Below are positions 1 through 64,000 of a DNA stretch of 64,000 nucleotides, in pieces. Each line of letters begins with the position of its first letter. Position 1 is the stretch's first letter. The stretch comes from Euprymna scolopes (taxonomy: Eukaryota). The DNA is taken from the NCBI GenBank assembly GCA_053919585.1, contig CM132791.1, one strand, 5' to 3'. A program made the position numbers and the translations under genes. The notes under the pieces are model-generated. The model saw only the letters and a program-made list of their open reading frames with translations, ran no database searches and was not told the DNA's origin.

Positions 1-100
1 TAAATACGAGTATGGCTATTCTTTAGGACTGGCTTCTTTAATTCGTTAACTATCGTAAATAAGCCGTGAATTTTTCAAATAACTGTGATATTCTCAACAT

Positions 101-140
101 TAAGTTAGCTGTTTCGCTGTATCACAGATCTTCAGTGCGG
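101..140 (-). ncRNA. Degenerate hammerhead-like motif
   Basis: Minus strand reads gca-CTGAAGA-t-ctg-tgata-cag-c-GAAA-cAGCT-aac: both core boxes, short stem II and palindromic AGCT, but no U16.1-H17 or stem I partner. Confidence 0.4.
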
Positions 141-176
141 TTAAACTAGTAACTACCTAAAGCCATGATTAAAATC

Positions 177-840
177 CGACCTACTTCTGACAAAAAACTG
201 CTTGATGTAAATACGATATTCACGTTTCGCCCGGTTACTTCTAGATCCACATCCATATTCAAGGATTATTATCGAAACATATTTTATCGGAGTGTGCATG
301 TGATGTAATTTTCTTCTTCGTTAAATCACTATTACTTAAAAATAACGACCTACTTCCTATTTCGTAAATATTTAGTACGGCATAATCACGTTGACACACC
401 AGTCCTTACTGGATCACCGAAGTTAAGCAACGTTGGACCTGGTCAGTACTAAATGGGTGACCATTTGAGACTTCCATGTGCTGTATATGCTCTCCGCTTA
501 TCTCGGCCTTGTTTTCCAGTCATCCTGATTTTCTCTTTGCCACTGGACTCAAACAGTGCCGAGTCAGGAGAGGTGTGTTGATGATTGCGCAACCCTTGCC
601 TCATAATTACACGCACAGCTGCCCCTACAGGAGGTATCATTTGTCTTTCGAGATTGAACGGAGGCATCGACTTCCTATTTCTGACAAAAAACTGCTTGAT
701 GTAACTGCTATGATCACGTTTCTTGATTCGTATCCATATTCAAGGATTATTATCGCAACATATTTAGAATATTTATCGGAGTATGTATGTGATGTATTTA
801 TTTTCTTCTTCAGTAAATACAGTATTTCTTAAAAATAACC
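177..840 (+). repeat. ~170-bp direct repeat pair (about 177-350 and 669-840) bracketing the 5S-derived SINE
   Basis: Shared blocks ttctgacaaaaaactgcttgatgtaa, ccatattcaaggattattatcg, tttatcggagt and cttaaaaataac in both copies. Confidence 0.8.
374..660 (+). mobile_element. 5S rRNA-derived SINE (SINE3-like); 5S head about 374-487
   Basis: tacggcataatcacgttga..gatcaccgaagttaagcaacgttggacctggtcagtact..atgggtgacc..gtgctgta follows the 5S rRNA sequence, with box A (agttaagc) and box C-like (atgggtgacc). Many substitutions, no T-run terminator, followed by a non-5S body. Second copy at 29198. Confidence 0.8.
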
Positions 841-1845
841 ACTCTGAAGACTAGTACATAATCCACATGTATATTTATTTAAAGAGAAAAGGTAAAAGCT
901 AAAAGAGAAAAAAAATGAGTTGTACGAGAAAGTGAAAACAATCAAACAAATGAGGGTAGAAAATGAAGGACTTAAACAAATCGAAAGACTGAATAAAGAA
1001 ATGGATAATTAATTGTAACGTTGAATGAGAAAATAAACAAACACATTGGACAGAAGAAGAAATGGGTATAACATACCGTTCACGCCGGGGCTGGGAAGAG
1101 ATAAAGAAGAAAGAGGCGTGTTGTGTCGCCAGTGGCTGCAAAAAGGAAGTAAATACCAACCGGAAGAAGAAATTAGGAAGAAAGTAACTTTTTAGTTAAG
1201 AATAACTTAAAGGGACATAAAGGGTTCAAAACAGAGAGGCAGAACACCGAATTCAAAGATAAAAATTTATAAAATAGCAAATGTCTCAATAACTTGATCT
1301 GATGAGGAAAATGAATATGATCTTCAGAACCAGCATTCTAAATCAGTCTAAATCAGCTTAGAAACCGTGGGCAATACAAAATGAATTACCCATTGTTATC
1401 CATAGCACTTTTAAAATCGTTTAAGCATGTAATCGTTGTATTGGAATTTATTTCATTAGATATTGGTTTTTCTTAGATTTAATTAGCAGTGCGTCTAGTA
1501 TATGAGGTTTAAGCTTTAAGTGGTATGTATAAGAATAGATGTGTTTTCTAGTAAAAGTTTTCAAAATTGAAGCGGCGGACAATAATGTTGGTTAGCAAAG
1601 AACTTGTATATGGAGATTTGACTATAGCGGAGAGTAAACGGTATAAGCAGAAAAATGAAATTCTATATTGCATAGAGTTATGAAAGTGACGATAAATTAT
1701 CACAAAAACAGGGAGGAGTTATAAGGAGTTCGTTTCGAAAGCAAACAGTGTAAAAATTGCGGCAGTTAAATGGAATAACATTACACATTCGAAATTACAC
1801 GCGAGAATTCGTTTTATAATTGGATACTTCTTATCTTGAGTGATT

Positions 1846-2250
1846 TTATTCACAACGATTCGGTCGATGTAACACTTAGCTTTCTCAAGTGTATCTTGTT
1901 CAACTCGGAAATCTCACAGAATTTCCATAGGAACCCTTAATCTAATCCTTGTTGGTAACATGCGCTCGTTCAGTCGGCGATGTAGAAATCTTAATTCCCA
2001 ATTGTATTTTGAGTGTCGCCCGTACTGAATGTCGAACCTTCAACTTCCGGAGCAGTGTAACTTTATAACTGAATTTCATTAAGCAGTTTATCAACTACAC
2101 CACGGCTACTTGCATGCAAACTTTGTAGACTAAATACAGGGTTTCAACAAGATGCATCTGAAGAAGTTCAGAGATTACAGCGGCTGAAACTTTGTGAAAA
2201 TAACATTAGAGATGAGAACAGTATTCCTAAAAATCCAAATAATACAGATA
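1846..2250 (-). mobile_element. tRNA-derived SINE with inverted terminal arms carrying degenerate hammerhead-type motifs
   Basis: Minus strand A box TGGTGTAGTTGA (2091-2102) and B box GGTTCGACATT (2028-2038). Arms 1846-1900 and 2146-2202 are imperfect inverted repeats; the right arm reads CTGAAGA-agtt..ggct-GAAActttgtga. Confidence 0.55.
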
Positions 2251-2261
2251 CTCATTCCTTA

Positions 2262-3981
2262 TCTCTAATATAAATCTCACCTGTCTGTTTAAATGTATGT
2301 ATGTATGTATGTATAGTCAGGTCATGTCATATACTACTGGTACCATGTAACCCAGTACTACCTGCCTCATGATCGGGTCACCGGCTACTAAACTGGTTCC
2401 TCCACCAGACTTGTTTGGTGGGGAGTGCGGTAAGTCTCCCAGAAGAATTAAAAACAAGACCTTTCAAAGGGCGAATACACCCTTTTTCGGGGTCAACGGC
2501 CAACTAGCACCGTGTGTGTTTGTGTGTATGTATGTGTGTATTGGGTATGGAGAGGGCTCCCTTAAGCCGTGGTGAAGGCAACCTTTCGAGGAGAAGCAAA
2601 TCTCTGATTTAAAAAACCATAAAGCGGGAGACCAGTACCCCCATTAAGCTGGCCTGCAGTTTAACTTGTTGCTTGCTATCTTGCTCTTGCTTGTTGCTGG
2701 ATCTCAACATTTTGAACCAAGAGAGAGACTTAGCTGTCGTACAAAGCTAAACTCTGTAACATCATCTGTGTATAGATACTCCCCCAATCATTTGTCTATA
2801 AAAATGGTCCTGTGGCGATGTAAGTCATTTTGGGGCTCATGGACTTTAAGTGCTGAGGGAGTGGCACTCGTCTGACAAGACGTTGCAATCATCATGTATG
2901 TATGTATTTTCGGGGTCAACGGCTAACTAGCACCGTGTGTGTTTGTGTGTATGCATGTGTGTGTTGGGGGGAGAGGGCTCCCTTAAGCCGTTGTGAAGGC
3001 AACCTTTCTAGGAGAAGCAAATCTCTGGTTTAAAAAAAAACATAAAGCGGGAGACCAGTATCCGCATTAAGCTGGTCTGCAGTTTAACTTGTTGCTTGCT
3101 ATCTTGCTCTTGCTTGTTGCTGGATCTCAACATTTTGAACCGAGAGAGAGACTTAGCTGTTGTACAAAGCTAAGACTTAACATTATCTGTGTATAGATAC
3201 TCCCTCAGGCATTTGTCTATAAAAATGGTCTTATGGCGATGGAAAAGTTGTGACGTGTGGAAGCTTGAAATGCTGGAAGCGTGTAATAATTGATCTCAAT
3301 GACCGTCTTCAGTGTCATCATGCCTGCTTAAGCGTGTGAATTCACCGATAGGACTAAAAAAAAAGTCATTTTTGGGTTCATAGTCTTTAAGTGTCTAATG
3401 GAGTGGCGCTCGTCTGACAAGACGTTGCAATCATCATCATGTATGTATGTATGTATGTATATGTGTAGGTATCACAAAAACTTTCGATAGAGACTACGGA
3501 TTTTCACGAGATAGATATCATTTTGAAGCTCGACCCTTCGGATGACAAATATCGAAAAATTGGCTAAAAACATTAATTCATTCATCGACTGGACACTTTT
3601 CCATAGGAAGAGGTCGCTTTTCTTACCGACATTTTCGAAAGTTATCGCTTGTTTTCGCTTGCCTAGCCTTAATTTAAGCCTACATTAGTTTCGGTTTGGC
3701 GATGGGCGCAACAGCAAGGACATCACGTTTTTCTCACGTTCTTTTCCTCCTTTGCGGTACGGGTTCGAGCCTCCCTTCCTACTACACATTTTTTGCGCTC
3801 ACAGTTTTCCTTTTTTTTTTTTTTTTGCTCAACCAAAACCTTACACACAACTCCACTTTCTTTTCCGCCTTCGCGTCACGGGTTCGAACCTGCCTGCCTA
3901 CTAAAACTGTTTTTTTTTTTTTTTTTTTTTGGCTCAGCCCACACTTACAAAGACTCGGGCAACGTCGGGCACCCAGGCTAG
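2262..3981 (+). mobile_element. Non-autonomous Helitron-like element (interrupted by a SINE dimer)
   Basis: 5' A|TCtctaatataaat followed by tgtctg and an (ATGT)n tract; 3' GC-rich ctcgggcaacgtcgggcacccagg then CTAG|T. Reverse-strand copy of the 3' part at 11106. Confidence 0.7.
2316..3440 (+). mobile_element. Tandem pair of a non-coding retroelement resembling an RTE 5'UTR-derived SINE (unit 1 2316-2895, 5'-truncated unit 2 2907-3440)
   Basis: Near-identical units (ttttcggggtcaacggc...gacaagacgttgcaatcatcat), each ending in (CAT)n/(ATGT)n. The gaaggcaacc..aggagaagcaaatctctg motif resembles RTE 5'UTRs. Unit 2 has about 120 extra bp (3241-3360). Confidence 0.6.
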
Positions 3982-6188
3982 TCTAAAATAAAATCGAAAA
4001 TGTAGTACACTAAAAAAATGTATGCGATTCTGAAAGAATCAGAGGAGCTACACTGATTCAACGTGTAATGAACGTGGAAGTTTTTTTTTTCTTCTGTGAA
4101 ATGCAGTTTTTAGAAGTCACTAGAAAAGTCACAAATGCTTCGAATGTTTCGCGTTATGATTTGATTAGTGCGTCCACATATCGAGTCTGTGAAAAGGAGT
4201 GCATGCTGCTTGAAGGCCTAATAGCATTTCTTAAGAGCAACGTCTTAATGCCATTGGTAGAGGGTCTGGATATCTGTCATATTTGTTCAAGAGGCTTTTA
4301 TACTTTACGAAGATAAACAACGGCATTCCCTCTTTTGACATTTCATAAAAAGTAGCAGATGATGCTCTAACCAACTAAGGGACCCATTACGTATTTCTTC
4401 TTTTTTTTTTATTGTACTTCAATTTGTCCTCGGAGATCAAGATATATTTTTCTGAGGTTGACATTTGATTTATTTATGCGTTACAATCATATCAGAAAGC
4501 TCTTTTAAGTTATTTACGCTGTTAATTTTAGAGTTGTTGCCAGACTTCGTTGCGAATGTGTTAAATATGAATTATATGTCGATTATTTTGTAGATTTTCT
4601 CTGATTAAACAAGATGTCGTTACAAGATATCCTCAAAAAAAGATGTCATTACCACACGCGTCTGTGGATGCAAGTGTATCTACCTAAATGTCTTACAAGT
4701 AATGTTCGCTTTTCGCTCGTCATCGTTTTTTTTAACTGTATATTTAGTCAAATAATAGACAATACGACTGAGACGCAAATAGTGCTCTGAATTATGCGCC
4801 AGATTTATATCCTTAATGGTGAATTGTGTCGCAAGACATTTATTTCCCTTACATCATGATTGGTTAGTGTTTCTACACGTCGAGTATATGTAAAAGAATG
4901 CATGCTGCTTGTAGGCCTAAAATATTCCAAAAAGTAATGCAGTAACGCCATTTGTAAAAGGTCTGCATACATGCCATAATTATTCAAAAGAGTGTCTGCA
5001 TGTTGGTATAATCGCGGTAACAATGAACAATGAATGAATTCCAAAAGAAAGCATTCTGGGAAAAATCTACTAAAGTAGAAAACAGCGAATAACTTGGATT
5101 TTGATGATTGGTCGACGGTATTTGCAATGAGAAGGTAAACACGCAACAAGTTCGTGGGGGCACATTCCAATCAAATACTTGTAAGGCATAGGGATATACC
5201 ACTGCGGCTATGAAACGGAAGCTAGAGTTGCACTTATTTGATAAGAGTGTCTAAAAAGGGCAAAGACGAATAATTAATACTTCATTATTATACACATGGT
5301 CGAATTTTAGTTACTATAGGACGCTGGCATGTGTAAGATCTATGCATAATCCACATTATTTTTGTTATGAAGATATATCTTGAAAAATTACCGAGTCATT
5401 TTTCTGTAAAACTTCTGTTATAGTGAGTTGACTATTTCATAATTTTGAATACTTATTTTATTATATATATTATACCTACATACATACATACATACATACA
5501 CATATATATATATATACATATATTAACTGAAATTTTACAATTCTTTCAAATTACAGCTTGTATAATACTGTGAAATAAAAATATCAATATTGAGTGATAA
5601 ATAAGCTCAATATGCTAAAAATAGAGCAATGGTAAAAATGAAAATTTCGAATTACATTCAATACATTAAAAAAAATTACGACACATATTATGGAAAGTTT
5701 TTTCTTTAATCCATGGATTTTCACTAAAGAGAAAATGTTTTTAGCAAAATAATATTTATAGGTAGTAATACAAAATAATATTTATAGGCAGTCATATTTA
5801 CCAAATAGATTAAAAAGGATTGCACAAAAGGCCTAAACGAAATCAAAATAAAGAAAGGATATTTCATTGTGTAGGTAGGTTTAATGAAGAAATACAACAT
5901 AGAATATCCTTTAATATTTTTAGTAAACAACATTAATTACCCCCTCTCAAAATAACAAGTTTATTACGCGTGTCGTGTTTTTGGTCTTGCCTGGTTTCAT
6001 GACCAGGATTCATTTGGACTGGTCGGTTACCCAGCTCAGAGAAAATCCACCAAGATAAGATTAAGCATTCTACGTATGACCTGTGTCGGGGTAATCTTAT
6101 TTCTTATTTGGGCTTTAAATATTACGTAATTTAATACTGAGGATCAAATGTAAGAAATTTATCATCTACCATAATTCAGCACATCGTC

Positions 6189-6243
<55 letters not shown>

Positions 6244-6359
6244 TACTGTTTTTTGGGGAAAGAATTCCAACAAAGTGTTCGATTACAAAGACAAACCTTT
6301 TTTTGGATATAAGAGCTTAATATTTATTTATTTAAATCTATAGAAGGACAGAAAAACAT

Positions 6360-6427
6360 TAGTACCGTCGGTTTCAAGCCTGACAGTTAATGGTAAATCG
6401 TAAATAATGTTAAGCTCTCGTCAGCCA
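6360..6427 (-). ncRNA. Type I hammerhead ribozyme (minus-strand partner of head-to-head pair)
   Basis: Reverse complement: tgg-CTGACGA-gagcttaaca...tgtcaggctt-GAAA-ccg-a-cgg-TA-cta. Confidence 0.7.
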
Positions 6428-6438
6428 TGTTTTCAATA

Positions 6439-6518
6439 TGGCTGACGAGAGCCTAACATTATTTACAATTTACTATTAACTCGTTGCCCGTATGTTAGGC
6501 TTGAAACCGACGGTACCA
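6439..6518 (+). ncRNA. Type I hammerhead ribozyme with long stem II
   Basis: tgg-CTGACGA-gagcctaacat[loop]atgttaggctt-GAAA-ccg-a-cgg-TA-cca. Complete core, 11-bp stem II, GUA triplet (cleavage after 6515), stem I tgg/cca. Confidence 0.8.
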
Positions 6519-6606
6519 ATGTTTTCTAACCTTCTGTACATTTAAATATATACATATGTATATATATATATTGTTACGCCGAAATCCAACCTTACTGGTG
6601 ACGTAA

Positions 6607-6684
<78 letters not shown>

Positions 6685-8029
6685 AATTTTCCCAGGTTCC
6701 TTAGCAATGCATTGATATGGGAAAGGAAAATCCGTCTCGAAGGCAACAATAAAATCAAATATAATGGACAACAAAATCACATGAAAATAAAGAGGACAAA
6801 TACCGATAAAAAATTAACAAACTTTTATTTATATAAAATAAATAAAATTCAGTTCAAGAAAAGAAAAAGTATATATCTAACTAAGTGAAATACTTTTATG
6901 TTATTCAAACTTTTCTGAGAGAAAAATATATAACCAATATGTAACAGTCCATATTCATATCAAAGAAAAAATGTTGTCTGCTCTGTCTGAGATGGATCAT
7001 AATATATATGAAAGAGATATAAAATTTTGGATGGATAACTCACTGATTTCCTTTTACAATGTATCATTTCCTTTGATTTTTCTTATGTTGTTTATATATG
7101 TTGCGCAACGGCTCCCCGCTGTTTTCAATCGCATTTCCTCGTTGTTTACATTTGTTACGCGCGTGCGTGTTGTTTGCTCCAAATCCTCGTTTCTGAAGGT
7201 CATATAAAGTCACTGGTCTGTCGTTGGTATTTTGCCATTCTTTCGATTTTTCACCCAGCTATATCGTCGTCTGGTTTATTTTTGTCTTGCTTAATAGATG
7301 AATGGTTTGCATGTCCCACCATCCAATGTCCTCAAGTGTCAGGTGGTCTATGAGGCAACACCACGATGATCAGTAATGGTGGAACGTAGTTAGTATTGTT
7401 CTATTTAAGAGGACAGCTCAATAAAAACTTGTTTATATTAGATTTGAAAGCAGCCATGTTATAGCCATGTGGGAAGCACTTCGCAATATTGTGCTCCAGA
7501 AACGGGTAGTTCTAGGAAATAGACTTTGTTCATGGAATTTACGTTTAATTTTAGGCACATATAGATAATAAAGACATTTCTGAGAGTTGTTGTAGCGAAA
7601 CGAATGTCTACTGCGAATGTTCTACGGGGTGGCCGTCCATATATAATAGCATAGGTGAGCACTTACCATGAATATATCGACAGAGCAGAGGCAGACTCGT
7701 TATGTCTCTTCTACGAAAAAGAGGCAGTACCTAACGAAAAATATCTTCATCCACTAGATTTCGAAGCTGATATTTATCCTGTTCGATCACGTCTGTAATG
7801 ACGAAACTCGAAGGCGCTATGACACCGTGCTGATCGAGTGCAACTTGAGGAAATGACTGTTCAAATATTATGCCAACGTGTGTTGAGAGATACTTGGAGC
7901 TTCTATTTGAGGCCATGTGTAGAGGGGCACTGTCCAAGGAGCTTAGCAGCAAGGTGTCTGTTCACTTTAGGTTTAAACTTTTGCATGGTAGTATAGTAAG
8001 AAAAGCGGAAGACAAGGACGAACTTTCAT

Positions 8030-8250
8030 GTAAGAAATTATTAAAGTAGAAGGCTTTCTGGAATGTAGGAACCTGAACAGTAAAGGGGTGATGTGTTGCT
8101 GGTTAACAGGTTAGTCAGAGTATTTTCATCCAGCGAGCACAAATGCTGTGAGTTCATCAGAATATATTCCATTAAATGATTTGCTAAAATAGGCACAGAG
8201 ATGCAACATTAGGACGATGAGACAAGAGTTGGAACTTGGTTTATAATACT
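8030..8250 (-). mobile_element. CR1-clade LINE 3' fragment
   Basis: Minus strand encodes degenerate LSHR..VASLCLF...SDEL motif; homologous to 13070-13350. Confidence 0.65.
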
Positions 8251-11105
8251 TGATCTATTAGATCGGAGATTCATTTTCGAACCCTATATAATAGGTACAG
8301 ACTATTGTTTGATTGCCCACGCCTTAACACATTCTAGAGAACTTGAATGCCTACTAGACACTATCCTCGAGTGTCTAAGGTCTCTCTGTACAGGGGTTTG
8401 CCAGAACAATCTGGCATGAGGATACTTTTTCCATAGAAGTAAACCCTGACCAAATATTCAAAATCACATAGTATTCGCAGCCCAAATAAGATCTCCTCAC
8501 TACGGCTACTCCACAGATTTTCCGAGGAATAGTGCACCTTCTCCAAGTGATATTACCTCAAAAATAGCACGAAGCTGGATACTCCACCAGACTAGATAAA
8601 TTCTGGTCCTAGAATCCAGTAAGACCAAGAGACCAACATGAAAGATATACTACAACGTATAAAAATGGTTAATTGGGGAGAGGAAAATTATGTTCTCAAT
8701 TCTTTACTAACTCAGTGTTTGAGAGATAAATAACTTAAATGGAACATTCGAATATCTATGTACCTCATATAGAGTTCAAGAGTAAGCCCCTGGTTATGGG
8801 CCCCTTGATTTCTGAGAACTTCGACTGAAGTTAAATAAAACAAAAAAAGTTGAACAACTTTTTTCAAGATAATTTGTAATGTGACCGTTATGCTCTACCA
8901 GTGTTCGTTAATGTTCAAACCTCTTTAGAGTCAGCTTGCTTTTCGGTTGTCAATAAGAGTACGAACGTTCCATGTACCTATGATGAGTGAAGTAATCGCT
9001 TATTGCTTTGTTTTTCGACCGCTGAATTTGGAACCCTGCCAGTTGCGATAAACTTGTCAAGGTTCCATGAAGCAAGCAATTTTCAGGGCACCTTTTCTAG
9101 CTCCTTACTCATGCTATTGAGGTGAGCAATGCATTCCTAAAGAGGGCTGCTTAGTCACTCAGAGATCTGCCGGGTTCCTCTGCTACTTCGGTCAGAAGGA
9201 AGATGACCTTTAGCCTAAACCGCCTGTGTCCAGATGTGCGTGCTGTAGCCGCCAGTGTGTCCACACCTGCTGCGTCGCCGCTCTACTGTCGCTACAGGAT
9301 TTGTTCTGTAGTTGATCCACAACTTCTGAAATATCACGACTTGCGCGTGAATTAGTTTAAAGTGAAGAGAACTTGTGCAGCATTGTCCACACTCTCTCGC
9401 TTGGAAAACGATCCGGATTCAATGGCAAGGCATAATCAAGGCCACTGGAGATAGTACCGTCGGAAAGAAATACCCAAATAAAAATAAATAAATCTGACTC
9501 CACTTTTATTTGTTTTAGTAAAAGGCATTTACTGCCAGTACTTTCTAAACAATGCCTGGCTCTTGTTTCTTTTTAATGTTCATTTCTGCTGCGATGATAT
9601 TAACAAAACCGCTTCGTTTCGACACCAGCTAAAAGTATCTCGCCGCCACTACGGAGCCACACGTCCATCTCATCGCGAATTTTTTTTTCTGCTCCTCCAC
9701 ACGCCGGACGTAGCTATCATTTCTTTTCTTTGATATTATACGTCCAATTTTTTTTTGTCGACGCGCACGTTTCTTCTCTCCGGCCACCTTTTTATCTTTT
9801 TGTTTTCATGCAAGCCCGCGTATATTTCCTCATTTTAACACGTGTCCTTCTTTTCGGTTAATGTTGCTGATATATCTGCAGACCAGCTATCCCAAAGCTT
9901 CTACTGATATTTTCCCACGCGCTCATACGCGCTCTGTTACAATTCGATCACCAGGAAAAGCCTATACTTATCCAAATTAATAATTTGATCATAAGAAAGT
10001 CATATCTATATCTACATCGATCACTTGATCATAAAGAAAAAGATGTTCATATCTGAACTCATTATCGGCTCATTAACTCCACATTATTTGATGATCGCTT
10101 TATATAGATCTACAGAGGTTTAGACATTTTGTATACATCACACCGACTTAATGCTATTTTGTTTACTTTTCACTATAGTATTTCAGAGCTCATTTGTTCA
10201 TATACTTTTTTGTTCTTTTTTTTTTTAGTTTACTTGCATCAGTTCCCTGTAGGTAGTGAATGTTTCACACATGTCAAAAATACCCTTTTATGAACGTTGG
10301 GAAAGAAATGTGTATTTAGTGCGATGCCACCCTGTAAGCATACCAACACAAAGAATTCAACACTTACAGAATGCCAATACAATGGGACACTTTTTACAGA
10401 ACTTTTTTGCAAAGTAAGAATAGACGAAATAATACTGAAATACGCAAAGAAAAAATAACGAAAAAAAATTAAAGAAAGGATCACATCAGGAAAGACGTGG
10501 TATAATAGGAGAAAGATATAATGTAAAAGAAATGCAGAAATGTACAGTAATATAAGGTCGGTACACAAGTTTTTGTATTTATGCAGAATATGGACCATGA
10601 TATAGTAAGAATTTTCCTGACATTTTACGTAAAACTCAGAAATGTGGCGAACGAAGTTTCGTAATTTTTTGTTTCTGGGTAAACGTCGGCTAATTTTCAC
10701 GACAAAAATATATCAGTGCTGTTATTACGAATATAATTCAATGAGAAATTAAGTGAAAAATGTAAACCACTTTTATTGTTGCTGTGAAAAATGTAATAAA
10801 TATTAAACAATTTTTACAAAACTTTTAGAAAATTAAAATTCAAATAAAAAATTACTTGTTAGTTTCATGAAGAAATATTTATTTTGAATAAAATAATGGG
10901 CGAACAAAATCTATCTATATATCAATAGGATAGCGTGTGTTATTTATTTTGTGTGTTACGTTTACATCCGAGTGACTGTCGTTTAATTGTTATGGACTTT
11001 CATTTCTTGTAATAAATAGTTTTGCCAAGAATTTTTCATAAGTTTTGGTTTTGGCTCGGATTATAGCTGATGGAACTCCAATAATCCTTTTTTTTATATA
11101 AATGA

Positions 11106-11870
11106 CTAGCCTGGGTGTCCGGTTGTTTGAATGGGTGTGTTGAGCAAAAAAAAAAAAACGTTGTACCAGGCAGGCAGGCTCGAACCGTTACGCGAAGGGG
11201 GAAAAGAAAGTAGAGGTGGTCAAGGTGTTCGTTGAGGGTAGTGGGATTGGCAATAACCGAAATGGAGGGGAGAGCTTACCTCGGATACGTCTTTTGTTGT
11301 CTGTTGTTGTGTTGCGGGCCTAGGGGAAAAGAGCGGAAGAGAGTTCCAAGATGGTGTCCATGGGGTTTTTATTGGCGTTGACCCCATGCAATTCTCGCAG
11401 AATCGCGTGTGCTCTCGCGCGATTATGCAAATATATAATTCCCGGTCACTATAAAAGCATGACGCTGGAAAGCAGTCAGGCAGTGTCCTGCAGATTGTGT
11501 GTTGTGTGTAGGTGGTTCTGGCGGTCGGATTGTTCTTTGCGACGAACCACGAATCTGCGAATAGCGAGTTTTCTTCTGCCTTTTTTTCTGTCTCTTTCTT
11601 CTTCTTTCTCTACGGTCATTACTGCCAAGAAATCCTCTCTCCTAGAGGTGGGCGGTGCAGGGCGAAACTGACTATTTTCTATCTTTGTTCCTGATTTTTG
11701 CCTACTCTACTACATTTTGCTACATTGAGCAAAAAAAAAAAAAAGAAGGAAAATTGCTAGTGCAAAAAATAAAAAAAAAAAAATAAATAAGAGTCATAAG
11801 CAGGCTCGGATCGGTAACGTGCTAGAGAAAAAAGAGGTGAAAAATAAAACAAACGGTCTCACTATGCACC
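11106..11870 (-). mobile_element. Helitron-like element 3' portion (same family as 2262-3981), split by a solo LTR
   Basis: ctagcctgggtgtccggttg and ggcaggcaggctcgaaccg..cgcgaagg..gaaaagaaagt are reverse complements of the 3' part of the 2262-3981 element; homology resumes after 11725. Confidence 0.65.
11237..11724 (+). mobile_element. Solo LTR (488 bp) with 5-bp TSD TTGAG
   Basis: TTGAG at 11232-11236 and 11725-11729. Ends ggtagt (TG mutated) and gctaCA. Internal ATGCAAAT and TATAAAAG (about 11450). Cleanly interrupts the Helitron-like element. Confidence 0.65.
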
Positions 11871-13069
11871 CAATTCATACATACATTTTCTTTTATATAT
11901 GAAGTCACAACTTTATAATATATAAAAATCGATAGAACATTAACTCTATAATAATATATATGAAATCTGCAAGAATTAAAATATCAAATTTAAGCATACT
12001 TCAACTTAGATAAATAGTTTTGCAGTTTTAACGAAAGAGGGACAGGATGTCCCTACCGAATTCTCCTAGATCGTTGATCAATAGTACTGCGTAAGGACGG
12101 GAAATTATCATGATGAAGATAACTTTCTTTCTGTCGACTGACATAGATGTTGCAGAAAAATATGAATGATGATTTAATAATTTTAAAAGAAGATATCATC
12201 AATTAATTATGGTGATATGTTTAAGTAATAACAATGCACATAAAATAATTACAATGGTTTACAATGCCCATGTACAAACCGGCAAAGTTTTTGCGCCGAC
12301 CTTATAAATATAATGAATAGATATGATATAATATAATAATTAGATAAATCCAATAATAAAAATAAAAAGAAATAGGAACATTAGACAAAAGCCAAATAAG
12401 ATAATGTAATAAAGATAAAAGAAAAAAAATATGACGGGAGAAAACAAAAGATGAAAGGAAATAATCAAACTAGAAATAAGTTGGCGTCTTGTTTTACAGA
12501 ACATCGACTCTTTTCGTATTATTTAATGCCATATCGAGTCATTTTGTAAAGTTCTTATGCTTCAAGTTCTTTATATTTTTCAATATGTATTCATTGTGCT
12601 TGGTTTGGTTGACTTTAGATGTAATTTATTGTTTTTGTTGATAGCTTTGCAGAACATGGTTGAGTAAACCAAAAAATAATTATTTCATTTTCAAAAAAAA
12701 AAAAAAAAGTATTCCACAGGACATATAAGTTATACTTAGTATTTGAAATAATCGCTATCGGCGTTCACTAACGTCTACCAATATGTGGCCAGCTGTTAAA
12801 TCCAATTCTGATTTTTTTATGACGTCTGGTGTTTCTACTTCCGGTTATGCTTATTAAAAAAAAAAAAACAATTGCTACACGCATTTCGTATATATTTCAA
12901 CTTCATTGAATGTCTAATCAAAAAGCGGAGATAATATGTTCGTTTTCTAGTATTATGCTGACGAGAACTTAATAATGGGATAAGTTAACAATCCATTTGT
13001 ATACGATCTTACAAATGGATGCATGAATCACTCCTATCTATTTTAGTATGTAAGGTGTATGTTCATCTT

Positions 13070-13350
13070 GGATCTAAACTTCTACATGTAAATATAGTAA
13101 GGGAAGCAAAAAACAAGGAAGAACTTTCAGGGAAAAACCATTACAGTAGAAAGCTTTCCGGAACATAGGAACCTCAATAGTGTATAGGGTGGGATTTTGC
13201 TGCTTAACGCTTGAATCAGGGTATTTTAATCCAGCGGGATCAAATGCTATGAGTTCATCAGAGCATTTTTCCATAAAATTACTTGCAAAACAGGCACAGA
13301 AGCGCAAAATTTGGACTATGAGACAAGGGTTGGGACTTAGTTTATAATAC
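13070..13350 (-). mobile_element. CR1-clade LINE 3' fragment
   Basis: ORF 13074-13307 (KCSDEL...YTIEVPMFRKAFYCNGF) matches the C-terminus of the CR1-type ORF2 seen elsewhere in the window. Confidence 0.7.
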
Positions 13351-13358
13351 AGAATCTA

Positions 13359-13934
13359 CAGGGTAGAACAATAACGTTGTCGATCTAGTTAAATTAAAGA
13401 CTTTTATTATAAAAAAAATCAACTCAGGTAACTTGATTATGCAGTAGAGCTGACATCTATTCAATGTGGCCGCCTTCTGCCTCAATCACTGGCTCGATAC
13501 GGGCCCAGAACTGGGAGTATGTCTTTTCCACAAGCGCCGACGGGAGCTCAGCGAATATTCGGCGGATGGCAGCGATCAGCGTGGCTTTTGTTTTGTGGGC
13601 GCCACGTTGGATATGTTCTCGATGTATGACCAAACGAAGTAGTCTAGTTGATTCAGGGCGTGGGGAGGAGAGATGCCAGTGAGAGAAGGGTACAAAGTCG
13701 TAACATTCCTTCTAAAGCCAAGACTAGATCTCTTAGGATGTGGGCCGGTGTCGAGTCCTACTGCCACGCCTAGGCAGCCACTTGATTGCATCAGGTGATC
13801 AGCACACTCTTCAGCACACCGAGGTACACTTTGATGTTTATTTTCAAGCCGACTTCGAAGATGTGAGGTAGCATGATGTGGCCCTCTACTTAAAACCACG
13901 GCAAAGAAAATAACCTTTATTTTCATCACCCTGT
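13359..13934 (-). mobile_element. Internally deleted Tc1/mariner-superfamily element (maT/DD37D-like)
   Basis: Ends ta-cagggt... and ...caccctg. Minus strand encodes LNQLDYFVWSYIE (SPDLNPLDY-like motif) and C-terminal VEKTYSQFWARIEPVIEAEGGHIE*. Confidence 0.7.
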
Positions 13935-14702
13935 GTACGTCCCTGTTATTCGTATTCGATGCATTTTGAGGGTGCTGGCAATGCTCCTAATGTCATAACT
14001 TAGCTGGGTAGAAAGGATGAGTTGTACAGCGGCGCATCTTCAATCTCGCTGGTTGAACATTTTGTCACTTTCAGACGTGATAGAAGGCTGCTATCACCTT
14101 TGGGATTTGTACACACCTGGCCAAAAACAAAGGAGAGAAAACGGGTTTCATCAAACAAAAATGAACTTTTTTTAGGACAACAATTGTATCTTTCCCCCTG
14201 TATTAGATTGGATATTTCTTTTTTTAAACCTTATATAGTAAGGAGAGAGCATTGTTTCAATTTCCATGCTTTTATAAATTCTGTTGAATAAATTTAAGTT
14301 ATCATTCGATGATCAGTAAAGGCTTATATCCAAATTTATAGTTTGATCATAAGCAAAGCCATGACGAATGATTACTTAATATAACTGAATAATAATCCTT
14401 GATAAATAACTGAACTATTTATGGACCTCAATCCGATAATATATGTCATATATACACTACAAAACGAAAACCAAACTTCTACGTTCTGCCTTAACAATAA
14501 TTACAGAAAATCCATTGCGTTCTTTCTGGAGAATAAAGCATTTCATTGCAATGCTGCAATAACATCTGACTATAGAAAACTCTCGTTCTTATACTTTTCT
14601 ATTCCTTGTTTGAACGCATAATTTTAGATACAAAAAACAACTAAGTTAACCTGCATTTAATTCACGTAGCTTTTGACTTTATACTTTAATCACACAAAAT
14701 AC

Positions 14703-15195
14703 ACAGTGGGCCACTTAAAAATAGGTCAGTCTCTCTAATCTTTCTCTTAACGACCAACTGACACCACAAGACAAAATGAAAGTCTTTTTCTAATAAGATG
14801 GCGCTACATACTACACGTCTCACAGATCACTGACACAAGTTCATGACATGTTTATGGAAGAGAAAACAATAAGCAAAGGGTTATGGCCACCATGTTACCC
14901 GAACTTGTCATTATGTGATTTTTATCTTTGGGGGACTTTAAAACAAAACGTTTATCCAAATAATCCTCACAATCTTGACCAATTATAGGAGAGCATTACC
15001 AACGCTATCAGGAGAATCAGCAGGGATTATTTGTTAAACAAACCCAGAAATGCATAGATGTCAACTGACAACACTTCCAACATCTTTTATACCCCTATAG
15101 TACATTTAAATAATGCTACAGGTAATTTAAACAATAAAAGAATGTTCCTTCTCTCTACTACATTTACTGGTGTACTTTTAAGTGGGTCACTCCGT
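14703..15195 (+). mobile_element. Internally deleted Tc1/mariner-superfamily element
   Basis: Imperfect TIRs cagtgggccacttaaaa / ttttaagtgggtcact with TA flanks. Plus strand encodes LWPPCYPNLSLCDFYLWGTLKQNVYPNNPHNLDQL (WPPRSPDL..CDF.LWG.LK motif). Confidence 0.75.
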
Positions 15196-15741
15196 ACATA
15201 GTAATATAGTGACCAATTTAAGGACTGAGTAATGTTTTGCAGATGTGCACTTTAACTGTATCAGCAATTTCCAATTTTCTCAACAAATAAACCCTCTTTT
15301 TTTACACTTCCACCTATAAGTCTCATACTATATAGTGTATGACCCAACACTCAACTCTTATGCGATATATGTAACTGTAACTTTCATTAATCTTCATCGA
15401 TATGTGTGTTTATTAACTGCCGAAAGTGATAAAGAACGGAAGAGCCAATGAAAAGCTAAAACGGAATATAACAAAATTAGTAATACTATTTCATTCGTAG
15501 CTCATAGTAAATTGGGAATATGCATACATATATGCATACATACATTTAAATAGACAGGTGAGATATATACTATAGATGGGAAACAGAGAGAGAATAAGAG
15601 AGGGAGAAAGAAAGGGATAAATAAAGTTATTTTAACTTCTTTAATTGTTTTTAAGAACTTATTTTCACCTGATTCAAGAATGTATTCAAAGCTGAATTAA
15701 TGACTCAAATGTAATCTCCCTTAGCTTATATACATACACAC

Positions 15742-15799
<58 letters not shown>

Positions 15800-15810
<11 letters not shown>

Positions 15811-16275
15811 TTTCTTATATGTGTATGTGAAAGTTCGTTCCCTTTGAGTTCGGAAACGGCGGGCCGATTTTTTTTCGAAATTCCATACAAAGGTACTTGA
15901 TGTGTCAAGGTGTGTTCCTACGTGAGTTTAGTATCGGAATGCTGTCATAAGTATCGCAAATCGATAATCGAAAAATTAATTAGAAAATAACAGTCCGATT
16001 TTGACCAAAATTAACACTTATATACAACGTAATATATCATACGTATTTGAGAAGTTCTATAAACGCACAAAATGAATGTATTTTTTAGAGTACAATTCAG
16101 CCATGATACTTGACTTTTGCATTTAAAACTCTAATTGAAACCATTATTTACAGATAATTTTATAAACTCAGCAATAAATTCTCTATAGTGTAATATAAAC
16201 TAAAATATATTGTGAACTGTAAAGAGCTATGCAAAGTTTCCTCTAGGTCAACTGCTGGGAAGCTTCTCTAACTAG
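15800..16275 (+). mobile_element. Non-autonomous Helitron-like repeat
   Basis: After a (TA)n tract: aaacggcgggccgatttt..gaaatt motif; 3' end in ctag. Related sequence at 60640-60840. Confidence 0.45.
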
Positions 16276-18540
16276 AACATGTAATCTATCTATTTAATTA
16301 AAAAATGTGGGATTTCACCGATTTCGATGATTGTGTAAGCATTGTCTGAAGAGAGAAATACAAATTACTCAAAGGATTTCATCAATAAAATAAGATCGAT
16401 TTCTTGTTGATTTTAAAGGATAATACGGTTAATTTTTCGTCTTCACTTTAAAGATCTTTTTGATTAGACAACCGCCCATATTTGTAGACGTAAACAAATA
16501 TTATATACAAGCAGGACCCGTTAACCGATGCTTCCCGGTGGAAACCACACTCTCCTAGCAAAAAAGTAAACTACGGTTGTTGTTAGTGGCTACTATCGTC
16601 CCTGAATAATTTTAGGCACTGACGGCAGTGGCTGAAATGATATAGTCTGGCTTTCACTGGCGAGTATTGCTGATTTAGAGTGATAACATTTTAAAAAAGC
16701 AATTAAGGGAATCCGTAAATCAGTATGAATAATTTAAATTACGAAAAATCGTCCATTAGAATAATAATGGAAAGTAAAAACAGAAGTTTTAAAGTTGAAG
16801 TTTCTCACTGTATATGAACTGCTTAGAGTCATCGAAATCAGTGGTAGCAGTCCTAGCTATTTCCGTTTGTTGTTCAATTCTTTCTCTTCTTTTCCACTAT
16901 CCCACCAATAATACTAAAGTAAATTCCAGTTTTGTGTCGTCTTCTTTTAACCTGTAAAACAAAATAATGACAACTTTTTCACCTCACTTCTTTGAGTATT
17001 GTTATGTTAAGGACGGTGTTTGGAAGATGTAAAACATTGGAGGAGGCAGTGTCAGTAGGAGAGAAGTTGATTGGTTTATCGCACGTGCGTACAAACCTGA
17101 CAGTCAGTGAATTACAGTGCATAATACTTGTCTTCATATCTCTATAAGTACTTGTCTCCGTAAAGAATGAGATTTTCTCAATCAGCATAGTCGAAAACCT
17201 GTAAAAGTCGTCATTGTAAAAAAATTGTGGAGGTGCACCTAATGAAAACATTTAACCCCTCTCCAGTTAATGTGTGCGCAATGTCGGGAATCCAGTAGAT
17301 GATATTGCCGAAACTTTTCTTCTAATATGGTGACGATCGTTATAGATAGCGCTGTTTTAAATAAAGTATATTTAAATAAAGTACATAAAAAGTAACTATG
17401 TCTGTAAAAATATAATTAATTACTGGAACAAATGTACAAAGAGAGCGAGAGAGAGGGGAGGGAAATAGATGCTTGTTACATTTTTTCTTCGGCATCGACG
17501 TGAAGAAATGTAAAAAAGGGAGCAAGAGAGACAAAAAGATCAAGAGAGAGCGAAAAAAGTAGGGAAAGAGAGGGTTGGCAAAATATATACAGAGAGATAA
17601 GAAGGGAAGGAGAGAGGGGGAATATAAACTTACGTCGTTAGATGTAAGAAAATGAACGTAGCAATTTATTCAAAAAGTAAAAGTAGGTATCACAGCGACG
17701 TCATATTTGAATAATACACTAGCGTTCGTTTAGCATTCGAATACTATAAATATAGAATATAGAATTGAGCGGAATTAATCTGTGGAGACTATCATTTTTC
17801 AATCTTAAAAGTGAAAGATTATGTTATGTCTTGGAGTTTATGATCCAGTTACACATGGTGAAAGTTCATATCTGTCGAAGGTGCAGAATTCCTCCCAGTG
17901 ATGACTGGAGCGGTAGGAGGACTTGATATTTAAGGGAAACATTAGGAACTTCTTCTTCTAAAGATGGTTGCGATTGTGATGATATTGCTCCTAGGATGAA
18001 ATCTAGGCTTTTTTTATAATGACTAAATGTGTCTAAATTTTCGTTCTTAAGTTACATAAAATAGTGACTAATAATCTATACATAATAAATTTGTATGTGC
18101 TATTTGTTGTTGCAAATCTACGGTACGTTGGTCCATAGAGAAATTTCTGCAATCAAAATATTATATATAGTGATATATATTATGTATAAATGGTATTTTT
18201 TTTACTTTTGTCACAACTCAACTCTTACTTGTAAAATGACGACTTTAAATTTTGCGCAAACAAGTAATCTTCTGGTTATTAAAACCTGTATTATTCGATG
18301 TAATCTATTATGTATTTACTGTTTTTCGCAACTTTAAAGTATTAATGCGCATGCTTGTCACAAAAAACTTCCTCCTCTTACCATTGACATTTCTTAAGCA
18401 ATACATTGGAAAACATTTAATATCCAGTAAAGTACTTGTCTGCTCAAAATTTAAATGTGATATTTGTTTTCAGCGTATTCGAAAACATATAAACATCGTC
18501 ATTTTGAATGTGAGTGTTCAGATGGTAAGAAAGTACAAAT

Positions 18541-18580
<40 letters not shown>

Positions 18581-18582
<2 letters not shown>

Positions 18583-19867
18583 AGGGGCGTGCAATAAGTA
18601 ATACCCCTGACCCACTTCTCATAGCAGTAGAGCAACGAAACTTCGCACAGTTATTAGTCTTTCTCTACATAGGAACTACCCAGAGTTATGCATTTCTCCC
18701 ATCGTTTGATGCAGCTCTGGAGACCGTTTTTGTAGAACACCCAAGTTGGTTCTCCAACCACGACGTGATTTCAGAAATCAAGGCTGCATCATCTGCATAA
18801 CGCTTTCCTTTCAAAAACAACTTGGATGGGAAGAGGTGAAAGTCAGAGGGTGCAAGGTCAGGAGAGTAGGGAGGATGGGGAAATATTTCATGATCACGCC
18901 CGTGCTTCTTATCTGGCGACATGTGAGTTGTGGATCGGAGCGTTGTCGTGCAGGAGGAGGGCACCTTTGCTGATCTTGCCCCGCCTCTTGATTTTGATAG
19001 CTTCCCTTAATTTCCTCAAAAGTGAAGCATAATAGGCTCCTGTAATTGTGGTATCCTTTGTCAGGAAATCTGTCATCACTACTCCGTCCTGGTCCCAGAA
19101 GGCTGTGAGCATGACCTTGTCAGCGGAGGGCTGCACCCTTGCCTTGTTTTGAGGTGGTGAGTCCAAGTGCTACCACTGCATTGACTGGGCTTTGATCTCT
19201 GGATCATAGTGATGGACCCAGGTTTCATCCTGTGTAATCAGTCTTTTGAAAACATTTGACTCATCTTCTTGGCACATCTCCAAATTCATCCTCAAGCACT
19301 CGACGCGTTCTCGCTTCTGGAATGGTGTGAGCAACAGGGGAATCCATCTGGCAGACACCTTATGCATATGCAAATGGTCATGAATTATAGATACCACAGA
19401 TCCTTTACTAATCCCGACAACTTGAGCTATTTGGCGAATAGTAATGCGCCGATCTTCGAAAATGGCAGTCTCAACTTGACGGACAGATGCCTCCTCAATG
19501 GCAGAAGGGGGGGGCGACCATGTCTGGGAGCTGCTTCCACAGACTTCCGGTCATGTTTGAATTCACAATGACAGCGTTTTACAAGGTATATGATGGGGCA
19601 TTATCACCATAAGTTTCTTTCATTTCATCAAAAGTCTCTTGTGGTATGCGTCCTTTCAAATACAAAAACTGGATCATTGCTCGACATTAAACATACTTCA
19701 TTTCACACCTGACTCAGTTCAAACACCTGTAAAACAGAAACCACAATTAGCTCAGCGTTGTAATTTGCCACATACCCCGTAGAGATATAAATCATTGCAC
19801 ATGCAAAATTTCAGCTAGATCAGACAAGAGCAAGTGGGTCAGGGGCATACTTTTTTAACGCCCCTTG
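18581..19867 (-). mobile_element. Full-length mariner (DD34D) transposon, 1287 bp, pseudogenised transposase
   Basis: TIRs gaggggcgt..ccctgacccactt at both ends, TA flanks within (TA)n. Minus-strand ORF pieces carry ARWIP, LITQDETWVHHYDPE, LLLHDNAPIH and HPPYSPDLAPSDFHLF with frameshifts/stops. Confidence 0.95.
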
Positions 19868-19898
<31 letters not shown>

Positions 19899-21601
19899 CG
19901 AGAGAGAAAGAGAGAGCGAGAGAGAAAAAAGAGCAAGAGGAAGAGAAAGAAGAGTCAAAGATCTATATATTTGAAAGAAAGGGGGAAATATATATTAATA
20001 AAATTCATGTATGTGTGTATGTGTGTTTGTATGTGTTAAAGTATACATATTCATTGAGCAGGATATATTTATAGAGAGATACATAGGTGCATGTCTGTCT
20101 ATATTTTTGTTGTTCTAATTATCTATATAAAATGCACAAATCACTTTACTGATAATAAGCAATTCGATCTCATGCTTGAAAAATCTACATTACCAACTTG
20201 GTATAAATTTTGGTAAAGAGCATTTTAGAAAGTAAATCGAATTTCTTCGTGTCTACATAAGAGAGAGAAAAAATAACAAAAGATTTTTTTCATTTGTTTA
20301 GACTTTCAAAAGCTTATAAATTGAATTATATCATTGCGCTCGCAATTCATCCGTTTGGTTATTCAAACGGTGCCTTATCAAACAAACAGAGGTGAAAGGT
20401 CAAATGTTTGATGTTTTTTTGAAGTTTTTGATCGCCGAAAAAAGATTTCGCACGCTTAGAATGGAAAAGCAGTCAAAGAGGCGTTGTGACAAGAGGAAAC
20501 ATAGCAAAGTAAAACAAAAATAAAATGGCTGCGGTTCTCTAGGTTTTTCCCATGTCTACTAAATTGCTTGTTTACGTTGTGTATATAGATTAGTTTGAAA
20601 GGCGCGAATTGAATGCAGTTAAGCNNNNNNNNNNNNNNNNNNNNNNNNNNNNNNNNNNNNNNNNNNNNNNNNNNNNNNNNNNNNNNNNNNNNNNNNNNNN
20701 NNNNNNNNNNNNNNNNNNNNNNNNNNNNNNNNNNNNNNNNNNNNNNNNNNNNNNNATTAATCAATCAAAATCAAAAATTGTAAAATCCTTGTTTGAATTT
20801 TTTATGGATAAATAAATAGTGTAATATATTACATTTATATTTTAATCATTGTATTATCTTTTAATTTATCTTTGTTATTTNNNNNNNNNNNNNNNNNNNN
20901 NNNNNNNNNNNNNNNNNNNNNNNNNNNNNNNNNNNNNNNNNNNNNNNNNNNNNNNNNNNNNNNNNNNNNNNNNNNNNNNNNNNNNNNNNNNNNNNNNNNN
21001 NNNNNNNNNNNNNNNNNNNNNNNNGTGTATGTGTGCCTGTGTGTCCAACTCTCCTCCAACCCAAACCATTGAACCGATCACGATCATAATGTAATGATGA
21101 AGGTCCACCACATAAATTCGCTCCTACGTCCCACACTATTTAACCGATCATGACCAAACTGGCATGATGATGGTCCCCAACCTAGAGATGGTGCACACTA
21201 TTTTTTAAGGCTAAAAAGCCCCTCGTATATATATATATATAGAGAGAGAGAACGAGAGAGAGAGAGAGAGAGAGTGCGAGAGGAAGAGAAAGAAGAGTCA
21301 AAGATCTATATATTTGAAAGAAAGGGGGAAATATATATTAATAAAATTCATATATATATAAGTGTATTTTTTTTTAATTCATGATGTACACGTTTTACAA
21401 GGTCATAGCCTATACATATATATTCACCAACCGCATAAACCACTGAACCGATCATGATCAAGCCTGACATGATGATAGTCTCTCACTTAGGGAAGGTGCA
21501 CGCTATTTTTCAAGGTATAGGTCCAATGTTTAAGTCAGTACTTTGCTAGTATAAATATATGTGTGCGTGTGTGTGCGTATGTATTTATATGTGTGCATTT
21601 A

Positions 21602-22870
21602 CGAGTTGCGTATGAAGGCCATTACAACGTAACAGGGTATAAGTAGGCCATTGGTTATGAGATAAGGTCACAATGCCAAAATTGAAAGATTTCAATAATT
21701 TTCTATCTTTAATTATTTATTCAGTTTTAAATAATTGAAAAATGTGAGATCGTTGTATATTATAATTGATTCTGTTTGCATTGTCTTATATTCAACTGTG
21801 TTTTATAACATACTACATTGTAACAGCATCCAAACACACTTCCTTACTTACGATGCACAATGCTCCAAGAAAACTACGTATCCTTCTCCCACACATATAT
21901 ACGTCAGAAGGTGCAGGGTCAGAAGAGTATGGTGATTTGAGAGGCTTCATAGCCGCATGTTTGGTCTCTTTATCTGTCGACATGTAATGCAGGAGAAAAT
22001 GTCTTTGCTGATCTTGTCCAGTTTCTTGATGTTGACAGTTTCTTTTAATTTTCTCAAAAATGAAACATAATAAACTCCTGTAATTGTCGTGCTCTTTTCT
22101 TTAACATCTATCATTCCTACTCTCCTGGTTCCATAAAAAGACTGAGCATGATTTTCCAGCAGGGAGTTGCTCCTTTGTCTGCGTTTGAGGTAGCGAGTCT
22201 AAGTACACTGTCTGGGATGTGGTCTCTGAGTCATGATAGACCTAGGTTTCAACTTGTGTAATCCCACCTTGGGAAACTTTTAACTCATATACTATGTACA
22301 TCTCCAACTTAATTTCAAGCATTCGACACAATCTATTTTCTAGAAATAGATCATCAACCTAGGAATCGATTTGGCAGATACCTTATGCATATGCATATTG
22401 TTACGAATGATAATTTCCACAGAACATGTACTAATATTGACCTCTTAGTCTATCTGGCAAATAATCATCCGTCGATCTTCCCAACTGACAGCCTAAAATT
22501 ACTGACAAATCGTCTCATCAATGACAGAAGGACGTGACGACTAGGTGTGAGAGATGATTCTGCAGATTTCTGGGCATTTTTCAATTCATGATGTACACGA
22601 TTTACAAGGCCATATGTTAGGGGCATCATGGTCATACATTTTTTTCTATTTCATAGAAACTATCATGTGGTGTGCGTTCTTTTAAAATAAAAGACGGATC
22701 ACTGTGCGGCACTCAACATGCTCCAATTCAAATCTTAGTCAGGTCTAACACCAGAAAACACTATATAATTTGCCACATTACACAAATAGATAAAAATTAC
22801 TGCAGATGAAAAATATCAGTACGGTCAGACAACTGCAGTGGGCCAAGGGCATTAAGTATTGAACGCTTGT
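21602..22870 (-). mobile_element. Older degenerate mariner copy related to 18581-19867
   Basis: Colinear similarity (gtcagaaggtgcagggtcagaagagta, ctttgctgatcttg, ggcagataccttatgcatatgca) and right TIR gtgggccaagggcattaagtattgaacgc. Confidence 0.85.
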
Positions 22871-23051
22871 TATATTATTCTTGAATTTACCAAAATGATC
22901 TAAGATGGTAAAATTAAAATAAATTATAAATATTAAAGAATTAATATTTATAAAATTATCTCAGCCAGATATAAAAGCTCGATAAAACCAAATAGGAAAT
23001 AGAGCTTATAATATGCGCAGACAGTTAATAAACTATCTTTAAAAAACTTTG

Positions 23052-23178
23052 AAAGTGAAGCAGAGGGAATATGGTAAAGAAAGGGGTGATTACACATTAA
23101 TGGATAGTCTGGTGGAAGATTCGTATCTATTCGTGTGTAATACCCTTTTTCTTTACCATATTCCCTCTGCTTCACTTT
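23052..23178. repeat. Inverted repeat, ~45-bp arms (23052-23096 / 23134-23178)
   Basis: aaagtgaagcagagggaatatggtaaagaaa versus tttctttaccatattccctctgcttcacttt. Confidence 0.9.
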
Positions 23179-23268
23179 TTTGTTTTCAAGTAAGATCTTT
23201 GACTTACTTGTTGTTTCATCAAATACTTCTGCATGCAAAATCCGATCCTGCATTTTGCTAATTCCTAA

Positions 23269-23315
23269 CCTCTGATGAGAAGGAAAGTATTTCTTCGAAA
23301 CTCCGCGGATTAAGG
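23269..23315 (+). ncRNA. Minimal type I hammerhead ribozyme
   Basis: cct-CTGATGA-gaaggaa-agta-tttcttc-GAAA-c-tccgcgga-t-TA-agg. 7-bp stem II, palindromic stem III with one mismatch, stem I cct/agg. Cassette ends at (TA)n at 23396. Confidence 0.75.
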
Positions 23316-23392
23316 ACTATCCATTTATCTAATGTTTCCTTTTCAGTTTATATATGTTTTAACTCATTTCAACATATTTTATTAACTGTTTG

Positions 23393-23438
<46 letters not shown>

Positions 23439-23440
<2 letters not shown>

Positions 23441-24290
23441 GTAGCGTCCAAAACTAAGGGGCAAAATTTAAAAACCTAATATTTGTTTAGAAATAACAAC
23501 TTTGAAAAGCTGAAATTTTAACAACTGATAGTCGTTATCATCCATAATAACAAATTAAAATTTGAATTATTTGCAAAGGATAGAAAAAGAATTATATCAA
23601 CTATTTATTTATTTTCCAAATTGCTTATGTCCAAAAGTAAGGGACAACATTGAGAAAAACAATGCAAACATTATGCTATATTCAAATTTTTTATTTCCTC
23701 TAAGAAATAAGTCTTACTTAGTCATTTGTAAACGTTGCATCAGCCGGCACTATAGCGAAACATCAAAAACTTGATTACTCTATGAGACAAGCTATTGTGA
23801 AGCTACACAAGGAAAAGCACATCATTAGAGAGATTTCAGAGAAAGTGAAACGTTCCAAGATTGTTGTGGACAGGATTGTTAAATCCTACAATGATACTGA
23901 CAGAATAGTTAGTGCTTTTAAAACTGGTATGTCCCGCAAAACTTCGACAAGAGAAGATCGAATAATGCAGTGTATGTCATAAAAGGACCGTTTTAAGTCT
24001 TGTACATATATTAAAAGGGTTATGAATAGTACATCATGTGTTAATGTGTCAAGATAGACTGTTTCTAGATGACTGCAAGAAATAGGGCTGTTTAATTGAA
24101 CTCTAGGGAAGAAACCACTTGTTACTTTTAAGAATAAGAAGTGATTAGAGCTTTCAAACAGGTATCTAATGTGTGCATATTAAATTTGGACAAAAGTATT
24201 TTTTAGTGATAAAAGCAAGTTTAATTTATTTCGAAATGATGGAAAGAAAAATGTAAAGAGAGGTATTGGTGAAAGATTATGTGCATAATT
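23439..24290 (+). mobile_element. Tc1-like transposon, 5' half, truncated at a (TA)n/Penelope junction
   Basis: Left end ta-ccgtagcgtccaaaactaaggg with internal repeat tccaaaagtaaggg (23630). HTH-type ORF 23782-23982 (AIVKLHKE..REISEKVKRS..RKTSTREDR) and downstream VFFSDKSKFNLF (first catalytic D motif). Confidence 0.8.
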
Positions 24291-24297
24291 TAACCAG

Positions 24298-24367
<70 letters not shown>

Positions 24368-24380
24368 CTGGTTAAATTAT

Positions 24381-24727
24381 CCGATGCCGGTATATATTCC
24401 ATCCGATGTAACAACTGTCAACAAGCGTACATAGGTGATACACAACGAAAATTGAAATTAAGACTTAACGAGCACAGAAGAGATATAAGGAATGGTAACG
24501 CCCTAAATGCACTCTTTTGCCATTGTGCAGAACACGATCACTCATTTAATTTAGATCAAGCGAAAATTATTAAATACGTGATAGATAGAGCTAAAAGAAG
24601 ACTTTTAGAATCAGCACTAATATTGAATACTAATACTATTACGCAAAGAAAAGGCTTCTACCATTTAACCCCTAGCATAGGGAAAATAATAATCAAAGAG
24701 CAAGGTATCAGGGTGGATCCTGGCTAG
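24381..24727 (+). pseudogene. Penelope-like GIY-YIG endonuclease domain fragment
   Basis: AGIYSIRCNNCQQAYIGDTQRKLKLRLNEH...ALFCHCAEHDHSF...RRLLESALI: GIY/YIG with CxxC spacer, conserved R, H and E; open frame to stop at 24727. Confidence 0.9.
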
Positions 24728-24954
24728 CCGTTTTTCCTTGAATGTTTCAGGAAAATGAGTAGTTTTGCAGAAGAAATAAAAAAAAAATGTACATATTTAT
24801 TTTAATGCATTTTTAAAAGTGTATATATAGACATCGAACAACCCAACCTTCCCATACGCACACATATTTGTCCTTCCCGACATGGGTAGGATTAAAAAAC
24901 TGTCTTTTTCGCACGATCTATGACTATTTCTTTTCTTACATTTTTATTTCAATT

Positions 24955-24994
24955 ATCCTGAAGATGTCCTCTGAAATAAGGACGAAACGTTGAT
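24955..24994 (+). ncRNA. Minimal Penelope-type hammerhead variant
   Basis: atc-CTGAAGA-t-gtcct-ctgaaata-aggac-GAAACGTT-gat; stem III reduced to palindrome AACGTT; ~230 nt after the GIY-YIG stop. Confidence 0.75.
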
Positions 24995-25032
24995 TTTTTA
25001 ATAATTTTATTCGGTTTTTCTATTTTTCTTAA

Positions 25033-25113
<81 letters not shown>

Positions 25114-25729
25114 CCACATTAGCACAGCAATCATCATTAAATTGCAGAAGGTAAGACACGCTGAGTCTAGTCAGCCGTAAATTTATGACAATTTGTGAAA
25201 TTAGATGAGTATGCTGGCTAGATCTCTGCTAATCCCGGCAATGTTTCAAGTCATCAAGGACATCTCCTTAACGCATTACTCAAGCAGTGCGAGTTCAGGA
25301 AAGGTTTGCTTTGTGATTGTGCATCCCTTGCTTCAAATTCGATTCCCGTGCATGCGCCCTTTTATCTGAATTCCTCGTTATCGTCTCATGCTACATTCGG
25401 TGATGAAATCCTAATTTCGAATCTTTTGGCACGTAGTGATAGTACCTGTTTATGGTTTCTAAACAGATGGGGTTTCTTTCAGCAGCCTTGTAACTCTTGC
25501 TCCCCTTGTTTTGTTCTTTTGTCCTCACATTCTATGCGCGATTATTTCTGACACAGAAACTATTCCTCTGCCTGAATCTATTCGTCTCACACTATATTTG
25601 ACTGGTTTTCAAAACTAGCTGGTTTTATTAATGTGGTCTTATCAAGTATTTTAGCCTCCTACAACAAATGGCATCATGCTTTGTCTGAAGCGATTTTCAA
25701 TTTTTAAAAAAGTGAGCATAAAATAATGT

Positions 25730-25810
25730 TTCTTAGGTATGACTCGACCGAGAACGAATCCCGATCTCCCGGACGATTAATCACTAGACGTTATGCCAAA
25801 TGGCTCGATA
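25730..25810 (-). mobile_element. Degenerate tRNA-derived SINE remnant
   Basis: ggtatgactcgaccgagaacgaatcccgatctcccggac is the reverse complement of a B-box-like region. Confidence 0.4.
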
Positions 25811-25958
25811 GGTAATGTAACGATACCTAATTGTATGTTTGTATGTAGTTTTTTTTTTTTTTTTTTTTTTGTTAAATAAATCTGTAATGTTCCTATTTAC
25901 TTGCCTACCCACAAGAGCAAAGTAAGACACAAGGTCGGTTTTTAATATGGGGCAATCC

Positions 25959-26016
<58 letters not shown>

Positions 26017-26018
<2 letters not shown>

Positions 26019-26220
26019 CAGAATATTCCGCGTTTCATCCTCGCGAGAATTCTCGCGAGGATGAAACGCGGAATATTCTGTGTAGCTTACTTGCTATATA
26101 TATATTCATAGTTTACTACCTAGATCTATCAATGTATTAAGCAATGTTGAAGCAAATACTGAACATTTACGCATAAAATTATATTTTCAAATATTAATTT
26201 ATGTGATTAAATAGTAGTCA
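26017..26220 (+). mobile_element. Palindrome-headed cassette (family shared with 27257 and 46469), ends in TA-rich tract
   Basis: Perfect 66-bp palindrome 26017-26082 then a tail homologous to 27390-27530. Confidence 0.8.
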
Positions 26221-26237
26221 TATATATATATATGTAG

Positions 26238-26281
<44 letters not shown>

Positions 26282-26861
26282 TAGAAGGCCGCCTGGAACT
26301 GCCCAGTCGAAAAACACTTAAATATGATATTTTAATTAATGCAGATTTCGTATTGATTGTTATATTATATCATATTGGGCACGATATATAGTGATGATTA
26401 AGAAGGGTTTTTTTTTTTTTTAAATAACTCGTGCCCCATCACCGAGAATCGAAACCAAAACGTTTAGTTGACGATTTACTTTTTTTCCTTCGACGTCAGT
26501 TCCTGAGCTAGGAAGACATGTTTGCCGTAAGGCTAAAAATTAAAACATTAACCAATAGCTATTACATCACGCATTCATGATCGTAATGCCGTCGTTCGAC
26601 CTTCACTTGTCAAATTCCATTTTTTTAATTTTTACACTTTTGTACCGATTTTCTCCTGCTAAAACCCAAATATAAAGTTTCGCATGGGTTCGAATATCCT
26701 ATATATTAAGTGTTTTATGTATGTAGACTAAAAGCTGACAGAGGAGTTTGGTAGGCAATTGTTTTAAAACATATATATATATATACGTATAGATTAATAT
26801 ATATATACACATAGATTAATATATATATACACATAGATTAATATATATATATACGCATAGA

Positions 26862-26896
<35 letters not shown>

Positions 26897-27188
26897 AATA
26901 ATGATTGTGTTTACTATAACATTTTTACGTAAATATTACGCAAGTATAAATCATGAAGAATATCTGCATAAACATAATTACACGTAATAGTTAACTAAAG
27001 ATGATAATCCATTAAGAAAACCGAAAAATCTCATAGTGAATAATTAAAATGGATCTTTAAAAGAATATGCAAATATGCTAGATCTTTTGCAGATGAATGC
27101 ACTTCCACGACCAGTTGTATTTCCTTTTTAAATAAATGGAGAAAGGGTTTTTAATATTAATATCAATATTCCCCAAAACAAATTCATA

Positions 27189-27256
<68 letters not shown>

Positions 27257-27258
<2 letters not shown>

Positions 27259-27527
27259 GTAACTTATAAAATATATATGGCGATTAAGCTACACTGAATA
27301 TTCCGCGTTTCATCCACTCTAGGATTCTTCAGGCTTATGCGCATAAGCCTGAAGAGTCCTAGACTGGATGAAACGCGGAATATTCAGTGTAGCTTAATCG
27401 CCATATATATTTTATAACTTACTAACTAGCTCTACCTACGTATTGAGAACTTTTTAAGTAAATACTTAAAGTTTATGCATAAATCTATACTTTAGTATAT
27501 TAATTTTATGTGAGTAAATGAAGTAGT

Positions 27528-27530
<3 letters not shown>
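27257..27530 (+). mobile_element. Palindrome-headed cassette with two divergent hammerhead-like cores, between (TA)n tracts
   Basis: 168-bp spacerless palindrome 27257-27424 (3 mismatches). Each arm has CTGAAGA-gtcc-tagact-ggat-GAAA-cgcg; canonical UH triplet missing. Confidence 0.8.
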
Positions 27531-27571
<41 letters not shown>

Positions 27572-29197
27572 ATCGTACTTGCAATTGGTAGATTTTTTAG
27601 ATTAAAAATCATATACTCCATGATAGTTGACTCATTGTTTTTAATTAAGAAAGACTCAAGCTTCTTAATTAAAACACCCTACATATCCACAGACGTAGGC
27701 AAATAAACTTTAGAAGCACAGGTTATTCTATAAATATGTGTATGCGTGTATGCAGTAGTATAAGTGTAATTTGAACAGCAATTTGCTGCTCAACTCCCTG
27801 CACATTATCCTTACAAATTTGATTCCAAAGAAAACGTGTGTATGCATGCAATATATAAATTTATTTACCTCTTTTCTGTGACATTGAACATAAAGTCAGA
27901 TGTAGATTTGATAAGACTTGAATTTGGCATGCCAAGATTATTTTGTCTGCGTCTTTAACTATTTAACCACTGCCAGATCAAGATTCTTAGTCCGTACCGT
28001 TAATCGTTTATCCACCGTCACCTAGAATACAGTATTTTTATGATATGAGGAAACTAATATCCTCACATTATTATTGGAAAATAGAGGAATATTTACGAGT
28101 ATAGATAATAACATAATCAAAAATCAGTTAATAATATTATATGTGAATTTTTATCCCGAAAGCATGTTTCAATTTTTACACGTGAGAATATAAAACTATT
28201 TCTCATAGATGCGCGCTGAGGTTTGAATTGCGGACCGAGAATTTTTGAAAAGACAGAACAAAATTGTTTATAATTAAACAATTTTACTTGGGCAAGCAAG
28301 AAAAAAATGATAAACAACGGGAAATGGTAAATGTACAGACATGAAGAGCTTTGCGAATACGTGCCATCAAGAAAACTTATCTGAGAACAATTGTTCGGAT
28401 AACAGTTTGCAAGCTTGTCTCGATGACTGCTGACTCTTTTCTTGATAGAAGTAATGGCCTTTGATTGCGAACTGCTGATATCCCGCATTCACGTTACTCT
28501 TCGACTTTATTTGTGTATTCCTAGCTATTGTCAGTCTGTTTCTGTCCATTTATCGACTGAGCGTGTCTCTTAATTTTATATATATGACCTTGAACTTGTT
28601 TTGAGATTTATCCCGTAGTGGTTGTGCTGTTTTCATCCAGAGAATTAGCCGCGTTCCGAACAACAAAGTTAGACTCTCTACCGCAGCATCGGATACAAGA
28701 GTAAGCCAATTACGGTTCCAGCGTCGAATCGAGTGTCCAGGATCAGTTCAGTTTCGCTGTGCTGAGTCAGGTTTTCAGCTAATCTCTGCATCGTCTCATC
28801 CTAGGGAGCTAGCTCATTGGCTTTATGGATGGAATAATCAGGATTATGACTAAGAAAGTAACTGAACCAGCAAAGACGTATGAAGAGAATAGCTTGTTGC
28901 AGAGAGAATATATTGCAGAGAGAAGGAACAACGGCATATGAGATAAAATTTCACATATATTTTTTCTGGCTTACTCCTTTCTTTGGCCAAAATTAAAATG
29001 TTGATATTAACAACTTGGTTGTTATTATATATTAAACCATGGTTTTCACGTGAGGTCTTCTAATCGTTACAGCGAAAATAATAACACTGACTGTATAAAT
29101 TTATAAGTGGACTATGATACCTTGTGTGTCTATATAAACAAATAAATAATTCGATTGACTCTGCCTAATTATCAATACTAATTATCGTCATTTGTAA

Positions 29198-29520
29198 GCA
29201 GGGCATAATCATGTTGACACACTGGTTCTTGTTAGATCACCGAATTTAAGCAACGTTGATCTTGACCAGTACAAGCGTGGTGAACATTATGAAATACCAG
29301 GCATTGTATATAGTAGGGTGTCCATACTTCAGGCAGTTAATGTACTCAACCTTGTCTCCAGCTGTCGTAACCCTGAACCCTGTCCTGCTGCAGGATCGGT
29401 CTGGTTGTGATGAGAGAGTGAAACAGGCTTTACGCATATCAGCTTCACCTTAAACAAACTCACAGCGCGTGTCATCCATGATCCTCAAGGCGATAAACGG
29501 TCTTCGTCGTTTCGACAAAC
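29198..29520 (+). mobile_element. 5S rRNA-derived SINE (second copy); head about 29198-29310
   Basis: ggcataatcatgttgacacactggttcttgttagatcaccgaatttaagcaacgtt..ccagtac matches 5S rRNA and copy 1, including the same deviations from 5S. Confidence 0.78.
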
Positions 29521-29759
29521 GAACATTCAATAATCAGGGCACGTTTCTCAATTGTTTAATACGTTGTGCGTTTTACGAAACTTTTACTAATTTCCTGTTA
29601 TCTTATGTTAAAAAACAATGTCTGCTCTGAACAATTCATTACATAGAATGGTGAGAACACTAGTATGTTACTTTTGTATAAGACTATTGGTTCTAAATAT
29701 TTTTTGTTGTAAGGAATTAATCATGAATAAAGATTAAATCTTCCGAACTGTGGAAATCG

Positions 29760-30830
29760 ACCGAAAGGTACAACTCTTGGAGTGGTCTGTAAACTTCACG
29801 GTTAACAATAGGTGTGGTGCCAAACTTGCAATCAGTGACTTTTAACTGTCGAGTTAATGCAAAATGTCCTGTTTAGCTCTGAGAAGTCAACTCTCACAGC
29901 CCTTGGCTAAAGGTTTTTGAGAGGAGCAAGTTTATCGCTTGTTGCCTGAAACGCCCTCACCGGAGACTGCCGACTGGGCTTCTTATATTTTTTTGTAGGG
30001 CCCAAGTTCTACTATTGGAGCACTGACTCATTTTCTAAACATCCGATCTTGTGTCACATCCTATCGTGTTGGGAGAGAGGTAAATATCGATCTATTAGCT
30101 TAGCAGTTCACATTAGCCGAGGTTCGAGAGAAACTGGGTGATTTCTATGGGCTTTTTGCTGTTGAACTGATGCAAAATGTTCTGTGTACGCTTAGGAGGT
30201 CAACCATCGCAGGCCTTGCCATCCGACTTTCGGCAAGAGCATGTTTATTGCTTGTTGCCTAAGCAGGCCAAAGGTGCCACTCAGGCATATTTTTGCAGGG
30301 TCGAAGTGCTTCTTCTCTGTAAGCATTAACTTATTTTCGCACTTTTCGACGTTTTGTCACTTTCTTTCGCTGTAGGGGAGACGAAAACATCCGTCTGTGT
30401 ACTGTAGTACAGGTAATTTCAGGTTTAAACCTCGACAATCAGTTCGACAGAAACTTGGCCATTTTCGATTCCCTTTTTTGCTGTCGCACTCATACAAAAT
30501 ATTCTGAGTATACGGAAAACCTCCCTTTCAGGCCTTACACCGCTTCCTGCAGTAGCAAATTTATCGCTTTATGTTTGAGGTGCGCTTCTCTAGGAAATAC
30601 CTACGGTGAAAGTCAGACTTATTTTTTTCCGCCTTCCGACCTTGTGTCACATCATCTCGTGCTGGGATGATGATAAATAGTGGTTTGTGTCTTTCGTAGT
30701 ACACATAAGTCTAGATTCCACTCCGACAACAACTAGGTCATTTCAATAGCATTTTGCTGTTCAGACTGATGCAAAATGTTCTGTGGAACTGTAGGAGATT
30801 CACCTCCCCAAGGAATTACCTCCCTGATTT
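29760..30830 (+). repeat. Old degenerate tandem repeat, ~300-320 bp unit, 3+ copies
   Basis: atgcaaaatgttctg-like motif near 29856, 30170, 30492 and 30769; tttatcgctt near 29930/30245/30560; cttgtgtcacatc near 30048/30640. Confidence 0.7.
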
Positions 30831-31849
30831 GGAAAGTAAGAAATACTTGTCTTTGTACTTCGAAGTACGCCATTTTGACGGCATGTACTTCGACTGTTAC
30901 TCATTACATATTCTGTTTTCTTTCGATACATTTTACCGTTTCTAACCATATCTGTGTTGGTGTTTTCATTAGTGACTCCTCCGGGCCCAATGTATTGGCG
31001 ACGAGAGACTTGTATACACAAAGTGGATACGCACAACACCTCAACATCATTACCGTCTTATGTAACACTACGTACCCAATAGCATTTGCACTTTTCTGAA
31101 ATTTCAAATTAATCTTACAAAATAATGTTTTCAAATATGTGAAAAAAAGTTTTTATATTTAAATAATAGATAATTTACGATTTTCCATAAAACTACACCA
31201 AATTAAGTATAACTAATACTTAGACCACTAAGTATCCGTGTCCCAAAATTCCTAATGAACAGTTAATTAGTTTAAGAGTGAACCATGTGCATGCAATTAT
31301 ATAAAAATAAATATACCTTACTTATATGTCTATACACATATACCGTTTAGTTTTTTTGTCGCACTTACATTGACATTAAAAGTATTCTGTCCGTTTCTGT
31401 AATTTCTTAATATACCCAGGCATGTGAGCGACTTTATATCAGTAAACTTATTTACATATTCCTTTGAAAAATGAACTTTAATTAATTATTCATTTTTTTT
31501 GTTGTTTTGTTATTGGATGATTAGTTTCATTTAACTATTACGCTAAGTCTATTTGTCATATTTTCTACGTTGTGCATGATTACGTCGTAGTTAGGCNNNN
31601 NNNNNNNNNNNNNNNNNNNNNNNNNNNNNNNNNNNNNNNNNNNNNNNNNNNNNNNNNNNNNNNNNNNNNNNNNNNNNNNNNNNNNNNNNNNNNNNNNNNN
31701 NNNNNNNNNNNNNNNNNNNNNNNNNNNNNNNTATTTTTTATGTTCAACTTCAAAAGATCATACGTCCTTTCATAAACTTTATTAATGGAAATAATGTTAG
31801 TTGTCAATCGGATCCAAAAACAACGTTTTCGTTTTGCATCTCATCTATG

Positions 31850-32834
31850 AATAAGGAGGTGGCTGCTATCCCAGCCTAGAGGCACAGAGTCTTGAACAGT
31901 GGGCACATCGGAAGTCAGTTGTTGTTATCGCTGCTAAGGCTGCTCTGTGATGTTTCTCTCTGGATGCAGTGAGTTTCTGGCATCGAGCCTCTTCAAAAGT
32001 GGCAGCAGCTCTATGAACTAAACCTCGCCATTTTAGTCTGTTGATAACAAACCCTCCAGATCCTTCGATGAAGTACCACTGGAGATTGGCTTTGACCGTG
32101 TCCTTATACCGCAGTCTTGGTCGACTTTGGTTTCGTTTGCCAACCTAAAGCTCCCCGTACATCAGGTGTCCCGGTTTCTGACACCCCTCTATTCGAATCA
32201 CGTGTCCAACCCATTGAAGTTGGGCTTTGATGATGGTGGACTCTATGCTGGTGGACTTTGCATTAGCAAGGACCTCCACATTGGTGATGCGGTCCTGCCA
32301 CCTAATTCTCAGGATGGAGCGAAGAGCTCACACGTGGAAAAGCTCCAGTTTCTAGAGATGCCTGCGATACAGTGTCCACGTCTCTCAACCATAGAGGAGG
32401 GAAGAAATAACCACGGCATTGTAGACCTTCAGTTTTGTAGATAGGCGGATGTTGTGTTCGTCGAGTCTGCCTAGTGCTTGACTTGCCTTACACATTCTAG
32501 TGTTAATTTCTCTGTCCAAAGAGCTATCACATGATATGGTGCTCTCCAGATATTTGAAATGTTCCACATTGGCAAGTGGTGTGTCGTTAGTGGTGATGGT
32601 AGGGGAAGAGGATAGGGAGTATGGGTCAGGCTGATAGAGCACCTCTGTCTTTTTAAGAGTGATTGTCAGGCCGAAGAGTTTGGATGCCTCAAAGAAGCGG
32701 TCCAGCATCTGCTGCAAGTCTTGTTCTGTGTGCACCACTAGTGCCCCGTCATCAGCAAAAAACCTCTTGGAGGAGAGTTTGCAGGCTCCTCGTTTTTGCT
32801 GTTAGTCGACGCAGGTCGAAGAGAGAGAGAGAGG

Positions 32835-32867
<33 letters not shown>

Positions 32868-33775
32868 GGCCGTCAAAGCGGTAACGAATGTAGACCCCCT
32901 TTCAAGATGGGACAGCACGCAAAAATACGTTGAAGAGGACTGGAGCTAGTATGCAACCCTGCTTTATGTCATTGATGATCTGAAAAGCACCTGTCACATT
33001 GCCATTGGAGTAAACTTGGCCAGTCATACCATCATGTAAGAGCCTTATCTTCGATACAAACGGTGTTCTCAAGGACTGTTCAAAGTGCCTCACTTGTGAC
33101 GGTGTCAAAAGCTTTGGTCAAGTGGATGAATACTAAGTAGAAAGGCTTGTTCTGTTCAATGCATTTCCCTTGAAGTTGTCTCACGGCAAATGTCAGTGCT
33201 TCTGCCAGGTCCGAAACGGCACTGTGCCTCGGCAAGTTCAGAGTGTGATGAGTCTGTTTAGGATGACCGGTGCAAAGATTTTTCCGGCAACTGAGAGGCG
33301 AGGAATGGCCCTGTAGTTCCCACACTCTGACTTTGCATCTGTAAATGAACAGAACATCGCGGAAAGTCCCAAGGGCGTTGAGGTCTACTGCCCTGTAGAT
33401 CTCAGCAGGGATGCCATCCATTCCCGATGCCCTGCCGAAGATTGTCTGGTAAATCGCCTTCTTGATCTCCTTAATGTTAGGGGTGTTAGCGAGCGAATCC
33501 TGTATGGGTTGTGGGGAATCTGATTTAGTGCGTCTAAGTCAAATGACAAGGGTCGGTTTCGCAGAGTGCTGAAGTGCACCTGCGAGCGCGTGCTAAGACC
33601 CTCCTAGTCCTTGCTAAGTGTCTTCCTATCTGACGATAGTAATGGTGCATTGTAAGAGATAGAGGGACCGAAAACAGTTTACAGTGAGCTGGAAATGTTT
33701 TTTTTTTAGTGTTTTGAGTGTCAGCATAGTGTTAGACTGCAGCTGATTTGTCCTGTCATCACTGGTCCTGCATTG
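31850..33775 (-). mobile_element. RTE-clade (BovB-like) LINE, decayed reverse transcriptase
   Basis: Minus-strand pieces DGIPAEIY, FAVRQLQGKCIEQNKPFYLVFIHLTKAFDTV, IKQGCILAPVLFN, FADD, HTEQDLQQMLDRF..FGLTITLKKTEV, KLKVYNAVVISSLLYG. Confidence 0.92.
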
Positions 33776-33789
33776 CTCGGAGATCAGTC

Positions 33790-34278
33790 AACATAGACTA
33801 CGTAGCCTAATGAGTGATGCCTTTTTCTCTTCCCTGCAGAAGAGACGTTGCAAGTGTGTCTCTGTTCTACTATTATTTTCCAGGCAAATGCTCATCTGAG
33901 CTCAAATCGATGGCCCCCCCTCGCCACAATTTCACGAAAAACACTTGTCTAGCTGAAACCATTATCAATAATTTCTACTACACTTTATCTGTGCCTAAAC
34001 TTAAACATCGATTCCATGAACAGAGCTTCTTTCTTAGAACTGCACGCTTGTAGTACTTTCTTCCGTTTCCCGTTTTTCCCAACTGACTACAAAATGATCG
34101 CTTTCGAGGCCAAAGTTAACAATCCCTTGATGAGTTGTCTCATTTAAGTAATCCAATTTACCAAATTTTCATCACTAACGATTAATATAATATTGCCCAT
34201 TTGACTACTGTACACTCATTAACCTTTATCCTCAAGTGGCTTACCGTTCTTGATAAATAGTAACTCCTTTGTAAAAAA
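33790..34278 (+). mobile_element. CR1-clade (Zenon-like) LINE 3' fragment
   Basis: RRDVASVSLFYYYFPGKCSSEL...SFFLRTARL; 3'UTR and tgtaaaaaa tail shared with 42550 copy. Confidence 0.85.
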
Positions 34279-34905
34279 CACTATATATGGTCTATTTTAT
34301 TGTAGTACTTACGTTGTATCTTCCATGTGGCTAGTTATCGTCTGTAGTTCATATGGATTAGTTTCCGCATTCGAGAGTTTTCTTTAAAAATAAGATATTG
34401 CCGTTTTTATCTCCATTGGCCTTCGGGCCATGATCATAGTGTAGTATTTGTTCTCAGGCTGCACTTCACTTTCTCTCACCTCGAACAGTGGGGGAGAAAT
34501 CCTTCATGAGTGAGACAATTTTTATTTTTGTTCCTATGCAAAATGCCCCTTTTGGGGGTGTAGATTTCATCACATTAAAAATCGACCTTATATCTAAATC
34601 TGCTCTCGTGGGGAGGCAGGTAAATAGGAACATTTTCTAGCGATGCTAAAAAAGTGAGTCATTTTTCTCAAATTGGATACAGAGGTAGAAAGAAATATTA
34701 GAAAGTATTTAGGGTGAGAAGATGGCTGAAAAAGCACATAATTAGCTCAGAAAAAATATAACGTTACACACGTTTATACACGTAGACCAAACACGTTGTA
34801 GCAGAGTACGTTGCAAGGAACATAGGACAAGTAATAACTCGACTCCTTTTTTAACAACGACATTTATTTCCAGGTATTTTCCAGAATAAACTGTGATTGT
34901 ATTAC

Positions 34906-35476
34906 TTTTTTTTTTTTACACAGTGATCACCACTTATCAAGGCCCGGAAGCCACTCAGGGATAAGGGTTATTGCAAGTATATTACGTTAGTGTGGAGATT
35001 TGATGAAGTGTTTACTTAAGGGGGCAGTTCATTAGGAATTTGTTAACATTGGACTTGAAGACATCCAAGTTGAAGTCCGGTGGGAAGCAGGCAGACGGAA
35101 CAGAGTTCCACAGGCGTGCAGTTCTAAGAAAGAAGCTTTGTTCATGGAATCTGCGTTTTGATTTAGGCACAGATAAAGAGTGGGGGAAATTTTTCACAGT
35201 GGATTCAGCTAGACGAGTGTTTTTCGTGAAAGATTGGCGAGGGGGGGGGCAGAGATTGGAGTTCAGACGAGCACCTGCCATGGAAATAACGATAAAACAA
35301 GGATAGGCTCGCAACGTCTCTTCTGTGGGAGAGAGGTTGCAGGGTAGAGAAAAGGGCATCCCCCACTAAGCCACGAAGTCTATTTTGTACTCTGTCAAGG
35401 CAGGATAGGCTGTTTTTTTAGCAGCTCCTGTCCAGATATGGCAACAGTATTCCATCCTTGGACGTACTTGGCTTTT
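34906..35476 (-). mobile_element. CR1-clade LINE 3' fragment
   Basis: ORF 35012-35359 (SFFLRTARLWNSVPSACFPPDFNLDVFKSNVNK); poly-T on + strand at about 34906-34917. Confidence 0.9.
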
Positions 35477-36769
35477 ATATATATATATACTTGGCTCTGA
35501 CCTCTGTCCTCTCGCACGTAGTTTCGACCGTGCTCTTGACCCTACACTTGAACGTGCTGCAGGTAATCGTCTTTAGACACGGTTTTTATAATCTTTTTCT
35601 TCGCACATGGCTCGACCTCTGTATACGCGCGTCCGCGCTGTTACAAAAGATGGGTGAGCGTTTCAGGTGATTATAAATTACGGCTAATTCAAACATTTAA
35701 AACTAAAGTTAATTCAAACATAACTCAATCTTAGAACTAAAGATGTACTTGCAGTATATAGCGCCTATAAAGATAAAAGCCTTGAAAGATGTATATATTT
35801 ATATTGATATATAAAATACGCCTATGTAGGTAAATTATAGGCTACTTCATTTAAATTAACCGTGGCATTTCCACGGATCTCACATGCTCTTATTATTCAG
35901 TATAGCTTCCAGCGTTATAATTTAATAAATCTCTTTTTCTTCTTCAAACTATTTCCGGGTCGTAATTATACGAAAAGCTATTAGCTGCATAATCTTGTCG
36001 TTTACTTGTAGAAGAGTTTTTTTTATAAGTAGTGGCTGCCATGACATTTTTTCTGATGTAATCTGAAAAATCCTATCGAGGAATTTTCTTATTTTACATT
36101 AACGATTTTATTTAATTATTTTATTTTATTCTGGTGCCAGTCAGCTGCCGAACACTCTTGAAATCTTTGGCAATATATCAAGAATTTGTTTTGCTGCCTT
36201 TTTATTTGCAAATCCGACATTTGGTCTGGCGCCAACGCAAACAAGTCAATGTTGCGCTGTGCGAGTATGCATTTCAGTTCGGCCATTTTTGTTTAAATAT
36301 CTGACCCCGATCCGTGTACTCATCCATGATGGAGACAGACCAGACGCAATGTCTCGTCTACACCCAACTCTCATTTGTTACCGAAAACAGCTATTTAGCC
36401 GGAAATTTAACCCTCTTCCATTATGCGATACATCAAACTGACCCTCCATATAAATTTAACTGTTTTTGGGGACATTTTGCAGTATAGAAAATAAAACGAA
36501 AGAGTTGTCAAACAGCAAATATTTAACAAGAAAATGTTACCAAAGGTCAGAAGAGTTACTTTTCTACATGCTTGAATAGAGTTTTTTTATTTGTACATTT
36601 ATCTAGTTTAAAACACAAGTTTTAAGTTAGAACAATAAAACATGGCCGACGTAAGAAGTCTACCTGGGAAGTGTCGATAATCGCTGAAAAATCAAATATT
36701 AAACACAATACTTGTAGAAACACATCAAATAACTGTCACCGCTATCTTTTTCTATCTCTCCATTCCTCT

Positions 36770-37320
36770 ATTTGGCATAGCTGAACAGACGTTCGTACAA
36801 GTTGGGGATATGTTCTCGACAACCAGTCCAACAGTAAATGTGTTTCCGTTGAGGTGAGGTATGCTTAGTATTAGAAGACCCCCTTCCTTGGACTTGACCT
36901 TTTCTCTGAGAAGTAAATATATTGCTGATAGCCTGTGGTTCTTCCCCGGGTATGTCGACGGGTTTTATCATTCATATTTTGTACGCCAGAGTACGCTTAA
37001 ACAAGTACGCTGGTTTTTCAACACTCACCCGACCTACTATCTAATTTCTTGTAGAAGAGGTAAATATTTATATATTCCATGATAAATAAAATGTTTTTAT
37101 TTTATTCTTATTTTTATGATTTTGTGAACTTTTATAAATATTTCCTTGACAAAATCATTTTTATTCCAAGAAAAAAGAAACAAAACAAAAAACAAGAAGA
37201 AAACTATATAACTGTTTTTTGTTTTATGAAGAAAAGATATTTTCCTCTGATGAGTTGTTTGGGGGAAATTTGCTATTCAACGAAACACGTGCAAGACTTA
37301 CTACATAAAAATACACTTTT
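36770..37320. mobile_element. Possible decayed Penelope-like fragment with 5' inversion and hammerhead
   Basis: Minus-strand KHIYCWTGCREHIPNLYERL resembles a decayed GIY-YIG IY-CxxC-YIG-R; plus-strand CRRGKYLYIP precedes a hammerhead motif at 37244. Confidence 0.4.
37244..37296 (+). ncRNA. Hammerhead motif (probably inactivated: C in place of U16.1)
   Basis: cct-CTGATGA-gttg...caac-GAAA-cACGTg-CA-aga; similar motif at 46868. Confidence 0.6.
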
Positions 37321-37780
37321 TGGGTTTTGGAATTATAACTAGTGATATAAATACATATGGAAATAAAAAATTTAAAAAAAAAACGTTTACAAGTGTTTTT
37401 GATATAGATGTACATAATAATATACTTCGATAATTATGTTTTAGTTTGAAGAAATATGGTATAATAAAATTATGGGGTGTTCGTTCGCGTCTGACCTCCA
37501 TAGAATGGAAATATGTCACAAAGTTTAACAAGGTTTTTTTAATATAGATCCACAGAATATTGTGATAAATGTTTTAGAGGTGAACCGGTATGGTATAATA
37601 AATTATGGGGTTTATCATTTTTTTTTACTTTCATCATATTTTACTTTGGTTTTGATACGCCCAAATTCGAAGCTATCTCTTTACAATCCTTCCTTTTCAT
37701 AAGCTATCATACTTTCATAAATCAGAGTCCATTTTCTGTAGGCTGTTTGTGAACTCAGTCAACGACGGGTAATTTTGCTA

Positions 37781-37840
<60 letters not shown>

Positions 37841-39284
37841 CTTATTCTTATATATTTTATTATACACGCTGTCGTGATACCGAAAGTATATTGTAACATA
37901 TATATCAATACAAGTATACAATCTTCAATGAAATAATATAATAAATGGGATGCTAACTCTCATTTGTTACCGAAAAGTAAACTAGAGTTTACTAGGGTAA
38001 ATTGCCACGGGTTGTCATTAATATAATGTGACAGCTACACTGATACAACGTACATATATGATTTCTGTGGCATATTTGTATAACAGCACCACATTCTTTG
38101 AAAAAAAAACACCACCCCTGCTATACACAGGGAAACAGCACAGCACAACTACGCTGTTATTGCTTTACTGCCATACCTACACAGAAACGGCCATTGTTAC
38201 ACCTCACCACTGCTATTTACATAATACGCAGCCACACTGTTAAAACTTTACCGCCACTATTGCATTGATATAGCTTATCACTCATATAAGACTAATAACA
38301 CGTACACAGCTTCCACTATATATGACAATGGAAACATAGTTATAAGTACGTTGCTACAACTAGACTGCAGATAATGTTGTATATTAGTCTAAATAATATA
38401 TTCATATATTTACTAGTATGTTGTATTAATATGTCTATTTTCTGTATAGTGTGTGATATATTTAATTATCTCTAAGATGTTGAATATATATGTATGTATA
38501 TATATATACATATTTGAAGTGTAAATGTGATAATCTATGATAAGAATGAGTGTATACACAGGGCATATCATATTTATGACAGGCGGCCTTTACAATAATA
38601 GAAGACGGATACAGTTCTCTTTGGTGGTTAACATCGGCTAATGAGGGAACATACCTATTACTATCTAGGTTGATCTTCATTTGACGGATCCTTGGAAAAG
38701 CTGCAAATGAATATTTGTACGCCCGAAATCTTAGCTGTATTTACAGCAACTTCATTTACCAATGTTTCCCCACTGAAAAGCTGCACGCGAGTATAAGATT
38801 TTTACATATTGACTATCGACATTTTCCGACAGTCACCGCTGCTCGGAGCCATTACAGTCAATGGACCATCTCCCTCCCTTTTGATTGCAGAATATCTTTC
38901 AACTCTGAATAACCACTCTGATTATCAACCCCGACTAATATCTACCTGTCGTTCAAAAAATCGCCCCCCTTCAAAATGACGTCATCAACACGTATCACCA
39001 CGTGATCATCGTTTGATCTCTGTCACCTAGTAATCAATGTTTACTTCTATTTATCAAATTCTTTTTCCTCAAATTAAAATTCTTGGAAACTATTTTAATG
39101 TAAATATTTTCTCAACGTAGAATACGTTTTTGTTTCTATAACATTCTTTCATTTATCGAAATTTATACTAAATTTATGATAAACTGTACACTAATAATCG
39201 GCCACGAGTTGGCTACTCTGTATTTTCGGGATTTAATAGTATGACAATAGTATTCTCATTAAAAACGCACGTTATTGAAATCAT

Positions 39285-39451
39285 ATCTATTACAAGAGAA
39301 TATTATGTTCATTATTTTGACTCTCGAGTATATATCAGTTAATATCTAATAGGTTTTTAGATCGAGTGATGTGGTTCTCGATTGATTAACTGTGTCGATA
39401 TATACTCGAGAGTCAAAGCAATGATAATAATATTCTCTTGTCATAGCCCTA
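39285..39451. mobile_element. MITE with long TIRs (hAT-like), same family as 62175
   Basis: acaagagaatattat..tttgactctcgagtatatatc / gatatatactcgagagtcaaa..ataatattctcttgtcatagcccta. Confidence 0.75.
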
Positions 39452-41584
39452 ATCAAAACACAGCTACTCTGTCACAACACGTTAAACTACCACAACTACA
39501 ATAATAAATAATAGAAATTACGTCGATTTTTTTTTTATTTCACGTGTCCTCTTTTATATGTAATCTATAATACAACGGATAGTTGTCAGTGTGTGTGCCT
39601 AGCTAAAATAAACAAAACAACAAATGAAACACCCCAAACGTTGGTATATGATTGCTCCGCTTTACATTGGATGAATAATATCCTAATTTACAAAAATAGT
39701 ATTTCACCGGGGATCAACGCGATGGGTTTCTTCAAAGGAGGAGTTCTGTCATTACCAATGTTATCTATTATATGAAAGAGATGAATGACGTTCACTATTA
39801 AAGGGAGAGATATGGGCTGAAATTACAGGCGGGGGAGAATTAAGTAGAAAAATGGGGAAGGAGAAAAGAGAGAAAGATAGAGAATTGAGAGAGATAGAAG
39901 TTTGATATAAAGATTTTACTCGTACTTTTTAATCTGTTTTATTTTTTGTTGTTGTTTTATGGCCCCGGGCAAGGCTGTGTAACCCTGCTAGAATGATTCA
40001 TTGTACAAATTCAAAACACCAGTAGATATTTTCTTGTGTTGCTATAGCGCGATATCACTACTACAGCTGCATCATTTTCTTCGACCTATTTCAAATACGA
40101 CCAGTTTTTATAACTGATAAAGATAATTGTTCGAAAAGAAAATTTGCTTCACTCAAAAATATATTTTTTTTTTATGTATTAAACGACAAAATCCATGTTT
40201 TTATCACTTCAGTATCCAACCATCAATGGACTGCGAATAACGGCGCAATGCTCATGCTGAATCAAAGATTTCACACCTCCTGGAATAGGCTATTAATCGA
40301 CGTTTGGCAATTCAAAATTGTCAGATATCTTCATGACACATTGAAATATTGTTATTTCTTCATTCTGCATGAAATCATTGCCATGAACACCATTTACAAG
40401 ACTTGTTGGACACATTTGAAGAATTCAACGGCCATTTTCTTTCTAGGTCGCTGTTTTTACATGTTAACGGTTATGGTTATGGTTAGGATTGGGTAGGGTT
40501 AAGTGAGGGTAAAGACAGACCCATGTTGAAAACATCGGAAAATGATATTCATCTGTGTGATTTTAGGTGTAAGCAGAAATATAAAAGGATGTATTTTTAT
40601 GCAAATATTCAATCATATTAACAGATTCTATCATCGATATCAAGAAATGGAAGGTTTTTGATACTTCAACGCAAATTTTCTTTGCTTTTTTTTTAATGGG
40701 GTTGGGATATTTGGGTGCGGCGCTTTCTTCAAAACATCCACGTTTTATGCTGTAGGCTTTATATTATGCCACCAGCTCTACAATGATGGGAAAGTGGAAG
40801 CTCTACATCTCTCTCTCTCTCTTGTGATGAATTTACTGGTGTTCAATATCGTAAAAAAACACGTTATGTGAGCGACGTTTTTTATGACTGGCTTTCATAG
40901 CAACCACGTCGGTTCAGCGACTACTGTTGCTACCAATTCACCGCTCCCGCGAAAAGAGAAATAACAAGTGAGGATAATTGGGGTATTTTATTGAAAACAG
41001 GCGAGTGCCGTACATTGTTACTTAATATTTGTGTGTTATGTGTGGGGCAAAATATGACTGAAATTAAACAAAGAACAAGTGAATTAACTGGTTCAGTTTG
41101 AACATGGAAAAGTAAAGGACTAGTTGTTAAAGTTGAAGAAGAAAAGGACAAGATATTCTAGAAAAATATAATAAATTTATAACTTAAAATATTGCAGAAT
41201 CAAGATATTTTTAAATTCAATTTATAACATTATATCATCAGTTCTTTTTTTATTATGTAATACTACATCTCTGAGACCCTTAAATGTTTTGTAACAAATG
41301 TATCAGCACTAATTAAAACCCAAAGCCCACTTTATGATAAGCGTTAATGAATGCCAGGATGCCGATGAGACAATACTATGATGATAGGTACTGGTGGAAA
41401 TTGTATAAAATTTGCGTGTTTAAGAGGACTACGCAACAAGGACCTGTTTACATAGGACTTCAATGCAATTATGTTTTAGCCAGTTTAGAAGCAGTCTCCC
41501 GGTATCGTGTTACACAGACGGACAGTTCGTGTAAAGAAACTTTACCCGCGGACTTTTAGGTACTAATAGAGAGTAAAGGAATTG

Positions 41585-42465
41585 TGTTATAAGAAAAGGT
41601 TCCCCTTTTCTTGTAAGTAAGAAAAACATTAGATAAGTGAAAATGATATTAGGACCGAGATTTGAACTTTGTAAGCAAGGTTCAGAAATGGAATTTCACA
41701 TTGTTCAGTTTCACAAAAAGTAGTTTAGATATGTTTTTTGTAAAAGGAATTTTAATTGTTCAATTCTTTTTTATGAAAACTGAATTAAAATAAGGTCAGC
41801 TAGAGAAGAAGGAACAATTTCAATTTAAAAACATATTGAAAAATAAGTTAGGTCGAAAAATAGGTTAGTGAGAATTCTTTGTCTGCAGAAATGGTTTGGA
41901 AACATGTGCCGAACCACGTATGTTTAGGCCACGTGGGGCGATCACGTTTACAGACACACGCATGACAGCATGGCAGAAATGAGTTCTCAATATAGGAGCT
42001 AGAGTCGAAGATCAGAGACGGAGACGAAGATCGGAGGAAGTCGAGTCCGGATCGAAGTCAGCACCGTCAGCCGGACAGAGCTGACATGAGGAGAGTCCCC
42101 CTTTAGAAACGAAGGGTTAGAACATTAAACATGTAGAATTGACTTTGAATTCCTGGATGTCACCGGTCATATGTAATAAAAGAGCAAATTAAATGTAATG
42201 TGTAATCATCTTATATGAACACTATTCCCACTCATTGTTATTAATGAACTTTGTATAACCCATCCTAAGTAATGTGTCCCCCTCTCCATCATAAGTAATG
42301 ACTGCCCCCTCTTGTCTTAAAATAACTGATCACCCTCTCCTCGCTATATGTGCTATGTTAAGAATCTACAGAATTGTATAAATGTCTCACTCTCTCTCTT
42401 CTCCCCTCATCAATATGAATGTCCCCATCCTATCTCTTAATATGAAACCTCCCGGCTATACAACA
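41585..42465 (+). mobile_element. Solo LTR (881 bp), TG...CA, 4-bp TSD ATTG (Ty3/gypsy-like)
   Basis: ATTG|TGTTAT at 41581-41590 and CAACA|ATTG at 42461-42469; AATAAA at about 42175. Confidence 0.65.
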
Positions 42466-42549
42466 ATTGTTGAACGTGGACGATTAATTGCTTCTGATGT
42501 TCTCATGGGAGAGTGATCATAGATATCAGTTCAGTGGAGCACCTGCTAT

Positions 42550-43718
42550 CAAGATTTCCAGCTACGGTATCACTGGAAATATTTACTCAATCATTAAATC
42601 ATTTCTCTCCGATAGGTTCATAACAGTAGTGGTTGATGGGCAGAAATCAGAGGCCCACAGTATTAATGCTGGAGTCCCTCAGGGGTCCATTCTGGGCCCA
42701 ACTCGCTTCCTGATCTACATCAATGATCTCCCAAAACATATGCTTAAATCATTCGTTGACATCTATGCTGATGACACGACCATCTATGGCAACACATCAA
42801 AGGCTGTAAATAACAAAGTTCTCTCTGATTCTCTCTCCTCTGATATTGAGTGGGGGAAGAGGTGGCTGGTCACTTTTAATGCATCTAAAACCAAGCTTCT
42901 ATCTTAATATCATCAACGCTCTTATCCCCATCTGGCATCAATTGAAATGGATGGCTCTCGTCTTGGGGAAGTTCCATGTTTTGACAAGCTACTGGGTTTG
43001 ACCTTTACTCCTGATCTGAAATGGAACAAGTACATCAGGTCTGTTGCCAAGGACGCTGGGAAAATGGTGGGATCCATCTACCACTCCAGAAGATATCTCA
43101 CTACTGATGCAATTCTCTATCTGTATAAAAGCCAAGTACGTCCAAGGATGGAGTACTGCTGCCACATCTGGGCAGGAGCTGCTAAAAACAGCCTATTCTG
43201 CCTTGACAGAGTACAAAATATACTTCGTGGTTTAGTGATGGATGTCCTTTTCTATTCCCGGCAGCCTCTCTCCCACAGAAGAGACGTTGCGAGCCTGTCT
43301 TTGTTTTATCGTTATTTCCATGGCAAGTGCTCGTCTGAGCTCCAATCTCTGGTCCTCCTCACCAATCTTTCACGAGAAACACCCGTCTGGCTGAAACCAA
43401 TGTCAATAATTTTCCTTACTCTTTATCTGTGTCTAAATCCAAACGTAGATTCCATGAACAAAGCTTCTTTCTCAGAAGTGCACGACTGTGGAACTCTCTT
43501 CCGTTCGCCTGTTTCCCACTTGACTACAACTTGGATGTCTTCAAATCCAACATAAACAAATTCCTGACAAACCGCCCCCTTAAGTAAGACACTCTATCAA
43601 ATCTCCAATACTAATGCTTACTACAATACTATCTTATTGATTACTGTACACGCAATAACCCTTATCCATTAGTGGCCTCCGGGCCTTGATAAGTGGTGAT
43701 CCCCATGTAAAAAAAAAG
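42550..43718 (+). mobile_element. 5'-truncated CR1-clade (Zenon-like) LINE with RT remnant
   Basis: GVPQGSILGP, YINDL, YADD, LVTFNASKT, VRPRMEYCCHIWAGA, LSHRRDVASLSLFYRYFHGKCSSEL; ends in an A tail; stops and frameshifts present. Confidence 0.95.
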
Positions 43719-43794
43719 AAAGAACAGAGATAGGCGAGACACGTCTCCTCTGTGACAAAGAGATAGTAAAGAGGAGAAATAGGCATCGTTTTGT

Positions 43795-44420
43795 CCAATC
43801 CCAGCGTTTATCCTTTTAAAAGTTGGTTTATTCCATTAAAAAAGTTTGCAATTTTTCCAAACTGGTTTAGTTTATTCCAAACGTTTATTATTTTTCTAAA
43901 GCCGGTTTAGTCCATTACTAACATTTATTTATTTTCAAAGCTGGTTTAGTCCATTATAAAGGTTTATCATTTTTATTAGCTGGTTTAGTATATTCCATGC
44001 CTTTATCATATTTCAAAATCTGGTTTAGTCCATTCCTTACGTTTATTATTTTTCAAAAATTGGTTTAGTCTATTCCTAGTGTTTATCCTTTTTCACCAGA
44101 TTGTTTGTTTTCCCCCCAACGCTTATCATGTTCCAAAAGCTTGTTTAGTTAAATCCAAACGTATATTGTTTTCAAAAGCTGATTAAATCCATTCCCAGCG
44201 TTTATCCTTTTTCAAAAGTCGGTTTAGTTTATTCCAAAAATTTATCAATTTTAAAAAGTTAGTTTAATCCATTCACAACGTTCATTCTTTTCTCAAAAAC
44301 TGGTTGAGTCAATTCCAAACGTTTATCTTTTTTAAAGCTGGTTTACTCCATTCTAAAAGTTTATTCTTTTTCAAATGCTTGTGTAATCAATTCGCCAACT
44401 TTTATCTCTTTCAAAAGAAC
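43795..44420 (+). repeat. Minisatellite, ~39-bp unit, about 16 diverged copies
   Basis: Recurring gtttatcatttttcaaaagctggtttagtccattcc unit without unique spacers. Confidence 0.9.
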
Positions 44421-44885
44421 ATATTTATGTAATTATCATTTTATTCGTAAGTAATACCGTCAAAACACGACATAGTTGTTTCCATTAGAAAAACATTATT
44501 TTCATCGTTTCAAAAAAGGAAAAAAAAAACGATTTTTATAATTTAAACTTCTTTTGCAAACAAGAAAAAACTGCTGCGACACTTTCCATGAAAAATAGAA
44601 AATTTTTTGCCCTTTTTCCATAGTTGTTTCCATGGTTTTATCTTTAGAAAAACCTATATCTTTAAAATATTTGTTGAGAAAATTTTGTTAACATATTTTT
44701 CTTGAAGAATATTGCTTTAATTTAATAAAACTTAGGATGAGTCTTATATTGAGTTTAGTTTTCGGCGATTTTAATTTATCGTCTGGCAATGTTTTCCTCG
44801 GATTATTTTTCGACAACTTTCTCGCTGGCTTAGCGTAACCTGTCGAGGCATAACGCCTATGCCTTGGATCAGGTTTTGAGTCATT

Positions 44886-44965
<80 letters not shown>

Positions 44966-44966
<1 letters not shown>

Positions 44967-45419
44967 TTGAGAATAAAAGTATCTAACAATCAACTGGTAT
45001 GAAAAGCAGTGGGATTTCTCTAGGACTGTTACCTTGTGATGTGGATTACTCAAAATACAGATTGGATCACTTTACCTCACTGTTATTAAGGACATTCACT
45101 TCGGATTTTACCATGCAATTTGGATGTAGATTTCTATATCCTTTTCAGTAACTTCCCTTACTCTATGATATTTAGATACTTAAAAAAAACTTTTAATTGT
45201 GATTTTCTATGTCTCACTGACTTTAGCAAATAAGGTGCAAACCATTATAATTATTTGCTAATATTTTCTCTTCTGAAGAGATGGTAGACATCGAAATCCT
45301 ATAGGATAAGGAGTTATAATATTTCAAGTGTATTCTTTGTCTTACATAGAATAATAAACATCTTTTGATTTTAAATTTAACTATTTCACGTCATAATTTT
45401 TTTAATTTATTGAACGATT

Positions 45420-45425
<6 letters not shown>
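44966..45425 (+). mobile_element. Non-coding hammerhead-bearing cassette between two long (TA)n tracts (solo pLTR / retrozyme-like)
   Basis: (TA)n at about 44889-44965 and 45425-45490; intact hammerhead inside. Confidence 0.65.
45268..45313 (+). ncRNA. Intact type I hammerhead ribozyme
   Basis: ctctt-CTGAAGA-gatg-gtaga-catc-GAAA-tcc-tata-gga-TA-aggag. All three stems pair; stem III is palindrome ATCCTATAGGAT; AUA triplet, cleavage after 45308. Confidence 0.9.
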
Positions 45426-45496
<71 letters not shown>

Positions 45497-46468
45497 ACTC
45501 TCCCGTTGATTTCGACGTATGAGGTTCGGACGACCCATATTTCTAAAACTCATTTATGCTTTTGCCTCTGATGACTTTTTAGTCCAGCAAGGGACTTGCA
45601 AACAAGGCTACAAATAGAACATGAATGTGGATTTAACGCTGCAGATATTGGTGCGGCTGCTAGTCGTTTTGCTCTTACTCTGTTTACTTTCAGTTGCCTT
45701 AAGCTTTCAGATTGAAACCTCTGGAGACCTTCAAAACACCTTGATCTCCATCCTTATATCTATANNNNNNNNNNNNNNNNNNNNNNNNNNNNNNNNNNNN
45801 NNNNNNNNNNNNNNNNNNNNNNNNNNNNNNNNNNNNNNNNNNNNNNNNNNNNNNNNNNNNNNNNNNNNNNNNNNNNNNNNNNNNNNNNNNNNNNNNNNNN
45901 NNNATATTACTTGAAATTAATATAATCTAAAATAATTATAATAAGTATAAATCATCATCTCAAAAATTCAGAAATAATATATCAATTCTGTTCTTTTTTA
46001 TTAATGCTGCTAAACTGTTCTGATCTGTTTTTTTTTTAATCTATGTTTTTATCAAATGTCAAACTTGCCAATATTAGCCAAATAGCTGACAGATCGGATA
46101 GATGAATTTAAAGTCAACAAAAAATGTTGGAAGAAATAAACACTCCAAAAAGGCAATTTGACGTGAGAGAATGTTGATGATTCATGTGGCGCCAGGATTC
46201 GCAACACATTTTCCTATAATAAAATATACCTGTCTTCTTAGCGTTTAGTTTATAGTCACTTTGTTGCTCCTTAAACTGTGTGTAATGCGGAAGTGACTTC
46301 TTACTTCCTGTGGATAATTTGTCTTAATAGCATACATTGNNNNNNNNNNNNNNNNNNNNNNNNNNNNNNNNNNNNNNNNNNNNNNNNNNNNNNNNNNNNN
46401 NNNNNNNNNNNNNNNNNNNNNNNNNNNNNNNNNNNNNNNNNNNNNNNNNNNNNNNNNNNNNNNNNNNN

Positions 46469-46588
46469 ATACGAAAGTATAATTTTATGCGTAAACTAAG
46501 TATTTACTTCAACAGTGTTAATTACATAGGTAGAGCTAGATAGTAAGTTAGAAAGCTTAATTGCCATATATATTTTTCTAACTTGCTA

Positions 46589-46590
<2 letters not shown>
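46469..46590. repeat. Third copy of the palindrome-cassette family with centre deleted
   Basis: Left part is the reverse complement of the 27410-27500 tail; right part gcttaattgccatatatattttt is the forward tail; residual IR tagtaagttagaaa/tttctaacttgcta. Confidence 0.7.
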
Positions 46591-46659
<69 letters not shown>

Positions 46660-46867
46660 TGTGTGTAAGATTAAAACATGGTACATTAAATATTAAAACA
46701 TTCTCGTAGGACTACAAAAACTTTAGTCTTTTCGTCTGTAATGTCCCAATTATACCTTGAAATATGTAGGGTTTTTTAAATGAATTATATGACTCCTAAG
46801 AAATTTCATTTATCATCACCATAAAAAACTTGAGAACGGTTTAGTTTTCTGATCTTAATATTATCTG

Positions 46868-46920
46868 TCTGTGATAAGTTGTTTGATGTTCGTACGCAAT
46901 ACAACGAAACACGTGTAAGA
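46868..46920 (+). ncRNA. Degenerate hammerhead (core GTGATAA), similar to 37244
   Basis: tct-gtgataa-gttgt...acaac-GAAA-cACGTg-TA-aga. Confidence 0.5.
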
Positions 46921-47925
46921 TAAAATAAAATATTTGGAAAGAAAATATAAAGATATAGATTTTCGAGACTGTGAATGTAAACTACTGATACACATACACA
47001 CACACACATGTATAATATATATATTGATTACATATGTGCATACATGTTTCAGTGAAATCTCAATTCAAATAAACCACCCCATCAAACCAAAATCAGGGAT
47101 GCTATTCAAACGTGAATCAAGGGTACAGTCATTTTCATAGAATATATTTGGGTGCAGTGAGGCTCTGAAAGGAAAGGGGTGTCCAGTTAGTGAATGGGAA
47201 ACTTAGAGGTTTTGGAGGGAGGGATGGTGAGGAAAGGGAGTGGGTGGCAGGAGTAGAGGGAAGACAGGGGAAGTACGATGCCGTGTGGTGAAGCTGTCGT
47301 AGCGGGGAGGTATTGTTTTATTTTAACTTGGCGGTTGTATATTGGCCTAGGGTTTTGGTTTGAGTTGAAGTAATATTATACCCACATCGTTGTAGCTTCC
47401 GTATCTTAAGTCTTTATGGTTGTTTTTTCTTTATTGGTGGCGACTTCTTTATATATCTTTTTTGTTGATAAGCTCTATTTATTTATTTTGTTCCTCGCTT
47501 TTTAATCCGTTCATTTGTTTCTCGTTTTTATTTATTAATTTGTTTATTTATTTAAAAATATACGTCCACCTGGTCAAATAAACAGTCAGTGGACAAATAT
47601 ACAGTCTTATTTATATGATTTAAATAAAGGTTGTATACTGGGAGTTATATTTTCCATCTTAACGCGGTGTCCGATGTAATTACGCAGGCAAAGGTTTTCA
47701 TATCTATATATAAACTTGATTTCGATGGCTGTCATTCTTTCATTTCGGCTGTTTATCTTGTCATCTGTACTTGCGTATCCTTTATTAATCACGCAGACAA
47801 ACAAAAACAAATAACGTGTAAATAAATCGCGATATATCCAAGCAGTCGGCGAGATGGACCAGCGGATAACGTGTTCAGGCTCATTACCGTGGGGGTCTTG
47901 ATTTCGAATTTCGCTAGATTCAGCA

Positions 47926-47962
47926 ACTCTGATGAATCGTAGACGACGAAACACGTGTCAGT
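47926..47962 (+). ncRNA. Minimal type I hammerhead ribozyme, copy 1
   Basis: act-CTGATGA-atcg-taga-cgac-GAAA-c-ACGT-g-TC-agt; GUC triplet; first stem II pair mutated. Confidence 0.8.
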
Positions 47963-48236
47963 ATGATAATTATATTTTAAAAACAATATATATATATACT
48001 GCCCCCATGTGGGGGTACCGAATTGGTTCAAGAGAAAATTATTCCCAACTCGCATTTAGGTAAAAATGCACTTTCGTAAATAATTGAATTCATTCAAAAA
48101 CGTATCGCAAAAAAGCGAAAGCAAATAACATCTTAGTAAACAGCGAGATATCCAAGCAGTCGGCAAGATGGCCAGGCGGGAAAAGAGTTCAGGCTCATTA
48201 CCGTGGGGTTATGATTTCGAATTTCACTAGATTCAG

Positions 48237-48277
48237 CCACTCTGATGAGTCGTAGACGACGAAACACATATCAGTGG
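48237..48277 (+). ncRNA. Minimal type I hammerhead ribozyme, copy 2
   Basis: ccact-CTGATGA-gtcg-taga-cgac-GAAA-cacata-TC-agtgg; perfect stems I and II; stem III palindrome mutated. Confidence 0.8.
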
Positions 48278-48293
48278 ATAATTATATTTTAAA

Positions 48294-48367
<74 letters not shown>

Positions 48368-50164
48368 TTTAGTGGAAGCTGCTAGACAATGCATATGAAA
48401 ATTTAACAACAATTTTTATTATTTTAACTAACCATGTTTTGATTCAAGGTTCTTTTTGTCTTACTTTGTGTCTATTGCGAATCAAGATTTAGTATGTAAC
48501 TGGTTAAAGTCGAAACTATACTATCGCCACTATATCTAAATCCGTAACTGTAAAAATAATATGCAAAACTGATCAATTCAGCTTGCTATGCTATTTCAGA
48601 ACAAAATACTAAATTCAGGGGTGTAGTGTAGTAAATGTTCTGTTGCCATGATCCTATGCAGAAAATCATTATCTCTTGATATTTTGAGGAGCTGAAGTGT
48701 CATATCTTTTCTGTCATCATGCTACCATACTCGCATCAAATTGTTAGGTGAAAGTTCAAAATTCTGAAAAAAAAAGTCACCTCCTTCCCCATGTTTGTAC
48801 CGACTTTCATAAAAACGTTATTTCAACACGGTCCGTAAAGTGCATATTATATTGAAAGTCATCCTTAACATTGGGAGGATAAGTTTGTTAATTAATTTTT
48901 ACTTTAACCTATTACTTCAATTAATTAATTAATAAATAAAAATCAATAGAAAACTTTACAAACAAGAAAAGTACGCGACCCAAAACAGGAAGTGTTTACG
49001 AACAGGAATTATGTCTAATTGAACACCGTTTGATGCTGACTTTGATTCGAGCAGTTTTCTGGTTTGTCAAATTTTATTTTCTATATATGTTATTAGCCTT
49101 GCTTCTTTTGTTCCATTTTATTTCTTATTTAGTGTTGTATTTAGCAATTCCTACGTTGGAGTTCATCACTCGACATAAAATAAAAACAAAAACAAAAAAA
49201 AAAGACCAAAAACGTTTATTCGCAATGACTGGTACATGTTACGCAGTTAGAAATAACGTCTTTTCGCGTGATAACGCTTGGATGTACAGAATGAAAACGA
49301 TGTTATGACAGCTTGACGTGTTTACTGGAGTTTTATGCGTGAAGCGTGCAAACAAATCGAACACAATAAAAAGGCCAGTTGATGATACCGGAAGTCGTTA
49401 GAAGCCGACACATTCACAAATTGCCAAAATACTATTTCATTTCTTTTTTTTTTTTTCACTTTGAATGCTTACTGCTCAGCTTTTGGTTTTCATCAGATCT
49501 GTTTACATTAACTCAAAGAGACTAATTCTTTAAAAAAAAAACGGCGAGACTAAATTTAGATCACAGTGTGACCAGTTCATTTATAGAAAAGGGACTCTTT
49601 AATGAATAGTTTTCATGCAGTTAAGGAGCGCAAATCAACAACAACGCAAAAGCTTTTTCTTGTTACGTTTGTGGCAAAGTAGACATGCGATTCGAATGAA
49701 TGCTAAAACGCAAATGGCTTTAATTGCTTAACCTCTTTCTTTATATGGTTTGTTTCAAAACACGGTCTTCATCGCTTCCTAAAACTAACAATTTTTAAAC
49801 ATAACGGTGTATACTCAAAGTACTTTCAACCAATGGAAATATTTCCAAACACCCTAAAAGTAACACATAGATGTGAAAGTAGTAAGTAGTGTGAACTTAG
49901 AAATTCTTATGAGAACAGATCAACAGAATCAGTTTTCTCCAGACGTCAGCCGAACCCAAAAGACACCAGAACATTCGTTCTTCATCCCTAATCCCGGTGT
50001 GCGGGTAAAGCAAGTCGTAAAAGGAAGGGACCCAATGACTCACATATAAGCCTTATCAACTATCGCACGGCTATACAACCTAGAAAAACGCAGACACATA
50101 CATAATGCTACGTGTCCGAATACTCACATACGCCATATATTTGTAGGGTGAAGATTTTGACTTC

Positions 50165-50850
50165 CTCCAATAATTACAAGAATCCTTCTCAACCACCAAA
50201 AAAGTATAACTAAAAATATATTACCTGAAAGTACTTGTTTCAAACTCCTCGGATTTACGTTCACGGGGAACATGAGTTGGAACAGATACATTGAGAGCAT
50301 TTCCAAGGCCGCTGTGAAGAAAGAGGGCTCGCTCTCTCGTGCTAGAAAGTTATTTACGCCTGAAAGTATCCTGTAAGGCCACCATTCGCCCACGTATGGA
50401 GTATTGTCTCTTTTGGGCTGGTGCATCTGCTACTAGTCTCTCGCTTCTGGGCAGTGTTCAAAAGAGTCGCCACTGTCCCATCGACGAAATGTTACATCCC
50501 TCTGCCTGTTCTACATTTTTTTCATGGTGAGTGCTCTGACGAACTACAAGGTCTTATACCTCTTCGACATAAATACTCCGGACAAACCTGACAGGCAACC
50601 AAATCCCACCCCTAAAGAGTAGAGACTCGTCGATGTAAGAAAGCCTTCTTCTCTAATCGTTTCTTCCCCAGAATTGCTAGACTTTGAACTCCCTTTCCAA
50701 GTTCCTGCTTTCTCAACTCTACTGATATGCAGAAATTCAAATGTAATGTGGATGGACATCTCGTTGCTCAACTCCCTACATAGTATCCCTGCAACTACTG
50801 TCCCCGATAGTAGCCCTTTCAATCAAATGGCACTGTGCCTTGGTTGGAAT
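50165..50850 (+). mobile_element. CR1-clade LINE 3' fragment (subfamily of 56020 copy)
   Basis: KLLGFTFTGNMSWNRYIE, IRPRMEYC; 3'UTR actactgtccccgatagtagccc shared with 57690. Confidence 0.85.
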
Positions 50851-52225
50851 GAACATGGAAGAAAAAACAAACTAACCCAACTTTTTTCACCAAACACCTG
50901 TTTTTAGAAATGGCTGCAAAATAACTTTTGTTTAATATTGAATTCTGGGCAACGCCGGAATTATTGCTAGTTGTGCACACACGCATATGGAGCTGGACGC
51001 ATACACGCAAATATTGTGGAAATCTTTAAACCAAGAAATGTCATCAAAAGTCATAACAATTGAAAGAAGAGTGCAGAAGCTTTGAAATCAATATACTTCA
51101 ATTGACAAGTTTTGAAAACATTCATATTGAAATTTAGCCTGGGACGAATTTAATAAGGGCCAGTGGAATGCGGCATGGAATAATGAAATTCCTATCTAAA
51201 GTTTTTGTTAATAAAAATAAATGCCAGCCAAGGAAGAAGTCAATTAGAGAGAAGGGCACCGAGACGACCAGTTGTCATTTTCTGTCACGCACAACACCCC
51301 AACACGCCCCATCTCTCTAACTACCTATCTATCTATCTATCTCCATAGCACATTGAGAAAGAATTGAAACTCTATTTAAATATTGGTATCTCTCGTATAA
51401 AATATAAAATTTCGTATTTCTCTAATGTTTCACATGATAAACTCCGTTCATGTTGTAGGTAGCACTTGTTATCTGATGACCCTTCCATTCTCTTAATGCT
51501 TCATTTATTACCACTTTATACGCTTGCAAGCCAGTTTATATAAGCAGGGAGATCCAACGTTGCCCGGGATTGAATGGAGATCAATGAATGCTCCACAAAT
51601 ACAAATCAACACAAATCGTGATAAAGAACTAAGATGCTGATTATGTGACAAATTCTGGGAGTTGAACTCGCTTATGGTCTAAAAAGGTAAAGATAGTAAA
51701 TATTAATGAATCTTAAAGTTTTATTTACAATTATTTCATATTTTATTCCGATAAATATGCGATTTTCCGTTTATATCATACACACACACGGTAGTGTTTA
51801 AATATATGGTTAAGTGGCACTTTTAGTCATTTAGAGCCGCATTAAAACTTCACCGCTCACACATTTTTCGACCAAATTTCAAACAATTATTGCAGTTTAT
51901 AGATTACCTTCTCAGCTATATTGTGCAAAAAATTCAATTTTCGTTCAGTAAAACAAAAGTTATGATCAATTTTCTCGTGTTTAAAATTGTAAAAACATGT
52001 AAGGTGGTGAGCGACTCTTTTTTATGGCCGGTTTCCATAACAACCACGTCGCTTCAGCGACTACTGTTGCTACTAATTTACTAATGAAAGCATGAATTAT
52101 TGAAAGCAGACGAGTGCTGTACATTGTTATTACATATGTGTTTATGGGGACAAAAAATAAAACTGAAATTCAACAATTAACACATTAATTTATTGGAAGC
52201 CTGGAAAAATCATGGATTAAAATAG

Positions 52226-52552
52226 GAAAATGCGAGCATGAAAAGTAATATAATTAAGCTTTAATATGGAAAAGTAAAGGACTAGTTGTTAAAAATGGAA
52301 AAGAAAAGGAATATATATCTTAGTAAAAATATAAATTTATAATTTAAAATATTGCACCATTAAGAGTTTTTTTTTTTTAAATTCAATTTATGACATTATA
52401 TAACCAATACCTAAAGCTTAATTATTTTAAGTTATAAATTTATTATATTTTTTACAAGAATATCTCGTCCTTTTCTTTTCCAGTTTTAACAACTAGTCCT
52501 TTACTTTTCCATATTTAAGCTTAACCATATTACTTTTCATGCTCGCATTTTT
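52226..52552. repeat. Inverted repeat, ~130-bp arms (52226-52352 / 52423-52552)
   Basis: atgcgagcatgaaaagtaatat..atatggaaaagtaaaggactagttgttaaaa versus ttttaacaactagtcctttacttttccatat..atattacttttcatgctcgcat; part of the arm also occurs at 41100-41230. Confidence 0.85.
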
Positions 52553-53060
52553 CTATTGCAATACAGTAATCATTCACTTTTTAAGTATCGACGTTACGTT
52601 AATGCATAAAACACACACGCTCGTGCATAAAGTTGTCTCATTATTTTAGTTATACGAATGTTCCACCAGTAGATTTACATTGCATCCTTTACATTTGCTG
52701 TCGTTTCCTTAATTCATCTATTATTCATTTTTTTCATCTGTCTTTTGTTTCTTTACTCGTCCGTTTTTTTTTAGTCTTCGTTCTTCCACCCATGTCTTGT
52801 TTATTTTATTCTTTAGATGTTCTTGCTTTCAAATAGGTGGCTAATGATCCTCAAACATCAATTAAATTTCATAAGAAATAAAAAGAGATGTCACTATTTA
52901 AACTGCGTGTATAGCAATGAATGTCTTTTGCCTTTGCAAACGAACAGGCAGTCGGACAAACATGTGGACATGTTGCGTGTATATCACATCATCACATGTG
53001 CGTAATCACGTCTTGTTCGTGCGAAGTGTTTCCCGACTGAGGTAAACAAGAACTAGTCCT

Positions 53061-53738
53061 GGTGCTACCAGATCAGGCTGCCTATTGGCTTTCTGAGATG
53101 AAATGCACCTACATCGATTTATGTTTTTGTTTTCTATTCTATTTTGTAAAACTTAATTATGTTCTGCAAAAACAAAACAAAATCAACAGCCCCTTCCCCT
53201 CCCCCCCCTTTTTTTTTCCTTTTTCCTTCCCTACTACCCGGTCCTGGATATGACCTTAAACTATATCTGATGCTGAAGCCGCAGTTTGCGGGCTTTCGGG
53301 AGCGTGGAGCCACCCTTTAATTGACATTGCTGCACGGTCCACTCTGACCCGGAGTGGAAGTACCTGTTAGGGTCCCAACTATGGATTAAATAGAAAGAAA
53401 AAATACATTCTATTAAAAAATTATTCTTCAAAATCTGATCAGATTCCACTTGACCCAGTTGTCGTGGATATGACCTTAAACTATATCCGATGGTGAGGCC
53501 CCAGCTTGCGGGCTTTTGAGGACTGTGGAGCCACCCCTTAATTGCCATTGCTCCCAGGTCCATTCTGACCCAAAGTGGTAGTACCTGTTAGGGTCCCAAC
53601 TATGGGTTAAATATAAACTTTTTTGAAAAAAAAAAATTCTATTAAAAACTTTTTCTTCAAAATCACTGGATCCGGCATTAAATAACCTGAAACGGGTTGA
53701 TATGCCGTAAAACAAAAACAACCAACCAACCAACCGAC
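53061..53738 (+). mobile_element. Dimeric SINE-like retroposon with perfect 14-bp TSD and (AACC)n tail
   Basis: CAAGAACTAGTCCT at 53047-53060 and 53739-53752; two ~220-bp units starting ggatatgaccttaaactatatc (about 53246 and 53466). Confidence 0.88.
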
Positions 53739-55529
53739 CAAGAACTAGTCCTCAGAAAAAGAGTTTAGTTAAACAAACTGGTTTATAAGAAGGAATCCAA
53801 CAGAAAAAAAATGACCTTTCAGGATCATGAAGTCATATTTTGCTTCGGTTATGACGGTTTGAGTTAAATGACGAAAAAAAGATAAGATAAGAATGTTTCA
53901 AAGCGCACGTTGTATTTAGGATGTAATTAAAATTATTTTCCTGTTTGGATTGTAATGGCGAAATGATTCGTTGGCGAGAAAAATCGAAATGTTCGTGAAG
54001 ATAGTAGTCCGTTGGTATCGTCGAAGCTTTTAACGGACATCGTTGTTCAAAGATACGCTTCGTAATAAAAAAAAATGTGAAAAAGCGAATGAAATGTCTA
54101 TATTTTTTATATGTGCGTTAATATAAATAAAACGTATTGTTCTGTTTTATTATTATCATTATAATTATTTAGGCTGCGACGAAAAAAGATTTGTTCTTTC
54201 GAGGGTGGTTTGTTTACATTTAGTTGTCCACGAGTAGTAAAAATAAAGATGGCGGACAATAGATAATTGACGTACGTGTGTTGGACGTAAAGGTTGAAAA
54301 TGCAAAGAAAAAGTGTGTTTCTCCTATTTGTTTTAAATTGCAGTTTTATTTTTTATTTATTTGTTTTTTTTTATATTTCGCTGATTATTTAACGCTATAT
54401 CGGTTTGTTTCATTTGTGACAGTGAGAACGTTTTAAAATGTTTTTAGAACGTAGATTGTTAAGCTTTTATGCGAAATGTTCGTTAGGTCACCATTCTTGA
54501 AAAAAATCACGTTGGGGTCACCATTGTGTGGAGGGGACAGGATGGTCTGCTTGTGTTATTGACGACCCCGTCCCCAATATATGGGTGAATGTATTGGATG
54601 GTAGAAGGATTGAAAAGCAAAAGGTCGCATAATGATGACGAAAACACACTGGTATATATCAGCGAAAGAATGAAGATTTATTTACATGAGAAATATTAAA
54701 AATATAGACAGAAAGAATGAGAGTTCGTTGAGAATAAAAGTTCGTCACTTGCGATTGATAACTGCGAGAGGCTGACGGTTAGTCAGGAGCGCTGTTGGTG
54801 GCTGATACCACCGGAGCGGTTTCTGTTACATCTTGACTGGGCGAGCGTTCAGCGGAAAATAGAGAGAAATTTGAGAAACGGGAAGTAACGTGGCTATGTC
54901 ACTCTCCGATTATCGGAGTTAAAGGGCGACAATCGAGTTAGCCTGTGAATTTCCATTCCCACATGCTGCTAGTTGATATTCGTTTCTGTCCACCTGATTT
55001 TTGCTACTATGTAAGAATGTGCGCTACATGAAGCAGGCTTGTATATGAGTCATGAAAGTGTTCCTTTTCTCCCCTCCTTCCTCCGATCAAAGGAATGAGA
55101 GGGGTAATGATCATACGTTCTTTGGTTCTTCGGTGTGGGTCCGTCCGATTGGAGAATTCTGTTAAATCTGAATGTTTTGACCAAATCATTCTTTTACAGA
55201 CTTGGTTAATTTAACATAGGATTGCAATATTTTGCATTTTAAACGATGTTCATTACTTGAAAAGATTTTGAGTTAACAGGTTCATGTGAACACTAACTTG
55301 CTTTTGATAGTGAAGTATAGAGCGAATATCAATGAACCAGAAAATAAAAGAAGGTAGCGTTTAGACGTATTTGCTTTATGAGTTCGTGAGAACCGTGTCA
55401 CTATTTCACTATGAGCATATCTTAAACAGTTTTACAATTTTTGAGATAATGATTGATGAGTTGTATTATTTGTAATTCTTTTTATGACGGTTATCGTCTT
55501 ACAAATGTTTGGCTGATATGCTCTCCGAT

Positions 55530-55732
55530 TTTTTTTACACAGGAATCATCATTTATCAAGTCTCTGAGGCCACTAGCGGATAAGGGTTAATGGGTATACA
55601 TTCGTCAATGTGATTATAGCGTAGTAAACATAAGTAGTGGAATTTTGTAAATTGGATTACTTAGGGGGACGGTTCATCAAGAACTTGTTTATGTTGGACT
55701 TGAAAACAATCGGATTGTAGTCAGCTGGAAAG
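55530..55732 (-). mobile_element. CR1-clade LINE 3'-end fragment
   Basis: tttttttacac..ttatcaag..ggataagggttaa..ttacttaggggg..ttggacttgaa matches the reverse 3'UTR of the 42550 family. Confidence 0.8.
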
Positions 55733-56019
55733 TCAGAGATTTCTTAATTATATTTTAGTATCATCTGAACTAAAACTTAGACGTTAAATCTCCAAGAGTT
55801 TGTTATTTGGAATTAACAATTTCATAGCAATTTATTCATTGCGCCATGGATCCATGAGATAACCCGAATAATAAATTGTTGCGACTGATGGTACGTATCA
55901 TCGGTTCATTAACCACTCAAAAATGATGATCAAACGAAATATAACATTTTAAACATTTATTTAATGACTTACAGGTTAAATAATAATGTAAAAGTCGCTG
56001 GATGCGTAGTAATTTACAA

Positions 56020-57770
56020 TCTGTGATGAAGACGCATTTTTGGTTACCTCACAAACCATCATGGTGGATGTGCTCTACTCAAGGACGATAACTCTGCCTG
56101 CTTACGTCGAGGGGAAACAACTCGATCTCCATGACTTTCCTTAGCAGACTGACGCCACACTGGATGATCTGAAAATTATCCCTTCTCAGGTGCATGATAT
56201 TATAAAAAAGCCTAGACACCTCAAAAGCATATGGACCCGACCTCATCCCGGCTGTGCCATTAAAAAAATGTCCCGCCGAAGTTGCTCCACTCCTCTCCAA
56301 ATTTTATAACGAATGACTTAACAAATCTTGCTTTCCTGACTGCTGGAGAACTGCTTCTGTGGTACCAGTTTACAAGAATTCTGGCGAAAGAACTGACCCG
56401 TTAAAATATTGACCCGTTAGCCTCCTCCCGCTTTTCGTCAAAATATTTGAGTCCATAATTAATCAATCACCTTACAGTTGCTAAACTTCTGACCAACCAA
56501 CAATTTGGATTTAGGCAAGCTCGTTCTACAGCAGATATCCTAACTGTAATCGCCGAACGTATATACTATACACTGGACAAGGCAGGGCAGGGCAGTAGCC
56601 CTAGATATATCTACGGCTTTTGACAGAGTATGGCACGAAGGTCTTCTCAGAAAAATCAGGTTATACTGGACGAATACTAACATAATTAAATCTTTCTTTA
56701 ATAAGAGAAAAACCCAGGTTGTCCTCGACAATTGTACATCTAAACAATATGACATAAATGTGACTGTACCTCAGGGATTTATCCTTGAACCTTTGTTATT
56801 CCTAATATTCATAAATTACCTCCCTGATAAAATTGTCTCTGAGATGGGTATATTTGCTGATGACACCACGATCTTCTTTAACAGGCACGAGGGGAAAACA
56901 AATGTACACATATCTAAGGAAATGGCAGAAACACTAAGGGGGGACTTCCAGTAGTGGAATGGAGACATAAATAGATTGGTCACATTCAATGATGCCAAAA
57001 CTAAACTTGTTTCCTTCATAAATTACAAGCAACCTTCTCAACCACCAATAGCCATCGCTAAAGATACATTACCTGTAACTACTTCTTCCAAACTCCTCGG
57101 CTTAACGTTCACAGGGAACATGAGTTGGAACAGATACACTGAGAGCATTGCTAGGGTCGCTGCGAGGAAGGTGGCCTTTCTTTACCGAAAGTTACTTACG
57201 CCTGAAAGTATCCTGTACATTTACAAGACCACCATTCGCCCATGTATAGAGTATTGTTTTCACATTTGGGTTGATGCATCTGTTACTAGTCTCTCACTCA
57301 TGGACAGTGTTTAAAAGAGAGTCGCCAACCAGATAAGTCCTGAACTGTCATCCAAGCTTCAACCACTGTCACATCGACGAAATACTGCATCCCTCTGCCT
57401 GTTTTACAAGTATTGTAATGGTGGATGCTCTGACGAACTACAAGCCTTTATATCCCCTCGACGTAAATACCCCCAACAATATCGACAAGCCGCCAAGTCC
57501 CAATCCTACACAGTAGAGATCACTAGATGTAAGAAGGCCTTCTAATCTAATAGTTTCTTTCCCAGAACTGCTAGACGCTGGAATTCTCTTCCAGATTCAT
57601 GTTTTCCAAACAGTACTAACATGCAGAAGTTTAAGTGTAAAGTAAATATACATCTTACTGTTCGACTCCCTACATAATATCTCTGCAGCTACTGTCCCCG
57701 ATAGTAGCCCCCCTACATGAAAGTGGCAATGTGCCTTGTTTAGGTCGAAAATAGATTAATAAAATAAAAT
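56020..57770 (+). mobile_element. CR1-clade LINE, decayed RT region and 3' end
   Basis: KAYGPDLIP, QFGFRQARST, ALDISTAFDRVWHEGLL, VPQGFILEPLLFLIFIN, FADD, VTFNDAKT, IRPCIEYC, LSHRR. Confidence 0.93.
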
Positions 57771-58882
57771 ATTATTATTTAAATAGATAAATTATTCATT
57801 ATGAAGAAGATTATATTTTCCAAATTAATCAGCTATGGCCGATTATCTTTCTGGAAAAACGGAATTCTTTGTAAATGATTTAGTCATTATGTTTTAATTG
57901 TATTTTTCATGGAGTAATTCATACAAGTATCTGATTGATTTTCCAGATTTTATTATATAATTAAGAACAATTTTGTGAATAATTATTTTTAGTAAGATTT
58001 ATATTTCACGGACTTTGTATCAACTTTCTTGAAGTGAAACCGCAAGGTAATGGAAGCCTATTCTAGAGATTTGTGGAAGCGTATGCTTAGGTCATTTGTT
58101 ATTTCTAACTAAAGTATTATATGAGAACGAAAATGCTATTTCAAACTTAACTGTGACAAGCAGAAAAAATAAGAGAGTGACGCACCAACTTATAAAAATA
58201 TGCAATATATATCAGATAAAATAGAAAAGCGAGTGATGGACTCACGAAATTAATAGTTATATATATATACATGGCAGTGTTCAAAATATTATTTCAAACT
58301 AAAGTATTTTATAAAACAGAAAATGTAATTTCAAATTTTGGTGATGGGTTTACCGACAGGTAGAACCTCTTACAGGGACACGTGCTTGTATCTAAAACAC
58401 TGTTATAAATAACATGATTAAAAACAAGAGATGGAACAGACAGACGATAAGAAAAAGCTAAAAGAAGCAAAATCAAAAACAAAAAATAGAAAAAAAAACG
58501 AACAAAACGAATAAATCGAGAAGTTAATTAGATCGAAAATGAGATGGCGTAACACAAAGGAATCAAAAATGGTAATCGTTCCTGATTGGTGCCGGTGATG
58601 AAAGAGATAAAAGTGATTATGACTTTGTCATTGAATAATTATGACCGGTAAAGGCCGGCATCTTTGGAAAGTAACATGAAAAAGCAAACAGGTCTGACAA
58701 CTCCAAGAAAAAAGGAGAATTATATTCTTTGATTTGGCGGATCAAAGACGCGGTGTCTATTATCCTTTTCTTTTATATTGACTACATTGAATAAAAGAAA
58801 GGAATGTTCAGTTATAATCATCATCTTTCCCATCAGCATCTTCATCAATGCCACAGATGCTTAAATTTTTTCTGATCTATTT

Positions 58883-58950
<68 letters not shown>

Positions 58951-59184
58951 AATAATGCTTCTTTATACCTTTACTTCAGAACCATCACACAATTGCTGCG
59001 GGAAGCAAAAGCTATTAAGAACTACTAAATACCGAATTAAGCAATCTAGAGTGTTCGAACGAGCAGATGCCGTAAACATTGCATAAACGTTAGCTGAAAG
59101 CCTTTTAGAGATGATTCCACAGACAGTGCCCATCCTTAAGTATTCTTAGAAGGGCTATATAATTATAATTAAGCAATAATTAAT

Positions 59185-59240
<56 letters not shown>

Positions 59241-60968
59241 TCAGTCGAAGCAAATTCTGCAATTCAGTAACGGACTACTCTCTACCCGATCTTCTACTGA
59301 AACCGACGAATGCGAACAATTTCTAATAACATCCGCATCAATGATGAACCATCATCTTTACAGACAATGCCTTAGCCTAACGACAGAAGTGAAGGAGAAT
59401 CTGCTCTCAGCGATGCCTATTTGATAAGATATCAAGAGGAATTTAGACCAGCTGTAGACCAGAACATTCTGGATTTTCCCATCCTTCTGTTGACAAGAGA
59501 AACTATCATTCTAAAACAACCCCTCTTTGCTCAGGTGTGATACTATAGTGGCCCGGAGAGTCACTCGGATTTCTGCCTGACTGATTCGATGCTATGTATA
59601 GTTCAATGCCACAGGGGTCAATTACATTGCTACTAGCTGCTCTATCAGCAGTTCGCCTAGCCTGTGCCAAAATCTATAGAGCTATGTTACTAACGCAGTT
59701 TTGTCAGGAACACTATAGATTCTCTCGGCAACCCGAAAAACAACGAAAAATCGCTGCAAACAATGAAAAATATTTTTTGGAACGCAGGTGCATAATAATA
59801 ATTATATGTTGTACTTGTTTTATTGAAAATTAATAAGGCGTTGAACAATTTGGTTCGAATTTGGAAATTCTGTTTTTGATCAACCACCGATCCGATTCTT
59901 CTCGTAGTCTGTGTGCATCTCACTGAACTGGTCGACAATGTGGATAATTCTCCAATGACCAGTTCTTTTACTGGGAACTGTTACGCGAGACAGGGTTTGT
60001 GGTTTGCAATAGAGACGGAATTCGTATCGGGTTTTCTGCTTTTTTCGTGGTCGATAGAACAATCAAAATCTTTTCTTTTTTGTTTTACAAAAATAAATGT
60101 GAACCCTAATTATGAAACTGAAACTTGTTTTTGAAATAACACGTCTTATTAACAATTAATAATATTCATCATAGATTGAATGCGTACTCTCACGAACTTT
60201 TGAAATTTTACAGCATAAAATTGTTTGTCAGAAAATCTTCTTTTTTTTTTTTGCTTGTCCTGACTTAATTCTCGGAATTATAACAAAAAAAAAATTGTAT
60301 CATGACAATAAAAGCTGCGACAAGTCTGTTTACATTGTTGATTTCAATATCAGAAATACAAAAGATTGAATCTAGATCGTTCTTTCAGGTGTCATTTTAA
60401 GTTGGAAATGCTATATTATCGTTGTATTTCTCTATTTATGTATAAAAACACGTTTTTCTTTGTGTATATCTGTGTGAATTCATTTCCCATATATTCCAAA
60501 ACGGTTATTCCGTTTTTTTTTTTAATTTTACACAAATGTACTTTATGTGGATGAGAGTGTTCTTAGAAAGGTTTTGTATCGAAATGACTCCGATGAGTTT
60601 CAATAATCTATAATCGAACAAAAAATACTGATCAAAGAAGGCACGGTCCGATTTTAACAAAAGTTATCACCCTTATTCATGACACTGTATTTTTGCATTT
60701 TAAAACCATTACATGAAATCATTTTATAAAATAAAAAGTTGATTCTCTACAGTGCAGTGTATACTATGATGTATTGCAAACTAAGTTACTGCAGAGATAC
60801 CCCTCTCGGTGCAATGCGGCGGTTCCTCTACTACAGTAGCTAATCAACAGATTTCAATGAAAACGAAAGTATTGGAAATTTGGTAGTTTACAATAAAAAT
60901 ACTTTTCAGTTAAATTGTCATGCGAATAATACAATTTTTACATCAGTTACAAAACTATTTTGGGGGTA

Positions 60969-61780
60969 AAGCATCAATTTTTCGGCCCAATTAAATTCAG
61001 ATAATTTATTAAAAAATAATATTTCGCTATAAAATTCTTATTTATACTATTTTGCGTGTCAAGCATCAGTTTTTTGGCCTAATTAAATTCAGTTAATTTA
61101 TTTAAAAAACAATATTTCGCTATACAATTCTTATTTATATTATTTTGCGTGTTACGCATCAATTTTTCGGCCCAATTAAATTCAGATAATTTATTAAAAA
61201 AATAATATTTCGCTACACAATTCTTATTTATACTATTTTGCGTATTAAACATCAATTTTTCGGCACAATTAAAATCAGATAATTTATTAAAAAAATAATA
61301 TTTCGCTATCAATTCTAATTTATACTATTTTACATGTTAAGCATCAATTTCTCGGCCCAATTAAATTCAGATAATTTATTAAAACATGATATTTCACTAT
61401 ACAATTCTTATTTATACTTTTTTGCATGTTAAGCATCAATTTTTTGGTCCAATTAAATTCAGTTAATTTATTACAACATAATATTTCGCTATACAATTCT
61501 TATTTATATTATTTTGCGTGTTAGCGTCAATTTTTTCGGCCCAATTAAATTCAGTTAATTTATCAAAACATAATATTGCGCTATACAATTCTTATTTATA
61601 CTATTTTGCATGTTAAGCATCAATTTTCTCAGCCTAATTAAATTCAGATAATTTATCAAAAAATAATATTTCGCTATACAATTTTTTCTTATTTATACTA
61701 TTTTCCGTGTTAAATATCAATTTTTTCGGCCCAATTAAATTCAGTTAATTTATTAAAAAATAATATTTCGCTATACAATT
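60969..61780 (+). repeat. Satellite-like tandem array, ~92-93 bp unit, about 9 copies
   Basis: ggcccaattaaattcag recurs at about 60985, 61076, 61169, 61262, 61354, 61446, 61538, 61631 and 61728, with conserved intervening sequence. Confidence 0.95.
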
Positions 61781-62174
61781 TCCTCATTTTTCCATTTTCT
61801 TCTATCACCTATACCGTAATTTGATTCATGGACAAATGGCACAATTTATCAGTATACGCAAGATTACATAATGAATAATATCGTTTTTTTTCTGAAAAGC
61901 ATAAACTTTAATCATTTTATTTACAATCAAAAACCTGTTTTCTTCAAAGTAAACAGTTTATCGTCGCAGAAAAGGACGTATTTTAGTGACTTTCTCTCGA
62001 TTCAATTTGTGTGGCTTGTGAGTGACATTTACATCTGCCTTCTGGACAAATCTGTGCGTATGCATTAATTTATTTAAAAGTCTTCATGCGTGCTAATTCT
62101 TTTTATTTTAATTTTAGTTTTTTTTGGGGGGGTATATTGGGAACAATTTTTATTTGAAAATAATTGGTTATAAG

Positions 62175-62353
62175 TAGGGCTAGGACAAAAAAGTGTTTGT
62201 TTCATTGTTTTGACTCTCGAGTATATATCCGTTGATATCTTATATGCTTTTATATAGAGTGATGTGGTTCTCGGTTGATTTATTGTTTAATTGTGTCTGA
62301 TATGTACTCGAGAGTCAAAACAATGATAAGAATATTCTGTTGTCATAACTCTA
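62175..62353. mobile_element. hAT-like MITE
   Basis: TIRs tagggctaggaca / tgtcataactcta; inner IR ttttgactctcgagta / tactcgagagtcaaaa; imperfect 8-bp TSD gttataag/gttattaa. Confidence 0.75.
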
Positions 62354-63408
62354 GTTATTAACGAGCAGAATTGTTTATTTTAAGTCCCTCCCACACACAG
62401 AAAATTCAGTGACAAATTCAGTGGAAGAGTCACAGCCTCCTCGGATCTTATGTGGCTTATAAAAGTCTGCGGAGTGGAAAAGTCTGCGGAGTGGTTAAAA
62501 TAATTACATTTGTGTATTTCATTTGTAACCTATCCTTATTGTCTACGCTATGCATTAATTTCGACAAATTGTCATATCTTTGCAGTTCATCCCAATTCTT
62601 ATTGTTCGTCAGAGGAATTTCAGCATCTACCACTAGTTTCATTTCTTTAGTTGAATTTGAAATGATACCAATTCGTCTCTTTAGTAAAAGTTAATTTTAC
62701 AGAGAAATGAGCTGCGATGTACAGATGCATAGAATCAAGTCAACTATTTTTATCAAGGGGACATCAATGGTACAATGGTATCACAACTCCCTTCCTTAAT
62801 TTTTACTAGTTAGAATGAACTTTTAGTTTTCTGTTTTGTTTTATGGAAAACGCTGCAGATGCCACTTCATGTAAAGAGCTGAAAAAATATTACTTCAAGA
62901 TCAAAAACGAGCCAATGATAAGTGTCATATGGACAGATTTCGACCCAGAAAACAGTAATTATTTCCCTTTGTCAGAAATATCGCTTATGGACTGTAAGGA
63001 GTAAAGGACAAAATAAGGGAAACTAGATATGCAGTATGTTCTTTTTAACCAATCTACAACAAATACCATATCCAGATTTGAGTCTTAATCAGTATATAGT
63101 CTCTACGAATATTTTTCCAGCTTAAAGGGTAAGTGTACCATGCTATTAATGTATTTTTCTTCCCGATAGCTAATGTATTTGATAAATATAATTTAGTCAT
63201 CCCTTCTGTAGTAATCTTTAGTTCTTAAAATAATACAATTTTAAGGAGTAACAATTGTGATCGAGTAAGTACGTCTAATCATTACGTTACTAATCAAGCT
63301 CATAATTGTGTACTAGGCTTTAAATAATGTTAGTTGCATTGGATGGATTTTTATGGTGGCAGTTTTGTTTTTTTTCGTTTTCTCGGATAATCATCAACAA
63401 TCCTGTAA

Positions 63409-64000
63409 TTTTTTTACATAGGCAAAACCACTTATCAAGGTCAGAGACCACTTGAGGATAAGGGTTAAGAGTGTATAGTAGTCAATTGGACAATATAGTA
63501 ATCGTTAGTAATGGAAATTCGGTAAATTTGTTAACTTAAATGGAATGGGTGATCAATAACTTGTTTACGTTAGACTTGAAGACAGCCATATTGTAGTCAG
63601 CTGGAAAGCAGGAAAACGGAAGACAATTCCACAGGCGTGCAGTTCTAAGAAAGAAGCTTTGTTCATGGAATCAACGTTTAGGTTTGGGCACAGATAAAGA
63701 GTCTGGATGGGGAATTATTGATAGTGTTTTCAGCTAGACGAATGTTTCTTGTGAAAGTTTGGCGAGGGGGCACCATAGATTCAAGCTCAGTTGAGCACTT
63801 GCCATGAAAATAACGATAAAGCAGAGACAAACTCGCAACATCTCTTCTGTAAGATAGAGGTTACAGGGAAGAGAAAAGGACATCCCTTACGAGGCTACGA
63901 ATTCTATTTTGAACTCTATAAAGGAAAGACGTTCTTTTCTAGCAGCTCCTCTCCAGATGTGGCAACAGTACTCCATCCTAGGACGTACCTGGCTCTTATA
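63409..64000 (-). mobile_element. CR1-clade LINE 3' fragment running off the window
   Basis: ttccacaggcgtgcagttctaagaaagaagctttgttcatggaatc is identical to the 35107 region; poly-T at about 63409. Confidence 0.9.

What the first reader, a model, noticed from the sequence alone, without database searches (positions are those of the whole stretch)
101..48300. About eight unrelated hammerhead-ribozyme families in short (TA)n-associated cassettes: a Penelope-driven non-autonomous element system
Seen: CTGANGA-stemII-GAAA motifs at 101(-), 2158, 6360(-)/6439, 23269, 24955, 27349 (plus its mirror), 37244/46868, 45268 and 47926/48237. Stem II and flanks differ between families, but stem III is nearly always self-complementary (ACGT, AACGTT, TCCGCGGA, ATCCTATAGGAT, CGCG, AGCT). 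Most cassettes terminate at (TA)n, and many have an inverted duplication at the 5' side. Known: Penelope-like elements carry minimal type I hammerheads in their pLTRs that cleave as dimers, and make inverted or tandem pLTR structures. Inference: this genome hosts many parallel microsatellite-targeting, self-cleaving short elements mobilised by PLE RT/GIY-YIG proteins; this density and diversity may be undescribed for the taxon.
Basis: partly seen in the sequence, partly recalled or inferred. Interest (0 to 1): 0.85.

Follow-up and report, generated by a model that had tools for sequence, protein, structure and literature searches.

The report
Penelope-type hammerhead elements in (TA)n tracts
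This repeat-rich stretch of a large mollusc genome holds seven families of short retroelement pieces that carry a small self-cutting RNA motif and sit in (TA)n microsatellites; it is a real and tidy example of the known Penelope-like element system, not a new kind of thing.

Summary
The observation largely holds. A full hammerhead descriptor finds 7 sites in the window, against a mean of 0.006 in 500 shuffles. All 7 have a (TA)n tract 74-187 nt downstream.

Seven sequence-unrelated, multi-copy families carry these motifs. Their core sites are 6424/6442, 23272, 24958, 27332/27349, 37247 (with 46868), 45273 and 47929/48242. Sites 101(-) and 2158 (and 33630, a further hit of my descriptor) look like chance.

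In 48 of 52 genomic copies the 3' end abuts (TA)n. Helices I, II and III differ between families but keep their pairing. Two copies fold into the classical double hammerhead.

The 24958 "cassette" is not a separate short element. It is the 5'-truncated 3' end of a young autonomous Penelope-like element (RT plus GIY-YIG; recurring 816-aa open frames; copies 97-99% identical). The other families show no coding sequence within 1.5 kb in any sampled copy, so they look like non-coding derivatives. Their autonomous partners were not identified.

All of these features are already published for other animals: minimal dimeric hammerheads, (TA)n targeting, inverted 5' copies, 30-40 bp tails and retrozyme-like tandems. 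This scan has also noted the same system on other DNA of this genome. Self-cleavage was not shown. My verdict is a new member of a known kind.

The parts
6239..6557 (.). Family F6442. A head-to-head inverted pair, each arm carrying a hammerhead (plus strand about 6435-6523, minus strand about 6355-6431). It lies between the (TA)n tract 6190-6238 and TA-rich sequence from 6559. It is an old family (81-85% identity).
   Evidence: 40 of 40 scored genomic copies match and are self-inverted over query 82-319. Helix II is 11 bp, helix III is ACCG-A-CGGT, H17 is A.
22763..23395 (+). Family F23272. The forward unit is 23124-23395, with its hammerhead at about 23263-23318. An inverted, internally deleted partial copy lies at 23011-23120. 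More family sequence lies upstream. The element ends flush at the (TA)n tract 23396-23438.
   Evidence: Copies are 91-93% identical, and 12 of 12 end at (TA)n. 5' ends are ragged (94-371 nt upstream of the anchor).
24365..25035 (+). Family F24955. A 5'-truncated copy of a young autonomous Penelope-like element. It holds the GIY-YIG endonuclease C-terminus (24380-24724), the 3' UTR, and a hammerhead at about 24955-24994 (core 24958-24964; predicted cut after 24991). It lies between the (TA)n tracts 24301-24364 and 25036-25112.
   Evidence: Pfam GIY-YIG E 5e-7. Family copies are 97-99% identical. Longer copies carry RVT_1 plus GIY-YIG, and 816-aa open frames recur.
26014..26218 (+). An older F27349-like copy. 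Its head-to-head junction falls inside helix II, so the CUGANGA box is missing. It ends at the (TA)n tract 26220-26280.
27259..27527 (.). Family F27349. A discrete 269-bp unit with a head-to-head palindrome at 27259-27424, carrying hammerheads at about 27344-27396 (+) and 27285-27337 (-), followed by a 103-nt extension. (TA)n lies on both sides (27192-27258 and 27528-27568).
   Evidence: Copies are 94-97% identical. The ends and the internal junction are identical in 8 of 8 copies. Helix I is 5 bp, and helix III is a hairpin or quasi-palindrome.
37191..37320 (+). Family F37247. An old, degraded hammerhead copy (core 37247-37253; helix II GTTG...CAAC; the U16.1 position is mutated).
   Evidence: Genomic matches of 72-88% identity cover the hammerhead region.
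45023..45424 (+). Family F45273. A 5'-truncated copy with its hammerhead at 45268-45313 (helix III ATCCTATAGGAT, H17 A, helix I 5 bp). It ends flush at the (TA)n tract 45425-45491.
   Evidence: Copies are 92-94% identical, with ragged 5' ends. The monomer's minimum-energy fold reproduces the three-way junction.
46469..46554 (-). A fragment of an F27349-family copy that is cut off by the assembly gap at 46340-46468.
46835..46950 (+). A degenerate relative of F37247. The core is mutated (CTGTGATAAG), and helix III is ACACGTGT.
47799..48297 (+). Family F48242. About 1.6 tandem units with a period of 313-314 nt, carrying hammerheads at about 47924-47966 and 48237-48277. It ends flush at the (TA)n tract 48298-48360.
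   Evidence: Copies are 84-87% identical. Family copies score 19-28 bits on Rfam Hammerhead_1, against a gathering score of 34.

Best explanation
The window is a repeat-rich stretch of a 5.9-Gb mollusc genome. The mollusc label comes from the sequencing runs; a decapodiform cephalopod is only my inference from genome size and the number of large scaffolds. Penelope-like elements (PLEs) and their short derivatives have repeatedly inserted into (TA)n microsatellites here. Each insertion is the 3' module of such an element. It carries a minimal type I hammerhead 20-110 nt from the 3' end, followed by a short tail whose last bases merge into the TA tract. [quoted passage not shown] The other six families are short (about 270-600 bp) and non-coding, and they are amplified as such. 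Two are head-to-head palindromic units, one is a retrozyme-like tandem unit of about 305-313 nt, and three have ragged 5' ends. Inferred mechanism, following published PLE biology: the GIY-YIG endonuclease nicks within (TA)n. The TA 3' end then anneals to an AU-rich stretch at or near the RNA 3' end and primes reverse transcription. Incomplete copying and template switching give the 5' truncations, the inverted 5' copies, the tandem partial copies and the optional 30-40 nt tail. The hammerheads have unstable or palindromic helix III, so they should cut only when two copies pair, either in tandem or between molecules. What has been shown is the sequence anatomy, the copy numbers, the (TA)n association, the covariation between families, and the coding capacity of one family. 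Trans-mobilisation of the short families and self-cleavage are inferred.
For: Motif excess over shuffles is shown. Multi-copy families are shown. The 3' ends are flush with (TA)n in 48 of 52 copies, and many copies have TA on both sides. F24955 has a GIY-YIG ORF in the window and RVT_1 plus GIY-YIG in longer copies, with variable 5' truncation, head-to-head pairs and a 34-nt optional tail. In that family 150 of 150 scored EN copies are 97-98% identical and 816-aa open frames recur. Neither tblastn nor phmmer finds RT or EN within 1.5 kb of any of the 7-11 sampled copies of the other five sampled families. F27349 and F6442 have the same ends and the same internal junction in all copies. The F48242 unit closes on itself at about 305 nt and forms a tandem dimer in the window. 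Helices I, II and III all differ between families yet remain paired, and position 10.1 is always G. An unconstrained cofold gives the double hammerhead for four families, for example -34.4 against -21.4 kcal/mol for two monomers. RNA-library contigs from two studies cover the F24955 copy, and some continue into upstream PLE sequence. The published descriptions match this anatomy: PMC4209133 and PMC8557442.
Against: No Rfam hammerhead model reaches its threshold in the window. Only sub-threshold scores of 19-28 bits are seen on F48242 copies. No autonomous PLE sharing a 3' module with any of the six short families was found, so trans-mobilisation is not demonstrated. The unpaired base between positions 9 and 10.1, which is typical of PLE minimal hammerheads, is present only in F24955. 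F27349 and F6442 have G-U rather than G-C at 10.1-11.1. The RNA evidence consists of contigs only. It shows neither cleavage nor strand, and DNA carry-over is not excluded. The 5' end of the window's F48242 copy does not coincide with the predicted cleavage site.
Confidence: 0.8

Rival explanations
1. There are no dedicated non-autonomous elements. Every short family is just the dead-on-arrival, 5'-truncated 3' end of some autonomous PLE family whose long copies were not among the few sampled.
For: F24955 shows exactly this pattern. F23272, F45273 and F48242 have ragged 5' ends. Cervera and de la Pena 2014 state that most isolated minimal hammerheads are probably truncated PLEs. The genome holds very many PLE ORFs from families that I could not inspect.
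Against: No sampled copy of the five short families fetched with flanks (41 genomic loci in all) has RT or EN within 1.5 kb, whereas 4 of 7 F24955 loci reach RT. F27349 and F6442 have identical ends and identical internal junctions in every copy, so the short unit itself was the template. The F48242 unit closes on itself at about 305 nt, which leaves no room for an ORF.
Confidence: 0.2
2. The short families are tRNA-headed, Pol III-transcribed SINEs with a Penelope-type tail, as earlier notes of this scan proposed for other windows of this genome.
For: By eye, the F48242 consensus shows a possible acceptor stem (GGCGAGA/TCTCGCT) and A-box-like and B-box-like strings just upstream of the hammerhead. 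Earlier scan notes on other DNA report the same idea, but they are unchecked leads.
Against: ARAGORN finds no tRNA in the window or in any family consensus. No Rfam tRNA match at E<=10 appears in seven F48242 loci or in the window. No correctly spaced A-box plus B-box pair lies upstream of any hammerhead. The single hit, in F6442, is the reverse complement of its own GAAA region.
Confidence: 0.1
3. The palindromic units (F27349 and F6442) are DNA-transposon MITEs that duplicate a TA target, and their hammerhead-like strings are incidental.
For: They contain long inverted repeats and have TA on both sides.
Against: The inverted repeat is internal and asymmetric, so the two termini are not inverted copies of each other. 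The flanks are long (TA)n tracts rather than a TA dinucleotide. Each arm carries a complete hammerhead with paired helices I-III. The same head-to-head shape is seen in coding F24955 copies and is described for PLEs. The 26014 relative has its junction at another position, as expected of a truncation point rather than a fixed terminal repeat.
Confidence: 0.03
4. The motifs are chance matches in AT-rich sequence.
For: Rfam calls none of them in the window. Sites 101(-), 2158 and 33630 do look like chance.
Against: There are 7 full-descriptor hits, against a mean of 0.006 in 500 shuffles. The families are multi-copy. All three helices covary between families. One motif sits in the 3' UTR of a bona fide PLE.
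Confidence: 0.01

Closest known systems
Minimal (dimeric) type I hammerheads of Penelope-like elements (Cervera and de la Pena 2014, PMC4209133)
   Same: They share the CUGANGA...GAAA core, a G at 10.1, a helix II of 4-11 bp and a short helix I of 3-5 bp. They also share a palindromic helix III that pairs only between two copies, many sequence-unrelated consensus families per genome, mostly isolated or opposite-strand copies, and a location near the 3' end of a PLE.
   Different: The unpaired base between positions 9 and 10.1 is seen only in F24955. Two families have G-U at 10.1-11.1. Several helix III palindromes are long (8-12 nt). F27349 has an 18-nt helix III that could fold as a hairpin within a single copy.
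EN+ Penelope-like elements with a C-terminal GIY-YIG endonuclease, as described by Craig et al. 2021 (PMC8557442)
   Same: They share RVT_1 followed by GIY-YIG with C-x2-C inside the core, an ORF of about 816 aa, inverted 5'-truncated copies, partial tandems, an optional 30-40 nt tail, a hammerhead near the 3' end, and insertion into (TA)n.
   Different: In that paper the (TA)n bias is named for Naiads, and microsatellite bias for Neptune, and is tentatively tied to a CX2-5CxxC linker motif. The F24955 linker has no such motif. The clade was not determined here, because no phylogeny was made.
Metazoan non-LTR retrozymes (Cervera and de la Pena 2020, PMC7229834; Li et al. 2026 preprint, 10.64898/2026.07.22.740005)
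   Same: They are short, non-coding, low-GC units with a type I hammerhead. They form tandem repeats of about 170-400 bp and are thought to derive from PLE terminal regions and to depend on PLEs. The F48242 tandem of 313-nt units fits this description, and so do the 410-bp arrays elsewhere in this genome.
   Different: Most families in this window are single or head-to-head insertions rather than tandem arrays, and they carry minimal rather than canonical hammerheads. No circular RNA was shown.
Schistosome Sm-alpha type SINE-like elements with a hammerhead (from my own knowledge: Ferbeyre et al. 1998)
   Same: Both are abundant, short, non-coding retroelements that carry a type I hammerhead.
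   Different: Sm-alpha has a Pol III-type head and a canonical, active hammerhead. No Pol III head could be shown for the families in this window.

Membership tests
PLE minimal type I hammerhead | Conserved core boxes CUGANGA and GAAA with helix II between them | tested here: met
   There are 10 hits against 0.18 in shuffles. The cores are intact in most copies of six families.
PLE minimal type I hammerhead | G10.1-C11.1 closing pair of helix II | tested here: met
   It is G-C in F23272, F24955, F45273, F48242 and F37247, and G-U in F27349 and F6442.
PLE minimal type I hammerhead | [quoted passage not shown] | tested here: inconclusive
   It is present only in F24955 (a U). It is absent from the other families.
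PLE minimal type I hammerhead | Palindromic positions 15.2-16.2 (and loop 3), so that helix III forms between two copies | tested here: met
   The palindromes are ACGT, ACTCCGCGGATT (one mismatched pair), ATCCTATAGGAT, ACACGTGT and ACCG-A-CGGT. The cofold predicts an intermolecular helix III.
PLE minimal type I hammerhead | Several consensus families per genome with compensatory changes in the helices | tested here: met
   Helix I, helix II and helix III sequences all differ between the seven families but remain paired. The families are unrelated by blastn outside the motif.
PLE minimal type I hammerhead | Self-cleavage (reported as weak, and only as a dimer) | not testable with these tools
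   The only RNA data served were assembled contigs, which cannot show RNA ends.
Rfam Hammerhead_1 (RF00163) | Score at or above the gathering threshold of 34 bits | tested here: not met
   There is no match in the window, even at E<=10. F48242 copies score 19-28 bits. Other loci of this genome score 42-57 bits.
EN+ Penelope-like element | Reverse transcriptase followed by a C-terminal GIY-YIG endonuclease in one ORF | tested here: met
   This holds for the F24955 family only. Longer copies have RVT_1 and GIY-YIG, and the window copy has GIY-YIG. Open frames of 816 aa recur.
EN+ Penelope-like element | [quoted passage not shown] | tested here: met
   The sequence reads GIYSIPCNNCQQAYIGET, with histidines downstream.
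EN+ Penelope-like element | Partial tandem or inverted 5'-truncated copies, and an optional 30-40 bp tail | tested here: met
   Head-to-head coding pairs are seen in L071-L073. A 34-nt tail is present in 4 of 8 F24955 copies. Inverted copies occur in F6442, F27349 and F23272.
Neptune/Naiad-type (TA)n targeting | [quoted passage not shown] | tested here: not met
   The 115 residues upstream of GIY in the F24955 endonuclease hold a single cysteine and no CxxC.
Neptune/Naiad-type (TA)n targeting | Insertion preference for (TA)n | tested here: met
   48 of 52 copies end at (TA)n, and many have TA on both sides. In the window the figure is 7 of 7, against a background of 7.9%.
Metazoan non-LTR retrozyme | Non-coding tandem repeats of about 170-400 bp, each carrying a type I hammerhead | tested here: inconclusive
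   This is met by F48242 (313-314 nt spacing, about 1.6 units) and by the 410-bp arrays elsewhere in the genome. The other families are single or inverted insertions.
Metazoan non-LTR retrozyme | Expressed as small circular RNAs | not testable with these tools
   No raw reads were available, and no back-joined contig was seen over the one stretch that was laid.
tRNA-derived SINE | tRNA-like head with Pol III A and B boxes | tested here: not met
   ARAGORN, the Rfam tRNA model and the spaced A/B-box scan are all negative for the six families.

The most novel reading that the evidence does not exclude
Hammerhead-bearing PLE 3' modules may number 10^5 or more in this 5.9-Gb mollusc genome. They may be a main reason for its very dense (TA)n landscape. 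The (TA)n specificity here would belong to a PLE endonuclease that lacks the CX2-5CxxC linker so far proposed to mediate it. Head-to-head palindromic mini-units of about 270-320 bp would themselves be amplified as templates. That would give a large supply of hairpin-forming transcripts in an animal group known for heavy RNA editing.
Probability: 0.3. Interest if true: 0.5.

Novelty: new member of a known kind. Interest (0 to 1): 0.3.

Why it matters
For a specialist, this confirms that the PLE/hammerhead/(TA)n system described in flatworms, corals, mussels, fishes and amphibians is also abundant and recently active in this large mollusc genome. Published repeat surveys of related taxa list Penelope elements but do not mention ribozymes or microsatellite targeting.

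It offers convenient study material:
- a young autonomous family with recurring full-length open frames;
- discrete palindromic mini-elements;
- a tandem retrozyme-like family.

Two points are modestly useful. First, (TA)n insertion occurs without the linker zinc-finger motif that has been hypothesised to direct it. Second, the short palindromic units are themselves amplified.

It does not open a new question, and cleavage has still not been shown.

Tried and rejected
- **Rfam hammerhead families in the window:** no match at the gathering score or at E<=10. The many "miRNA" matches are (TA)n tracts and the elements' palindromes.
- **tRNA or Pol III head:** ARAGORN, the Rfam tRNA model and the A/B-box scan were all negative. 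I rejected it for these families despite a suggestive look in F48242.
- **Cleavage-defined 5' end:** the window's F48242 copy starts at consensus position 102, not at the cut site.
- **PLE coding remnants near the other families:** none was found by tblastn or phmmer.
- **Other RVT_1 remnants in the window** (42488-42904, 56550-56951, 32388-32801): they have no GIY-YIG and do not resemble the F24955 RT, so they are not linked to the hammerhead elements.
- **Other TA-adjacent repeats** (34906-35475, 37356-37781, 19759-19865): they have no hammerhead. The first starts with T12, so it looks like a reverse-strand poly(A) element.
- **Similarity between families:** there is none beyond the motif, except that 37247 resembles 46868.
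- **Finding autonomous partners through a GIY-YIG survey:** I did not try to get round this.
- **RNA runs:** only contigs were served, so cleavage ends and circles could not be assessed.
- **MITE reading of the palindromic units:** rejected because the termini are not inverted repeats of each other.


Full report
**What the window is.** The window is G000:C9:36828001-36892000 of a 5.9-Gb assembly with 925 contigs and at least 46 very large scaffolds. GC content is about 26-47%. Sequencing runs that hold the sequence are labelled mollusc or invertebrate. A decapodiform cephalopod is only my inference from the size and the scaffold number.

- The motifs are present at the stated places.
- Rfam gives only a 5S rRNA-like match at the gathering score, and no hammerhead family even at E<=10.
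- A simple descriptor (CTGANGA, helix II of at least 4 bp, GAAA) gives 10 hits, against 0.18 +/- 0.40 in 300 dinucleotide shuffles.
- A full descriptor adds A15.1...U16.1 closing a palindrome or hairpin, H17 and a helix I of at least 3 bp. It gives 7 hits, against a mean of 0.006 in 500 shuffles.
- All 7 hits have a (TA)6-or-longer tract 74-187 nt downstream, against 7.9% of random positions.
- Site 48242 fails the full descriptor only through a mutated helix III in this copy; its family consensus passes.
- Sites 47929, 37247 and 46868 are decayed copies.
- Sites 101(-) and 2158 do not parse as hammerheads. The repeated part near 101 is 109-181, not the motif at 62-100.

**Assembly gaps.** I checked the gaps late in the work, not first as the scan's program asked; this did not change the result. 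None of the elements I describe overlaps a gap; the nearest gap is 341 nt away. One further fragment of the 27349 family, at 46469-46554 on the minus strand, does run into the gap at 46340-46468. I did not try to infer what the gaps contain.

**Copy numbers.** In the window's own genome every tested cassette is multi-copy, and all 40 scored candidates matched each time.

| Family | Identity between copies | First-look candidates |
|---|---|---|
| F23272 | 91-93% | 1,241 |
| F24955 | 98-99% | 1,644 |
| F27349 | 94-97% | 2,013 |
| F45273 | 92-94% | 3,144 |
| F48242 | 84-87% | 2,697 |
| F6442 | 81-85% | 2,968 |
| F37247 | 72-88% | 563 |

- The families are unrelated by blastn outside the motif, except that 37247 resembles 46868.
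- In about 99 kb of flanks of loci fetched for other reasons, intact full-descriptor hammerheads occur at about 30 per Mb. This window has about 109 per Mb.
- Rfam-grade canonical type I hammerheads also exist in this genome, some in 410-bp tandem arrays.

**Anatomy.**
- The 3' end of homology abuts a TA tract in 48 of 52 copies across six families. Many copies have TA on both sides, so they were inserted into a tract.
- F27349 is a discrete 269-bp unit: an 83-nt head-to-head pair plus a 103-nt extension. Its ends and internal junction are identical in all copies.
- F6442 is a head-to-head pair of about 320 bp.
- F23272 has an inverted, internally deleted partial copy upstream of the forward unit, and ragged 5' ends.
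- F45273 has ragged 5' ends.
- The F48242 unit closes on itself at about 305 nt. The window holds about 1.6 tandem units with 313-314 nt spacing.
- An older F27349 relative at 26014-26218 has its head-to-head junction inside helix II. So the junction is a truncation point that differs between lineages.

**The key correction.** The 24955 cassette contains an ORF fragment with a GIY-YIG domain at 24380-24724 (Pfam E 5e-7). Longer copies of the same family encode RVT_1 followed by GIY-YIG. They are truncated at different 5' points and often lie head-to-head.
- The endonuclease has the C-x2-C between GIY and YIG that marks PLE endonucleases, but it has no CX2-5CxxC in the 115 residues upstream.
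- All 150 scored copies of this endonuclease are 97-98% identical, and 816-aa open frames recur.
- The 3' end either runs straight into (TA)n or first carries a 34-nt extension. This matches the 30-40 bp tail described for PLEs.
- So this cassette is a 5'-truncated copy of a young autonomous PLE.
- Genome-wide there are 15,395 GIY-YIG first-look candidates. 150 of 150 scored are over the cut-off, with open frames up to 806-870 aa.

**The other families.** Neither tblastn nor phmmer with the F24955 RT and EN finds coding sequence within 1.5 kb of any sampled copy, nor anywhere else in the window. Other RVT_1 remnants in the window lack GIY-YIG and look LINE-like. Together with the discrete units of F27349 and F6442 and the self-closing F48242 unit, this favours non-coding derivatives that are amplified as such.

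**Ribozyme structure.** All six family consensus sequences parse as type I hammerheads.

| Family | Helix II | Helix III | Helix I 5' strand | Helix I, contiguous bp |
|---|---|---|---|---|
| F23272 | GAAGGAA/TTTCTTC | ACTCCGCGGATT | CCT | 3 |
| F27349 | GTCC/GGAT | hairpin or quasi-palindrome | TAAGC | 5 |
| F45273 | GATG/CATC | ATCCTATAGGAT | CTCCT | 5 |
| F48242 | GTCG/CGAC | ACACGTGT | CCACT | 5 |
| F6442 | 11 bp | ACCG-A-CGGT | TGG | 3 (plus more across a bulge) |
| F24955 | GTCCT/AGGAC | ACGT | ATC | 3 |

- Position 10.1 is always G. All pairs are kept through changes on both sides.
- Without constraints, two copies of F45273, F48242, F6442 and F27349 fold into the double hammerhead. Helix II forms within each strand, and helices III and I form between strands. 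These dimers are more stable than two monomers.
- F48242 copies score 19-28 bits on Rfam Hammerhead_1, against a threshold of 34.
- For this analysis I built majority-rule consensus sequences, but only of the short 3' modules (at most 580 nt) and only inside the sandbox. One of them, for F24955, includes the last few codons of the ORF. No consensus of an RT or endonuclease ORF was made. I name no individual full-length copy.

**RNA.** Contigs from four RNA-library runs of two studies cover the whole F24955 copy. Some continue upstream of 24379 into sequence absent from this truncated copy, for example a 1,103-nt contig. This shows presence in RNA libraries only. Contigs cannot show ends, strand or circles, and DNA carry-over is not excluded.

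**Leads from earlier notes of this scan.** Other windows of this genome were already read as PLE offshoots, (TA)n-inserted hammerhead elements and tRNA-headed SINEs. I tested the tRNA-head idea on this window's families and found no support. The rest agrees with what I found independently.

**Comparison with the literature.**
- Cervera and de la Pena 2014 describe minimal dimeric hammerheads in PLE terminal repeats. They report many heterogeneous consensus families per genome, mostly isolated or opposite-strand copies that are probably truncated PLEs, and weak cleavage only as dimers.
- Craig et al. 2021 describe inverted 5'-truncated copies, tails, hammerheads near the 3' ends, and microsatellite and (TA)n bias.
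- Cervera and de la Pena 2020 and Li et al. 2026 describe retrozymes as non-coding PLE derivatives.
- Cephalopod repeat surveys in the library list Penelope elements but mention neither hammerheads nor microsatellite targeting.

**Verdict.** It is wrong for one cassette, and the trans-mobilisation and cleavage steps are unproven. This is a new member of a known kind, and this scan has already seen it on other DNA of this genome.

Noticed in passing
window 373-489 and 376-658; also 29195-29311: A 5S rRNA-like match (49.7 bits) lies inside a 283-bp repeat. That repeat recurs in the flanks of 7 unrelated loci, so it is probably a 5S-headed SINE rather than a 5S gene. A second, weaker 5S-like match (33 bits) lies at 29195-29311.
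   Followed up: partly
window 109-181: A 73-bp segment is multi-copy in the genome at 85-93% identity. In one place on C11 it forms a tandem array with a 285-bp period. What it is remains unknown. No tRNA was called.
   Followed up: partly
window 34407-34591: There is a sub-threshold U2 snRNA-like match (31.9 bits, against a gathering score of 46). A similar weak match occurs in locus L050.
   Followed up: no
window 42488-43552, 56550-56951, 32388-32801: These are reverse-transcriptase (RVT_1) remnants without a GIY-YIG domain, and they do not resemble the Penelope RT. They are probably LINE remnants. The repeat at 42726-43721 recurs in 8 loci.
   Followed up: partly
window 43788-44417 and 60954-61780: There are two tandem arrays. 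One has a 40/119-bp unit with about 16 copies at 68-71% match. The other has a 92-bp unit with 8.9 copies at 87% match.
   Followed up: no
window 46340-46554: An assembly gap directly abuts a reverse-strand fragment of the palindromic F27349 family. This fits the published remark that such inverted insertions disturb assemblies.
   Followed up: partly
window 24802-24893: Within the F24955 copy, summed RNA-contig depth rises to about 30 times its level at the start of the copy in one poly(A) run (X7) and about 25 times in the other (X8). This sub-segment may be shared with another abundant transcript or repeat. It is unexplained.
   Followed up: no
L005-L010 (G000:C8:10432194-10435515) and G000:C3:89840417-89842627: Canonical type I hammerheads (48.6-53.1 bits on Rfam; helix II GCCC/GGGC, helix III ACTCGAGT, helix I of 6 bp) form tandem arrays with a period of about 410 bp. 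The C3 array changes strand in the middle. These are retrozyme-type arrays.
   Followed up: partly
whole window and locus flanks: (TA)n tracts of 6 or more units are very dense. There are 30 in the 64-kb window and about 10.7 per 10 kb in the sampled flanks of other loci.
   Followed up: partly
L071:3676-4359 (F24955 endonuclease): The linker upstream of GIY-YIG lacks the CX2-5CxxC motif that has been proposed to direct (TA)n targeting. Even so, 7 of 8 sampled copies of this family end at (TA)n.
   Followed up: partly
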